DNA of 63,668 nucleotides, counting the filler, from Reclinomonas americana ATCC 50394 (lineage: Eukaryota): the NCBI GenBank assembly GCA_048213135.1. It is 16 parts of 16 records of this genome, joined end to end, with 100 filler letters (N's around TTAATTAATTAA, not from the genome) between each part and the next. Parts side by side here need not be neighbours in the genome. Positions count along the whole stretch, not along the records: positions 1 to 6,255 come from AFZH01021632.1; positions 6,356 to 9,303 come from AFZH01021633.1; positions 9,404 to 13,026 come from AFZH01021634.1; positions 13,127 to 18,141 come from AFZH01021635.1; positions 18,242 to 21,018 come from AFZH01021636.1; positions 21,119 to 23,422 come from AFZH01021638.1; positions 23,523 to 26,037 come from AFZH01021639.1; positions 26,138 to 27,330 come from AFZH01021640.1; 8 more parts are not named here. One strand, given 5' to 3'. The notes under the pieces were generated by a model. It made no database searches. It was not told where the DNA came from and was given only the letters and a program-made list of their open reading frames with translations. This document shows positions 1-63,668 of this stretch, piece by piece. The stretch's first letter is position 1; every line of letters begins with the position of its first letter. The translations under genes were made by a program, and so were the position numbers.

Positions 1-47
<47 letters not shown>

Positions 48-142
48 GCATCACTCCTTCCTCTTAATCATGCTGAATCAATGCATCTTTCATCACATGC
101 CTCTCCCTTCTCCCTCTCGCTCACTGTCTCTCTCTCACACTG

Positions 143-182
<40 letters not shown>

Positions 183-975
183 GCATCACACCTTCCTCTC
201 TCTCAATCATGCCGAATCAATGCATCTCTCTCATTGCATTCCCTCCTTCTCTCTCCCTCCCTCCCTCTCCCTCCCTCCCTCTCCCTCCCTCTCACACTCA
301 CTCACACTCACCTCCTCCTCTGCTGCACCCGTCGGATACAACACCTCCAACCCAAAGAATCCCTCCGGCAAAAACCTCGAATGATCCTCACCCAACTTTA
401 CCGGTTGCCATTGCGCATCTACACAAAAAAAAACATGAGAAGAACATAAGAAGAACGGAAAGAAAAAAACAACAAAAAGGTCGCTCGTGCACATTCACAT
501 CACCAACAACGAAAAAACACACAATGTGAAACGCAACTCTTGAATGCAGTGCCCAGCTGTGCTCGACTAATGTCTGTCTCTTCTCCGCGTGTGCGCTTCG
601 GCATCTCCTTTCACTCTCTCACTCTTTCACACACAATCACACACGAGGACAATGAGTCACGCCGCGTCTGTCCACTCGATTGTCCGCAGTGAGAAAAACT
701 CGAAGCTGTTGAATGCAGTGTCGAGCTATGTACGGCCATTGTCTGCCCCCTCGCCACGTGAGCGCTTGGGTATCTCTCAAACACATACGCGGAACTCGCA
801 ATGAGTCACCGCCCACATTTGTCCCTCATTTCAAACGCGCGACTTGTCTCTTGTCACGAGTCACCTCCTCCTCCTCTCTCCTCACCCACCGCTTGCAATG
901 AGTCATGATACATTTTTGTCCAAATTCACATTGTCGCTCCACCTTCCCACTCGTTCGTTCTTCTTCTCGGTCTCG

Positions 976-2345
976 TTACGCCGCTGCTGGTGCGGGAGCA
1001 GCGACACCGGCCAGGTTGAATGCTGGTGCTGCGGGAGCGGCGGCTGCGGGGCGGGGTCGGCGGTCAAAGAGGTTCTGGATGAAGCCGGGGGTGGGGAGGA
1101 AGGTGGTCTCGTGCGATTTGCAGAGGTACAGCGGCCACACGTCGCGCAGCACGTAGTAAATGTGGCCGCAAAAGATGCCCAGCAGGTCAATGGTGGGCGA
1201 GCCGCCGAGCATTACGGAGAATCCCATGAGAACCCACGGCAGCCACGGCGCGCGGAACTGGAACCAGAAGAGCTGTACATGCTGGAACGAGTGCCGCCGG
1301 CTCCACACGTAGACCACCATAAAGACGAGTGAGAAGCTGAGGAAGGGGACGCCGAGGAGGGTGCCGAGGCCCTGTGGCGGTGACAAAGGGGAAGGGTGGT
1401 GGTGAGGAGGGGGAGAGGGGGGAGGGGGGAGAGGGGGGAGGGAGGCGACAGGGAAGAGGGGGGAGGGAGGAAACGGGGAAGAGGGGGAGGGAGAGGTGAC
1501 GAGTGACAAGTAGCAGCGCGAATGGATGGGAGAAGAGCGAGTGAGTGGAGAAGAGCGACAGGCAAGGAGAAGAGCAGAGTGAGAAACAGGAGCGGAAGTA
1601 GAGAGAAAAAAAGAGCGAGTGAGAAGGAAAGGAGCAGCAGCGAGACGGAAGGAGCAGAGTGCGAAGGATAAGAGCAGCAGCGAGAGGGAACGGGGCAACA
1701 AAATGGAAGGGAAGCAGCTGGAGAGAGGAGCAGCGAGAGGCAAGGAGCAGCAGTAAGACGGAAGGAGAGGGAAGGAGCAGGGCGAGATGCAAGGAGAGGA
1801 GCAGCGAGAGACAGGAGAGGAGCTGCGAGAGGAACAGGAGAAGATGCGAGAGACATGAAGCAGAGCGGGAGAGGAACAGGAGCAGGGTGAGAGGGAAGGA
1901 GCAGGGCGAGAGACAAGGAGCAGCAGTGAGAGAAAAGGAGCAGAGTGAGAGACAAGGAGCAGAGCAAGGTGGACAAAGCAGCAGCGAGAGGAAAGGAGAA
2001 AGGCAGCAAGTCTCCCTGTGCATCAATCGCACACCACTCACCAACAACAGCGCAGCGCCAAACATAATCATGACTGCACAAGAACACGTCAGCAACACTG
2101 CGCCATTCAAACGACGCAATGGGAGAGACGAACGCAACAAACAAAGTCTCCAGTCTTGCCATCAAACTGGTTGCGCTCCAACGAGCTCCAGTACAATGTC
2201 AGGAAGTGCATGTGGAAGAACCAGTTGAGGCTGCGCGGAGACAGAGAAAGCAGGAAGAGGTGAGACAACTCTCCAAAGCGGAATCAGAGAGAGTGAGCCT
2301 GCAAACTGTGTTTGATCCCCATTGCCCAAGCTCTATACACACACA

Positions 2346-2381
<36 letters not shown>

Positions 2382-3216
2382 CTCTTTTCTCTCTCTTGTC
2401 GTTGAACGGAATTAGAGTGAGCCTGCAAACTGTTTGATCCCATTGCCCAAGCTCTTCTCTTCTCTCTCACAAACATACACTGCCTCTCTCTCTCTCTCTC
2501 TCTCTCCGTGCGACTGTGTGCATCTTTCTCACAATATGTCCACAACAATCACGCGAATCTCATCGCAACTCAATCCTTCTCTTTCCCCCTCTTTCCCCTT
2601 CTCTCTCTCTCTCTATCTCTCCCTCCTTGCGCCTCTCTCTCCACACCCGCGCCACGTCACATCCCAACTGTCGCGACTTGTCCGCACTTCCTCTCCCACA
2701 CCACATCGCAGCTCACCTGAACGTGTCAAAGTACCAGAAAGTCGTCACTGAGAGAGCACACGCACACAGAGAGCACAGAGCAGAGCAGAGCACAGAGAGT
2801 GACACGTGTGAGTGCACAAAGTCCACGTGGCCATCAGACAACACACACTTGCCCACACGCACCTAGTCTCCACCACTGCGTGTGCGCACATTGCAAACAG
2901 AGAGACACACGCACACGCAGAGAGCAAGAGAGAGTGAGTGACAGTGTGAGAGTTGAGCAAAGAAAAGCGTGATCACCGACCTCATTTTTGGCAACGACAG
3001 CTGCCGGATTGAAGTACAGCGAGTAAGGAGAGGCCAAGTCAAGTGAGACCACTGCCGTGGTCAACCCCGCTGTGTGTTCACAAGAGAGAGAGAGAGTGAT
3101 CGACAAGTCAGACGGGCCATCTCACGCCAAGGCACCATACACCACACGCGCAAAGTCGCACCTAATAGCAGGTATGTGCGTGTGACTGTGGGAATCGACT
3201 CGAAGAAGCGATTCAT
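976..3216 (-). CDS. Derlin (Der1-like ERAD rhomboid pseudoprotease), 7 exons
   Basis: Manual splicing gives MNRFFESIPTVTRTYLLL-AGLTTAVVSLDLASPYSLYFNP..NE-WWRL-VTTFWYFDTFS-LNWFFHMHFLTLYWSSLERNQFDGKTGDFV-FMIMFG..-..VYVWSRR..FRAPWLPWVL..LGIFCGHIYY. This has the derlin WR motif, YVWSR and GxxxGH. All introns are GT-AG and the stop is TAA. Confidence 0.93.
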
Positions 3217-3916
3217 TGTGTGTATGTGCGCGTCGGCTTTGCAACAGAACAGTTCAGCGAGTCATTTGTCCACTGTAGACGCTGTCTACCGCATCCAAAA
3301 CATCAACACAAACACCAATCTTGAGGCAGCAGCTGGTTCCTTGTGTGTGTGTTCGCTCTCGGAGCTCCGAGCAAGTCGAGAACTGCGATTGTCACCGCAT
3401 AAGCGTGGTTGACCAGTGGATTTGACGCACTTGCATAGATGCATAGCATTTTCTGCGATCGTACACGGCACATCGAATTCGGGAAAAGGCCATAGCCAGG
3501 CAAGTAAAGCAACGCCGGGTATGGATCCGTGAAGCAAGCAAAGCAAAAGAAGTGGTGGCGTCGTAGTTGGTGGCGTGGTTGAAACAAAAGAGAGCTTGCC
3601 GCGTTGTTGGTGAGGCTCATGTCGGCGGTGGCTTGATCATGCAAAATGCGCTGTGTAGTTGTTGTGCATGCATATGTCGTAAACTGAAAAAAATCTCAAT
3701 CTGTGATGATCACCATCTTGAGAGAGCGATAAAAACGCGACAGCGCGCTACAGTTGGCGCAGTGCAAGCGCTCAGCAATTTTCTCCTTGCTAAGTCGCCA
3801 TTATGTAAACTCAAATGTTGGCGCCAAGATTGGCGTTATGACCGTTAGATTATATTCACTTTCCCGTGTGTGCGCGCGGTGCGAACGTGCCGCTCTGCAC
3901 CACCGCCACCGCGAAC

Positions 3917-6900
3917 ATGCGCACACGCGTCTCTGCAATGCGCACGCTCCTCAGCGTCGCGCTCCTCGTCATTCTCTCACTCGCCATCAATGCAAGTTGT
4001 GTGTGATGAACGCGCAGTGCATGATAATCATGCATAAGCGCACTCACAACCACCTCACCTTCAATCCGCCACAGACGCCCAAACAGTGACCACCGCCGTA
4101 GCCAGCAACATCACTGGCTCGACTGTCACTCTCAATGCGTGGATCAATCCCAACAATGCTGCGGGTGGCACTACAAACTCCTTTGAGTGGTCGCCCTACT
4201 CTGCCACTCTGGGTGTCTCCTCCTCCACTGTCTCCACCATTGTGGGCACGGCAGGTACCTCGGGAACAACAGATGGCGTTGGCGCAAGTGCATTGTTGAA
4301 CACACCAATGGTTTGTGCACGACAAGTGTCTCTGCTGCGCCTGTCGTGCACTTTCGCTGACATTATGAATGTGTGCTCTCTCAACAGGGACTGGTCTTTG
4401 ACGCCGCAGGCAACGTGTATGTGGGCGACTACGGGTTTGTCTCTTCTTCCATCTGTCGATTGTTAATTCATCTCACTCACTGCAAGCGCGCACACGATGA
4501 TGATTGCAGCAACTGTCTCCTTCGACGCATCACACCTGCAGCCACAGTGACAACTTTTGCGGGAAGCACGTGCGGCCTGACGAACGCGACAGGAGTGTCA
4601 GCAAAGTTCAAAAAGTGCGTCTTGCATCTCTCTCTTCTCTCTCTTCTCTCTCTTCTCTCTCTCCCTTTCCGCACTCACACACGCACACAGTGTTGCCGGC
4701 CTCGCCATCGATCAAACCACGGGAACGATGTATGTTGCCGATGTGAGTGTGTTCTTGCATGCATGATGTTCCATGCATTCTGCTGACTCTGTGCGTGCGT
4801 CTCTCTCACACAGTTGACGAACCACGCTGTGCGTGCGGTCACCGCAGCAGCCGTGGTCACCACACTGGCGGGAAATGGGGCGTCGGGGAGTGCCAATGCC
4901 TCCGGCGCAGCCGCCTCGTTCAATCAGCCGATGGGCATCGCAGTGGATGCCACGAACCAAGTGGTGTATGTGGGCGACTGGCTGAACAACACCGTTCGGC
5001 GAGTGACCTACGCTGGTGTGGTGACGACCTTCTGTGGCTCTACGGGCATGAGTGGCACCGCCGATGGTGCGTGTGCGGGAGCGGCGCGGTTCGGTGGTCC
5101 CAATGGCGTGCTGCTTGTCGGAACCACGCTGTATGTTGGTGAGTGCTGTGCGGAAGAGATGATGCCCTTCCTCCCATCCTCACCTGCGCCTTCTGCTTGG
5201 TTTTGCGTGAGTGCAGCCGACCGTGCGAACAACTCCATCCGAGCGATTGACACAGTGGCAATGACTGTGACGACGGTGGCGGGTTCAGCGAGCGGCGCAT
5301 CTGGATCCACGGATGCCACTGGTGAGTTCATCATGTTCACCCCCGATTGGATTGTTTGCATTTGCTCTTACCGATCAGCAGGAACGGCTGCTCGCTTCAA
5401 CACACCGATCGGACTGGCATACGACTCTGGAAACAACGTCATTTATGCCGCCGATGTTGCGTATCTTTTCTTCACTCTGAGACGTCTCGCTTCTTGATTC
5501 TCACTGCCTGAACCCCCCACGCAGTCAGTCAACAACACCGTGCGAAGCATTCGTGTGTCAGACTCGTCTGTGACAACGATTGGCGGTGCGGCGGGCGTGA
5601 GCGGATCAGCCAACGGCAGCGCGCTGACTGTGGCACGCTTCAACTCGCCTGTCCACCTCGCCTTCGATGCATCGACTGCATCGGTGCTCATTGCCGATTA
5701 CACCACGCATATCATCCGTCGACTCTCGCTGGCGTCGCAATCGGCGTCGGCCACACCCGCCACCGCCACTGGCTCCGCGGCCACCTCGATCACCGCCTCA
5801 CTGAGTGGATTGGTGACCAACTGGACGTACTACTATCGCGCCGTCGGCGTCACCTCCACACCCAGCACCGTCAATGGCGCCACCGTGCCGTTCACCACCA
5901 CCACCAATGTGGCTCCGACCGACATCACCTGCTCGTCAACAACGTATGTGTCGCCTTCGGTGGCGAATCAAGTCGTGTGTGCGCTGCAGACGACGGACGC
6001 GAACGCGGGTCAGTCGTTCACGTACTCGATTGTCGGAGGCGCCAATAGTGCGGTGTTCTCGATTAGCGGGCAGTCGCTGGTGATTGTGGCGGCTGGGCAG
6101 GCGGGCAGCTCGCTAGCGGTGACGATCCGGTCGACGGACAATGGAACGCCGCCGCTGTTCTTCGACAAGGCGTTCACCATCACCACAGGTGGGGCAAATG
6201 GGGGGTGAAGTGTGCTCTGGGTCTCTCACCTTCTCTTTTCTTTGTTTCTCCTTTTNNNNNNNNNNNNNNNNNNNNNNNNNNNNNNNNNNNNNNNNNNNNT
6301 TAATTAATTAANNNNNNNNNNNNNNNNNNNNNNNNNNNNNNNNNNNNNNNNNNNNGACGGTTTGTCTGATGAGAGTGCGCTTATTACCACGTAAGCCTGT
6401 CTCACACGCTTGCGTCGACGTGACAGAGCATTGCGTTTGACGCTTCGGGTATTGCATTCGTATGTGATATCTACAATCACACGATTCGGCGAGTGACAAG
6501 TGGAGGTGTGGTGTCGACGTTTCTGGGGACTGCGGGAGCGGCAGGTTTAGTTGATGGGATCGGCAATGCCGCGCGATTCAACTCACCCTTCGACTTGTCC
6601 TTTGACTTGACCACCGGATACCTGTACATCTCTGCCGTTGAGTAGCTAGTCGTCCACGAGAGAGTTGCTTCCAACCAGTGATCCATCTCTCACCGTCGGG
6701 CTCTGCAGAATGGTAATAATGCAATCCGTGTGAGCTCTCCTTCGGGATTTGTGTCAACGCTGGCTGGCAACGGGTCTTCCGGCTCTGCAAATGGCACCGG
6801 CTCGAGTGCGAGGTTTAATTCTTTACATGGCATTGCGGTTGATGCGGCCAACAAAGTGATGTATGTTGGTGATTGGGGAAACTCGGCTGTAAGAAAGGTG

Positions 6901-9900
6901 TGTGCGTTCTTTGACTGCACTGCACGCTCATCAAGTGCTTACGTGCCACTCTTCAGATCACGTATGACGGCGAGGTCACCACGTACTGCGGTACGATCGG
7001 ATCGTTGGGCACGGTTGATGGAGCGTGTGCATCAACGGCACGTATAAGTGGTCCATCTGGTGTTGCTTTGGATGCGACGGCCAATCGGCTGTATGTCGGT
7101 ATATATATGTGTGTGTATGCAATTATTGTAGCAAGAATTGTGCGCTCACACTATGGAAAATGCTTGTAGCTGATCGAAATCGCCACAACATCCGCGTAAT
7201 TGACATGCTGGCGATGACTGTGTCGACTCTGGCCGGCTCGCTCACCGGAACAGTTGGGTCGACAGACGCCACTGGCACCGCGGCTCGATTCGGCACCCCC
7301 ATTGGCATCCAGCTCGACCGAGCACGAGGCATTCTTTACGTTGCAGAAGTTGCGTTTGTGTCGGCCGTTTCTACATGTCGTTAGCTTGTTCACAAGGAAG
7401 TCTCCATAGACGGGCAATCACATGATTCGCCAAATCGTCATCAGTACTGGCATTGTCACAACCATCGCTGGAGCTGCAGGAATGTCCGGGTCGGCAGATG
7501 GAAGTCCACTCACGACTGCTCGGTTCTACTCTCCTGTGAGTGTTTCATCTTTCCTGCGCTGTGTGGAGACTGCTCTGACTTGAATGCCTGTCTTGGCATC
7601 TAGCACTATATAGCGTACCACGCTGCATCTTCTACCTTGTATATTGCAGGTCCGAGGTCTCACGGGAGCTTGTTCGACTATTGTGTCTCTTCGTTCTCAA
7701 TATTTCATTCACCAGAGTACAGCAACTACACCATTCGCCGGCTCACCATCGGCTCCACCACTGCCATCTCGGCCACCCCGGCCACCTCTGGTGTTGCCTC
7801 CAGCACCGCTCTCACCTTGTCGCTCACATCGCTCGCCGCCAACTGGACGTACTACTTCCGTGCCATCTCCACCTCCACCGTGCCCAGCACCCTCACCGGC
7901 TCCACCATGTCATTCACCACCTCCAACTCGACGCCGACCGATATTGCTTGCTCTGCCACCTATGTCGCTCCATCGACGGCCAACATGCCCGTGTGTACGA
8001 TGAGCACCACCGATGGTGATGGGAGCCAGTCGTACACTTACGCGATCACCGGCGGAGCGAACGCAGGCACGTTTTCAACTAGTGGCGCGCAGTTGCAGGT
8101 CACGTCGGCGGGACAGTCGGGAAGTCCGCTAGCCGTCTCGATCCGCTCGTTTGACAATGGCACTCCACCGATGTTTGTCGACAAGTCGTTCAGTGTGACG
8201 TCGGGTGAGTGGATGATTGAGACTGTTGTGTGTTTCTCGACGTGGTTGTTGATCTTGTCTTCCGGCAGTGAACAATGCACCGACGGCGGTGACACTGAGT
8301 GCGAGCTCGTACTTTCCACCCAGCACGGCGGGACTGGCGATCGGCACGATGAGCACGAGCGATGTGGACTCGCAGCAGTCGTTCACATACTCGGTGGTTG
8401 GTGGTGCGAGCAGCGCGTTGGTGACGATTGTTTCCGGCAACCAACTGCAGTTTGTGAATGCGGGAGTGACGGCATCGCTGGTGGTGATTGTGCGGACGAC
8501 CGACAATGGCAACCCCGCCATGTCGTTCGATCAGACCCTCAATATTGCTGGTTGCGTGCTACTCTGCTTTCGCGTTCTTCTGTGCGAGGATACTGATCTT
8601 GCTTTGCCCTCATTCATGCAGCACCCTCTGTGACGTCTCTGTCGGCCACCTTTGTGTCGGCTCTGGCTGGCCAGTTGATTACACTGACAGGAACCGCGCT
8701 GGTGAACACCTCGGCTGACACGTCGGCATATGTTTTGGGCACTCCGCTTTGTGCTGCCACGACACCGCCGACAGCCGTGGCCAGCACCAGCGTCAGCAGC
8801 ACATTCGGCAGCGCGACCAGCATCACGCTGACGATTGGGGCGGCGGGTGCAGCTGTGGGCACGTACGAACTGTGCACGCGATGGGCGCCAGCCAAGACAT
8901 ATCTGGCGGTGTCTGCGTTCGCCATTGGTGAGGAATGGGGGTAAGGGAGAGCACAGGGAGCATTCGGCTGTTGTTGTGCTTGTTTGTTTGTGTGTGGAGA
9001 TCTAGAGCTGTGCTTCATTTTCTTTCATGTTGTTCTTCTCTCTCTTTCTCTTTCTCTTGCTCTTTCTCTCTCCTCCCTCTCCCTCTCGGTGTATGTATGT
9101 TTGTGTGTATGCAAGCATGTGTGTGTATGCGTGTGTCAGCTGAACGAATGAGGTGTGCAGGGAGCGTTGGTCCGAGCGACATTCTGCTGTCGGGTGCGCA
9201 GACGTACTCGAGTGCGACGGTTCCGTTCACGGTGGGCACACTGAGTATGGTGGATCTCAACACGGGACAGACGCCGACATTCAGCATTGCGGGTGGCGTG
9301 CACNNNNNNNNNNNNNNNNNNNNNNNNNNNNNNNNNNNNNNNNNNNNTTAATTAATTAANNNNNNNNNNNNNNNNNNNNNNNNNNNNNNNNNNNNNNNNN
9401 NNNGCGGCTCTATTCAGCATCGTGGGTGGGACTCAGCTGACGATCTCGGTGGCTCCGCCACTGAGTCGGCGACTGCAAGTGTTTGTGCAAGTGAGCGACG
9501 GCGTACTGACGTACACCAAGCAGTTCACAATATTGTATGGTGCGTGGGGAGGGAGGAAGGGAGGAGTAAGGGATGAAGAGGACAAGAGAGAAATGGAAGC
9601 AACAGATCTGTATGCGAGTGTCGTCGCCCTCTCTTCCTTCTGCGAGGTGGCGCACGCAGAGTATGTGGTTGGTGCTGATGGTGACTGGATACTTGTGCAG
9701 CTTGGGGAACGGGTTGTGCAGCGGTGCAGAATGGAGTGGTGGCTCGTTGCGTTTCTTGTGGACTTCAGTGTGCTCCGTCGTTCGCCGTCTCACTCTCCAT
9801 CACACTGAGCAGCGGCGTTGGAAGTGTGCCTATTCGAAGCTGTGGATCGACCTGGTGGCACGATTCTCGCTGTGTTGCCCTCTGTTGCAAGCGAGGTCGG

Positions 9901-10476
9901 GTGCTGTGAAGCGTGTGATCGGTACTCCCAATGTCGATCGTGGACATTCCTGGATTCTGGTGCGGCGTCGAACTCGTCAGGCGCGAGTGTGTGCACGCTG
10001 AAGGTACGTGATTGGAGATCGAAGGAAGGGTTTTTGAGAGAATGCCAAGCTCACCTTCTTGTTGCACGCAGAGCACCGTGCCGCCAACGGCAGCCAACGC
10101 AGAGACCAGCAATGTGTGTGGCTCGCATTTCTGTTTGGTATCGGGACGCAAGACAAGTGTGGCTGCGTATGACAGCAGCGGCTTCCAGACCAGCACGGGT
10201 GAGTCCTCGCAGAGAAAAGAGATGAGAGAAAGAATCGGGATTGATGTTGGTTGCTGTTGGCATGCAGACCGACCTGGTGGCGATCTCACGTGGGCCATCA
10301 AGACGACAACCGGGCCACAAGCATGCTCACTGTGGTGTTCCCAGTTGACTGCATGCGGGTCGTGGACATTCACTGCGTCGACCAAGCAGTGTGTGCCAAA
10401 GAGTGGCGTGTTGGCGACGTCGACGTCGACGGCGTGTGCGACGAGCGGTGACTGCACGTCGGGCTTGAAGATATGA
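3917..10476 (+). CDS. Large secreted multidomain protein, copy 1: signal peptide, 2x [NHL propeller within FN3-like domain], cadherin-like repeats, IPT/TIG-like domain, 2 PAN/Apple domains (spans two gaps)
   Basis: The signal exon reads MRTRVSAMRTLLSVALLVILSLAINA. NHL repeats: FNQPMGIAVD..VYVGDWLNNTVRRV. FN3-like: LSGLVTNWTYYYRAVG. Cadherin-like: APTDI..TTDANAGQSFTYSIVGG..IRSTDNG..DKAFTI. PAN: DRPGG..CCEACDRYSQCRSWTF. About 20 short GT-AG introns. Confidence 0.85.
6256..6355. other. Assembly spacer (N44-TTAATTAATTAA-N44); 15 such spacers occur in the window
   Basis: Identical 100-nt blocks start at 6256, 9304, 13027, 18142, 21019, 23423, 26038, 27331, 29850, 38329, 46408, 51080, 57998, 59813 and 62208. 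The core has stops in all six frames. Confidence 0.98.
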
Positions 10477-10577
10477 GGTGACCGTCTCGACAATGAAGTT
10501 TACATTGTTTGTAATTTTGGCGCCAGAAGATGTTTCAACAGTTTCTTTCAGTGCACTGTCTGTGTGTGCGTGCACAC

Positions 10578-13500
10578 ATGCCACGCTTCCCCACTACCTA
10601 CGCACGCACACGCAGCGATGTGAGGCGTGCACTGCTTTGCGTCGCGCTCGTCGTTCTCGTGCTCGTCCACTCACTTGCTCTCTCTGCGAGTTGCGTGAGG
10701 GCAATGTGGGCGCTTATGCGTGTATCTTACACCCCGCTGCGCGTCTCGTCCGACTCTCACTGGCGCACACGCACACGACACATCATTATGTGCGCGCCAC
10801 AGACGCCCAAACAGTGACCACCGCCGTCGCCACCAATGCCACTGGCTCGACTGTCACTCTCAATGCGTGGATCAATCCCAACAATGCTGCGGGTGGCACT
10901 ACAAACTCCTTTGAGTGGTCGCCCTACTCTGCCACTCTGGGTGTCTCCTCCTCCACTGTCTCCACCATTGTGGGCACGGCAGGTACCTCGGGAACAACAG
11001 ATGGCGTTGGCGCAAGTGCATTGTTGAACACGCCAATGGTTTGTGCACGACAAGTGTCTCTGCTGCGCCTGTCGTGCACTTCGCTGACATTATGAGTGTG
11101 CGTGCTCTCTCAACAGGGACTGGTCTTTGACGCCGCAGGCAACGTGTATGTGGGCGACTACGGGTTTGTCATGCATGCACTCTTCTTCCATCTGTCGATT
11201 CGTTGCATCTCTCTCACTCTCACTCACTGCAAGCGCGCACACGATGATGATGATAATTGCAGCAACTGCCGCATTCGACGCATCACGCCCGCAGCCACAG
11301 TGACAACTTTCGCGGGAAGCACGTGCGGCCTGACGAACGCAACAGGAGTGTCAGCAAAGTTCAACAAGTGCGTAGTTGCATTCTCTCTCTCTCTCTCTCT
11401 CTCTCCCCTCTCCTCTCCTCTCCTCTCCCCACTCACTCACGCACTCTCACAGTGTTGCAGGCCTCGCCATTGACCAAACCACTGGCACCATCTATGTTGC
11501 CGATGTGAGTGTGTGCTGACATGCATGATCGCAGCTCGATGCAGGCACACATTCTGACTCTGTGCGTGCGTCTCTCTCACACAGTTGACGAACCACGCTG
11601 TGCGTGCGGTCACCGTAGGAGCCGCAGTTACCACACTGGCAGGCAATGGGGCGTCGGGGAGTGCCAATGCCTCTGGTGCAGCCGCCTCGTTCAATCAGCC
11701 GATGGGCATCGCAGTGGATGCGACGAATCAAGTGGTGTATGTGGGCGACTGGCTCAACAACACCGTTCGGCGAGTGACGTACGCTGGTGCGGCGACGACC
11801 TTCTGTGGCACTGCGGGCATGAGTGGCACCGCCGATGGTGCGTGTGCGGGAACTGCGCGATTTGGTGGTCCCAATGGCGTGCTGCTTGTCGGAACCACGC
11901 TGTATGTTGGTGAGTGCTGTGCGGGAGAGATGATGCCCTTCCTGCCTTTCTAATCTGCGCCTTCTGCTTGGTTTTGCGTGGGTACAGCCGACCGTGTGAA
12001 CAACTCCATCCGAGCGATTGACACAGTGGCGATGACGGTGACGACGGTGGCGGGTTCAGCGAGCGGCGCATCTGGATCCACGGATGCCACTGGTGAGTTC
12101 ATCATGTTCACCCCCGATTGGATTGTTTGCGTGTGCTCTTACCGGTCACCAGGAACGGCCGCTCGCTTCAACACGCCGATCGGGCTGGCATACGACTCTG
12201 GAAACAACGTCATTTATGTCGCCGATGTTGCGTATCTTTTCTTCACTCTGAGACGTCTCGCTTCTTGATTCTCACTGCCTGAACCCCCCACGCAGTCAGT
12301 CAACAACACCGTGCGAAGCATTCGTGTGTCAGACTCGTCTGTGTCAACGATTGGCGGTGCGGCGGGCATGAGTGGATCGGCCGATGGCAGCGCGCTGACT
12401 GTGGCACGCTTCAACTCGCCTGTCCACCTCGCCTTCGATGCATCGACTGCATCGGTGCTCATTGCCGATTACGCCACGCATATCATCCGTCGACTCTCGC
12501 TGGCGTCGCAATCGGTGTCGGCCGCACCCGCCACCGCCACTGGCTCCGCGGCCACATCGATCACCGCCTCACTGAGTGGATTGGTGACCAACTGGACGTA
12601 CTACTATCGCGCCGTCGGCGTCACCTCCACACCCAGCACCGTCAATGGCGCCACCGTGTCGTTCACCACCACCACGAATGTGGCGCCGACCGACATGACG
12701 TGCTCGTCGACAACGTATGTGTCGCCTTCGGTGGCGAATCAAGTCGTGTGTGCGCTGCAGACGACGGACGCGAACGCGGGTCAGTCGTTCACGTACTCGA
12801 TTGTCGGAGGCGCCAATAGTGCGGTGTTCTCGATTAGCGGGCAGTCGCTGGTGATTGTGGCGGCTGGGCAGGCGGGCAGCTCGCTAGCGGTGACGATCCG
12901 GTCGACGGACAATGGAACGCCGCCGCTGTTCTTTGACAAGGCGTTCACCATCACCACAGGTGGGGCAAATGGGGGGTGAAGTGTGCTCTGGGTCTCTCAC
13001 CTTCTCTTTTCTTTGTTTCTCCTTTANNNNNNNNNNNNNNNNNNNNNNNNNNNNNNNNNNNNNNNNNNNNTTAATTAATTAANNNNNNNNNNNNNNNNNN
13101 NNNNNNNNNNNNNNNNNNNNNNNNNNCGTCCTCCTTTTGTCCTTCCTCATTCTCCTCTTTCTCCTCTTCTTGTTTCACCGTCACCTCTGTCGGCATGCTA
13201 TCCTACTGCCATCGCTGGTTGTTCACAGTTCTCCTCAACTCCCTTTGGTGTGTCACAGCCACCCAGTCGCTGGCCACGCTGGCGACAACGTCGTCGGCGA
13301 CACTGAATGCGGTGGTGGGCAACTCTGTGGCTGCATCGACAATGACCAACTCGTTTGAATGGGCACCGACGACGGCTGCGCTTGGTGTCACATCAACTGT
13401 GTCGACGTGGCTGGGCACGGCGGGCATGTACGGAACGACGGATGGCACTGGCACAGCTGCTCGATTCAGTTTCGCAACGGTTTGTCTGATGAGAGTGCGC

Positions 13501-14213
13501 TTATTACCACGTAAGCTTGTCTCACGCATTTGCGTCGATGTGGCAGAGCATTGCGTTTGACGCTTCGGGTATTGCATTCGTGTGCGATTTTTACAATCAC
13601 ACGATTCGGCGAGTGACGAGTGGAGGTGTGGTAACGACGTTTCTGGGGACTGCGGGAGCAGCAGGCCTGGTCGACGGGATTGGCGCTGTTGCACGTTTTA
13701 ACCAGCCCATCGACCTGTCGTTCGACCTGACCACCGGATACCTGTACATTGCTGATGTTCCGCCACTTCGTTGCACGCTAGTGAGGTTTCTCAGAAAGTG
13801 CAAGCTCACATCCACGCTTTCCAGGGCAATAACCATGCAATCCGCATGAGCACGCCTTCTGGATCTGTGTCCACGGTGGCTGGCAATGGGTCTTCCGGCT
13901 CTGCGAATGGCACCGGATCAAGTGCAAGGCTTTACTCGCCGCAAGGCATTGTAGTTGACTCGGTCAACAAAGTGATTTACGTTGGCGACATGAGCAACTC
14001 GGCTGTAAGAAAGGTGTTTGCGTTCTTTGACTACAGTGCTTCCTCATCAAGTGCTTACGTGTCGCTCTCCAGATCACGTACGGCGACGAGGTCACCACAT
14101 ACTGCGGTACGATCGGATCGTCGGACACGGTTGATGGAGCGTGCGCGACAACAGCGCGGTTTGGCGGACCAAATGGCATGGCTTTGGACACAACTGCTAG
14201 TCGGTTGTATGTT

Positions 14214-14260
<47 letters not shown>

Positions 14261-17200
14261 TCGTTAGAGTGACACACGAGCTCACACTGTGGTGGCGAGC
14301 AGTTGATCGAAGCCGCAGCAATATTCGTGTAATCGACATGCTGGCGATGACTGTGTCGACTGTGGCCGGGTCGCTCGCTGGTGTGACAGGGTCGAGCGAT
14401 GCCATAGGCACCGCGGCTCTCTTCCACCAACCTATGGGCATCCAAGTCGACCGAGCACGAGGTGTTCTTTACGTTGCCGATGTTGGGTGCTGCACCTGAG
14501 TTTTTTTTCGTGTTTCGTCAACTTATTCATGCACGATCCACAAAGATTTACAACCACACAATTCGCCAAATCGTTGTTAGCACTGGCGCTGTCACAAGAA
14601 TTGCGGGTGCTGCGGGAGTGATCGGAACAGCGGATGGCAGCCCGCTCTCTGTTGCTCGATTCCATACTCCGGTTTGATTCGGTGCTGTACTCTGATACGC
14701 CCAACGTGGACTCATTGATAAGTGCAGATTTACATGGCGTACGATGCCGCCTCGTCCACTCTGTATATAGCAGGTGCGAGGTCTCTTGCAGATTGTATAA
14801 TCGCTGTTTCCCTTCATGCTTATGCCTCCAGCCCGCAGAATACGACAATTCCACAATCCGCCGGCTCACTATCGGCTCCACCATTATCTCGGCCACCCCT
14901 GCCACCTCGGGCGTCGCCTCTAGCACCACCTTGACCGCATCACTCACCTCGCTCGCCGCCAACTGGACGTACTACTTCCGTGCCATCTCCACCTCCACTG
15001 TGCCCAGCACCCTCACCGGCTCCACCATATCCTTCACCACCTCCAACTCGACGCCGACCGACATTGTCTGCTCTAGCACCACTTATGTTGCACCGTCGAC
15101 GGCCAACATGCCCGTGTGTACGATGAGCACCAGCGACAATGATGATGGCCAGTCGTACACATACGCAGTCACTCGCGGACTCAACCCGAGTGAGTTTTCA
15201 GCAAGCGGTGCTCAGTTGCAGATCATCTTGGCGGGACAGTCGAGCAGTCCACTTGTCGCCACAGTCCGCTCGTTTGACAATGGCACGCCGCCAATGTTTG
15301 TCGACAAGTCGTTCAGTGTGACGTCGGGTGAGTAGCACGCTGTGAAAAGTGTTGTGTTTCTTTATGTGGATGCTGACGTGGTCTTCCGGCAGTGAACAAT
15401 GCACCGACGGCGGTGACACTGAGTGCAAGCTCGTACTTTCCGCCCAGTACGGCGGGACTGGCGATCGGCACGATGAGCACGAATGACGTGGACTCGCAGC
15501 AGTCGTTCACGTACTCGGTGGTTGGTGGTGCGAGCAGCGCGTTGGTGACGATTGCGTCTGGCAACCAACTGCAATTTGTGAATGCGGGAGTGACGGCATC
15601 GTTGGTGGTGATTGTGCGGACGACCGACAATGGCAATCCTGCCATGTCGTTTGACCAGACCCTCAATATTGCTGGTTGCGTGCTACTCTGACTGCGTCTG
15701 ATGTTCTTGCATGATGATGCTGATTGCCACGCATGCAGCACCCACTGTGACGTCTCTGTCGGCCACCTTTGTGTCGGCACTGGCTGGCCAAGTGGTGACG
15801 CTGACAGGAACCGCGCTGGTGAACACCTCGGCCGACTCGTCGGCATATGTGTTGGGCACTCCGCTTTGTGCCGCCACGACGCCGCCGACAGCCGTGGCCA
15901 GCACCAGCATCAGCAGTGCATTCGGCAGCGCGACCAGCATCACGCTGACGATTGGGGCGGCGGGTGCAGCTGTGGGCACGTACGAACTGTGCACGCGATG
16001 GGCGCCAGCCAAGACATATCTGGCGGTGTCTGCGTTCGCCATTGGTGAGGAATGGGGGTAAGGGAGAGCGCAGGGAGCATTCGGCCGTTGTTTTCTTGTT
16101 TGCTTATGTGTGGAGATCAGAGCTTTGCTTCATTTTCTTTAATGTTGATATTCTCTCTCTCTTTCTTCCCTCTCTCTCTCTCCATCTGTGTGTATGTATG
16201 TGTGTATGCAAGCATGTGTGTGAATGAGTGTGTATGCTTGTGTCAGCTAAACGAATGAGGTGTGCAGGGAGCGTTGGTCCGAGCGACATTCTGCTGTCGG
16301 GACCGCAGACGTACTCGAGTGCGACGGTGCCGTTCACGGTGGGCACACTGAGTATGGTGGATCTCAACACGGGACAGACGCCGACATTCAGCATTGCGGG
16401 TGGTGTGCATGCGGCTCTATTCAGCATCGTGGGTGGGACTCAGCTGACGATCTCGGTGGCTCCGCCGCTGAGTCGGCGACTGCAAGTGTTTGTGCAAGTG
16501 AGCGACGGCGTACTGACGTACACCAAGCAGTTCACAATATTGTATGGTGCGTGGGGAGGGAGGAAGGGAGGAGTAAGGGATGAAGAGGACAAGAGAGAAA
16601 TGGAAGCAACAGATCTGTATGCGAGTGTCGTCGCCCTCTCTTCCTTCTGCGAGGTGGCGCACGCAGAGTATCTGGTTGGTGCTGACGGTGGTCGGGTGCT
16701 TGTGCAGCTTGGGGAACGGGGTGTGCAGCGGTGCAGAATGGAGTGGTGGCTCGTTGCGTTTCTTGTGGGCTTCAGTGTGCTCCGTCGTTCGCCGTCTCAC
16801 TCTCCGTCACGCTGAGCAGCGGCGTTGGAAGTGTGCCTGTTCGAAGCAGTGGATCGACCTGGTGGCACGATCTTGGGTGTGTCGGGTTCTGCTCAAAGCG
16901 AGGTGGCATGCTGCGAACTGTGTGATCGGACATCACAATGTCGATCGTGGATTTTCCTGGATGCTGCTGCGGCATCCAACACGTTTAGCGTAAATTTGTG
17001 CACGATGAAGGTACGTAATCTGAGATCGAAGAAGAGAGAATGCCAAGCTCACCTTCCTGTTGCATGCAGAGCACCGTGCCGCCAACGGCAGCCAACGCAG
17101 AGACCAGCAACGTGTGTGGCTCGCATTTCTGCTTGGTATCGGGACGCAAGACAAGTGTGGCTGCGTATGACAGCAGCGGCTTCCAGACCAGCACGGGTGA

Positions 17201-17474
17201 GTCCTCGCAGAGAAAAGAGATGAGGGAGAGAATCGGGACTGATGTTGGTTGCTGTTGGCATGCAGACCGACCTGGTGGCGATCTCACGTGGGCCATCAAG
17301 ACGACGACTGGCCCTCAAGCATGCTCACTGTGGTGCTCCCAGTTGACTGCATGCGGCTCGTGGACATTCACTGCGTCGACAAAGCAGTGTGTGCCGAAGA
17401 GTGGCGTGGTGGCCACGTCGACGATGACGGCGTGTGCGACGAGCGGTGACTGCACGTCGGGGTTGAAGATTTGA
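10578..17474 (+). CDS. Large secreted NHL/FN3-like/cadherin-like/IPT/PAN protein, tandem copy 2 (spans one gap)
   Basis: Colinear paralog of 3917-10476 with the same exon structure and signal-like RRALLCVALVVLVLVHSLALSA. It ends ..CTSGLKI-TGA. The start ATG is inferred. Confidence 0.83.
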
Positions 17475-18241
17475 GTGAAGGGAGGCATATGCACGCCGTT
17501 CCCACTTGGCTAGTCGACTGTCCGCCAACAAACAAGCAACATGTACCGCTGCCTTGATGACGTCGACCAAGGGCAACCATACCAAAGCATCAACCCAGAT
17601 GCCAGTCTTTTGACCATCTCGAGGGGTGATATCAAAAGGCAGCTGCAGCGATCTTCCCCATTTGTAATTCATTGCAATTGCAATTGAGTTTGGCAATCTG
17701 TATTTTCTCTCCGTCGCATCCTTCTCTGCCGCATGCTTTCCGCTACAAAATGGAGAACGCCTTGCTCAAAAAGCGCAGAGCAAATATGAAGTGGACATTG
17801 CTCCTTCGGTTTTGTCCACACCTCTCTCACTCTCTTTCTTCACTGCAAAGCAAAACAAAGGTCATTGCCTCTCTCTCTTTCTCCCTTTCCCCGCGTGCAT
17901 TCACGCACGCATATGCATGCGCGTTTTCGTTTTCCACGTTGTCTGCATGGCGCGCATGTCATGCTCGTGCACTTGTCGCACACTCTCTCTGTGTGTCTCT
18001 TTCTTTCTCTCTGTGTGTGTTGCGCTCGAGTGTGCTGCTGCTGTGCTGCATCAGTTGCTGCGCATCACGATACTCCTTTGTGAGTTTCTGATGCATGGGA
18101 GCAGAGACAGAGAGTATGTGTGCGAGTGAGTGAGTGAGAGANNNNNNNNNNNNNNNNNNNNNNNNNNNNNNNNNNNNNNNNNNNNTTAATTAATTAANNN
18201 NNNNNNNNNNNNNNNNNNNNNNNNNNNNNNNNNNNNNNNNN

Positions 18242-18283
<42 letters not shown>

Positions 18284-18738
18284 AAGGACTGAGATAGTTA
18301 GGGTCTGAGGGCTGGAGTATTTGAGAATGAGACTTCAGAGAATGCGAAAGAAACTGAGAGAGTGTGTGTGTGTGTGTGAGACAGAAAGAGAGAGATAGAG
18401 AGAGAGGACTGAGATTGTTAGGGTCTGGGGGATAGAGTTTTTGAGAATGTGCTTCTGTGTGCGTGCATCCACGGAGATCACGAGCGACTAAGTTTTTTTT
18501 AATTGGAATGAGTGTCGAGTGAGAGCGAAGATAAAAGGCAGCATTTGCGTAAGTTGGCGAGCTTTTCTGCTCTACAGGTGTTGGACGTGAGATGGATGTT
18601 AGAGAAAGAGATTTTTGGTGCACCTTTCTCTTGTATCCGTGGTGTCTCCCCAGCACTGGTTAGTTCGTGTGCGCGAGGTTGTGAATCCGATTGGAGAGAG
18701 TTTGCTATTCAATCTCACTCAATGCCTCTTGCTTACAG

Positions 18739-19932
18739 GAAGGAGTACAAGGCACAAATGGAGGAGAAGCACATCAAGTACGAGCACCGCCTGATCGACG
18801 ACATGGTGGCGCAGTGCTTGAAGAGCAGCGGTTAGTGGTCTCCCTCTTCCTCTCCCCACCCATCACACCTGTCTCACGCCGTTTTCTTTCCGCGCGCGGC
18901 AGGTGGTTTCGTGTGGGCCTGCAAGAACTACGACGGCGACGTGCAGTCAGACATTGTGGCGCAGGGCTTTGGCTCGCTCGGCCTGATGACCTCGGTGCTC
19001 ATCACTCCCGACGGACAGACCGTGGAGAGTGAGGCCGCGCACGGCACAGTGACGCGCCACTACCGCATGTGGCAGCAGGGTCAGGAGACGTCGACCAACC
19101 CGATCGCCTCCATCTTTGCATGGACTCGCGGACTCATGCACCGGTGAGTCAGTGAGAAGGGTAGAGGGAAAGAAAGAGAAGAGAGGAGAGGGAGGAGCGG
19201 GAGAAAGGAGAGAAAAGGGAGGAGAGGGAGAGAATGGGAGAGAAAGATAGAAAAGAGACGGAGATAGAGAGAGACGGACTGTATTAGACAGAAAGGGCGA
19301 GGAAGGGAATGGGAAGACAATGAAAGAGAGAGAGAGAGAGAGAGAATGGAGTGTAAAAGAGAGAGAGCGCGCGAGAGCGTATATGTGTGCGTGTATGGAG
19401 CAAAAGAGCGGAGAGAGAGAGAGGGACAGGAACGGCAATGGAGAGAGAGCGAGGAAAGTCTTGCGAATGGCATGTTGCTCATAGAAGCAAGAAGCTTGCG
19501 TGTTTATGAGCGACTGAGAGAAGGCGGGAGAGGGATAGGAGCAGCAACGGGGGGGCGTGTTGATGTTGCGCGATAGAGGCGGGAGAGCGAGAAAGGGACA
19601 ACAAAGCAGGCAATCTTTGTGCGAGAGAGAAAGAATACGATGAGGATGAGCTTGTCATGCAAGGACTGGGAGCATGCTTGTTTGTGCAATGAAGGATCCT
19701 CATGCTAGCTCTCCGACGCAGTGCCAAGCTGGACTCGAACGCACCGCTGCAGGCGTTTTGCGAGAAGCTGGAGGCCGCGTGCATTGAGACGGTGGAGGCC
19801 GGCTTCATGACCAAGGACCTCGCGCTGTGCATCCACGGCTCCGAGATGCGCCGTGAGCACTGGCTGACGACGACCGACTTCATGGACAAGATCGAGGCGA
19901 CGCTGCGCAGCAAGATGACGGCGCCGGCTTGA
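18739..19932 (+). CDS. IDH: NADP-dependent isocitrate dehydrogenase, 3' part (last 3 exons)
   Basis: [12 protein letters not shown] / [55 protein letters not shown] / [13 protein letters not shown]. These are hallmark IDH1/IDH2-family motifs. Confidence 0.97.
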
Positions 19933-20009
19933 TCACCAGAGGAGACTGGAGGACACGCGCGACTGGGACAAGAAGGCGAAAGCATTGATTGTTTCAAGTT
20001 TTTGAGTGA

Positions 20010-20237
20010 ATGCCGATTGAGCACTTGGTGTTGGTGCGTGTGCGTGCGGAGGCCACAGAGGAGCAGGTGGAGGCATTGGTGGCGGGGTTTCGCGGGTTGG
20101 CGACGTCGGGGATTGAGGGGGTGTTGGAGTTGTCGGCCGGGCATGTAAGTCGAAGGAGGGGAAAGGAAAGGGGGAAGAGATAGAGAGAGTGTAGGGGGAA
20201 GTCAGTGGGAAACAAAGACTGAAAAGGGAGACAGACT

Positions 20238-20276
<39 letters not shown>

Positions 20277-20403
20277 TGTCTCTCCTTATTTTTCCGATGG
20301 TGCATTTTGATTTTTTTGCATGCAGGTTCGACACGATTTCTATGAGGGAATGAGTGATCGTACCAAGGGAACGCAAGTGGCATTGAGGGTGTTGATGGCT
20401 GAT
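20010..20403 (+). CDS. Dabb (stress-responsive A/B barrel) family protein, first two exons (20010-20144, 20326-20403); remainder lost in the gap
   Basis: MPIEHLVLVRVRAEATEEQVEALVAGFRGLATSGIEGVLELSAGH|VRHDFYEGMSDRTKGTQVALRVLMAD matches the Dabb pattern (IEHIVL..ATEEQ..IPGV..S.G..R.KG). Donors are GTAAGT and GTTGCGT. Confidence 0.75.
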
Positions 20404-20459
20404 GTTGCGTTGGGAGGAGGGAGTGAAGACTTTCTCTCTCTCTCTCTCTTTCTCTGCTT

Positions 20460-20974
20460 CTCACGAGTTCTCTCTCCCCCTGCCTCACCTGCTCACGAAT
20501 ACGCTCTCTCAGTCTCTGTCAGTCTCTCTCTTACTCTCTCTGCTCCTGTTGCTCACGAGTTCTCTCCTCCGTCACCTGCTCACGAATACGCTCTCTCAGT
20601 CTCTGTCAGTCTCTGTCAGTCTCTCTCAGTCTCTGTCAGTCTCTCTCTTACTCTCTCTTTCTCTCTCTGCTCCTGTTGCTCACGAGTTCTCTCTCTCTCT
20701 CTCTCTTCTCGCTGTTGCTCACGAGGTCTCTCCCCCGTCACCTGCTCACGAGTACGCTCTCTCAGCCTCTCTTTATCTCTCTTAGTCTCTGTCAGTCTCT
20801 CTCTCTCTCCTCCTCCTGTCGCTCACGAGGTCTCTCTCTCTCTCTCCCTTGCTCCTCACGAATTCTCACTCTCTCTCTCTCTCTCTCTCCTCGTGCTTAT
20901 GAGCTCTGGCTGTTCACGAGTACCCCCACGAGTTCTCTCTCTCTCCCCCTCTCCTCACTGCTCTCGATCCTCAC

Positions 20975-21018
<44 letters not shown>
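20460..21018 (+). repeat. CT-microsatellite tract containing about 12 copies of (G)CTCACGA(G/A), in Dabb intron 2
   Basis: Recurrent gctcacgag/gctcacgaat units with ctctgtcagt sub-repeats, read directly from the sequence. Confidence 0.8.
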
Positions 21019-21148
21019 NNNNNNNNNNNNNNNNNNNNNNNNNNNNNNNNNNNNNNNNNNNNTTAATTAATTAANNNNNNNNNNNNNNNNNNNNNNNNNN
21101 NNNNNNNNNNNNNNNNNNGAACGGACGGTACGGTACGTACGTACGGTT

Positions 21149-21237
<89 letters not shown>

Positions 21238-21243
21238 ATGTGC

Positions 21244-21277
<34 letters not shown>
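21149..21277 (+). repeat. (GT)n followed by (GA)n microsatellite
   Basis: Direct reading of the sequence. Confidence 0.95.
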
Positions 21278-21454
21278 ATAAGGGGAAACAGAACAGAGCT
21301 AGAGACAAGGAGCGACAAGGTCGCCGCAGAGGGCGAAGTAGTGCGTGTGTGCGCGTGGGAGTGAATCAGGATCGCGAATGGGCGTTTGTGTGTGGAAGAG
21401 AGAGTGGAAGGCAGAGAGTGAATGCGCTCTCGTCCAGAGGAGAGGAGGACGAAC

Positions 21455-22874
21455 CGGCATGCAAAAACTGGCCCTTGAAGTCGGCGCCACCACCGGGGAA
21501 CAAGAGACCGTTGATGCCGTTGAAAATGGTGTTGAGCTCGTCGTCGGAGGCGTCATATCTGCAAGGGAAGGAGAGGATGAGAAATGGGAAGCAGAAGAGA
21601 GAAGGCAAAGGGAGACATGAGGGACACGGAGGCGTCTCAAGAGGAGGCAAAACAGCAAGAGAGAAGTGCGAGGACTGGGATTCGACTGTGAGATTGACAA
21701 GTGCGAGAGGAACAGAGGTCGCAGAGGAACAGGCGATAGGAGCGGTTGACTCGTAGACTCGAACTAAGAGGCATCGAGAGAATAAGTAGCGAAATGAGAG
21801 AGAGAGAGAGATGAGAAGAACGAGGAAAAGGCAGAGGGGACTGATGCGTTGACCCAAGCAGTGTGGACCGTGTCAACAGCGGATTGCTCCCACGTTGGTC
21901 CGGAATAAAGAGGGCAATCGCCATCCAACACGCTTGTGACTCACCTAACAGGGACGACTCGAGCGCCGGCGCTCTCCACGTACTTGACATACGATGCAGC
22001 CAAGTAGCTCCCACCATATTGGTCCATAGGAGGGTGCGTCGGTTCTGCAAAAACGGTGTGAAGAGTGAGCGATGAGGTGATGAAACGGAGAGAGAGAGAG
22101 AAGAGCGAGGGAGAGTGAGGGAGAGTGAGAGGGAAGGGAAGGGTGTAAGAGAGTGTGTGAATGTGTGAGTGAACGAGAGAGTGTGAATGAGCGGGCGACA
22201 GAGGAAGACAACAGTGAGGGCGGTGAGTGAGAGCAAGGGAAGAGCGAGGGAGGGAAGGGTGCAGGAGAGAGTGAATGAGTGAATGAGTGAGAGTGTGAGT
22301 GAGAGAGCAGTGAGTACGCATCTCAGTCAAGAGCGCAACGCGGAACAAATGCAGCAGAGTAACAATGAGCACACAAGAGAGCGCGAGAGTGTGAGAAGAA
22401 CTTGCAGACAAAAAGAGATTCGCCGAAAGAGAGACACACACATGCAGCATGACACACAAAGAGCAACACACAGAGAGACACACACACACGCGCATGAGCA
22501 CAGAGAGAGAGAGAGCGCGCGTGTGTGTGTGTGTGTGTGAAAAGACAAAACACTGACCCCCACCACCCTCATTCGCACACACACAGTGGCAACAAACAGA
22601 GCAGCGCATGCACATGCACGCGTACATACACGCCACTACACAACGCCTCTTCGTGCACAACGACAAGAGCGGGGCGCAAAGAGACGCAACGAGTGAGGAT
22701 GCCAATGACTGGGCGGTCGTTGGAGACGCGCGGAGGCCGCGGGCGAGGACGCGGGCGAGGACGTGCGCCTCCTCCCTCTTCCATGCCGTTGCCGCGAAGT
22801 TCGGCGGCGTGCGCGCTGGCCACGAGCAGCGTGAGCAGCGTGAGGAGGAGAAGGTCGGAACGCGCCATAAACAT
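21455..22874 (-). CDS. GGH: Gamma-glutamyl hydrolase (peptidase C26), first three exons, secreted or lysosomal
   Basis: Signal peptide, then NDRPVIGILT|QP..SYLAASYVKYVESAGARVVPVR|Y..INGLLFPGGGADF, which is the typical GGH N-terminus. Confidence 0.93.
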
Positions 22875-23176
22875 CTCCGAACAATCGAGGAGGGAAAATC
22901 GAGGGGTACCCTAGACTGATAGGACTTTTCAATGAGGACAATGTAACCAGCTCGTAATGGTCATCTGTGAGGATCCATAAGTCCCCTTGGGGCGTGCCTA
23001 GGTGCATTCCGTCCGTCTCAGTGTGGCGGTTCTAGCGCACCTTGCTGCGCCTGAAGGGGACCAGCCGTTCGCGCGCAGGAGCTAATCCACCGTTCCAGCT
23101 GGCCGACGGAGAGACTGTGTGTGTGCACTCTCCCACACTCGCTCTGGCCGTGAGCGTTGGTGGCGGTGTTGGCAGC

Positions 23177-23422
23177 ATGGAGGTTGACCGGGAGAGCCTT
23201 GTACGCGTGTTGAAAACGGTCTCCGTGGGTCAGTACACTCTCCAGCAGTTGGACGCTCGAGACAGGCTGTTCTCCGTGCCTGCGTCGTCTGTGCCTATGC
23301 CGTTGAGGGACGTGTTACTTGGCGTGTTGGAGAACGTTGACTGCGACCCCGTCTCCAAGGCGCGCAAGCAGGTGCAAGCCTATCTCTTCGACAGCAAGAA
23401 TGTACACATATATGGGGGCGCC
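23177..23422 (+). CDS. Hypothetical protein N-terminus truncated by the gap; possible lead-in to a PIF1/RecD-like Walker A
   Basis: Open frame ending ..KQVQAYLFDSKNVHIYGGA at the gap, resembling KNVFITGxAGTGKS. The GKS itself is not visible. Confidence 0.4.
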
Positions 23423-23955
23423 NNNNNNNNNNNNNNNNNNNNNNNNNNNNNNNNNNNNNNNNNNNNTTAATTAATTAANNNNNNNNNNNNNNNNNNNNNN
23501 NNNNNNNNNNNNNNNNNNNNNNTCTGTCTCTTCTGTCTCTGTCTCTTCTGTACTGCACCTGCGCGCCTTGTACTTTGTTGTGTGTTTTCCCCCTTTTTAT
23601 GTATGTCTGTCTGTCTGTCGGTGTGTGTCGTGTGTGAGCCGTGATGCTTGCACACCGACTCACTCCCCCTCCTGCGTGTTTGCCTGTGTCCATACATGTT
23701 GCAGTGGTGTGGTCGGCGACTGCCCGACGAGCCTGCTCCTCCTTCCCGAGTGTTTGTGTGATGATGGAATGTCCGAGAGAACGAAAAGAAAGAAAGGAGA
23801 AGAAGCGAGGGCTGTGCTCGTATGTGGCGGTCAAGCTGTGACCTACCCTTACCTCCCCCCTGCAAGGCGCCACAAAATGAAGCGTGTGTTCGTATCATGC
23901 ATGCATCATCACTCCACGATCATTCTTTTTCCTCTTATTATTATTTTTCGTTGCC

Positions 23956-24352
23956 TCAGAGCGCCAACGAGCTGCTCTGTGGCCGACCGCTGCTGTGTGG
24001 CTTGCTGGCCGATGTCGGCGTGAGCAGAACCGTGGCGCTGTTGCGCCGCCCATTCGCACCGGACACGGCTGTTTTGGACCAATAAGGCGCGTTCGAATTC
24101 GAGATGGTCTCTCTCCGCGGCACCGCCGGCGGGCGTGCCACCGCACGTCGGATGATCAGTACCAGCACTGCCGCCACTGCAGCGCCCAGCACGACCAGCA
24201 TCAGGCTCACCGGTGCAAAACCTGCGGAGAAAAACAGGTCAGTGGTTGGTTTTCCAATCTTGAATATCGGAGATCGAATGTCGTGTGTACCTTGGCTGCT
24301 GGCGGCCTCTGTCTTGGTGTCAGTGTGGCCAGTGGCAACGCGGACACTGTTG

Positions 24353-24386
<34 letters not shown>

Positions 24387-26896
24387 GCAGCACCAGGCGG
24401 TACGTGCCAGCCGCCGACAATGACGCCTTCAGTGTGCCAGTAGTGCTGTCGAACGAGAGCGTGTTCGGATCCACTTCGACCTCGCTCGTCACCGAGTTGC
24501 CGTCGCTGTCCACGTCGGTGGTGACATGCACCAAGCTCGCATCAACAGGCTGCATCGTCGGAGGGCGACAGTGTCAGCGAAGGCGGGTCGGAGAAGAGAA
24601 GAGTTGTCATGAGAAACACTCACGATTGGCAAAACCGCGGCAGTGACTGTCACCGATCCCAACCAGCGGGCGTTGGCTGGCGTGGTGAACACCTCAAACG
24701 TGCCGACGCTCACACCGGCGCCACTGTCGATAATCCGGATGCCGGCGTGGGTGGGCTCACCAATGGGACTGCAGACGAGAAACGAAATTAGTCGGCTGCA
24801 GTGGTGAAACGAGCCACGGTTCGACAACAAACGCCACCTGTACTGCAGTGCTCCGCCAGCCACTGTGACCGAGAGAGCGGCCTGGGTGATCGAGTCGGCG
24901 TCGAGGGAGATGATCATCGGGACGGTGCTGACTGGCAGATCGAACGCTCCCGACAGCACACGATTGTCACCAATGGCCACGGCGGCCACACCACTCGGCA
25001 TCGCCACATCGACGAGCAGCGGCTCGCTCGGCAAGCTCACCAGCATGGCGGTGCGGAAAGTGGAGATCGTGGTCACCTTCCAGCGCATGCGAGTGTTGGC
25101 TCCCATGACTCGCTGCAAGTCGGCAGTGGGAATGGCAAACTGGAAAAAGTCGCCCATGTCCATCGTGTGGTCCGCCGGCCAGTCGGCGTATCGGACGCTG
25201 CGTAAGCGGTGGAGAGTGAGACATTGGCATCACAGTTGCAGTCGAGGAGAGCAAGTGGCCCCTCTTACCCGTTGCTGTCGGTGGCTCGCACCACGAACTG
25301 CATCGGCGGCTCGTCTGCCGTGCGCAGCTGTCGCTGCTCGTGCTTCCACGACACCATGGTGATGGAGGAGCCACTCTCGTCACGCACGGTATGCGCAGTG
25401 ACGCCGTACGCCGGGTCCGGTCGTGCGTCGCCCTGTGTCACCACCACAGCCTCGGTTGACCACGGTCCCCAGCCCGGCTCGTCGGTGTAGGTCGCACGCA
25501 CGCGAACGGTGTATGGGGTTCCTGCGAATGCGAAAAGAAGCAGTGAGACGCAGTCTACCAGCGCTTTCTCTCTCTTGATGTAGTTTCCAGCACGCACCAG
25601 CCAGCAATGGTGTCAGCACACGCTCCAGCGGTCGTGCCTGCACGCGGTTGTTCGCCGTGTACCAGGTGGCGCCACCGGCACGTCGATACTGCACCTCGTA
25701 GTCCATCGACACGGCAGGATCGGCATCTTGCGGTGGATTCCACTCGACACGCACCAATCGCGAGGAGACCAGGATGCTTCGCATTTGCATCGGCGCCGAC
25801 GGCACTGTATGTGGCACAAGTCAGCAATCGATGCGTGTTCAACTCGCTCGGTATTCTTCCTCCAACAATCCCGAACCTGCGGAGCGCGTGGTGACGGAGC
25901 GAGTGCTGCTGATGCCTCCGCCAGTCACGGCCTCGGCGGAGTCGCTCTCGTGTACCCCACGCCACGCATGCACGCGAATGTCGGTGCAGGTGGTGTGTGG
26001 CTGCAGTCCACCGACATGATAGCTGAACTCGCGAGAGNNNNNNNNNNNNNNNNNNNNNNNNNNNNNNNNNNNNNNNNNNNNTTAATTAATTAANNNNNNN
26101 NNNNNNNNNNNNNNNNNNNNNNNNNNNNNNNNNNNNNATCCTTGTCGTCGCTGTGGCTGTCGACCATGGCCAGCCAGATTTTGTCGGCCGCCGTCAGCGC
26201 GTTGCCGCGCACGGTCAGCTGCGTGGCGGTGCCGACCGCGAGGCGTCTCGGTATCTCCACATGCAACACTTGGCCTGCATCGAATCGAGAGGGCCAGGGG
26301 GCGAGAAAAAAGTCAGTGTACTTGCACCTCCAATTCGCCAATCGCGGAGCGAATAACGATAAAACGATTGGTCTCGCAAGATATTGTGTGATATCTCACC
26401 AATAATCACCAGCGCTCCACCGTCCACTGGGGCCCAGGAGCCCCCGACGCTCCGCGCACACAGCTGGAACACGCCGCCAGCCGAGCCACGCACGCCCACC
26501 TGCACCACTCCACCGACATTGACCGATACCGAAACCAAACTGACCATTGCTGAATCAGCGGAAACACACGTGCCCAGGGCCGACACTTGCAAGTCGGTCA
26601 GCAGCGGCACCGGGCTGGCAGGCAGTGAGGGCAGTGCCACCAGATGCTCCGCTCCATCGCCCACCACCGACAGGAGAACTGTGAAAGGGAAATGCCGACC
26701 AAGTCGAACAAACAGAGAGTGAGTGGAGCGTGTTCGAGACCGAGGTAGACAGAAGGCGAGAGGAGCGCTCACCATCAGGCACAGCCATGTCGGCTAGTGT
26801 CGCATGGGTGCCGAGAGCGATTATTAGTGCCATCATCACCATCATGGTGGAGTGAGCAACACGCCGGCACGTGCCACGACCAATTTTCCTCGTCAT
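23956..26896 (-). CDS. Type I membrane surface protein with Ig/IPT-like and fibronectin type III domains (spans gap 26038-26137)
   Basis: Signal MMVMMALIIALGTHATLA. IPT-like VEIPRRLAVGTATQLTVRGNALT. FN3 VPSAP..VRVEWNPP..YEVQYR..GTPYTVRVRA..GWGPWS. TM SLMLVVLGAAVAAVLVLII followed by RR. Joining across the gap is inferred. Confidence 0.7.
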
Positions 26897-27094
26897 CGCC
26901 TTCTCTTCTCTGACTGTCACTCGCTCACTCTCTCTTCTCTGTAAAGTAAAAACGCGTAAAGTCAAAAGAGACTGAAGCGGTTTGCTCTTTGGTATTAGTT
27001 TCTCCTTTCTCTTTCTCGTTGTTTCTCTTCTCTTCTCTCTCTCGCACAATAAACAAAAAGTCGGAATATTTGTCCCGGTGGCCGAAGTGTTGGA

Positions 27095-29844
27095 ATGCAA
27101 AGCGCGGTGGCGTGGTTCATTGCGGTCGCCGCTGTGTACCTGCGCACAGTGTATCCCACTGTGGCCGGTGGCGACAGCGGCGAGCTGCCAGTGGCCGGTT
27201 GAGTGGCATATTCCTTTTTTTGTCTTTTTTCGGCAATCTCTTCTTATCTCACTCATGAACAGCGTCGACATTTGGCGCCTTGCATCCCCCGGGCTACCCA
27301 CTCCTCACTGTGCTGGCGCGAGTGGCGATCNNNNNNNNNNNNNNNNNNNNNNNNNNNNNNNNNNNNNNNNNNNNTTAATTAATTAANNNNNNNNNNNNNN
27401 NNNNNNNNNNNNNNNNNNNNNNNNNNNNNNAATGGCTTCACGTGGGGTGCGCGCGTCATTTGGTCATGGCGGTGGGCGGTTTTGGTCGTGCTCATCATTC
27501 ACGGTCACGCAGGTGGTCCCGAGCTGCAGACGATGCGCGGCTTGCTGCGACACGTTCTCCGCTCCGAGTATGGCACCTTCCAACTGGCGGTGTCGTCACA
27601 GGCGGAGAATGCACCGCCCACCTCGCTGCCGGTGGTGATGTGGGCGTACTTGCGATGGTCGCTGGACGAGTTTCGCTACGGTTGCGTCTGCGACGGCTTT
27701 CCTGTACAGGGATCTCGTCTTCCTCTCTCTCATCACTCGCACAGTGGGATTCATGGCGGCGGTGGCCGGCATGGTGTTGTGCTGCAGCAAGCAGGGTCGA
27801 CGACCGCGCTCTGCTGTGGCCACTCTGTTCGTGGCAATCTACGGCTTCTACCTGCTCTTTGTCAACTCGCTGGCGAACTTGCCAGTGAATGTGCCGCTCT
27901 ACGTTGCGTGATCGTCGCTGCGCGCAGTTGGGAGAGAGCCTTCTGTTCGTTAAAGTGACACACACAGCATGCGATTGTGGAGCGCTTCTGGATCCAGCCG
28001 AATGTGCTGCTGGTGCCCCTTGCTGCATGCGGTTTCCGTTCCTTTCTGGTGCGAGCCGGCCTCGAAGCGGAGGAGGAGGAGAAGGAGGGGGATGAAGGAT
28101 GTCGAGACGACGTGACACCGTCGCCATGCACTCCCTCCACCGTCATCACCTCGGCCGTGGTGGAGCGGCGTGTTGCGGCCGCTGTTGCCTTGCATCGCGA
28201 CTTTGCCGCCCAGCTCTCTCGACTGTGGTTTGCCGCGGAGCAGGAGCCGTCGCTCACCGATGTGGCGGCCGTGCAGGAGGCGCTGTGCGAGTGTGGAGCA
28301 CTCGGCAAGGAGAGTGCACTGCGCGATGCGTGCACTCTCGCCGCGAATGTGGACGGCGCGCAGACGACTGCGTCAGAGTCGTGGAGAGTGACGCTGGCCG
28401 CCTTCTCAGCACAGCAAGTGGCCGTCGACGAAAACCAAAAGCCACAAGCGGTGACGCAGTCCAGAGCACCAAGGAGCACGAGCTGCACCATTGCTCTCGC
28501 GGTGGCTCTCGTATTTGTGGCCGCCGTGGCCGTCCACCAGTTTCCAAGAGTTGCTGCTTACTTGCTTCTCACTCTCTCACTCTCCACTCACCGCAAACCT
28601 CATATGCAGTCCAACATGTCGCACAATAACTTGTTTCGCAAGTCGGCTGGCGAAGTACTGCGACCGTTGCCTCCGCAAGCCATTCTCCTGGTCATTGGCG
28701 ATGTGCCACGCAATGTTCCGTGCTGTATGCGTCGTCGCCTGTGCAGACGGTCGCTCACACTGCCTGTGCAGCCGATTGCGTTCCTCCAAGAGTGCGAGAA
28801 AGTGCGACCGGACGTGGTGTTGATTGACCTGCCACTCCTCGGTTTGTATGTTGTCATTACTGGATGGTATTCTCCACCACTGACGATAGCATGGCTGCAG
28901 GGCTGCCGTGGTACGTGCGCATGATGAGCAACCGTCTTGGCGCAGATGCGTTTCCAGGCACCCACTGGGGCCACCTGCACGGCCCCGACGGCTTCCTCTT
29001 TGGCGATCTCTTGCATCGCTGGATTGTGCGACTGAAGCGACCCGTGTTCATCTTTGACGACATTGCTTTTGTGGCCGGCCGCGGCGACAAGTCGCTGGAC
29101 GGTGCGTTTGAGTCGGTCCCGTTTGGTCTGGCCTCGCAGATTGTGGCCGTCGGCAGCGCCGAACATCAGCGCGTGCAGCAAGATTACGGTCGCTGGTTCA
29201 ACGACACGTCGACCACCATGCCGCCATCCACGGCGTTCCACGAGTGGTTCGGCACGTGGCAGCAGTACGGCGACGATTCGTGGGAGTGGTTCATGTCGCT
29301 GCAGTACCTGCGTCGACAGGACGATCGCTTCATCTTGCTGTTTGAGGTGAGTGAGATCCCGATATCGATCTGCAGTCAATGTGGCCTGTTGCTAATGTCG
29401 ATTGGACGGATGCAGTACGCCAAGGCCCTGCCACCTGGACCCGTGCAGCATCGCCTGCTGAAGCAGTTCGAGCGCACGTTCCGCCTCATTGACCAGGGTG
29501 AGCATGAGTGCATGCATTGCATTGCAGATCGCCGGGTGAATTCCTGACACACACAACCTGCAGTGCATCGCGAACCGTGGCCCAACTCGTTCCTCAACCT
29601 GGCCATCTGCTACGACACCCTGTACAACACCTACGACGGTGAACACCTGACCACTGTGCCTCGAGATGGATCGGTGTACGAGCACGTGCGCGATGGACAA
29701 GGCCTCGGCCAGAGCCTCCTGTATCTCGACAAGTTCATCCGCTACGCCGATGCCACCGATCCTCGGCTTCCGCAAGCACGCACACTGCTCGAGGCCATGC
29801 GCCGGCGGCTCCGAACCGATGCCAATGGCAAGGCCGTTTCATGA
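27095..29844 (+). CDS. TMEM260: TMEM260/DUF2723-family GT-C protein O-mannosyltransferase (spans gap 27331-27430)
   Basis: YLRTVYPTVAGGDSGEL..HPPGYPL; HVLRSEYGTFQLA; SLANLP..IVERFWIQPN; LPPQAILLVIGD..CEKVRPD. These match the TMEM260 motifs in order. Confidence 0.88.
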
Positions 29845-29949
29845 CAACANNNNNNNNNNNNNNNNNNNNNNNNNNNNNNNNNNNNNNNNNNNNTTAATTA
29901 ATTAANNNNNNNNNNNNNNNNNNNNNNNNNNNNNNNNNNNNNNNNNNNN

Positions 29950-30358
29950 GCCGCTCCCCACCCGCCGGCGCCTGCGCCTGCGGCCGCTCCCCACCCGCCG
30001 GCACCTGCGCCAGTAGCTGCCCACCACCCGCCTGGTGACCACGGTCACTCTCATCCGCACCCGCCTGGTGACCACGGTCACCCTCATCCGCACCCACCGG
30101 GTGACCACGGCCACGCACACCCGCATCCGCCGGGCCACCATGGTCACGACGATCACCACGGCCACCACGACGGAGAAAAGAAGCACAAGAAGGACAAGCA
30201 TCACAAGAAGCCGAAGAAGGAGAAGAAGTCCAAGGGCCACGGACAGTTGCGCTCGTGTTGCTCTCCTGTTGATGCCTATGCCACGCACTCGCTCACTAAC
30301 TCGCCGATACAGCTCGTCCTCCTCCTCGTCGTCATCGTCATCGTCCGACGACGAATGA
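29950..30358 (+). CDS. C-terminus of a Pro/His-rich protein with 10-aa HPPGDHGHxHP-type repeats, a Lys/His tract and a poly-Ser-DDE end (PRR13-like composition)
   Basis: Reading frame HPPAPAP..HPPGDHGHSHPHPPGDHGHPHPHPPGDHGHAHPHPPG..EKKHKKDKHHKKPKKEKKSKGHG-H|SSSSSSSSSSDDE-TGA, with intron 30246-30312. Confidence 0.7.
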
Positions 30359-30453
30359 GCCACCGCCGCCCACTGTCTGTGTTCACGGACGCCACGCACT
30401 GGCACGACGAAGACAGCTGTAAAAAATAAACAAAAGAAAAGGCGTCTTCATTC

Positions 30454-33400
30454 TCAGTGTGCCGAGTATGCAGCAGCCAGTTGGAATTTAGGAACTGGTC
30501 GGCCACCTCCTCCTCCGCCTCCGCCGCCTCCGCCAGCAGTCACCGACGACGACAAAGCTGCCGCCGACGATAAAGAGGCCGAAGCAACGGCTGCTGAACG
30601 CCGTTGCTGATAGGCCTGTTGTAATGAGCCGGCCACTCGCTCGTCTCGCGCCGCCCCACCATTCGTGTGCTGATCGTACCGATGGCCGGCGTCACCGTTG
30701 CCGACGACTGCAGCATCATCATCGTCGTCATCGTCGTCGTCGTACGCCTCTACTCTCCTTGTAACTTGTCGATGATGCACTTGTGCTTGATGCGACTGGT
30801 GGTGATGCTGGTGGTGGGTGTGCTGGTGGTGGCCACGATATGCGCCGTGTTGGTACTGGTGACCGCCACCGGCAATCGTCACAGCCTCCTCGTACTCCAC
30901 GTCATCGTCGTCGTCCTCGTCGAGACTGCTGGCCGTCAACTCGGTCGGTGACTCGTAAAAGTCCTCTTCGTCAGCGGCGTGTTGCGTGACTTGCACGACG
31001 AATGCGGCGCCGCTGCCACTGCGGCCACCACCAACACCGCGGCGGCCATAATCACTAAAGTGCGCACGGTACGGCTCCTGCTCGGCAGGCACCAGCGAGA
31101 GGCGTTGCGACGGACTGGCCGCACCGGCAGAATCGGGCGTCGTTGGCGAATGACTCCTGTTGTAGCGGTCACCACCGGCAGTCGTTCCGCGTGATTGCGC
31201 GTGTGCATTGACAGCGGCCCAGGCGGCGTCCAACCCCGCCCGACCATCATCATCACCGTCTACTTCTTCTGCCCCTTCGTCGTCGTAGACACCACTGCCG
31301 TTGAAATCGTCGGCGTACTCGTCGTCATACTCGTGCTCCACATAGCCGTGCGCTCGGCGCAGCCCGGCCGGCTGTGCACGATCCCCGGCATCCTCTGAAT
31401 ACCGCCGCTGCAACGGAGGCGATGCATCGTTGGCCCAACGGCGCCCTGCGTTCATCGAGACCACCGCGCCGTGCGTCACTGGCGGGCGGTCATGGTGGTG
31501 GTGGTAGTGCGGCTGATAGGCAACAGCATCGTCATCGTCGTCATCGTGGTGATGATGGTGCTGGTGGTGGTGGTCGCCACTCACATTCTCCTCGTCCTCG
31601 CGGTACTCGTCGTGATCCACAAAATTGACATCGTCATAACTCGAGTTCGCGCCGTAGCCATCTGTGCCTTGCGGTGAAATCGCCGAACCCAGAGTGCCTG
31701 TCGGGCTGCTGTCCCTGCCACGCGGATACCGTCGGAATGAACCGTCGAATCTCTGCTCCGGATCGAGACCGAGCGCGTCAACTGCAGCGGCGGCGGCGGC
31801 CACGGCCGCATCCAACGATTCTTGGTCACTGCCATAGTCGTAGCCGTCGTCAAACCCACTCCGATCGCCCTCTGGTTCGTGTGCGGGCGACTGACTGCGC
31901 TGCGCCTGTGGTGGTGGCGGTGGCGGGGAATACCGCTGACTGCCGTCATGCGCCTCCGCCGTGTACGACCGTCGACTGACGACCACGGTTGTAAGGCGCT
32001 GCGGAGGCGCCGCACTCGCCTGCGGTGCAGTAGCAGCAGCAGAAGGCGGATATTGCGGTTGCTGTTGTTGCTGTTGTTGAGTGAGTGGCACATCCAGCGC
32101 ACGGCCCGAGGAGCCGACCCAACGTCGTGGTGGGGCTGGCAAAGCACCGGAGAACGAGGCAGTCGAGGCACCGGTTGGCGTTTCTTGTGACGGTGAATCG
32201 ACCTGCAGCATCGAGTCGAGGTTAGCATTGCAGAGGTGCCAGCAAGCCTACTCCACCAACACAAGTAGGACGTCACCGAGTGATTCGCGGGCGAGTCGGC
32301 TGGTATGGGCCTGGCGGCAAAGGTCGCCTGCATCGCGGACATTGGTGGTGGGGCAGGGGGCGGAGCATGAGCGGGTGCTGCAGGTGGTGGCGCGGATGCT
32401 GGGAGGGTGCGAGACATGACAGAATCTGCTTGCGGTAATGGCGTCGCTGACGAAGCTGGAAGCGTTGCCGACAGTGAAGCAGCAGGTGTCGGCTGTGAAG
32501 GTGGTGGTGGCAACGGCGGCGGAGGCTGCGAGTATGCTTGCGTCGCGGGTGGTGGCAGTGGATCCGATGGCACCGGTGCTTCTGGTGCCATCGACGCAGT
32601 ACTTCGATCGTCCTGTTACCAAATTGACGTGTGAGCCATACCGCTGCGCGTGTGCACACAGACAGGGGAGAAGAACGCAACTCGGCCCGACAGGGGCGGC
32701 GTGACTGGACTTCGTGGTGGTCTGGCCTGCGACGGCTTCAGTCGTTGCTGCTGCATCGACGAATTTGGTCCACCGAAATCATCCGTCAGCGTCGACGATG
32801 GGGAGCCGGGTGAGAAGTCGGCCGAGGGTAGGAGACCATCGCCGAGCGCCACAGTCGCCGAACCCAGCGACTTGTTCAACGACATGTGCTCCGTGACAGT
32901 CAGGGGTGGTGGTGTGTAATGACTGCTGCTGGGCGAGGGTTGAGTCGAGGTGGAAGGTCAAGTCTTCAGGCACGCAAAAGTACGAACCGAACAGGCGACG
33001 GCGTACGTGACCTCGACATGCTGCGGTGCTCCATGAAACTGTTGCTCGGGTCATTCGCTCGCACCACGTCTAAAGTCGACAAGAGATCAGTGAAAAGAGA
33101 GAAAAAAGGATCTTCTCTGATATCTGTCACCAACCAGCGGCAACAGTGGACGAGAGTGCAGCATCCATCGCGCCACCAGAAGAGTGAGTGCGACGCGGCA
33201 TGGTTGAGCTCAACGGCCGTCGTGTCAAACCCGCCGGCAAGGTGGCCATTCCACCGCCCGCGGTCTCGGAGAATAGTGCTGTCGTGTCGAATGCCATGCC
33301 GCCACGCTGTGTTTGTTTATCATCACGAGGAGTGTCAATCTTTCTATCATTTCTCACACACACCGACTGCCAACGCAACATTCTTGCGCATCAACGCAGC

Positions 33401-35513
33401 CGACGCACTCGTTGAGCCATCACCACTCTCCATACTCTGCCGGTCAAATACGCTGCTGTTGACTGGGCTCGTCTCGCCCGACATGATGCTGCTGCTGAAG
33501 CTGGCTTCAGTCACCGGCCGGTTCTGTCCACTACCCTGCACGAAGCTGTCCATCAAGTCGTCACCGAGGAAGGAGGTGGCAATCGACAGGGGATTTTGAG
33601 CAGGCGGCTGCTGGCTGGCACCACCACCACCACCGCCACCAATATGACTGAGAGCTGGAGATTCGGCACTCAGTGGCGACTCGGTGACCGACGAAGAGGT
33701 GACGCTGGCACCACTTCCGCCGATAACAATGGCCTCAATGCGCGCATCCGACGCATGCTTCGCCTCCCGAGCCATTGCGCGCTGCTCACGAATGTGCTGC
33801 GCTAATGTCGACGATGCACTGGTACTGCTGGCCCGGCTAAACATGAGCAGCACAGTGAGATGATCTCCAACAACACGCACTGTATGCGGTTGTGTGTCGA
33901 GACGCAACTCAGACGAGCTCGACTTGGACGCAGCGTGCGCACGACGGTCCTTGTTCTGTTCCTCGCGCATTTTCTGTGCTCGTGTCGAACGCTTGCCACT
34001 GGGTGTGACACTGGCGGTGCTCACGTCGCCTGCACTGCCGGTGCTGCTCGCGGTGGAGCGATCTACCGCGCTACTTGTTTCCTTTTTCTTGGCCGACTTG
34101 GCGGCGGCCTTGTCACGGGCAGCCGCAGCGGCCGCCGCCGCGGTGCCGCGCCTCTTACCGCCCACGACCACATTGAATGAATCGCCACCGCCACCGCCAC
34201 CGCCAATCGGCACGTCATCGATATTAACAGGAGCCGAACGCGAAGATGACATGCCGTCGGCCATGGGAGGTGACGACGACCGTGACGCCGGCCCAGCCGA
34301 CGACGACTGCGTGGGGGCGGTCGCAGTCGCGGTATGTCCACCTGTCAGTGCGGCAGCTTGCGCCGTGGACATGGAGGGCACCGGCAGTGATGCGAGATGC
34401 GCGGCCAGAGCAGCATGCTGTTGCTGCAGCGCAGCATGTTGTTGCTGTTGTTGCTGCTGTTGCTGCTGCAGCAACTGCTGCGTGTACATCGACGGTGACG
34501 GCATGTGCGGCGTCCCCTGCGTTGACATCATGGGCGCGTACTGCTGCATGCCAGGTCCGGTCATGTAATACTCGCCCGACGGCGACTGAGCCATGTACGG
34601 CATCCCTGGACCGCCGCCACCCCGATGCATGTCGTCAAAGGCCGGCTGCGGCATCGGCGGGTACCCGCCAAAGCGCGGTGAAGAGCCTGTCCACGACGCC
34701 TGTGGTTGACGTGGCGAGCCATTCGGGGAAAAGAACTGCGCTTGTGCCATGGGATTTGGTGGAGGTCGCGAACGGCTGCTGCTGTTGCCACCGCCCCCGT
34801 TGGGTCCAATCGAGAACGCCAGCGCCAGTTCCTGGTCGGCAAACTCCAGTGATCCACGTGGTGCAGGCATGCCGTACGCCGCCGCTGCTGCTGCCTGCTG
34901 CTGTTGCTGTTGTTGCTGTTGCTGCTGCTGTTGAGAGGGAGTCGGATAACCACCGTATGGTGACGGTGCTCCGTAGTATCCTGCGTTGGTCGCACCATAG
35001 TCCCCTGCGGAGGTGCCTGGCGAACCTGGAGGAGCTCCAAAGGCCGTCTGATACGGCGGTTGTGGTGCCGAGGGCAGTGGCGGCAGCGATGGCAATGGCT
35101 GATGAGCGCCGTGTGCAAACTGGTGCTGCGGTGGTGTCGGTGGCGGCGGACCTTGCGCGCCACGCGAGCTCGGTGGACCACGTTGTTGCTGTTGCTGCTG
35201 CTGCTGCTGTTGCAGCTGTTGCGAGTGTGCGTCGTGCGAGGAGCTGCGCCAGTGCTCGGCCTTCATCAGGCGGTCACGTTCCTCCTGCTTGTCTGCGTCC
35301 TGCGATTCCACGTAGCCCCACCACGACGGGTACACCACACCGGGCTTGTTGTGCGGCCCCGCCACTGCGAAGTGCGCTGGCGGCACACCAGCCGAATGAC
35401 CGCCTGCTGACACCGGCGTGGAGACCGAGTTGCCAGTCGAGGGTGGTGAATCGGCGGTGCGACTGGTGGGTGGCGACAGTGGTCGCTTACCACCGTCGTG
35501 CACAAAATCTACC

Positions 35514-35559
<46 letters not shown>

Positions 35560-36644
35560 CAACAGTGAGCTCGTCGCCAGCCGAGTCTGCCACCAACAAC
35601 ACACACACACGTACCGACACTGTTCCGGCGATCAGAGCCGGTCCGCCAGTTGGCCGCAGGCTTTGGATATCGAACGGGATTCCTGGTCGACAGCAATCAG
35701 CAACGAACACACGTGTGGCGCGCGCGCTGGAGACGCAACGATTCAGCGTCCGTGCCCGCCGCGCCACCACCACCCGTCGCTGCGTCCATGGACGAGGCGC
35801 GAGCGTGAGCAGCGGCCACGCGTGCACGCTGCTTCCTCGCCTGCGAACATTACTCTCAGTTCACACACTAACTGCCCGCTCGAGAACAACACACACACAC
35901 ATACACACACGCACCGCTGTCCGCCGCGCTGGATCCGCCGAGTTGAGATCGGCCAGCGACATGGCACTGTCACCGCCATCGTCCTCCAAGTTGACATTCC
36001 ACGCGTATGGCGCCTTGCTCGACGACGACGACGGTGGTAACCTGATGATGATCACATGAGCACCCCTCGCACACACACACACAGAGCGACAGAGACTGGG
36101 TGAAGAGACGCAACCGCGACGAGGACGCCGCAGACGACGAGCGAGGCGTGGTGCGACGCGTCAGTGTGTGAGCCATGGCCTCAGCCTCCTCCACATCATC
36201 ATCCCCTTCCACATCATGATCGAACGCTGCTCTCCCCTCCAGCTCCCCCGCTTCCTGCTGCGCGTGCTGCTGCTGCTGGTGGTGATGATGATGATGAGCA
36301 CCACCATTCTCCTCCTCCACCAGCGCCACTCGTCGTCTCTGCTGCTGCTGCTGTCGCTTTCGAGCCTGCGTAATGACATCATTGACAATCGCCTCGCGCT
36401 TGGCCACCGTCGCCGTGCTGGTGGCGACAGTGGCAGCAGTCTCCAACGTGTGCACCGCATACGCGCACAACCAGTCAATGACCTCGGGCCACTGCGCCGC
36501 GTGCACATAGCCGCGCTCACGCATGAATCGCTTCACCCGCTGGTTACGCACAAGCACCGACACCAAATGCCGCGGATCCGCCTCCTCCAATGACGTCACC
36601 ATCGCGCTCACCGCAGGCGGCGGCGGGGGAGGTGGCGCACTCAT
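30454..36644 (-). CDS. Large low-complexity (Q/P/H/D/A-rich) hypothetical protein, multi-exon; could be more than one gene
   Basis: Long minus-strand ORFs (585 aa, 826 aa, 224 aa) separated by short GT-AG intron-like segments. No recognisable domain. Confidence 0.55.
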
Positions 36645-36754
36645 CCCAAGTTCGCGCGAATGAAATGCGAACGTTGGGGGGACAGATTGGCGGCGCGAGC
36701 GCGGCTGTCATCACGCAATTGTACCGCTTGCGACTTTTTGTGTGTGGAGGGGCA

Positions 36755-38258
36755 ATGGCGTCGTCGTCGTCAAGCAACGTGGAGGAGATTGAGGTGCGCT
36801 GATTAAGAAGGCAAGAGAGAGAGCGCACGCGCGCGTGAATGAGCTCACTGACTGTGTTTGTGTGCAGAAACACGTGCTGCGAAAGTATGAGATCGTGCAG
36901 AAGCTGGGCAAGGGGGTGAGTTGTTGTTTACTATTCACATTTGTGTGTGTCGCGCTCGCTGTGTGTGCGTGTGTGCGTGTGTCTGTTCGCATGGGGTGTT
37001 GGAGGGGTGTTGGAGGGGTGTTGGGCGTGGGGCGAGGGGGAGACACGAGCGATGTCTCCATGATCAACGACAAGACCGCGCGCTCTTGTCGTTTTTTTCG
37101 TTCGCGCTGCTCTCTCTCTCTCCACACACACACACATGCTCTCTCTTTGTTTGTGTGTGTTACGTGCGCTCTTGTCTGTGTGTGTGCGTGGGCGGCGGGT
37201 TGACACAGACGGGCGCCTGTCTTCTGGGACAACTCAACGGTGTGGCCATCTCTCACCAGACACACACTCTCTCTCTCCTCCTTCCTCCTCTGTGCGCGCG
37301 TGTGTCTGTGGGGTCTCTCCCTCTGCTTCCACCGCCCCTCATCACTGATGCGCATCACACAAGAGGGGTGTTGTGTGTGTTTGTGTGTGTGTCCAACGGC
37401 GGTTAAGTGTCGTTTGTGTGCGACATGTTAGTGGTCTCACGCGCGCCTCTTGTGTGCACCCGCGCAGGCGTATGGTGTAGTGTGGAAGGCGGTGGAGAAG
37501 AAGAGCGGGCAGGTTGTGGCGTTGAAGAAGATCTTTGACGCGTTCCAGAACGCCACCGATGCGCAACGAACATATCGGTAAGAGAAGAGAGCGAGAGTGT
37601 GTGTGCAGGCCATCCTTGCTCACTGCTGCTGCGTGTACAGTGAGATCATGTTCCTGAGGAGGCTTCGTCGCCACGCCAACATTGTCAAGCTGCAGAACGT
37701 GCTTCGTGCTGAGAACGACAAGGACATTTACCTCGTGTTCGAGTACATGGGTGAGGAAATGCGTGTGCGAGGATGGGGTGATGCAGCAGCAGCAGCAGCA
37801 GAGCACTCAAGGGTGTGCGTACAGAGACGGACTTGCATGCGGTGTTGCGCGCCAAGATCCTGCAAGACATTCACAAGCAGTATGTTATTTACCAACTGCT
37901 CAAGTCGCTCAAGTACCTCCACTCGGGCGAGCTGTTGCATCGTGATATCAAGGTGCGTGTGCGCAGGTCTCCTCTCCGTGTATGCGAGGGTGTGGTTGCT
38001 GAGTTGTGCGACAGCCGAGCAATCTGCTGCTCAACTCGGAGTGCCTGATGAAGCTGGCCGATTTTGGCTTGGCTCGCTCCGTGTCGTCGCTCAAGTCGGG
38101 CACCGGCCCCAACCCCATCCTCACCGACTACGTCGCCACTCGATGGTACCGTGCGCCAGAGATTCTGTTGGGCTCCAACCGCTACTCCAAGGCCGTGGAC
38201 ATGTGGTCTGTCGGTTGCATTCTGGGCGAGCTGTTGCTGGAGAAGCCCATGTTCCCAG
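36755..38258 (+). CDS. MAPK15: Atypical MAP kinase ERK7/ERK8, N-terminal kinase exons (3' end lost in the gap)
   Basis: [82 protein letters not shown]. This has the TDY activation loop and ERK7-specific motifs. Confidence 0.95.
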
Positions 38259-38889
38259 GTTTGGCACGCAGACAGACACCACCACTCCATGCGTGGCTGC
38301 TTCCATTAAGAGTTCTCACACTCATCTTNNNNNNNNNNNNNNNNNNNNNNNNNNNNNNNNNNNNNNNNNNNNTTAATTAATTAANNNNNNNNNNNNNNNN
38401 NNNNNNNNNNNNNNNNNNNNNNNNNNNNGAAGAAGAGTGTTGCAGTGAGCGCAGCCGAAGGGAGGGAGGATGAAGAGGGGAGTGGTGGGCATTAGATGAT
38501 GCCGATGACCTGAACTGGTGGTGGTGGTGTTTTTTATACGTCCCCTTCTCCTTTTTTTTGCTGAGGCCGCGATATTTGTGCAGAAAACATCTCTTTTTCT
38601 ATTTTGCCTACCTGTCTGGTACCGTTCTGCTTTTGTGTTTCTTCTTCTTCTTCATTTGTCTTCTTTCCGCCGTTCCCCCTTCGTCTTCTGCTTGTGCTCC
38701 TTATGCTGTATACATTTTGTCTATCTCTTTTTCGTCTTCGTCTTGCTTGCATGTTTCGTGCGGATTCCAGGGTCGTCGAACTGCTGGGCGGCGTCGCGTG
38801 GTCTTCCGATGTTTGTGTTTGATCCCTGTTTGCTTGCCACTGATTCATCTGTAAAATCCGGGGAAGAATGCCACACTGCGCGCGTACAT

Positions 38890-40297
38890 TTATCGCTTCT
38901 TGATGCATTTTAGTGAGCCGTCGTCTCCGCATTTCCACGCCGACACGCTGCCCTCAAAGTGCGCCGCGTAAAAGTCGGCCGTGCTGCAATTGCAGACGAT
39001 TGTCAGCCTCCGGCATACTTCAAAGACGTATGCACGGACAGTGTCCGTCTCACCTGTCGGTCGACGCCGGAGCCACCCACGTTGTATTGCCGTCGGTAGC
39101 GGTGTCGGCCACCGACATGCACTCTCCCGTCTGCAAGTTCCACCGCCGAATCGAGTGATCGTTGCCACAGCTGATGAGTCTGCGTGTTTTCCGACACTCA
39201 GCACCAGCAACAACACTCCGTCTCCGATGTATCGGTGCGGCAAGGCGACGCAACTCTTGTTGTGAGGAACCGACCAAGCAGACGCTGTTTACGGCCTGTG
39301 TGTGACCTCGCAGCATGCGAACCATGGATTTCGTGGACCGCCGATCCCATATCTGCCGCGCACCACAGTTTGTCTTTGTCTCTCTCTCACACACACAAGC
39401 ATCCCTCATACCCGGCCACTCACCCGTATCTCGCACGAATCGCCATCAAACCCATTGCTGCCGGTGACAAACGTGTGGCCATCGTCGGTGACCGCAATGC
39501 AGGTGGCAAACTGCACGTATCCGCCGTAATCGCGCACCATGTCCAGCGTGCGCGTATCCCACTCACGAACACGCAGATCCTCCGCCGTCTGCAGCACCAT
39601 CGACGGCTCCGCCGGCACCGGCGCCATCGATCGCACCAAGTTCAGCGGCAGCTCGTTCTGTCGCAACAGCGCCTGCGTCTCCACATCCCACACACACAGT
39701 CGCGCATCGCGCGATCCCGACATCACATGCGTGTCGCCATCGCACAGCACCGCGTCGTTGACAGAGGCGCGATGCGGACCCGTCATACGACAGGCCTCCT
39801 TCATCTCGGGATCCGCTCGTCGCCATCCTCGCACAGACCGATCGCGACTGGCACTAAACACCATTTGCAATCGCGTCGAGAAGCGAACCTGTGATCGCCG
39901 CATCGAGTGAGCCCTCCTCGTGCAGCACAACCGTTGAATGAAGTAGAAGAAACACGCGCACGAAACTCGATTGACATCACTGGTGTGACCGGCCCACTGT
40001 CGCACAATGTCGCCATCGACCCAGTCGTACATCATCACCATCTGCAACGCTCGTTCAGCATGAGGGAGAGAAGAGTGTGTGTGTGTATGAGCGTTGCATG
40101 CACACCTTATCCGCGCCTCCACTGATGAGCGTCGATGGCGAGTCGCCCTGACACACACAGAGACACGGAAGACCACCAGCGTGCAGACGATCCGTTGCAG
40201 TGGCGTTGGAGGGAGACAACTGACCGTTTTCATCGCCACCAAGGCCACTGTGACGCGGCGAGGGCGCAGACTGTTGACGATGCAGGCACTGACCCAT
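38890..40297 (-). CDS. WDR31: WD40-repeat protein, WDR31 orthologue, with an MGQC N-terminus (possible myristoylation/palmitoylation)
   Basis: FSASRDRSV, SGSRDARLCVWDVET, NLV..VPAEP..LQTAEDLRVREWD, DGHTFVTGSNGFDGDSCEIRIWD, GHTQAV follow the WDR31 pattern. Confidence 0.8.
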
Positions 40298-40489
40298 GGC
40301 TCTCACACTCCCTCACACGCTCACTCACAAGACGATCTTATCTCAACGACACACACGCAGGACGAACGCGATGCCACCTGCAAGCCACACACACGCACTG
40401 GCGCTCTCAAAGTTAGCGAGTAGAGTGCTTGCTTGCTGCTCACACTTGAGCTTTTTCTTGAGGAACGGCGATGGCGACGGTGGCAAGTC

Positions 40490-41278
40490 ATGAACGACGG
40501 AAGGTGTGTGTCCTGTGAGCAGTTTCGTTGTCGCGATGCGTCGTGTTTGTGAGCCGGTGTGCTCGTGCTGCTGCTGCACTGACAGTGATGGGTGCATGAC
40601 ATATGGTCGCGCTGCGTTGACGTATGTAGCTGGCGCACTGGTTACGCACTTTTCTCCTCTTTCTCTCGCGCGCGTCTCTCACTCTCTCACGCGCAGTTTG
40701 CTGCTGGTTGGTGGTGGTGGCTGAATGCGTTCATCGCCTCTGCACTGGCCACCGCAAGTGACGCCTATCATGTGCCCTTTGTACATTGGCTGCCGGCGGT
40801 GGCGGCAACACTTGGTCTTCTCATGTTCGTTTTATTGTCTCTTTGCTGCTCTCTTTCTGTGTGCGTGACTTGGTGTGCGCGTGTGTCACAGGTTGAACTT
40901 GTTTGTACACAAGGGCGTCATCTGGACTGGTGACGACGCCGATCGAGCGCCCTTTGCGCGATTCTGGTTCCTCATCTCGCTGGTGGTCTCGTTCCTCAGC
41001 GTCTTCTTTGCAGGTGTGATGACTTGTGAGTGTGAGTGAGTGTGCAAGGTCTCTGTCTGACCACCTCTCTGCAGTGTACATCACGATCGATGTGTACTCG
41101 GCGGGCACGGGCGACAACAAGCCACCGTCGTCTGTCGGGGTGGCGCTCATTATGCAAAACATCTTGATTGTCATCAGGTGCGTGGCCTGTGACGAGGCAC
41201 AGCGTCGGTGAGCGAGCTCATGTGTGTACCTGCAGCGGCCTGGTGCTCTTCTATGCCAAGCCTGTGCCAGAGTGGTGA
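40490..41278 (+). CDS. Vps68/TMEM50 (UPF0220) small 4-TM protein
   Basis: Spliced product ..YVAGAL|FAAGWWWWLNA..FVHWLPAVAATLGLLM|LN..ARFWFLISLVVSFLS..GVALIMQNILIVI|SGLVLFY. The start is uncertain. Confidence 0.82.
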
Positions 41279-41376
41279 CGAGAATCTGCATGCGTGAACG
41301 GTGCTGTCGCTCGCGGGCGCCTGATCAACGGTGCGCGCGCGAAGAGAGATCACGGGCCCTGCTTCATTCTGCGGGT

Positions 41377-44300
41377 CTACATTACGTACAGACTGGCGGC
41401 GAAGACAATGTCGCGCTTCACCAGCGCACTCGTCTCCTCCATCTTGGTAAAGAGTGTCGTGTCGCCGACCACACGTGCAGCCTTTTTGATTTCACGACAA
41501 GTCTGGTCCAACTGGATGATGGAGCGCACAATCGTGCCCTCCTGAATGTCGGTGAGCTTGCAAATGTCGGCGAATGGCTGCGGGGGGACGCACACACTGT
41601 CAGTCGACAAAAACAACAAACCATCTACAGGAGAAACACAAACCGTGCCCTTGGCCCACTCGTATGCCACCTCCATGAGTCCAAAGCGCAGCGATTCACG
41701 GGCATAGTCCTCCGGATTGGTGTCGACTGTCGCGAAGAGTGAAACACTGTGATTTTGCACTTGTCGGCATTCGCCTACTCACCTCCGCATTCCTTCTGGA
41801 TCTGACCGAGCACCTTGGCCAAATCAATCAGACGGGCCTTGGCCTGCGCAATCATGTCATCAGTAGCAGCACACACACATCACATGCACCACGCCTTTGA
41901 CGCACCTCCTGCAGCGTCTCGGTCAGCGTCGGTTCGCCCGTCTCGCCCTTCTCCTGGCACACCAGGCACGACAACACAGAGGCGATCTCCGGCGGCTCCA
42001 GAGTCGTCAAGAAGTTTTCGAAGATCATTTCTGTCAGGATGAGCTCCTCGGCCGTGTTAAGCTCGGCCGCCACTCGACCCTTCAGATGCACGATGCGATC
42101 CTGATCCACATAGTTCATGCGCTGCAGCAGTCGCACGCGGCACTCGAATTCCTGCATCACGAACAACAACCGTCAGAGCTCACATCCATGCAGAAAGGCA
42201 GACGCATGCAGATACACACACACCGGCATCAGCTGCAAGTTGGCGTCCGATAGAGCATGCTGGATCTGTCCAATCTTTTGCTGCAGTCGCTTGCGCTTGC
42301 TCATGCCCGTGTACTGCTCCGGCAGCTTCGGGCACTGTGAACACTTGGAGGTGCGCAACAGCGATGCCAGGCTGTTGCGCTGCGTGAACAGCTCCGAAAA
42401 GTCCATGTCCGTGATCTTGTAGTCCTGCATCGCACACACGCTCTCTCAACACCACCACCGATCTTCCACAGATAGACAGAGCGACATCCCCCGCCACTGA
42501 CCTTGACGGGATGGAATGCCGGCACACCCTCCTCACCGGCCTGCGCCCACATCTCCGCCAGTTCATTCGCCACACGCACAATGTCTGCTCGGCGCGGCTC
42601 AAAGTCCTCGCCCGACGCGTGCTTGATGCGCTGCTTGGTGATCGACACGATGCTGGCAAACGGCAGTGCCTCCAGCAATCCGCGTTCTTCCGGCGGTCGG
42701 ATTTGCACCGTAGAATAGTGCGGCAGGCCGCACAGCGTCGGCTGCGGGGGTAGGGATGTCAGAGCACAGCAAGTGGAAAAAACAAACAGTATCAAGACGC
42801 ACCGCCAATAGGTCCACGGGCTGATACGGCCGCAGCCACACGGCGACAAACTTTTCTGGCGGCGCCGCCGACGATGACGGCAAACTCATGCCGGTGGATG
42901 ACAGAGAAATGCCGGCAGCACGTGCGACGCGCGAGTGAAGAATGCAGGCCAGCGTGAGGCCGCACTCCATCGAGCGCGCCACCACCACACGCCCAGGCGT
43001 CAACTGCTGCAGGGCGCTCTTGCCACGCAGCGCCGTCGCACGCAACTGCTCGTCCATGTTCACAAATGGCTGTGACACAAGATAGGATGAGAACGGAGAG
43101 CAGTGGTACGGGAGACATTTTGATCAATGGACGCAACAGCATGCAGCTCGTAGAAATTGTCAATGTCGGGCTCGCCAAAGATGCAGTCCACGTCGCTCAT
43201 GGTGTGCAAAATCTCCTGTCCACGCCGCAAAATGTCTTGCGAGTCCGGCGCCAGACGCTGCACGTGGAACTCGCCAAAGCTGCGCTTGATCATGTCCTCA
43301 ACACGGAAGTCCTCCACACGCAACAAGTTGAGAATCATGTTGTACGTGAGGCGGAACTGACTCTCCAGCTTTTGCGCACGTCCGAGGATCATGCGTGTAA
43401 TGGTGGCGGACTCTGGTACCTGTAAGCGCGGTGAGCTCCGCGCATGAAGGCAGCATGCCCTTTTGCACAAAAAAAGACAAACCTCTGTCCAGCAGCCGAT
43501 GATGACCGTGCCGACTGTGTCGAGTCCACGACGACCGGCACGACCACTCATCTGAATGTACTCGCCCGCCTGCAGATCGCGGTGCTGGCGACCGTCGTGT
43601 TTCCGCAGCGAGTTGAAGACGACAGTGCGCGTCGGCATGTTGACGCCCATGGCAAACGTTTCGGTGGCGTACAGCACCTTGACGAGGCCACGCGAGAACA
43701 AAATCTCCACAATCTCCTTCACGATCGGCAACAGACCGGCGTGATGCACACCGAGGCCACGTCGCAGCAGGTCGCGCATGCGCACAATCTGCGGCAGCTC
43801 GCGGTCCGGCGCACGCAAGCGACTCACACTCGTGTCGATAATATGAGTGATTTCGCTCTTCTCCGCACCCGTCGTCAAATTGATGGCGGTCAGCGAGTTC
43901 GCAATGGCCTCGCATCGCTTGCGCGAAAACGTGAAGACGACCACCGGCATCAGCTCCCGTTTCTGCAAAAAGTTGACCATCTGAATCCACTCGTTGCTGC
44001 AGGTAACAAAATCACGCAGCGGTGAGCACTGTGTGCCAAGCACAGCACAACAGACAACTCCCCGCGTAGCAATCACCGTTCAGTCTGCTCCTTGGCTGCG
44101 CCGCTGCCGGTGCGCAGAGCCGACGACTTGGCCTCGCGGTCGTGGAAATACTTGCTGGCGTCGCGGTAGCCCTGCAGTTGGAACGCGCCGGCGTGGTCGA
44201 CGACCTTGAATGTTTGGCCCTTGACGTACAGGTAGTGTTCGAGAGGCACCGGTCGACGGTTGGTGCCCACCACGAAAATGTTCTTCTTTTTCGTGCGACC

Positions 44301-46407
44301 CACCCAGTCGGCAAACTGCAATGCAAGACGCAGAAACATGAGTCGGCATGCAAGGGGAGAAGGAAAGGAAGCTAGCCAGCGCACCTCAAATGCGTTGGGC
44401 ACCGTGGCCGAGAGCATGACAATGTTGATGTGCGGCGGCAGCATGATAATGACCTCCTCCCACACGACGCCACGGTCCTGGTCGTTGACGTAGTGCACCT
44501 CGTCGAAAATGACCCACTCGACATCGCGCACCATGTCAGCGCCGCGGTACAGCATGGAGCGCAAAATCTCGGTCGTCATGATGACACAGGCTCCAGTCGG
44601 GTTGATCTGCACGTCGCCCGTGAGAATACCTGCACCGTCGTCGTCGTCGGCGAGAGATGTTAGATGTATGTGCTGACGCGCGGCACATCAATGCAACCAA
44701 GGTACGCACCGACATCGCCAAAGCGGTTCTTAAAGTCGCGGAACTTTTGGTTCGACAGCGTCTTGATGGGCGACGTGTAAATGGCCTTGGTCATGTGCTT
44801 CTGCGACAGCGCAATGGCGTACTCGGCGACCACCGTCTTGCCGGCCGATGTGTGCGCCGCCACAAACACCGACTCGCCGTTCTCCATGTGGTACACGGCC
44901 TCCTTCTGGAACCAATCGAGCTCGAACGGGAACTCCATGGCCATGTTGGGCACCAGCGTGCGGAAGTGCGTCTGCGAGAGGGGGAGAAGGGGAGTGATGA
45001 GGATGCAACGAAAAATGGAGTCTTCCTCTGTTCTGCCTCACCATGTCCATGCGCTCCATGACGGCCCACGTCTTCCTCTCCGAGTCTTGCTTGCCGTCGC
45101 CCGACCCGCCACCGGCGATCGCGGCAGCCTTCTCGCGCATCTCTTGCTGGCGCTTGAGACGCGCCAGATCCGACACCTCCGTCACCGCGAAAATGTCGTC
45201 GATGGACACGCCGGCCGAGGGCGCTTCCCTGAAATCCAACACCTCCGCATCCTCCGGCAGCAGCGGTGCGGCAGCTGAGGCGCCTCCAGCGCGACGTGAA
45301 CCCGAGGCCACCGACAGAGCACCGCTGGCCACGGCACGCGGTTGACGCACGGGCAGAGTGCGGGCGTCGAGTTCGGGGTCGCGAGGAGCCACAAAGCCAG
45401 GATCACGGAGGCCCAGTTCGATGAGTTCTTGCTCCGCGCCGCTGGCAAAAATCTGTGGGAAATCCCGTCAATGAGTCAATAGAGAAGGGTGACGCCAAAC
45501 GGGAAGCGCACGCACATCATCCAACGTGATTTGCACGCTTTGCACTGTGCGGGTTGCAAGCACAGTTGAGCGCCCATACACCATTACTTCACCCCTACAT
45601 AAACACGTATACACGCAACCTGGCGGCTCGACAGCATCCCCTCGCTTGCCAGGTGCCGGAACCGCGCCACTGCGAATGGCGTCGAGGTACTGGCGCAGCA
45701 TGCTGGACTTGTTGGAACCGATGGACAGCAACTCGGTGGTCGCCGGTGCCGCCGACCGCGCACTCAAGTCGATTCCCTCGCTCCATCCATGCGGCGTACT
45801 CAGCAGCGACGCGCCACCGCCATTCAACGCGTCAATGAACACACGCGCATCGGCAAGCTCCTGCTCCGTCGGCGGTGGCGGAGGCTCCTTGTCAATGCCG
45901 CCCGGCTGGAACGGTCGAATGCCGCTGCCGCCCGTCACAAACGAGTCCAGTGAGCTGTACGGCCGGTGCAGCGACGACGCATCATCCTTGTCGATCTCCA
46001 CCTGAGCCAGCTGCATGTTCAAAACAGAAGAAGACGCAACGTTTTCGCGATGCGAGAGACAACACACCAGCTTGGGTCCACGCAGCTCGCCTGTGAGCTC
46101 ATTGCGGTCGACATCGATCTGCAGCAAGTGCGGCGTCGACTTGACCTTTAACAGTGTGTCGCTGTGCATGGACAACGAGGTCAGCAGCAGCACAAGAGAG
46201 AGACAGAGAAGAGCCAAACTCAACAGCGCCAAATCGCGCGGAATGGCCGGCTGATAGCTGTTCCCCGCGGGAAACATCACCGGGCTCAACACATCACGCA
46301 AGTGCGCCGCCGGCAACACACTCTCACACAGTTGCGTGGTCAGGTCCTCACTCACAGCAAACTCAGGCTCATGCTGCGACCAAAACACAATCAACACAAT
46401 GCACACA
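41377..46407 (-). CDS. SKI2: SKI2 DExH RNA helicase (exosome cofactor), copy A, apparently intact; first exon lost in the gap
   Basis: Ski2_[65 protein letters not shown]; arch; [29 protein letters not shown]. Confidence 0.95.
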
Positions 46408-46558
46408 NNNNNNNNNNNNNNNNNNNNNNNNNNNNNNNNNNNNNNNNNNNNTTAATTAATTAANNNNNNNNNNNNNNNNNNNNNNNNNNNNNNNNNNNNN
46501 NNNNNNNTTGCAAGCAACACGCAAGCAGAGGACAGAGGACGACTTCGTGGAACAAAGA

Positions 46559-47337
46559 ATGCGACGCGCGTGGCATCGCAGTGCGCACTGTGGCTGGGTG
46601 AGCTCACTGGCGACCACACGCGACAGTCAGTTGCTTGTCTCTGGTGGCGGTGGCGAGGACACTGTGCGCGTGTGGAGTGTGGCCAGTGGCGAGCAAACGC
46701 ATGCGTTTCACACACCGCACACGGGCACTCTGTGCGTGGCAGTGTCGCCCGACAGTCAGCGCGTGGTCGCGGGGTGTGGCGACTGTGCTGTGCGAGTGTG
46801 GTCGTTGCCTCTCCTCACGGAGAAGCCGCGAGTGCTGGTGGGGCATAGTGCGTCGGTGCATGGCGTGGCGGTGACGGAAGATGGACTGCGTGTGGTCTCT
46901 GGAGGCGCGGATGCTGCTGTGTGTGTGTGGCTGCTGGCCAGTGGTGAGCTGCTGTGTCGATATGCCAGTCGTGCGGGTGTGCGATGCGTGGCGGTCAGTC
47001 CCGACAGTCGATTCGTGGTCAGTGGTGGAGGTGGTGGCTGTGTGGCGGTGCACTCGCTGGTCGATGGCGAGGTGCGGTGGTTTGAGGGGCACACGGACAC
47101 GGTGCGATCGGTGGCGGTGACTCGCGATGGGCGGTTCGTGGTGAGCGGAGGCAGCGATTGCACGGTGCGAGTGTGGTCGGTGGCGAGTGGGCGGCTGGAG
47201 CGACTGTTCGCGCGGCACACGGATGGCGTGCGATCGGTGGCGATCTCGGCCGATGGGCATCACGTGTTGAGCAGCAGTCGGAGCAAGACGACGCGATTGT
47301 GGGCGTTGGCGACGGGAGGTGGAGTGCTTGGTGGATC
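46559..47337 (+). pseudogene. Intronless WD40 gene, copy 1, 3'-truncated at GTGGATC with a 5-nt deletion near 47315
   Basis: WD repeats GHSASVHGVAVT and GHTDTVRSVAVT. It diverges from the intact copy (58434) after GTGGATC. Confidence 0.75.
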
Positions 47338-47722
47338 TGTGTTGCCGTCACAGCTTGGCGAAGAAGCTGGAGTTAAATTAAAGGCGCCAAGAACGACAAT
47401 GTTGACCCGCCAGTTCACAAACCCGATGCCGTGGCTTCATTGATTACTGCGTGACTACTTTGTATGTGATGCAGTGCGATGGCATAAAGGCTCGTGGGAG
47501 GGAAAGGGAGAGGAAGCAAGGGCGTTCCAAGGTTGCTGACACCTATCTCGTGGCATTGTCGTGAGCCAGTCGACTGGAGGAGTGCTTGAAACAGCGAACG
47601 GGTAAAATAGAGAGAAAAGACGAACCAACGACAAACTCCAAACCGAGAGACGCCACAGCCTCGCGCCGCACGCGTAAGCGACTGTCCGGCGATCTCAATC
47701 CTTCCTCAGGGCAAAGGCAACA

Positions 47723-48733
47723 TCACCGCCCTCTCCGTCGCTTGCCGCATATCTTCACGGGCTGCAGCCCCTCTCCACAATTCGGACACCGCTTCTGGTT
47801 TCGCCCACGCGAATCATCCTCGCTGCAACTGGTGCATGCTACACGCTTGCACGCGCTGCATGTACCGGCAATCTTGCCAAGCGAGCAGTCCTTGCAGTAA
47901 TGCTCCGAGCATTGTTGGCACACTGCCATCGACCGCGCACACTCGTCGTTGCCGCAGACCATCAGCGAGCAGCTGTCGCACTGAATCCACGTCGACACGT
48001 GCTCGTGCGCGGGCACGCAGTGCTTCTTACATCTGATTTTCTCGCACACATTGCACTGCACCAGCAGGCCCATGCACAACAGCTTCCATTCCACAGCTGT
48101 GCCACGTGGGTCTTTAGCAAGACACTGGCGGCACACGCGCAGAAAGCGACATAAACGTTCTCCGCGTTCGACGTCACCAGGGCACCCAGCGGGTCCACCC
48201 TCCACCATGTCGGCGACCGTCTTGGGCTCTTTCATGCCACACAAAACGCATCTGATGCGTGATTGCGAGAAAAGCAAACGAGCTCTCGGCTCGCACAGCC
48301 GACGGCAGGCGGTGGAGACGCGCAAGAGAGTGACCAAGCCGGTCATGTCGATATACGGCAGCAAGTGACGCAGCAGAACATCGTCCGGGAGGAGTGCAAG
48401 CCGGCCCAAATTGCGGGAAGCGCCAGCCCCCGCGGCCGTGGTGGTAATGGCTGCACCTGAGGGGACAGCCGTGCCAACGATAGGGTTGTCGTTGGGGAGA
48501 GGAGCAAGCTGGTCCATGATGTGAGGTGCGTCAGTGTCGGCAGGCGCAGTGGTGGCCAAAGAATTCAACGACGTCGGGTCGTCCGTGATGCCCGTGGGTG
48601 TGGCGATGAGGAGGACTGACACGTCACATGGGTCACGAGGGGCGCCGATGCCGGCGGCCGCAGAGGCGGCGGTAGTACATGAGGAGTCGGCCGTGTCAAC
48701 GACAGAAGGGTTGTCGTTTGGGAGGACTGACAT
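47723..48733 (-). CDS. Intronless F-box plus Cys-rich (multi-CxxC zinc-binding) protein
   Basis: F-box LALLPDDVLLRHLLPYIDMTGLVTLLRVSTACRRLC, followed by many CxxC pairs and a basic tail GKRRRGR. The N-terminus has PNDNP repeats. Confidence 0.75.
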   Translation of the reverse strand: MSVLPNDNPSVVDTADSSCTTAASAAAGIGAPRDPCDVSVLLIATPTGITDDPTSLNSLATTAPADTDAPHIMDQLAPLPNDNPIVGTAVPSGAAITTTAAGAGASRNLGRLALLPDDVLLRHLLPYIDMTGLVTLLRVSTACRRLCEPRARLLFSQSRIRCVLCGMKEPKTVADMVEGGPAGCPGDVERGERLCRFLRVCRQCLAKDPRGTAVEWKLLCMGLLVQCNVCEKIRCKKHCVPAHEHVSTWIQCDSCSLMVCGNDECARSMAVCQQCSEHYCKDCSLGKIAGTCSACKRVACTSCSEDDSRGRNQKRCPNCGEGLQPVKICGKRRRGR

Positions 48734-48941
48734 GTCGAGTGTCGGCGTCGCAGGGGGCGCCGCTGACTGGCGGTGGCGGAATGTGAGGGGTCGGCCGTGA
48801 CGACGATGATGAGAGTCAAACACACAGTATGCGTGAGTGCGCTTGGGTGCGTGTCTGCGCGGGAGCACAAGAGGTTTGCGTCGTCGACTGTGACAAAAAG
48901 CAAAATGGCGCGAGCGAGCGAACCGGACACCAATATTTGAC

Positions 48942-51018
48942 GCGTTGCAGCAGTCGCAAGTGGCGGCACTCGAATTCCTGCATCGCAAGCGACAACCGTC
49001 AGAGCCCACATCCACGCAGAAAGGCAGACGCATGCAGATACACACACACCGGCGTCAGCTGCAAGTTGGCGTCCGACAGAGCATGCTGGATCTGTCCAAT
49101 CTTTCTGCAGTCGCTTGCGCTTGCTCATGCGTGTACTGCTCCGGCAGCTTCGGGCACTGCGAACACTTGGAGGTGCGGAGGAGCGATGCCAGGCTGTTGC
49201 GCTGTGCGAACAGCTCCGAAAAATCCATGTCCGTGATCTTGTAGTCCTGCACCGCACACACTCTCTCTCAACACCACCACCGATCTTCCGTGTAGACAGC
49301 GCGACATCTCCGGCCACTCACCTTGACGGGATGGAATGCTGGCACACCCTCCTCACCGGCCTGCGCCCACATCTCCGCCAGTTCATTCGCCACACGCACA
49401 ATGTCTGCACGGCGCGGCTCAAAGTCCTCGCCCGACGCGTGCTTGATGCGCTGCTTAGTGATCGACACGATGCTGGCGAACGGCAGTGCCTCCAGCAATC
49501 CGCTCTCTTCCGGTGGTCGGATTTGCACCGTGGAATAGTGCGGCAGGCCGCACAGTGTCGGCTGCGGGAGTAGGGATGTCAGTGCACAGCCACTGGAAAA
49601 AACAAACAGTTTCTCAAGGCGCACCGCCAACAGGTCCACGGGCTGGTACGGCCGCAACCACACGGCGACAAACTTCTCCGGCGGCGCCGCCGATGACGAT
49701 GGCAAACTCATGCCGGTGGATGACAGAGAGATGCCGGCAGCACGTGCGACGCGCGAGTGAAGAATGCAGGCCAGCGTGAGGCCGCACTCCATCGAGCGCG
49801 CCACCACCACACGCCCCGGCGTCAACTGCTGCAGGGCGCTCTTGCCTCGCAGCGCCGTCGCACGCAACTGCTCGTCCATGTTCACAAATGGCTGTGACAC
49901 AAAAAAGGATGAGAACGGAGAGCAGCAGTGCAGCGGGAGACATCTTCAAGACTGCACGCAACAGCATGCAGCTCGTAGAAATTGTCAATGTCGGGCTCGC
50001 CAAAGATGCAGTCCACGTCGCTCATGGTGTGCAAAATCTCCTGTCCACGCCGCAAAATGTCTTGCGAGTCCTGAGCCAGGCGCTGCACGTGGAACTCGCC
50101 AAAACTGCGCTTGATCATGTCCTCGACACGGAAGTCCTCCACACGCAGCAAGTTGAGAATCATGTTGTATGTGAGGCGGAACTGACTCTCCAGCTTTTGC
50201 GCACGTCCAAGAATCATGCGCGTGATGGTGGCGGACTCTGGTACCTGTAAGCGCGGTGAGCTCCGTGCATGAAGGCAGCATGCCCTTTTGCACGAAAAAA
50301 GACAAACCTCTGTCCAGCAGCCGATGATGACCGTGCCGACTGTGTCGAGTCCATGACGACCGGCACGACCACTCACCTGAATGTACTCGCCCGCCTGCAG
50401 ATCGCGGTGCTGGCGACCGTCGTGTTTCCGCAGCGAGTTGAAGACGACAGTGCGCGTTGGCATGTTGACGCCCATGGCAAACGTCTCGGTGGCGTACAGC
50501 ACCTTGACGAGGCCGCGCGAGAACAAAATCTCCACAATCTCCTTCACGATCGGCAGCAGACCGGCGTGATGCACACCGAGGCCACGTCGCAGCAGGTCGC
50601 GCATGCGCACAATCTGCGGCAACTCGCGGTCCGGCGCACGCAAGCGACTCACACTCGTGTCGATAATGTGAGTGATTTCGCTCTTCTCCGCTCCCGTCGT
50701 CAAATTGATAGCGGTCAGCGAGTTCGCAATGGCCTCGCATCGCTTGCGCGAAAACGTGAAGACGACCACCGGCATCAGCTCCCGCTTCTGTAAGAAGTTG
50801 ACCATCTGAATCCACTCGTTGCTGCAGGAAACAAAATCACGCAGCGGTGAGCACTGTGTGCCAAGCACAGCACAACTGACAACTCTCCGCGTAGCAATCA
50901 CCGTTCAGTCTGCTCCTTGGCTGTGCCGTTGCCCAAGTGCGTCTTCCTCGCCCAGTGCCACATCCAGTGCTCGCAGCGCAGTGCTGCAGGCCTCACTGAT
51001 CACAGGCGACGCGTACAT
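48942..51018 (-). pseudogene. SKI2: SKI2 copy B: internal deletion of about 2.4 kb, frameshifts, 3'-truncated
   Basis: Exon 1 is joined out of frame to the [11 protein letters not shown] region at about 50935 (GTGCG microhomology). Motif VI is altered to QVSGRAGRHG. There are two 2-nt deletions near 49105-49130 and no DSHCT domain. Confidence 0.88.
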
Positions 51019-51179
51019 TGCGATCTACATTGCAAGCAACACGCAGACGGAGAGGACGCAGAGGACGACTGCAGGAAGGNNNNNNNNNNNNNNNNNNNNN
51101 NNNNNNNNNNNNNNNNNNNNNNNTTAATTAATTAANNNNNNNNNNNNNNNNNNNNNNNNNNNNNNNNNNNNNNNNNNNN

Positions 51180-51520
51180 AGTCGATTTGTGGTCAGTGGT
51201 GGAGGTGGTGGCTGTGTGGCGGTGCACTCGCTGGTCGATGGTGAGGTGCGGTGGTTTGAGGGGCACACGGACACGGTGCGATCGGTGGCGGTGACTCGCG
51301 ATGGGCGGTTCGTGGTGAGCGGAGGCAGCGATTGCACGGTGCGTGTGTGGTCGGTGGCGAGTGGGCGCGCGGCTGGAGCGGCTGTTTGCGCGGCACACGG
51401 ATGGCGTGCGATCGGTGGCGATCTCGGCCGATGGGCATCACGTGTTGAGCAGCAGTCGGAGCAAGACTACGCGATTGTGGGCGTTGGCGACGGGGGAGGA
51501 GGTGGAGTGCTTGGTGGATC
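51180..51520 (+). pseudogene. WD40 gene, copy 2 fragment, frameshifted and 3'-truncated at GTGGATC
   Basis: Near-identical to copies 1 and 3, with a 4-nt insertion near 51366 and the same breakpoint as copy 1. Confidence 0.8.
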
Positions 51521-51864
51521 TGTGTTGCCGTCGCAGCTTGCAATTGGCGAACAAGCTCGAGTTAATTTAAAGGTGCCAAGAACGACATTGCCCAGTTCAC
51601 AAACCCAATGTCGTGGCTTCATTCATTACTGTGTGACTACTTTGTATGTGCAGAAGTGCGATGGCATAAGGGCTCGTGGGAGGGAAAGGAAGAGAGGAAG
51701 GAAGGGCGTTCCAAGGTTGCTGATGTCGTGAGTCAGTCGACTGGAGGGAGTACCTTGAAACAGCGAAAGCGTAATATAGAGAGAAAAGAAACAACAAACT
51801 CCAACCCGAGAGATCTAGACACCACAGCTTCGCGCCGCATGCATGAGCGACTGTCAGGCGATCT

Positions 51865-52824
51865 CTACCATTCGAATTCCTCAGAATCCTGGGCCCCCCT
51901 CAGTCGCTTGCCGTTCGATCTCACGGGCTGCAGCCGCTCTTCACACGTCGGACACACTTTCCAGTCTCGCCCGCATGGAGCATCCTGGCTGCATGAGATG
52001 CAAATGGCCTCCTTGCACATGCTGCATGTGCCGGCCATTTTTGCTGCCACTCTCGAGCAGGGCTTGCAGAAATGCTTGTGGCAGCTTCCACACTTCGTCA
52101 TCGACTCTGCGCACGGGTCACAGAACTTGTCGTCGCAGCCGTGGCACTCAATCCAAGGGTGCGCTTGCGTGCAACCGCGGTGCTTGGTGCATCTGGTAAT
52201 CTTGCACTTCTGGCACTCCTCCATATCGGCGAGCGTCACGCCCTCAATCTCTCTGGCGCCACATATTTCGCACGGAGTGGGCACGGGCACCGGCCGGCGC
52301 CGCGGTCTACGACTGACAAACCGAACCACGCGAGCGCGCGGCGCACGACGTCCCAATTGCCATCTACGTGCACGCCGCGTGTGCTGTTGACGAGCGGCCG
52401 CAGTGTTGGCGACGCCACCAGCAGCTGCAGGGGGCGAAACATCATGATCATCGGAGCTCGAGTGGACTGAAGACAAACTCATGTCGCCAGGGGCGCTGGT
52501 GCCAACGGCGGCCGTTGAGGCAGTGGTAGAGCGTGGGGGGTCATTCACACCAACGACAACAGGCTCATGCATGTGGCCATGTTGTGGGGGGACTGAAAGC
52601 ACGCTCTCGCCCGTGTCGCGATCGCGCGGGCCGTGAGGGCTGCCAGCACCGGTGGCCGCAGGGGCGGCGGCAGAGAGCGAGAGATAATCACTGCCAGGAA
52701 GAGGGCTGCTGTCGCGGGAGACTGAAATCATATCATCATGATCACCCGTGCTGACGTCGCTACCGCGCGGATCGTGAGCGACGGTGTCGGTACCGGTGGT
52801 GGTAGAATCTGGGGAGTCGGCCAT
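51865..52824 (-). CDS. Intronless Cys-rich protein, paralog of 47723-48733, lacking a recognisable F-box
   Basis: CEICG..TLADM..CQKCKITRCTKH..WIECHGC..CGSCHKHFCKPC..AGTCSMCK..CISCS..CPTCEERLQPV aligns with the Cys array of the first paralog. Confidence 0.72.
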   Translation of the reverse strand: MADSPDSTTTGTDTVAHDPRGSDVSTGDHDDMISVSRDSSPLPGSDYLSLSAAAPAATGAGSPHGPRDRDTGESVLSVPPQHGHMHEPVVVGVNDPPRSTTASTAAVGTSAPGDMSLSSVHSSSDDHDVSPPAAAGGVANTAAARQQHTRRARRWQLGRRAPRARVVRFVSRRPRRRPVPVPTPCEICGAREIEGVTLADMEECQKCKITRCTKHRGCTQAHPWIECHGCDDKFCDPCAESMTKCGSCHKHFCKPCSRVAAKMAGTCSMCKEAICISCSQDAPCGRDWKVCPTCEERLQPVRSNGKRLRGAQDSEEFEW

Positions 52825-53391
52825 GAAGACGATGGTAAAGCTTGAGAACACCGACAGTGAGTGTGTTTGGGTGTGTGTTCGCGCGCGAGAATTCGAGCGA
52901 GAGGAAATGGCAAACCGCCAAAATGGCGCGAGAGTTTGGCGGGAGACAAAGCTTCATGAATTCGTGTAAACTCCTCCAACTTGTCTGCCTTCACTCTGTA
53001 TGTAACGTTTGTGATGAGATTGCGCGTGCTCATGAGGAGTCAGTGCGCCGACGAGATGAGGAGTGGTGCGCGCTGCGACGGTCAGCCGGCGCCAGATCTA
53101 CGAGATCGAACTCCAATTGCAAGCCCACCCATGGGAGCGGTGTCTCGGTTATCACGCGTCAAGTGGTGCCGATGGGTGCTCCGAGTGAGACAGGTGCGGA
53201 TCAAACTCTTCTAGCACGTAGCTGGATTGCTGCTGAGCCTGTTTCTTGACCGCACGGACCAGTCGCCGATCAGTAGCGACTCGTTCAGGACCATCTGTGC
53301 TTGTTGCACCGATGAGAGACACACGTGGCAATCAGCAGCAAATGCGGATACGTGAACGCGGATGGAGGCATCCTTGCCAAAGCGGCTCGTT

Positions 53392-56300
53392 CTGTAACAG
53401 TCGCACGCGGCACTCGAATTCCTGCGCCACGAACGACAACGATCAGAGCCCACATCCACGCAGAAAGGCAGACGCATGCAGATACACACACACCGGCATC
53501 AGCTGCAAGTTGGCGTCCGACAGAGTATGCTGGATCTGTTCAATCCTTTGCTGCAGTCGCTTGCGCTTGCTCATGCCCGTGTACTGCTCCGGCAGCTTCG
53601 GGCACTGTGAACACTTGGAGGTGCGCAACAGCGATGCCAGGCTGTTGCGCTGCGTGAACAGCTCCGAAAAGTCCATGTCCGTGATCTTGTAGTCCTGCAG
53701 CGCACACACTCTCTCTCAACACCACTACCGATCTTCCGCGCAGACAGAGCGACATCCCCCGCCACTGACCTTGACGGGATGGAATGCCGGCACACCCTCC
53801 TCACCGGCCTGCGCCCACATCTCCGCCAGTTCATTCGCCACACGCACAATGTCTGCTCGGCGCGGCTCAAAGTCCTCGCCCGACGCGTGCTTGATGCGCT
53901 GCTTGGTGATCGACACGATGCTGGCGAACGGCAGTGCCTCCAGCAATCCGCTCTCTTCCGGTGTCGGATTTGCACCGTGGAATAGTGCGGCAGGCCGCAC
54001 AGTGTCGGCTGCGGGGGTAGGGATGTCAGAGCACAGCCACTGGAAAAAACAAACAGTATCAAGACGCACCGCCAATAGGTCCACGGGCTGGTACGGCCGC
54101 AGCCACACGGCGACAAACTTCTCCGGTGGCGCCGCCGACGATGACGGCAAACTCATGCCGGTGGACGACAGAGAAATGCCGGCAGCACGTGCGACGCGCG
54201 AGTGAAGGATGCAGGCCAGCGTGAGGCCGCACTCCATCGAGCGCGCCACCACCACACGCCCCGGCGTCAACTGCTGCAGGGCGCTCTTGCCACGCAGCGC
54301 CGTCGCACGCAACTGCTCGTCCATGTTCACAAATGGCTGTGACACAAAAAAGGATGAGAACGGAGAGCAGTGGTACGGGAGACATCTTGATCAATGGACG
54401 CAACAGCATGCAGCTCGTAGAAATTGTCAATGTCGGGCTCGCCAAAGATGCAGTCCACGTCGCTCATGGTGCGCAAAATCTCCTGTCCACGTCGCAAAAT
54501 GTCTTGCGAGTCCGGCGCCAGACGCTGCACGTGGAACTCGCCAAAACTGCGCTTGATCATGTCCTCGACACGGAAGTCCTCCACACGCAACAAGTTGAGA
54601 ATCATGTTGTACGTGAGGCGGAACTGGCTCTCCAGCTTTTGCGCACGTCCGAGGATCATGCGTGTAATGGTGGCGGACTCTGGTACCTGTAAGCGCGGTG
54701 AGCTCCGCGCTTGAAGGCAGCATGCCCTTTTGCACAAAAAAAGACAAACCTCTGTCCAGCAGCCGATGATGACCGTGCCGACTGTGTCGAGTCCACGACG
54801 ACCGGCACGACCACTCATCTGAATGTACTCGCCCGCCTGCAGATCGCGGTGCTGGCGACCGTCGTGTTTCCGCAGCGAGTTGAAGACGACAGTGCGCGTC
54901 GGCATGTTGACGCCCATGGCAAACGTCTCGGTGGCGTACAGCACCTTGACGAGGCCACGCGAGAACAAAATCTCCACAATCTCCTTCACGATCGGCAGCA
55001 GACCGGCGTGACGCACACCGAGGCCACGTCGCAGCAGGTCGCGCATGCGCACAATCTGCGGCAACTCGCGGTCCGGCGCACGCAAGCGACTCACACTCGT
55101 GTCGATAATGTGAGTGATTTCGCTCTTCTCCGCACCCGTCGTCAAATTGATGGCAGTCAGCGAGTTCGCAATGGCCTCACACCGCTTGCGCGAAAACGTG
55201 AAGACGACCACCGGCATCAGCTCCCGTTTCTGCAAGAAGTTGACCATCTGAATCCACTCGTTGCTGCAGGTAACAAAATCACGCAGCGGTAAGCACTGTG
55301 TGCCAAGCACAGCACAACAGACAACTCCCCGCGTAGAAGTCACCGTTCAGTCTGCTCCTTGGCTGCGCCGCTGCCGGTGCGCAGAGCCGACGACTTGGCC
55401 TCGCGGTCGTGGAAATACTTGCTGGCATCGCGGTAGCCCTGCAGTTGGAACGCGCCGGCGTGGTCGACGACCTTGAATGTTTGGCCCTTGACGTACAGGT
55501 AGTGTTCGAGAGGCACCGGTCGACGGTTGGTGCCCACCACGAAAATGTTCTTCTTTTTCGTGCGACCCACCCAGTCGGCAAACTGCAATGCAAGACGCAG
55601 AAACATGAGTCGCCATGCAAGGGGAGAAGGAGCGAAGAAGCTAGCCAGCGCACCTCAAATGCGTTGGGCACCGTGGCCGAGAGCATGACAATGTTGATGT
55701 GCGGCGGCAGCATGATAATGACCTCCTCCCACACGACGCCACGGTCCTGGTCGTTGACGTAGTGCACCTCGTCAAAGATGACCCACTCGACATCGCGCAC
55801 CATGTCAGCGCCGCGGTACAGCATGGAGCGCAAAATCTCGGTCGTCATGATGACACAGGCTCCCGTCGGGTTGATCTGCACGTCGCCCGTGAGAATGCCT
55901 GCACCGTTGTCGTCGTCGGCGAGGCGTTAGATGTATGGACTGAAGCGCTGCACATCATTGCAACCAAGGTACGCACCGACATCGCCAAAGCGGTTCTTAA
56001 AGTCGCGGAACTTTTGGTTCGACAGCGTCTTGATGGGCGACGTGTAAATGGCCTTGGTCATGTGCTTCTGCGACAGCGCAATGGCGTACTCGGCGACCAC
56101 CGTCTTGCCGGCCGATGTGTGCGCCGCCACAAACACCGACTCGCCGTTCTCCATGTGGTACACGGCCTCCTTCTGGAACCAATCGAGCTCGAACGGGAAC
56201 TCCATGGCCATGTTGGGCACCAGTGTGCGGAAGTGCGTCTGCGAGAGAGGGAGAAGGGGGGCGGTGAGGATGCAACGAAAAATGGGAGTCTTTCTCTGTT

Positions 56301-57893
56301 CTGCCTCACCATGTCCATGCGCTCCATGACGGCCCATGTCTTCCTCTCCGAGTCTTGCTTGCCGTCGCCCGACCCACCACCGGCGATCGCGGCAGCCTTC
56401 TCGCGCATCTCTTGCTGGCGCTTGAGACGCGCCAGATCCGACACCTCCGTCACCGCGAAGATGTCGTCGATGGACACGCCGGCCGAGGGCGCTTCCCTGA
56501 AATCCAACACCTCTGCATCCTCCGGCAGCAGGGGTGCGGCAGCTGAGGCGCCTCCCGCGCGGCGTGAACCCGAGGCAACCGACAGAGCACCGCTGGCCAC
56601 GGCACGCGGTTGACGCACGGGCAGAGTGCGGGCGTCGAGTTCGGGGTCGCGAGGTGCCACAAAGCCAGGATCACGGAGGCCCAGTTCGATGAGTTCTTGC
56701 TCCGCGCCGCTGGCAAAAATCTGTGAAGAAGCCCGTCAATGAGTCAACAGAGAAAGGGGACGTCAAACGGGAAGCACACGCACATCATCCAACGTGATTT
56801 GCACACTTTGCACTGCGCGGGTTGAAGGCACAGTTGAGCGCCCATACACCATTACTACACCCCTACATAAACAAGTATAGACACAACCTGGCGGCTCGAC
56901 AACATCCCCCCGCTTGCCAGGTGCCGGAACCGCGCCACTGCGAATGGCGTCGAGGTACTGGCGCAGCATGCTGGACTTGTTGGAACCGATAGACAACAAC
57001 TCGGTGGTCGCCGGTGCCGCCGACCGCGCACTCAAGTCGATTCCCTCGCTCCACCCATGCGGCGTACTCAGCAGCGACGCACCACCGCCATTCAACGCCT
57101 CGATGAACACACGCGCATCGGCGAGCTCCTGCTCCGTCGGCGGTGGCGGAGGCTCCTTGTCAATGCCGCCCGGCTGGAACGGTCGAATGCCGCTGCCGCC
57201 CGTCACAAACGAGTCCAGTGAGCTGTACGGCCGATGCAGCGACGACGCATCATCCTTGTCGATCTCCACCTGAGCCAGCTGCATGTTCAAAACAGAAGAA
57301 GAGGCAACGTTTTCGCGATGAGAGAGACAACACACCAGCTTGGGTCCACGCAGCTCGCCCGTGAGCTCGTTGCGGTCGACATCGATCTGCAGCAAGTGCG
57401 GCGTCGACTTGACCTTTAACAGTGTGTCGCTGTGCATGGGTAGTCAGCAGCAGCACAAGAGAGACAAGAGAGAGGCCAACTCAACAGCGCCAAATCGCGC
57501 GGAATGGCCGGCTGATAGCTGTTCCCCGCAGGAAACATCACCGGGCTCAACACATCACGCAAGTGCGCCGCCGGCAACACACTCTCACACAGTTGCGTGG
57601 TCAGGTCCTCACTCACAGCAAACTCAGGCTCATGCTGCGACCAAAACACAATCAACACAATGCACACACACACACAGCTCTGTGTGCAACCCACTCACCA
57701 GTCGCACAAGGTGCTTGTGCGTGTGCACTCGTCGTCGCGCACGCAGCTGCCCGCTCGCACCTCGTCCCCACTGCGCGATTTGCAGAGTGGGCAGACGACG
57801 TTGCGCGCCCTGTGCGTCTTCCTCGCCCAGTGCCACATCCAGTGCTCGCAGCGCAGTGCTGCAGGCCTCACTGATCACAGGCGACGCGTACAT
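53392..57893 (-). pseudogene. SKI2: SKI2 copy C: complete 5' part, 1-nt frameshift near 53962, GVHHAG changed to GVRHAG, 3'-truncated (no DSHCT)
   Basis: Colinear with copy A. It has ttccggtgtcgg where A has ttccggcggtcgg. Homology ends after [10 protein letters not shown], the same point as copy B. Confidence 0.85.
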
Positions 57894-57937
57894 TGCAAGC
57901 AACACGGAGAGGACAGAGGACGACTTTGTTTGCAGTC

Positions 57938-58733
57938 ATGCGACGCGCGTGGCATCGCAGTGCGCACTGTGGCTGGGTGAGCTCACTGGCGACCACGNNN
58001 NNNNNNNNNNNNNNNNNNNNNNNNNNNNNNNNNNNNNNNNNTTAATTAATTAANNNNNNNNNNNNNNNNNNNNNNNNNNNNNNNNNNNNNNNNNNNNTGT
58101 CGATTTGTGGTCAGTGGTGGAGGTGGTGGCTGTGTGGCGGTGCACTCGCTGGTCGATGGTGAGGTGCGGTGGTTTGAGGGGCACACGGACACGGTGCGAT
58201 CGGTGGCGGTGACTCGCGATGGGCGGTTCGTGGTGAGCGGAGGCAGCGATTGCACGGTGCGAGTGTGGTCGGTGGCGAGTGGGCGGCTGGAGCGGCTGTT
58301 CGCGCGGCACACGGATGGCGTGCGATCGGTGGCGATCTCGGCCGATGGGCATCACGTGTTGAGCAGCAGTCGGAGCAAGACGACGCGATTGTGGGCGTTG
58401 GCGACGGGGGAGGAGGTGGAGTGCTTGGTGGATCGGCAGCAGCCGTGGCCGGTCGCGTGTACCGCCGATGGACACTTTGTGGTGGTGGGTGCGACCGATG
58501 GCGGGTTGCATGTGTGGGCGACGCCGCTTGAGTTGATGCAGCGCGAGGTGGCGGCCGTGCAGTGTGCGTTGCTCGAGGTGCAGTCGATGCTTGACGACAC
58601 TGACGATGAAAGCGTGTGGTGTCTGCCCGAGATTGTGCTGCGGTGCTTCTTGGCGGAGGATGCACGACTCCGGTACCTGCGCGCCGAAGTCGACCTAGAG
58701 ATGCAACGCAATGAACCAGTGACTATTCTCTAA
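57938..58733 (+). CDS. WD40-repeat protein, copy 3, the only copy with the native 3' end (spans gap 57998-58097)
   Basis: MRRAWHRSAHCGWV start. The repeats continue past GTGGATC into VACTADGHFVVVGATDGGLHVW and a helical tail ending in TAA. Confidence 0.82.
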
Positions 58734-58853
58734 GCGTGAGTAACAACAAACAACGAAGCGGCCTTGCATTTTGCTTAATCAGCATTACAGATGAGCATAT
58801 TACAGCGAGCGCATGCACAACCTATTGCACCCAGATAACACGTCCCGCCACCA

Positions 58854-59768
58854 CTATGCGGGTACTTCATCCATCATGCGCGTTATCCGCTGAACGATCT
58901 CGTGGAAGTCGGGTCGTCGGTCGGGTTGCGATGCAATGCAGTCGTGCACGAGACGCGGGAATGCCGGATGAATTGAGGCGCCGGCTCCCGGTGGCAACTC
59001 CAGCCGCACCTGTGAACACCGGCAGTGAGCAACAGCAATGGCCTCGCCACAACAGTGGAAGAGAAACGCAACATTCTGGCGGACCATGGCCACCAACAGC
59101 TGAATTGGCTCGTATGAATCGAACGGTCGCAGCTTGGTGGCCAGCTCCCACAACACTGATTGGTAACAAGGCATGAGAGGTGGCAAGCAAGGACGAGACA
59201 TAACAACACACACGAACGCACCGACGCCATACGAATATACGTCTGCTTTTTCTGAATATCTCCGACCACGCAGCACCTCGGGTGCCATCCATTGCGGCTG
59301 GCGCACACAGCTCTTGTGAGCAACATGTAGATGCACACACACGACACGAACACACTACAACACTCACCGTCCCGATCGATGATGTCATGGTGCTGGAGGC
59401 CTTGACTCGTGACAAACCAAAATCGGCAATCTTCACACTCCAGTCCTCGCCCAGCAGCAAGTTGCCGGACTTGAAATCGCGATGCAGGATGGGTGGATCA
59501 TGTGTGTGCAGGCAGAAGAGTCCCTTGGCGGCACCGAGGGCGATGCGCAGCGCCACACGCGGTGTGATCAGCGATGGTGTGCCGGTGCCCGGGTCGAGCA
59601 CGTCAAATAGCGAGCCTCTGCGTGACATATATGGGCGGTGAGGGGAAGACAAAAAAGAAAGCATGCTGACTGACTGCGCACCGTTTCATGTACTCAGTCA
59701 CCATGGCAGGATATCGCGATTCTTGGCACATGCCCATGATGAGGAGGATATTGGGGTGGCGGAGGGCC
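58854..59768 (-). CDS. TKL (Raf/CTR1-like) protein kinase, C-terminal part (subdomains IV-XI)
   Basis: [89 protein letters not shown]. Confidence 0.92.
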
Positions 59769-59916
59769 CTGGTGGTGCATTCAAGTTAGCAAAGCACAGA
59801 CGGGGGAAGAGCNNNNNNNNNNNNNNNNNNNNNNNNNNNNNNNNNNNNNNNNNNNNTTAATTAATTAANNNNNNNNNNNNNNNNNNNNNNNNNNNNNNNN
59901 NNNNNNNNNNNNATCC

Positions 59917-60697
59917 CTATAAAACCTTCATCATATCGCCAATCATGAGGAGGGTGAAGCACGCGGTGAGGTAGGCGCACAGCATGATCTCCGGTCGCCG
60001 CCCATCCTTGATCTTGATCGTATACAACAACGCCATGGCAGTGACCACCGTGGCAATCGAGTCATACACCGCCCAGTACACCATGTTGACATAGTCGAGA
60101 CAGTCGAGCAGATCCTCCAACCAGAAGAGCAGGAGGCCCGACACGAGAAACCCGAGAGTGCCCATGCACGTGGCCCACATGAAGGGGTGTCGCGAGGTGC
60201 GTTTCGCCACCAGCAATGTAAGCATGTAGATTACGATAAACGACTGTCCTCCGGCATCAATCACCGCCACAGAGCCAATGGCCAACACATCGTGCTTGTC
60301 GGCGTCCACGAAAATGTTGCGAATGAACGAGGCCGTGTAGAAAATGCACACTCCCAATAAGAACAGATGATGCGAGGGTAATAGAACGCGGAACGAGCTG
60401 CGTTGTCGCGCTTGACTGTCACAAGAGTGAGCATGGAGAAGAGTGTGTGTGTGTTCGTGAATGAATCTTTCATGTTACCTGTGATTGAGCGCGAGTTTGC
60501 CCAGCAACACAATCAGCGAGATGACAATGACGCAGGAGAGCGCAAAGGTGTACGCTGGTGCGTGTAACACAAGCCCCGACGAGTACAGCTGTGTGTGTGA
60601 AAAGAGCGTGAGATGGCGGATGACACTCACTTTTTTGTGACGCGCACACCTTTTGGCACAGGCCCGGCAACGTGGTGCCGATCCAACACCGCTGCAT
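59917..60697 (-). CDS. Multi-pass membrane protein (6 hydrophobic segments visible, GPCR-like), probably continuing into the gap
   Basis: Three spliced exons give TM-like stretches AYTFALSCVIVISLIVLLG, LFLLGVCIFYTASFI, SFIVIYMLTLLV, TLGFLVSGLLLFWL, SIATVVTAMALLY and IMLCAYLTACFTLLMI. Confidence 0.65.
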
Positions 60698-61137
60698 GAC
60701 GGCGTGGAAAGAAGACGACGAAGACACGCGCGCGCGCACCGATGTGTGTCTGATTATGGGGATGCGTCTGGGACAACCTAAGCTGGATACGTCTGAGACA
60801 GGTTAACATTTGCGTGACGTAACAAAACAACTCCTTTCTCTCGCAGCAGAACAGGTGAGTGCGGTTGCATGTAGTCTTCTCTGTGTGTGTCTGTCTGTGT
60901 ATGTGCGTGTGTGTGTGGAGAGAGTGAGAGTGTCCGCTTGAAGATGCATCGCATCGCTGGGGAAAAGATGCTGCGTTGGTGCGAGGATCTTTTTCCTTTC
61001 ACACTCAAGCAGCGAGAGAGCGCAACACACACACACATACACACAAATGAGCGCAGAGAGAAAACCCATTGGTGTGTGCATGAGTGTGTGAGACAGAGTG
61101 CGCGACATGCTCACCCACTCACTCTCTCTGTGTAGAT

Positions 61138-62203
61138 ATGTCACGATCGGCGGTGGTGATTGACTACGAGGAGCTGGCGAATCCCGACGCGGATCTGTCG
61201 GATCAGCTGGAGATGGCGGTGGGTCCGCACGGACTCGGTCTGGTGCTCATTCGCGGAGTGCCGACGTTCCCCGAGAAGCGCGCGCGTCTTCTCCCGCTGG
61301 CCTACAAGTTCGCCAATCTGCCCGAGAGCGTGCGTGCCAAGTACGAGAATGCAGAGTCGCGCTACAATGTCGGCTGGAGTCATGGCAAGGAGGCGGTGGA
61401 GAATGGGAAGCTTGGTGCGTTTTTTGCGTGTCGTCGACATTGAAGATGCGGAGATGCTCATCTGTCTTTTGTTTGTGTAAAAAGACTTTGGCAAGGGCTC
61501 GTACTACGCGAATCCGGTGACGGATGCGCCCACGGATGATCCCGAGCGCATCAAGGCCATGCCGGAGATCTTGGCGCCGAACATTTGGCCGCGCGACGAC
61601 ATGCCGGAGCTGGAGCCGGCGTTCAAGGACCTCTCGCGGCTCATTGTCGACACGGCGGTGCTGCTGGCCCGCCAGTGCGACAAGTACGGTGCGTGCGTTT
61701 TTTTTCTGCAAAGTTGCGCTCCTTGATTGCTGATCGACTGGTGTGGTGACAGTGCATCGCGTGCTGCCGTCGTACGGACCCGACAAGCTCGGTCGCATCA
61801 TCGGCACCTCGCAGGAGATGAAGGCGCGTCTGCTCTACTACTACCCACCCGGCGAAACCCCCATCGATGCCGACGATCCATCGAGCTGGTGCGGCTGGCA
61901 CCACGACCAGTTGCGTTTGCTCGTCTGCGCTTCTTTCCTTTCCTTGCCTCATTTCCCCGCTCACCCTTCTTCACCCACACACGCAGCGGCTCCATCACGG
62001 GCCTCTGCAGTGCCATGTTCTTCGACGGTGAGGGCAACCAGGTCCCGTGCCCCGATCCCAAGGCCGGCCTGTACGTCCGCAACCGCGCCGGTGAGACCAT
62101 CAAGGTCAGCATCCCGGTCGACCATCTGGCGTACCAGATTGGCGAGGCGGCCATGGTCCACACGGGCGGCCGCCTGATCGCCACACCACACTGCGTCAAG
62201 TCG
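61138..62203 (+). CDS. 2-oxoglutarate/Fe(II)-dependent oxygenase (IPNS-like family), 3' end lost in the gap
   Basis: GPHGLGLVLIRGVP, GWSHGKE, KGSYYANP, PNIWP, KARLLYYYP, WCGWHHDH|GSITGL (HxD), AGLYVRNR, AYQIGE, ATPHCV (distal His). Confidence 0.92.
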
Positions 62204-62307
62204 GTTGNNNNNNNNNNNNNNNNNNNNNNNNNNNNNNNNNNNNNNNNNNNNTTAATTAATTAANNNNNNNNNNNNNNNNNNNNNNNNNNNNNNNNNNNNN
62301 NNNNNNN

Positions 62308-62392
<85 letters not shown>
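62308..62392 (+). repeat. (CA)n microsatellite at a contig edge
   Basis: Direct reading of the sequence. Confidence 0.95.
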
Positions 62393-62393
<1 letters not shown>

Positions 62394-62479
62394 AAGGCTC
62401 GGGTGCAGAGAAGCTCTCCTTCCCTCACCCCCACTCTCCATCCCTCTCTCCCCTCTCCTCCCCCCTACACACACTCAAC

Positions 62480-62965
62480 TCTCCGTAATCGTGATCGCCG
62501 CATCCTGCTGGCCACCAACGCCCGCAAAGTTCGCCCGCACCGAGCACGTCAGAGTCCCAGAGGCCGCCGCCGTGTTATCAATGAGCACTGTTGCTGTTCC
62601 GTCGCCATTGTCGGTCAACTTGAGCGAGTTGTTCGGCGACACGTTCCTGATGGTGATGCTGTTGGGAAGAGGATGGTCGACATCGTCGTTGGTGAAGGTC
62701 ACCGTGCACATCACGTCGCCCGTGGTCAGCATACTCGCTGTTATGTGTGTGCGAGAGAGAGAGAGACAGAGAGTAAGACACGTGGGTGTGTGAGTGAGAG
62801 AGAGAGAGAGAGAGCAACACAACGTGGATTGTGTGTGGGTGACGCAGGTGCGACAGAGTTTGTGACTGTGGCCTCGGCTGCCATGACGACTGTGATGAGG
62901 AGCATGACCATGCTGGTCAACCACTGCTTTCCGTGTCGTCTTCTCATTGCGCGCCACTTTATCAT
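62480..62965 (-). CDS. Secreted protein N-terminus with a beta-sandwich (cadherin/Ig-like) domain; continues toward the gap
   Basis: Signal-like WLTSMVMLLITVVMAAEA; intron from 62823 (GTTGTGT) to about 62739; exon SMLTTGDVMCTVTFTNDD..LTDNGDGTATVLID..CSVRANF..AITIT. The start is uncertain. Confidence 0.55.
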
Positions 62966-63137
62966 GGTGAGAGAGAAGCGCGCGGACTTTTGTGTCGCGT
63001 GTGTGATTGAGTGCGGATATTTGTTCCTCCCGCGCGAGCGGACACTTCGGAAATAACGGAGCTGCGGTACGGGTTTCCCGCGGAGAGAAACTGTGGTGTG
63101 GCGAACGCCGAGACGACTGCACATTCAGCCGTGTTAT

Positions 63138-63617
63138 TTATGATGGGTTGTGACGGCCTTCGCCTTTGTCGTCTTCGTCGTCGTCGTGGGGGAGGAGAGT
63201 GGCGGGTAAGTCGCCGAGGGAGGAGTGTAGTGGTTTTATGCGCGCCTGGAGGCGGCGCATGAGAAGGCGACCGTGTTCACCGGCGATGCTGACGCACTGG
63301 CGGGCGACAACCGAGACGGTGGGCGCGGAGGCCACGGCGATCTCGGCCGCCTTTACCAGCTCCATTTCGGCGGTCAGCTCCTCGAGGTGGTGCTCGAGAG
63401 CGAGGATGTGGCGGTTTTGTTTCACTAGGCGGCGGATCTGCTGGCACACAATGTCGCCCATGACCTCGCCATCGACAACTGCGCGGGATCCGGAGAGATG
63501 AGCTTATACATCGAGGTCGCAGTCGCACTCTCCGCAACACTTACATTGACGCTTGATGTCGTCCACCAGCGACAGAAGCTGCGGTCCGAGATATTCACTC
63601 TCGCTCTCCGGAAGCAC
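63138..63617 (-). CDS. 3' exons of a hypothetical protein with a coiled-coil segment
   Basis: VLPESESEYLGPQLLSLVDDIKRQ, then a GTAAGT..CAG intron, then VDGEVMGDIVCQQIRRLVKQNRHILALEHHLEELTAEMELVK. Confidence 0.55.
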
Positions 63618-63668
63618 CTGCGCGCGCCACCCACACACAAAGGTTACAACGATGGAGGACGACAACGC

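Follow-up and report, generated by a model that had tools for sequence, protein, structure and literature searches.

How does a spliceosome choose its cut site when introns of the same genes begin with donors of two different lengths? Recognition of the 5′ splice site is thought to be anchored by the near-universal 5′ end of U1 and by a fixed distance from the cut site to the U6 ACAGA helix. A preliminary description of a 63.7-kb stretch of the Reclinomonas americana genome, analyzed here at its full length as the window, proposed that an abundant class of donors carries an extra T after GT (GTTGCGT, GTTGAGT, or GTTGTGT) and stands beside ordinary GTGCGT and GTGAGT donors. Profile scoring, repeat spacing, paralogues, and a motif-blind gene finder confirm this class; roughly a quarter of short introns appear to start with GTTGCGT or GTTGAGT rather than with the usual GTGCGT or GTGAGT.

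Short introns with an extra T after GT

Direct sequence checks found a GTT donor-like motif at all 25 sites previously given (20 primary and 5 in paralogues), with some corrections: the GTTCCGT motif is present but its G lies at 28715 rather than 28714, site 30246 retains GTT but reads GTTGCGC, without GT at +6/+7, and paralogue site 14482 reads GTTGGGT. Sixteen of the 20 primary sites were supported and none was refuted, with 20404, 30246, 62823, and 28715 outside the supported count (Table 1). Homology, repeat consensus, or paralogue alignment backs 2138, 3996, 5456, 6637, 7349, 22690, 43137, and 61910, while 8551, 27198, 27681, 27903, 46224, and 39966 (GTTTCGT) are backed by the objective gene-finder set described below; 45619 comes from a self-trained gene model outside that set, and 9746 is plausible from the closed frame of its PAN exon. 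The class also includes 33379(-), 33908(-), and 59072(-), which are additional to the earlier listing.

The heptamer is common in the window. GTTGCGT occurs 36 times on both strands (15 + 21) against a random expectation of about 8 in 2 x 63.7 kb. Nine heptamer copies lie on the sense strand of exons and are apparently unused, so the heptamer is not sufficient for donor use. A motif-blind gene finder whose sole donor rule was "GT" took 11/56 GTTG[ACT]GT sites compared with 100/8441 of all GT sites (16.6-fold, P = 6e-11). One-base controls were chosen in 0/61 (GTTG[AC]G[ACG]) and 2/57 (GTTG[AC][ACT]T) cases, and sites in which the inserted base was other than T (GT[ACG]G[AC]GT) in 2/52. The preliminary description had staked its claim on +6G/+7T being enriched among GTT donors beyond the GT/GC-repeat background; that enrichment is present, and given the clean controls and its size the claim survives. 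In the objective intron set, which comes from a finder with donor 5-mers learned by self-training and is biased toward the shifted class, the class accounts for 16/57 introns (11/38 non-redundant). The combination of G+4, G+6, and T+7 is found in 16/20 GTT donors of this set and in 61/1460 GTT sites (4.2%).

Table 1. Introns of the shifted donor class and their counterparts in gene copies
Gene and feature	Position	Strand	Donor	Length (nt)	Basis and remarks
NHL/TIG/PAN copy 1, after signal-peptide exon	3996..4086	+	GTTGTGT	91	Chosen by motif-blind finder
NHL/TIG/PAN copy 2, counterpart of 3996	10690..10814	+	GTTGCGT	125	Paralogue alignment
NHL/TIG/PAN, NHL repeat	5456..5524	+	GTTGCGT	69	Repeat spacing and objective set
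NHL/TIG/PAN copy 2, counterpart of 5456	12227..12295	+	GTTGCGT	69	Paralogue alignment
NHL/TIG/PAN, NHL repeat	6637..6708	+	GTTGAGT	72	Chosen by motif-blind finder
NHL/TIG/PAN, NHL repeat	7349..7409	+	GTTGCGT	61	Repeat spacing restored; TAG acceptor
NHL/TIG/PAN copy 2, counterpart of 7349	14482..14545	+	GTTGGGT	64	Paralogue alignment; AAG acceptor
NHL/TIG/PAN copy 1	8551..8621	+	GTTGCGT	71	Objective set
NHL/TIG/PAN copy 2, counterpart of 8551	15675..15738	+	GTTGCGT	64	Paralogue alignment
NHL/TIG/PAN, before PAN-domain exon (plausible)	9746..9812	+	GTTGCGT	67	Upstream exon weak
NHL/TIG/PAN copy 2, counterpart of 9746 (plausible)	16753..16819	+	GTTGCGT	67	Paralogue alignment
SKI2 copy A	43070..43137	-	GTTGCGT	68	Best of 14 combinations
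SKI2 copy B, counterpart of 43137	49892..49962	-	GTTGCGT	71	Best of 18 (152.8 vs 151.8)
SKI2 copy C, counterpart of 43137	54337..54404	-	GTTGCGT	68	Best of 15 (153.8 vs 150.8)
SKI2 copy A, N-terminal	45545..45619	-	GTTGCGT	75	Self-trained gene model
SKI2 copy C, counterpart of 45619	56813..56887	-	GTTGTGT	75	Same place as copy A
SKI2 copy A, N-terminal	46162..46224	-	GTTGAGT	63	Objective set; no other in-frame GT within 30 nt
SKI2 copy C, counterpart of 46224	57430..57485	-	GTTGAGT	56	7 nt length difference from copy A
Derlin	2074..2138	-	GTTGCGT	65	Best of 61 frame-consistent GT/GC-AG combinations
Gamma-glutamyl hydrolase-like, first intron	22045..22690	-	GTTGCGT	646	CT-rich, low-complexity
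TMEM260-like	27198..27262	+	GTTGAGT	65	Objective set
TMEM260-like	27681..27744	+	GTTGCGT	64	Objective set; no other in-frame GT within 30 nt
TMEM260-like	27903..27967	+	GTTGCGT	65	Objective set
2OG-oxygenase-like	61910..61986	+	GTTGCGT	77	Objective set
Protein kinase	59010..59072	-	GTTGCGT	63	Objective set
WD40 (plausible)	39889..39966	-	GTTTCGT	78	Variant donor
Large gene without homologues	33307..33379	-	GTTGCGT	73	Gene-finder objective set only
Same large gene without homologues	33825..33908	-	GTTGCGT	84	Gene-finder objective set only

Homologous proteins place many of these junctions. When junctions in SKI2 and derlin were scored against homologue profiles without regard to the donor motif (60 full-length homologues for SKI2), the GTTGCGT donor was selected in 3/3 SKI2 copies and in derlin. 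The derlin junction, said in the preliminary description to be fixed by a conserved motif, tops its alternatives at 163.2 bits, and a GC donor 3 nt downstream reaches 157.7. Winning margins in SKI2 are small (1.0–3.0 bits); the copy A donor at 43137 scores 147.2 bits, the runner-up 144.3, and the GC alternative 142.2. Donors picked by homology in SKI2 also include GTGAGG, GTGCGC, GTGATT, GTCAGT, GTGTGT, and GTTTGT.

The other junctions held to be anchored by motifs are consistent with their families. In the gamma-glutamyl hydrolase-like (GGH) gene, the GILT/QP junction is a phase-1 join giving ...VIGILT + Q + PTHPP...YLAASYVKYVESAGARVVPV, across what is presumably a gamma-glutamyl hydrolase family motif, and other phase-compatible GTs add at least 14 residues. 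The 2OG-oxygenase WHHDH/GS junction is a phase-2 join yielding WHHD-H-GSITGL..., with DIOX_N on the upstream exon. For the TMEM260 junctions, the exons upstream of 27198 and 27681 align to chain 9rql_A at residues 22–57 (including GGDSGEL, E = 7e-5) and 251–276, the exon downstream of the 27903 intron aligns from residue 351, and the 64-nt and 65-nt introns jointly restore frame. Read-through translation of the kinase gene aligns to CTR1 (3ppz_A) in two pieces, individually with weak E-values (0.41), and with exactly 21 surplus residues, that is, 63 nt. Splicing the WD40 gene at 39966 gives GHTSDVNRVRFS, with the usual WD40 GH-to-strand spacing, and its unspliced frame is open too; the 33908 intron is in frame, and its open frame does not strictly require splicing.

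Internal repeats and gene duplication delimit introns in the NHL/TIG/PAN gene. Splicing at 5456 restores the D-x-x-N-x-x-[IV] repeat spacing, like the GTGAGT intron at 4743, and the introns at 5456, 6637, and 7349 occupy a repeat position identical to that of the 4743 intron. The 6637 intron has an in-frame TAG two codons in, and its removal likewise restores the spacing. Divergence with indels between the two gene copies falls exactly between heptamer and acceptor at 7349; at 3996 conservation ends at the heptamer and returns at the acceptor, and a 35-nt indel lies between them. The frame at 8551 requires splicing, with no alternative in-frame GT within 30 nt, and its counterpart at 15675 is identical at 7/7 heptamer positions and at 62% of the interior. 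A TGA that precedes the acceptor by 7 nt closes the PAN exon frame and thereby fixes the 3′ end and phase of the 9746 intron.

As had been claimed, shifted donors are kept in paralogues (10690, 12227, 14482, 15675, 16753, and SKI2 copies B and C): 60/63 heptamer positions are identical, with all three changes at +5, and intron interiors are 53–79% identical in five diverged paralogue pairs. The class introns have the GT/AG ends of U2-type introns, and their removal restores an open frame colinear with homologues, or with the repeat consensus, in SKI2, derlin, the kinase, and the NHL repeats.

Donor positions and pairing with U1

The class is uniform at its donor. T+3, G+4, G+6, and T+7 are present in 16/16 members, the small number of non-redundant sites on which the class statistics rest and three of which lie in internally repeated NHL exons of common ancestry. 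At +5, 13 members have C and 3 have A, and +4 of ordinary donors is A in 6, C in 6, G in 1, and T in 4. An extra U is followed by the species' own +3 to +6 consensus displaced by one base, as at sites read in a shifted or bulged register. The reported loss of exon -1G was reproduced: 4/16 class sites have it, compared with 13/17 GT[AG]NG[TC] donors (Fisher P = 0.005) and 8/10 full-consensus GTG[AC]GT donors (P = 0.014), at a background frequency of about 22–25%. This loss points to a shifted rather than a bulged register, since in the shifted register exon -1G would no longer be favored because intron +1G takes its pairing partner. General exon/intron compensation at donors (Parker et al. 2022) could partly account for it.

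In length and acceptor, the two classes are much alike. Median intron length is 68.5 nt for the class and 66 nt for ordinary introns, and 22/22 curated class members have a CAG or TAG acceptor. The branch-point comparison that had been suggested along with that of length gave a mixed result: strict YTRAY occurs in the last 50 nt of 5/16 class, 10/17 ordinary, and 2/15 other introns, and branch-like motifs (CTCAC, CTGAC, and TTGAC, CTSAC-like) can be seen by eye in both class and ordinary introns. Introner-like mobile introns were considered and rejected, as an all-against-all blastn comparison of the 16 introns, stripped of the heptamer, gave, among the matches listed, only stretches of 7–10 nt with E > 1.

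Pairing with U1 tells a different story from the position statistics. With the standard U1 5′ end, the mean predicted duplex is -2.0 kcal/mol for the class, -2.6 for random GT sites, -4.8 for "other" donors, and -7.1 for ordinary donors. Where -1 is not G, GUUGCGU ranges from +0.5 to -2.9 kcal/mol; GUUGAGU does better (-2.7 to -6.7 kcal/mol), and with this U1 a non-canonical register did not give a stabler duplex than the canonical one. The proposal of a shifted register therefore stands in part: the statistics fit a footprint displaced by one base, but the standard U1 duplex is no better than at random GT sites. Human precedent alone thus cannot explain how GUUGCGU works here, and an adapted or second U1 is possible.

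Comparison with known donor systems

To our knowledge, non-canonical registers are known solely as rare mammalian exceptions. Roca and Krainer in 2009 and Roca and colleagues in 2012 reportedly described the human +1-shifted register and the one-nucleotide +2/+3 bulge. In a later study, human cells are proven to use shifted and +2/+3-bulge U1 registers, the bulge register is predicted at 68 (54 after curation) of 201,541 sites (~0.03%), and validated non-canonical registers together make up 1.5% (Tan et al. 2016, PMC4856993). Those sites resemble ours in having one more U after GU and then the usual consensus, in being cut at the GU with U1 one base off, and in lying in U2-type introns. However, they are rare, whereas the class here makes up 16/57 introns of the objective set, and no pairing with standard U1 is predicted for GUUGCGU, its main member.

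Lineage-wide donors that have +3U or +4C, off the universal consensus, are also found in amoebae. Entamoeba is intron-poor and has GUUUGU(U) donors (88–90% GUUUGU) with a co-evolved U1 (ACAAAC), Mastigamoeba has the U1 variant ACGUAC, and Physarum mixes standard and modified U1 variants (10.1101/2022.06.08.495308). In Entamoeba and Mastigamoeba the proven answer is an altered U1 pairing region. GTTTGT donors occur in our window too, but Entamoeba has one uniform grammar, while here two grammars of different length share the same intron-rich genes. The ordinary donors of the window (GTGCGT/GTGAGT) and its CTGAC-like branch motifs recall the GYGCGY donors of Mamiellales and the +4C donors of Thecamonas (standard U1). 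A 2008 paper by Irimia and Roy reportedly bears on these donors. We found no report of a GTTGCGT class in Mamiellales or Thecamonas, and literature matches to the heptamer, among those listed, were primers or unrelated.

Two minority intron types offer further comparisons. In GC-AG introns one U1 pair is lost and stricter consensus elsewhere compensates; here, by contrast, the pair given up would be that of the U1 base whose usual partner is +1G, with the point of cleavage moved by one base. U12-type introns, with their [AG]TATCCTT donor and TCCTTAAC branch near the 3′ end, are expanded in Physarum and resemble our class as a second uniform donor grammar without exon -1G preference, scattered among ordinary introns in the same genes. 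The 16 class introns have neither an [AG]TATCCTT donor nor a TCCTTAAC-like branch and, unlike U12-type introns, have 3′ halves indistinguishable from those of ordinary introns.

A proposed displaced register and its alternatives

We consider it somewhat better than an even prospect that the members are true GT-AG introns of the U2 type whose donors follow a second, discrete grammar, GUUG(C/A)GU, read in a +1-shifted register. The heptamer would be the ordinary seven-base footprint (exon G + GUG(C/A)GU) with U in place of G as its second base, placing the only GU one base further upstream. We infer that U1 would sit on the same seven bases as at an ordinary donor, an arrangement equivalent to a one-U bulge at +2/+3, with the first intron G replacing exon -1G, and that the catalytic spliceosome would cut at the sole available GU. 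With one pair lost, the remaining positions would have to be near perfect, which would account for the greater uniformity of the class compared with ordinary donors. The data above show the introns themselves, the 3′ signals that they have in common with ordinary introns, and the agreement of their position statistics with a shift; the snRNA contacts are what we infer. The strong C preference at +5 suggests that the U1 of R. americana has a G opposite that base; such a U1, as in Mastigamoeba, or a second U1, is a possible explanation for the use of GUUGCGU. Counting against this reading, U6 ACAGA pairing would require an additional looped-out base. That the lineage uses the shifted register as a routine second grammar, for about a quarter of its introns, and needs an adapted snRNA system for it seems to us evenly balanced; such a system could consist of a second U1, or of one bearing G opposite the +4/+5 C, along with a U6/5′ splice-site helix able to accommodate a looped-out U near the catalytic center.

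Instead of being displaced, U1 could be duplicated: a second paralogue (perhaps with a second U6) with an extra base in its 5′ end would be fully complementary to GUUGCGU, and two U1 particles within one U2-type spliceosome would read the two donor grammars. The discreteness and uniformity of the class and its random-like pairing with standard U1 agree with this, a hypothetical U1 whose 5′ end complements the heptamer is predicted to reach -10.6 kcal/mol with the class and -8.2 with ordinary donors, and the amoebal U1 variants above, mixed in Physarum, lend it precedent. Yet an inserted-base U1 would keep its next C free for exon -1G, which is at background here, A stands at +5 in 3/16 members and T or G is tolerated there in paralogues, and an Rfam search found no U1, U5, or U6 gene in the window. 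We judge this arrangement unlikely, and less likely still that no special register exists, with U6, U5, proteins, or short-intron definition deciding donor choice largely apart from U1. GUUGNGU would then be one tolerated sequence among degenerate donors, inherited from duplicated exons, in keeping with the degeneracy of SKI2 donors picked by homology, the similarly weak U1 pairing of "other" donors, and the three members in repeated NHL exons. Against such tolerance, one-base heptamer variants are hardly chosen (the 0/61 and 2/57 above), +3, +4, +6, and +7 do not vary between unrelated genes or between diverged paralogue introns, and the blastn matches listed reveal no common sequence beyond the heptamer.

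We give very little credence to an artefact of in silico splicing or assembly, whereby true donors lie elsewhere, the extra T is a homopolymer error, or the segments are not introns at all. The assembly is fragmented, and four T-class introns of the objective set (33908, 59072, 46224, and 39966, the last GTTTCGT) are in frame without stops, but most members either must be removed to keep the frame or contain stops. Paralogous contigs that were assembled independently, and that have indels between their introns, carry the same heptamer, and the length of the open frames in exons speaks against frequent homopolymer errors. As for true donors elsewhere, a GTT codon followed by a GC donor scores 5.0–5.5 bits lower in the SKI2 and derlin profiles, would add a residue excluded by NHL spacing, and is impossible for GTTGAGT, GTTGTGT, and GTTGGGT members (3/16 members have GA there).

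If the +1-shifted reading is true, a displaced register serving about one in four introns beside ordinary donors would be a natural experiment, bearing on cut-site choice independent of U1, on slack in the U6/5′ splice-site helix, and on the co-evolution of snRNAs with splice-site grammar. Gene predictors built on a single donor matrix would miss exons in R. americana, as at the exon ending at 5455, which a finder limited to GTG[AC]GT skipped.

Use of GTTGNGT as a 5′ splice site

The preliminary description listed 20 primary and five paralogue sites at which the ordinary donor (GTGCGT or GTGAGT type) carries an extra T after GT. All 25 carry the motif, with three small corrections: one lies at 28715 rather than 28714, the one at 30246 ends in GC, and the one at 14482 reads GTTGGGT. 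Among the primary sites, 16 are supported or plausible, those at 20404, 30246, 62823 and 28715 are left undecided, and none was refuted. A genuine class of introns with GTTGNGT donors (mainly GTTGCGT and GTTGAGT, hereafter the heptamer) is confirmed. The two strands together hold 36 copies of GTTGCGT, compared with about 8 expected by simple arithmetic. The 61 occurrences of GTTGNGT include 22 curated donors and 7 further sites claimed previously, and within modelled genes 40 occurrences are on the sense strand versus 11 on the antisense strand. Nine sense-strand copies in modelled exons (table) are apparently unused as donors and could be cryptic or alternative ones. One exonic copy lies just 24 nt past the acceptor at 43070.

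Several lines of evidence for donor use are independent of the motif. Using a profile of 60 full-length SKI2 homologues, we evaluated at each junction all pairings of an AG acceptor with a GT or GC donor that keep the frame. At the junction at 43137, GTTGCGT was top in all three SKI2 copies (147.2 versus 144.3, 152.8 versus 151.8, and 153.8 versus 150.8 bits), and the GC donor three bases 3′ of its start scored about 5 bits worse. In the derlin gene, GTTGCGT at 2138 ranked first among 61 combinations (163.2 bits; GC alternative, 157.7), here scored with a profile built from just 3 homologues. Within the secreted NHL/TIG/PAN protein, three introns (5456, 6637 and 7349) occupy the same repeat position as a GTGAGT intron at 4743, and splicing from the heptamer's initial G brings back each time the D-x-x-N-x-x-[IV] spacing, which we take to be the NHL family motif and which is also visible within the repeats themselves. 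A kinase gene contains an in-frame intron of 63 nt, absent from the preliminary description, that corresponds to exactly 21 surplus residues relative to the CTR1 structure sequence; the read-through matched no solved structure at E ≤ 0.01, and this comparison rests on weak alignments at E ≤ 10. Junctions in the gamma-glutamyl hydrolase (GGH)-like gene (...VIGILT-Q-P...) and the 2OG oxygenase (WHHD-H-GSITGL) are consistent with their families. TMEM260 exons align in order to 9rql_A (residues 22–57, 251–276 and from 351), and introns of 64 and 65 nt jointly bring the frame back; exon 27639–27902 of this gene gave no TMEM260 match.

Paralogues show the same boundaries. In alignments of 3996 with 10690 and of 7349 with 14482, conservation breaks off at the heptamer and returns at the acceptor, with indels between. 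Across nine paralogue pairs, 60/63 heptamer positions are identical and all three differences fall at +5, while intron interiors are 53–79% identical in the five diverged pairs.

Gene prediction also recovered the class. A motif-blind finder, with "GT" as its only donor rule and an acceptor matrix trained on GTG[AC]GT introns, picked GTTG[ACT]GT at 11/56 sites versus 100/8441 for all GT (16.6-fold excess, P = 6e-11). Control heptamers were picked at 0/61 (GTTG[AC]G[ACG]) and 2/57 (GTTG[AC][ACT]T) sites, and heptamers with a different inserted base at 2/52. The finder picked just 5/169 GTG[AC]GT sites, many of which lie within GT/GC repeats. When this finder trained itself on donor 5-mers from a flat start, the leading word after GT came to be TGCGT, rising from 8/100 introns to 15/154 at the end. 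From this self-trained model we drew an objective set of 57 introns (45–140 nt, ending in CAG or TAG, with flanking exons that each measure at least 40 nt and score positive for coding); the model assigned GTTGNGT donors to 14 of them. Three corrections from the SKI2 profile bring the class to 16/57, or 11/38 without paralogue duplicates, a share that may be inflated because the model had learned donor words; GTG[AC]GT accounts for 13/57. Of roughly 16 introns in SKI2 copy A, 3 have a GTTG[AC]GT donor, counting profile-guided junctions and a gene model for the N-terminal part. A fair estimate of the class share is between a fifth and a quarter of introns. Asymmetry of coding potential around the motif (0.30 versus 0.20) was too weak even for ordinary donors, a strict branch-plus-CAG module (21/166 ordinary donors) was also too weak, and a generic score-filtered acceptor search overlooked short exons.

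Donor grammar and predicted pairing with U1

Among 16 non-redundant class members, +3T, +4G, +6G and +7T are invariant, and position +5 holds C in 13 members and A in the other 3. In ordinary donors (GT[AG]NG[TC], n = 17), +3 and +5 are both G, +4 is A in 6, C in 6, G in 1 and T in 4, and +6 is T in 13 and C in 4. The last exon base is G in 13/17 ordinary and 10/15 other donors versus 4/16 in the class (P = 0.005), close to the 22% found over all GT. Exon and intron are known to compensate for each other at 5′ splice sites in general (Parker et al. 2022, available text). Full GTG[AC]GT donors keep −1G (8/10, P = 0.014 versus the class), so such compensation alone is insufficient to explain its loss. 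Aligned at their right ends, the two grammars (exonic G followed by GTG(C/A)GT, versus GTTG(C/A)GT) differ by one base, and the first G of a class intron takes the place of the exonic −1G. This alignment is what "+1-shifted" means for a U1 register in the available text of Tan et al. 2016 (PMC4856993).

For a donor starting GUU, a shifted register and a one-U bulge at +2/+3 are indistinguishable, except that a bulge leaves −1G useful; with −1G at background level, we lean toward the shifted register. For the standard U1 5′ end, its sequence taken from the available text of Tan et al. 2016, mean RNAduplex energies were −2.0 kcal/mol for the class, −7.1 for ordinary donors and −2.6 for 1500 random GT sites; GUUGAGU pairs moderately, and GUUGCGU hardly at all unless −1 is G. 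Simple recognition by a standard U1 would therefore appear to fall short, and the earlier proposal of a routinely shifted register or variant snRNAs is partly supported: the shift signature is present, and standard U1 pairing is predicted to be no better than at random GT. What-if calculations, made with hypothetical U1 variants rather than the organism's own U1, gave mean energies of −5.2 (class) and −8.7 (ordinary) for a Mastigamoeba-like U1 with G opposite the C, −7.0 and −11.0 for ACGCAC, and −10.6 and −8.2 for a 5′ end complementary to the heptamer throughout. These energies yield a testable prediction: the genome would encode either a single U1 with G facing the C or else a second U1. 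The strong preference for C at +5 fits both options, and the background-level −1G fits shifted reading by a single U1 better than a second U1. Rfam at gathering thresholds identified no RNA genes across the whole window.

Donors in the NHL introns at 4743, 5456, 6637 and 7349 (+) are GTGAGT or GTTG(C/A)GT at the same position and phase of successive repeats. Insertion or deletion of one T within such an intron could switch grammars with no change to the exon. T at +3 also occurs in another kind of donor, GTTTGT or GTTAGT, which retains G+5 and T+6 in the ordinary register and was chosen by homology in SKI2. These donors resemble that of Entamoeba, for which the available text of a preprint (bioRxiv 10.1101/2022.06.08.495308) describes good pairing with the U6 ACAGA box.

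Alternative readings and known systems

Apart from their donors, class introns look ordinary. Their median length is 68.5 nt versus 66 nt, all 22 acceptors are CAG or TAG with the same CAG as in ordinary introns, and by eye CTCAC, CTGAC and TTGAC motifs precede the acceptor in both groups, with a strict YTRAY within the last 50 nt of 5/16 class, 10/17 ordinary and 2/15 other introns. In these features the 3′ end appears no different. The donor and branch motifs familiar from U12-type introns served for comparison, and their absence from the 16 class introns inspected rules out that type. Copies of an introner or other mobile intron are ruled out by the lack of similarity among members outside the heptamer, where the matches listed span just 7–10 nt at E > 1. 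A GC-AG intron after a GTT codon was also rejected: it lowers profile scores in SKI2 and derlin, adds a residue incompatible with the NHL repeats, and is inapplicable to GTTGAGT, GTTGTGT and GTTGGGT members. If the heptamer's second GT served as the donor, neither frame nor acceptor would fit at 5456, and this reading was rejected. Homopolymer error as the source of the extra T was also rejected.

The class is best regarded as a novel and very abundant form of a mechanism otherwise known as rare. Of 201,541 human sites, 68 (54 curated) are predicted to use the +2/+3 bulge register, and validated non-canonical registers together reach 1.5% (Tan et al. 2016, PMC4856993, available text). As far as the available text of the preprint (bioRxiv 10.1101/2022.06.08.495308) describes them, Entamoeba has GUUUGU donors with U1 ACAAAC, Mastigamoeba has U1 ACGUAC with G opposite the C, and Mamiellales and Thecamonas have +4C donors with a standard U1, each with a single grammar per genome, in contrast to the two found here. 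We found no report of a GTTGCGT-type donor class in the open-access literature, where the heptamer appeared only in primers and unrelated matches among the matches listed; its absence from print cannot be claimed firmly.

Gene content and further observations

The window is eukaryotic nuclear DNA (52–62% G+C) rich in short introns, and its 15 linkers mark it as a chain of contigs, in pieces of about 1–8 kb. Pfam and solved structures identified derlin, two secreted NHL/TIG/PAN proteins, a GGH-like protein, TMEM260, WD40 proteins, three SKI2 copies each adjoined by a WD40 gene, protein kinases and a 2OG-oxygenase-like protein. Gene copies share 78–97% DNA identity and could represent either tandem duplication or haplotypes left uncollapsed.

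Coordinates of features along the stretch
Feature	Position	Remarks
Exonic sense-strand GTTGNGT copies	43046, 43324, 49868, 54313, 54591, 32681, 35739, 62479, 7253	nine, in modelled exons
GTTTGT/GTTAGT introns	43420-43482(-), 41578-41643(-), 28842-28900(+), 13480-13546(+), 18831-18902(+)	
Kinase class intron	59072-59010	
Long intron, GGH-like gene	22045-22690(-)	646 nt
Long intron, derlin gene	1373-2041(-)	about 670 nt
Putative large gene with very long ORFs	30457-36707(-)	597 and 837 residues
NHL/TIG/PAN duplicate	4067-10481 versus 10795-17478	78-94% identity
SKI2-plus-WD40 unit, three copies	42091-46407 versus 48915-50933 versus 53392-57668	94-97% identity; contig end truncates copy B
SKI2 copy A	41500-46400(-)	
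Contig starts in WD40 gene	47006, 51180, 58099	
Linkers (examples)	6256-6355, 18142-18241, 46408-46507	each 44 N + TTAATTAATTAA + 44 N

The closest named SKI2 relatives found in an exon search are at most 59% identical, and a derlin homologue search gave 3 matches. Public read assemblies contain P0127, a fragment of 175 residues with 92% identity to the SKI2 helicase exon, indicating that a close relative of the organism is present in public data. A metagenome scan for relatives kept 80 loci (best 69% identity); in the three examined for conservation, those richest in heptamers, the SKI2 genes are intronless.

The two very long ORFs match neither a Pfam family nor any relative in the protein collection; together they appear to form a large lineage-specific gene, which carries two GTTGCGT introns called by the gene finder. 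The two exceptional long introns are nearly all CT-rich and CACT-type low-complexity repeats, and the remaining curated introns span 53–131 nt. Three contigs share their starting point within the WD40 gene, as expected if the assembler breaks at repeat borders. Ordinary donors in SKI2 copy A are highly degenerate, with GTGCGT, GTGCGC, GTGATT, GTGTGT and GTGAGG at homology-guided junctions, and one SKI2 intron has GTCAGT in copy C versus GTGAGT in copy B (53769 and 49321).

What the first reader, a model, noticed from the sequence alone, without database searches (positions are those of the whole stretch)
41377..58733. Triplicated SKI2/WD40 block with a foreign Cys-rich gene cassette at each junction
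Seen: the order is [SKI2 3' end] X E X' E' X'' [WD40 3' end]. X is the head-to-head SKI2 and WD40 pair lacking both 3' ends. E is about 47338-48941 and E' about 51521-53391. Both left junctions fall at the same base (GTGGATC|TGTGTTGCCGTC), and both right junctions fall just after SKI2 ..RLLQ. Only the outermost SKI2 (A) and WD40 (3) look intact. Inference: an intronless cassette was inserted with a multi-kb duplication of its target, then amplified by unequal crossover, with housekeeping genes as collateral repeats. The left end can be read as A|TC, compatible with a Helitron-type 5' end, but no CTRR terminus or transposase is visible.
Basis: partly seen in the sequence, partly recalled or inferred. 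Interest (0 to 1): 0.75.

Follow-up and report, generated by a model that had tools for sequence, protein, structure and literature searches.

The report
F-box gene inside duplicated housekeeping block
In an unidentified eukaryote, a fast-changing gene of the organism's own F-box family sits twice between repeated front halves of two neighbouring genes while the outer genes stay whole; this is a real but known kind of duplication, not a foreign cassette or a Helitron.

Summary
The repeat is real inside two contigs: WD40 fragment, cassette, SKI2 fragment, WD40 start. The left junction falls at the same base in both. The block is about 5.4 kb, and only the outer SKI2 and WD40 are intact. E is not foreign: it is an intronless F-box/Cys-rich gene of a family with at least 19 matches in this genome, and its ends occur nowhere else in the assembly. 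E' has lost the F-box and carries a decayed non-LTR retrotransposon piece at its right junction. Helitron features fail. Shared lesions near the junction point to one origin, most likely a DNA-level insertion that re-copied its target. Identity between the two units falls from 98% in the flank to 65% in the gene, so recombination with intact alleles refreshes the flanks while the gene diverges. A second haplotype scaffold shows one SKI2/WD40 pair and no cassette. The three-copy order crosses unsized gaps and a collapsed segment; E and E' as alleles on separate haplotypes stays open (about 25%). No reads were available. The scan noted a similar, much smaller insertion-duplication in a bacterium.

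The parts
41377..46407 (-). SKI2 copy A, intact to its stop; its first exon lies in the gap
   Evidence: no amino-acid difference from the other haplotype in 503 codons
42090..42121 (.). Inferred original right breakpoint region in intact SKI2
46408..46507 (.). Assembly spacer (N44, 12 bases, N44) between contigs C6176 and C6177; same at 51080-51179 and 57998-58097
46559..47337 (+). WD40 copy B: start codon to left junction, 5-bp deletion just before the junction; holds the only assembled copy of 46618-46958
47338..48913 (-). Cassette E: 385-base 3' flank, gene, 5' region ending at a 14-base motif shared with E'
47723..48733 (-). Gene E, 336 aa, intronless: low-complexity N-terminal extension with an internal repeat, F-box (about 48265-48406), Cys-rich region (30 Cys in all)
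48914..48944 (-). Degenerate SKI2-derived edge at the right junction of E
48945..51012 (-). SKI2 copy B: 3' end missing, internal 2.44-kb deletion at about 50933, 7 amino-acid changes and 3 indels in 500 codons
51180..51520 (+). WD40 copy C fragment, 4-bp insertion, ends at the left junction
51521..52934 (-). Cassette E': 344-base 3' flank, gene, 5' region
51865..52824 (-). Gene E', 319 aa, open frame, F-box degenerate and a block of about 50 aa lost; Cys-rich C-terminal half kept
52935..53386 (-). Decayed piece of an R2-like non-LTR retrotransposon (reverse-transcriptase region), two large internal deletions, 86% identical to a dispersed copy
53392..57893 (-). SKI2 copy C: start codon to right junction, 1-bp frameshift, 7 private amino-acid changes in 1,090 codons
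57938..58733 (+). WD40 copy D, intact 3' end (interrupted by the spacer); first ATG 45 bases from the SKI2 ATG

Best explanation
One DNA-level event copied a 1.6-kb piece carrying an endogenous F-box/Cys-rich gene into this locus and re-copied 5.4 kb of the target (the front halves of SKI2 and WD40), giving X-E-X with both outer genes whole. Template switching during repair or replication, and single-crossover integration of a circle holding X and E, give the same product and cannot be told apart here (inferred). The cassette then diverged into lineages E and E'; E' gained a retrotransposon piece and lost its F-box (shown as differences, order inferred). Crossovers and conversions within X keep replacing the broken inner copies with sequence from working alleles and can add or remove units without breaking the outer genes; one such exchange placed E and E' in tandem on one haplotype, while the other haplotype has no cassette (inferred from the scaffolds). 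E most likely acts as an SCF ubiquitin-ligase adaptor whose zinc-binding Cys-rich part picks targets (inferred).
For: X-E-X order inside two contigs. Same left junction and shared 3' flank and 5' motif. One origin: 10 of 13 sites shared only by the two broken SKI2 copies lie within 650 bases of the junction (p 0.002), with a shared amino-acid change. Refreshing: 7 damaging changes private to copy C in the 502 codons nearest the junction, 1 in the next 588 (p 0.03). Identity between units runs 98, 91, 87, 74, 65, unalignable, 80, 93, 93, 97, 96% from left to right. Endogenous: 14 and 18 family matches; GC3 0.69 and 0.65 against 0.67-0.77 in the family and 0.70-0.75 in WD40; E's 5' region aligns with the start of a C89 paralogue (0 of 100 shuffles as good). 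DNA-level: no A-tail, and a candidate poly(A) hexamer about 100 bases inside the left junction. Second haplotype C7074-C7079, 95.6-96.8% identical, with intact SKI2 and WD40 and no cassette contig. F-box: 10 of the 18 listed rows that cover residues 1-48 are F-box proteins, at low Z of 2.9-4.3; a model with a stand-in Skp1 from another host scored 0.87 against a best control of 0.02, runs agreeing in at least 93% of contacts, partner pLDDT at least 86 (mark reached by 51 of 78 solved and 2 of 108 mismatched microbial pairs, 71 of 105 solved and 2 of 126 unrelated eukaryotic pairs). Like complexes are solved, so this shows likeness to F-box/Skp1, not that this copy binds. 18 of 20 Cys columns are kept between E and E', against 37 of 84 other columns.
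Against: The segment 46618-46958 is assembled once though four paths need it, so the links across the gaps are unproven. Copy A is closest to copy C (97.3%), while B is equally far from both intact alleles (93 differences each); one WD40 site groups B with the other haplotype. The gap in the second haplotype is unsized, and contig numbers do not strictly follow scaffold order. The exact donor of E is not in the assembly, so junction microhomology cannot be tested. Pfam finds no F-box in 8 of 8 family members. Clustering of the 38 informative SKI2 sites is not significant by a runs test (p 0.08). E plus E' as a clade has only 80/83 support on long branches. Expression of E is untested.
Confidence: 0.6

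Rival explanations
1. Same single origin, but each haplotype carries one cassette (X-E-X and X-E'-X). E and E' are deeply diverged alleles, and the scaffolder put both units on one scaffold.
For: Collapsed WD40 segment and unsized gaps. A is closest to C (20 of 38 informative sites), and one WD40 site pairs C with D and B with the other haplotype. All four SKI2 copies differ about as much as alleles do (95-97%). The assembly holds both haplotypes separately. Haplotype contigs placed side by side are a known error (PMC2864568, passages).
Against: B is no closer to the other haplotype's SKI2 than to A (93 differences each). The scaffold places B and C between A and D, and haplotypes 3-4% apart should let paired reads map to the right one (inference). 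A neighbouring WD40 site groups B with C.
Confidence: 0.25
2. The cassette is a reverse-transcribed mRNA inserted by the R2-like element's machinery with an unusually long target-site duplication.
For: E is intronless and about transcript-sized; a non-LTR element piece abuts E' in the same orientation. Long duplications occur with LINE insertions: one of 1,228 bp among 25 insertions (PMC2666801, passages).
Against: All family members seen are intronless, so this says nothing. No A-tail; the longest A run is 3. The candidate poly(A) hexamer lies about 100 bases inside the junction. E has no element piece and keeps more SKI2 sequence, so the piece in E' looks secondary. 5.4 kb is over four times the case cited.
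Confidence: 0.09
3. The junctions are assembly chimeras.
For: Fragmented draft; no reads examined.
Against: The same left junction occurs in two contigs whose flanks differ by 9%, and lesions are graded with distance from the junction.
Confidence: 0.03
4. E is a foreign or mobile cassette, such as a non-autonomous Helitron.
For: No full-length relative in public protein sets.
Against: A family of the same genes lies elsewhere in the genome with host-like codon use. The ends occur nowhere else (5 matches, none new at the ends). No CTRR at either end in either orientation. Helitrons make no target duplication (PMC4778049, passages). 0 of 6 stretches around other family members show repeats on both sides.
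Confidence: 0.03

Closest known systems
Cycle of templated insertion (PCAWG, PMC7025897; passages read)
   Same: A template from elsewhere is inserted and a segment of the host chromosome is re-replicated, which is the X-E-X layout.
   Different: Described as somatic events in cancer genomes. Here it is inherited, old enough for the cassette to diverge, and the donor is not found.
Insertion-duplication by single-crossover (Campbell-type) integration of a circle (recalled; named in earlier finding e1-3202726)
   Same: Same end product: insert between direct repeats of the target, with outer genes restored.
   Different: Needs a circle that already joins X and E; no trace of it can be tested here.
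Human RCCX module (PMC11563783; passages read; layout of the truncated inner genes recalled)
   Same: Tandem modules, broken inner copies beside intact genes, gene conversion and unequal crossover, three-module haplotypes.
   Different: In RCCX the variable genes belong to every module. Here the cassette exists only at junctions, so a one-block haplotype has none.
Lineage-specific, fast-turnover F-box families, e.g. Caenorhabditis nigoni neib-1 (10.1101/2024.09.11.612556; abstract and outline read)
   Same: Recent duplication, rapid change and presence/absence polymorphism of F-box genes.
   Different: The C-terminal part here is a Cys-rich zinc-binding region with no family match; positive selection and targets are not shown.
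False segmental duplication from haplotype divergence (PMC2864568; passages read)
   Same: Haplotype contigs can be placed side by side.
   Different: It cannot make the WD40-E-SKI2 junctions, which lie inside contigs; it bears only on the copy count per haplotype.

Membership tests
Helitron | 5'-TC terminus after a host A | tested here: inconclusive
   The ATC is also in the intact WD40 gene at this place, so it need not belong to the insert
Helitron | CTRR-3' terminus | tested here: not met
   None at 48850-48960 or 52880-52960 on either strand; none on the plus strand at 53330-53410; nearest on the minus strand at the left ends is about 75 bases inside
Helitron | Subterminal hairpin | tested here: inconclusive
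   Only weak folds in five terminal 50-mers, -4.7 to -9.7 kcal/mol, no shuffle control
Helitron | No target-site duplication | tested here: not met
   5.4-kb direct repeat; feature from PMC4778049
Helitron | Dispersed copies with shared ends | tested here: not met
   5 matches, ends only in E and E'
Cycle of templated insertion | Host segment re-replicated in direct orientation on both sides of the insert | tested here: met
Cycle of templated insertion | Insert copied from another place in the same genome | tested here: inconclusive
   Family at about 40% identity elsewhere and a weak 5' match to C89; no close donor
Cycle of templated insertion | Single event with template-switch junctions | not testable with these tools
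   Donor missing; a two-step route or circle integration gives the same product
Retrocopy with target-site duplication | Loss of introns relative to the parent | tested here: inconclusive
   Family members are intronless too
Retrocopy with target-site duplication | 3' A-tail at the junction | tested here: not met
   Longest A run 3 in both flanks; could have decayed
F-box protein (gene E) | Match to a curated F-box profile | tested here: not met
   No F-box family in Pfam for 8 of 8 members at E up to 1; Atlas F-box cluster at 0.85 is a lead only
F-box protein (gene E) | Three-helix F-box fold at the N-terminus | tested here: inconclusive
   Helices at 8-18, 21-30, 32-38 with pLDDT about 53; 10 of 18 rows on residues 1-48 are F-box proteins, Z 2.9-4.3
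F-box protein (gene E) | Docks on Skp1 | tested here: met
   Model only: 0.87 vs best control 0.02 with a stand-in Skp1; shows likeness to solved complexes
F-box protein (gene E') | F-box motif present | tested here: not met
   Region is diverged and partly missing in all three frames
RCCX-like modular copy-number locus | Intact outer genes, truncated inner copies | tested here: met
RCCX-like modular copy-number locus | Module number varies between haplotypes | tested here: inconclusive
   Second scaffold lacks cassettes, but its gap is unsized
RCCX-like modular copy-number locus | Exchange between modules and alleles | tested here: met
   Graded lesions and shared sites; runs test alone not significant

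The most novel reading that the evidence does not exclude
The locus is a selected, expandable slot for hypervariable F-box alleles: repeats made of the front halves of flanking genes let the cassette number move between zero, one and several without ever breaking the outer genes, and long-term balancing selection on the Cys-rich domain explains the deep divergence valley centred on the gene.
Probability: 0.12. Interest if true: 0.65.

Novelty: new member of a known kind. Interest (0 to 1): 0.35.

Why it matters
It is a clear inherited example of an insertion that re-copies its target, a pattern best documented in cancer genomes, followed by RCCX-like exchange. It shows one way a fast-evolving F-box family seeds new loci beside an essential gene without harming it. 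The graded divergence also warns that flank identity understates the age of such duplications. If the cassette is polymorphic and under balancing selection, the locus would make F-box target turnover testable in this lineage.

Tried and rejected
Sequencing runs: none was listed, so depth, junction reads and RNA were not examined. Homologue searches: no hit among 8,000 scored candidates of 185-590 aa; 5 weak hits to the Cys-rich part only among 1.84 billion representatives. Foldseek gave no match at E up to 0.001; the Cys-rich part was not folded alone, so its fold is left open. Weak sequence matches to RING domains were not taken as a RING assignment. Positive selection is not claimed: pairwise dN/dS is 0.6-0.9, dS is 0.5-0.7 by two methods but only 2 of 16 four-fold sites differ, and the better fit of a mixture model comes with implausible rates (31 and 466) that misalignment could also give. 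A recurring X-E-X mechanism was looked for and not seen in 6 stretches around other family members; one of them had only one flank, and one was built from contigs in assumed order. A hairpin at the shared retrotransposon edge was not found (z 0.35). Using scaffold sizes to bound the gap in the second haplotype failed because contig numbers are not strictly in scaffold order. Three translations and one GC3 value were out of frame and were redone; my notes give 5.9 kb and 2.9 kb where searches give 5.4 kb and 2.44 kb. Literature: ten searches were answered; none listed a description of this locus or protein family, but none named SKI2 and the library lacks most subscription papers. No supplements were read.
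Full report
What is in the sequence. The window is one scaffold of 16 contigs joined by 15 fixed 100-base spacers. Four contigs carry the finding: A (38429-46407), B (46508-51079), C (51180-57997) and D (58098-59812). A holds an intact SKI2 on the minus strand; the helicase core matches Ski2 at E about 1e-66 and Mtr4 at 1e-53. D holds the intact 3' end of a WD40 gene on the plus strand. B and C each read WD40 fragment, cassette, SKI2 fragment, WD40 start. So the tandem unit is shown inside contigs. The repeated block X spans about 5.4 kb. The left junction is at the same base in B and C. The inner copies are broken: WD40 by a 5-bp deletion in B and a 4-bp insertion in C; SKI2 by 7 amino-acid changes, 3 indels and a 2.44-kb internal deletion in B, and by a 1-bp frameshift and 7 private changes in C.

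The cassette is not foreign. E encodes 336 aa with 30 Cys; E' encodes 319 aa with 21 Cys. A search of the own genome gave 14 matches for E and 18 for a paralogue, 19 places with E', several of them haplotype pairs; many lie in tandem arrays and those inspected are intronless. GC3 is 0.69 and 0.65, against 0.67-0.77 in 13 family members and 0.70-0.75 in WD40. E's 5' region aligns with the start of a paralogue on C89 (0 of 100 shuffles as good). The cassette's ends match nothing but E' (5 matches in all). No full-length relative was found outside the genome.

What E encodes. The N-terminal motif reads like an F-box by eye (pattern recalled). Pfam does not confirm it in 8 of 8 members. In a structural search, 10 of the 18 listed rows on residues 1-48 are F-box proteins, at low Z. 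A model with a stand-in Skp1 from another host scored 0.87 against a best control of 0.02, with at least 93% contact agreement and partner pLDDT of at least 86; since such complexes are solved, this shows likeness only. The genome has Skp1 genes (4 matches). E' has lost the F-box and about 50 further residues but keeps an open frame and 18 of 20 Cys columns, against 37 of 84 other columns, so both genes were under constraint after they split. The most likely role is a substrate adaptor of an SCF ligase with a variable zinc-binding end; this is inference, and expression is untested.

The right junctions. In B, 31 bases beyond the clear match are a degenerate copy of SKI2 42090-42121: it was the best of 7,942 positions and at the collinear place, with a scoring chosen after inspection. 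They end next to a 14-base motif that E and E' share. In C this edge is replaced by 450 bases of a dispersed repeat (18 of 20 matches), which is the reverse-transcriptase region of an R2-like non-LTR retrotransposon, 86% identical to another copy and with two large internal deletions. The simplest order is an E-type junction first and a later insertion in the E' lineage.

One origin, then exchange. Of 13 sites shared only by the two broken SKI2 copies, 10 lie within 650 bases of the junction (p 0.002), and one amino-acid change is shared. Damaging changes private to C number 7 in the nearest 502 codons and 1 in the next 588 (p 0.03). The two intact alleles differ at 12.5% of synonymous sites and at no amino acid over 267 codons. 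Identity between the B and C units runs 98, 91, 87, 74, 65, unalignable, 80, 93, 93, 97, 96% from left to right. This valley fits an old cassette whose flanks are refreshed by crossover or conversion with working alleles. Such switches of ancestry along duplicated segments are described for human duplications (PMC3790853, passages). A runs test on the 38 informative sites was not significant (p 0.08). Positive selection on E is possible but not shown.

How many units per haplotype. A second scaffold, C7074-C7079, parallels the window from 27433 to 62205 at 95.6-96.8% and has an intact SKI2 and an intact WD40 3' end with no cassette contig. Its gap is unsized. The WD40 segment 46618-46958 is assembled once though four paths need it. 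B's start differs from the ends of B and C where they overlap, so B follows an intact SKI2, on either haplotype. The scaffold reading is three blocks against one; the alternative is two blocks each, with E and E' allelic. A is closest to C, and B is equally far from both alleles, which does not decide it. I put about 25% on the allelic reading.

Comparison with known systems. It works like a cycle of templated insertion, in which inserted segments return to the host chromosome and re-replicate part of it (PMC7025897, passages), or like single-crossover integration of a circle (recalled); membership cannot be settled without the donor. Its later history resembles RCCX (PMC11563783, passages), except that the variable gene exists only at junctions. 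It is not a Helitron: no CTRR end, a long target duplication and no dispersed copies. Retroposition with a long target duplication is possible but has no positive sign beyond the secondary element piece. Stretches around other family members show no repeats on both sides (0 of 6), so this is a single event, not a family habit.

Verdict. Real structure, partly misread. A known kind of rearrangement with a lineage-specific F-box gene as cargo and an unusually clear record of later exchange. Interest 0.35.

Noticed in passing
window 53386; L081 (C14) and L062 (C15917): Three of ten copies of the R2-like element begin at the same base in the reverse-transcriptase region (one of them 7 bases from a contig end). 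No stable hairpin there. Possibly a truncation hotspot or a short non-autonomous subfamily.
   Followed up: partly
window 4067-17475: A second tandem duplication (80-94% identity) of a large gene with repeated beta-rich units, with a unit boundary inside one contig; a related copy lies on C155.
   Followed up: no
window 57893-57938: The first ATGs of SKI2 and WD40 are only 45 bases apart, head to head, so each block duplicates a very compact two-way promoter region.
   Followed up: partly
window 48400-48810: The N-terminal extension of E arose by internal repetition of an about 100-base unit homologous to the paralogues' start region (score 64 vs shuffle maximum 37); E's homologous start codon is mutated and a later ATG is used.
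   Followed up: partly
L040 (C89:263981-267432): Three tandem family members and a broken fourth; two neighbours are 91% identical in the F-box half and much less so in the Cys-rich half.
   Followed up: partly
L053, L054 (C280, C231): A second Ski2-like helicase gene in two haplotype copies, 72-80% identical in motif regions; probably MTR4, not tested.
   Followed up: no
L098, L099 (C24, C712): A divergent second Skp1-like gene besides the canonical one.
   Followed up: no
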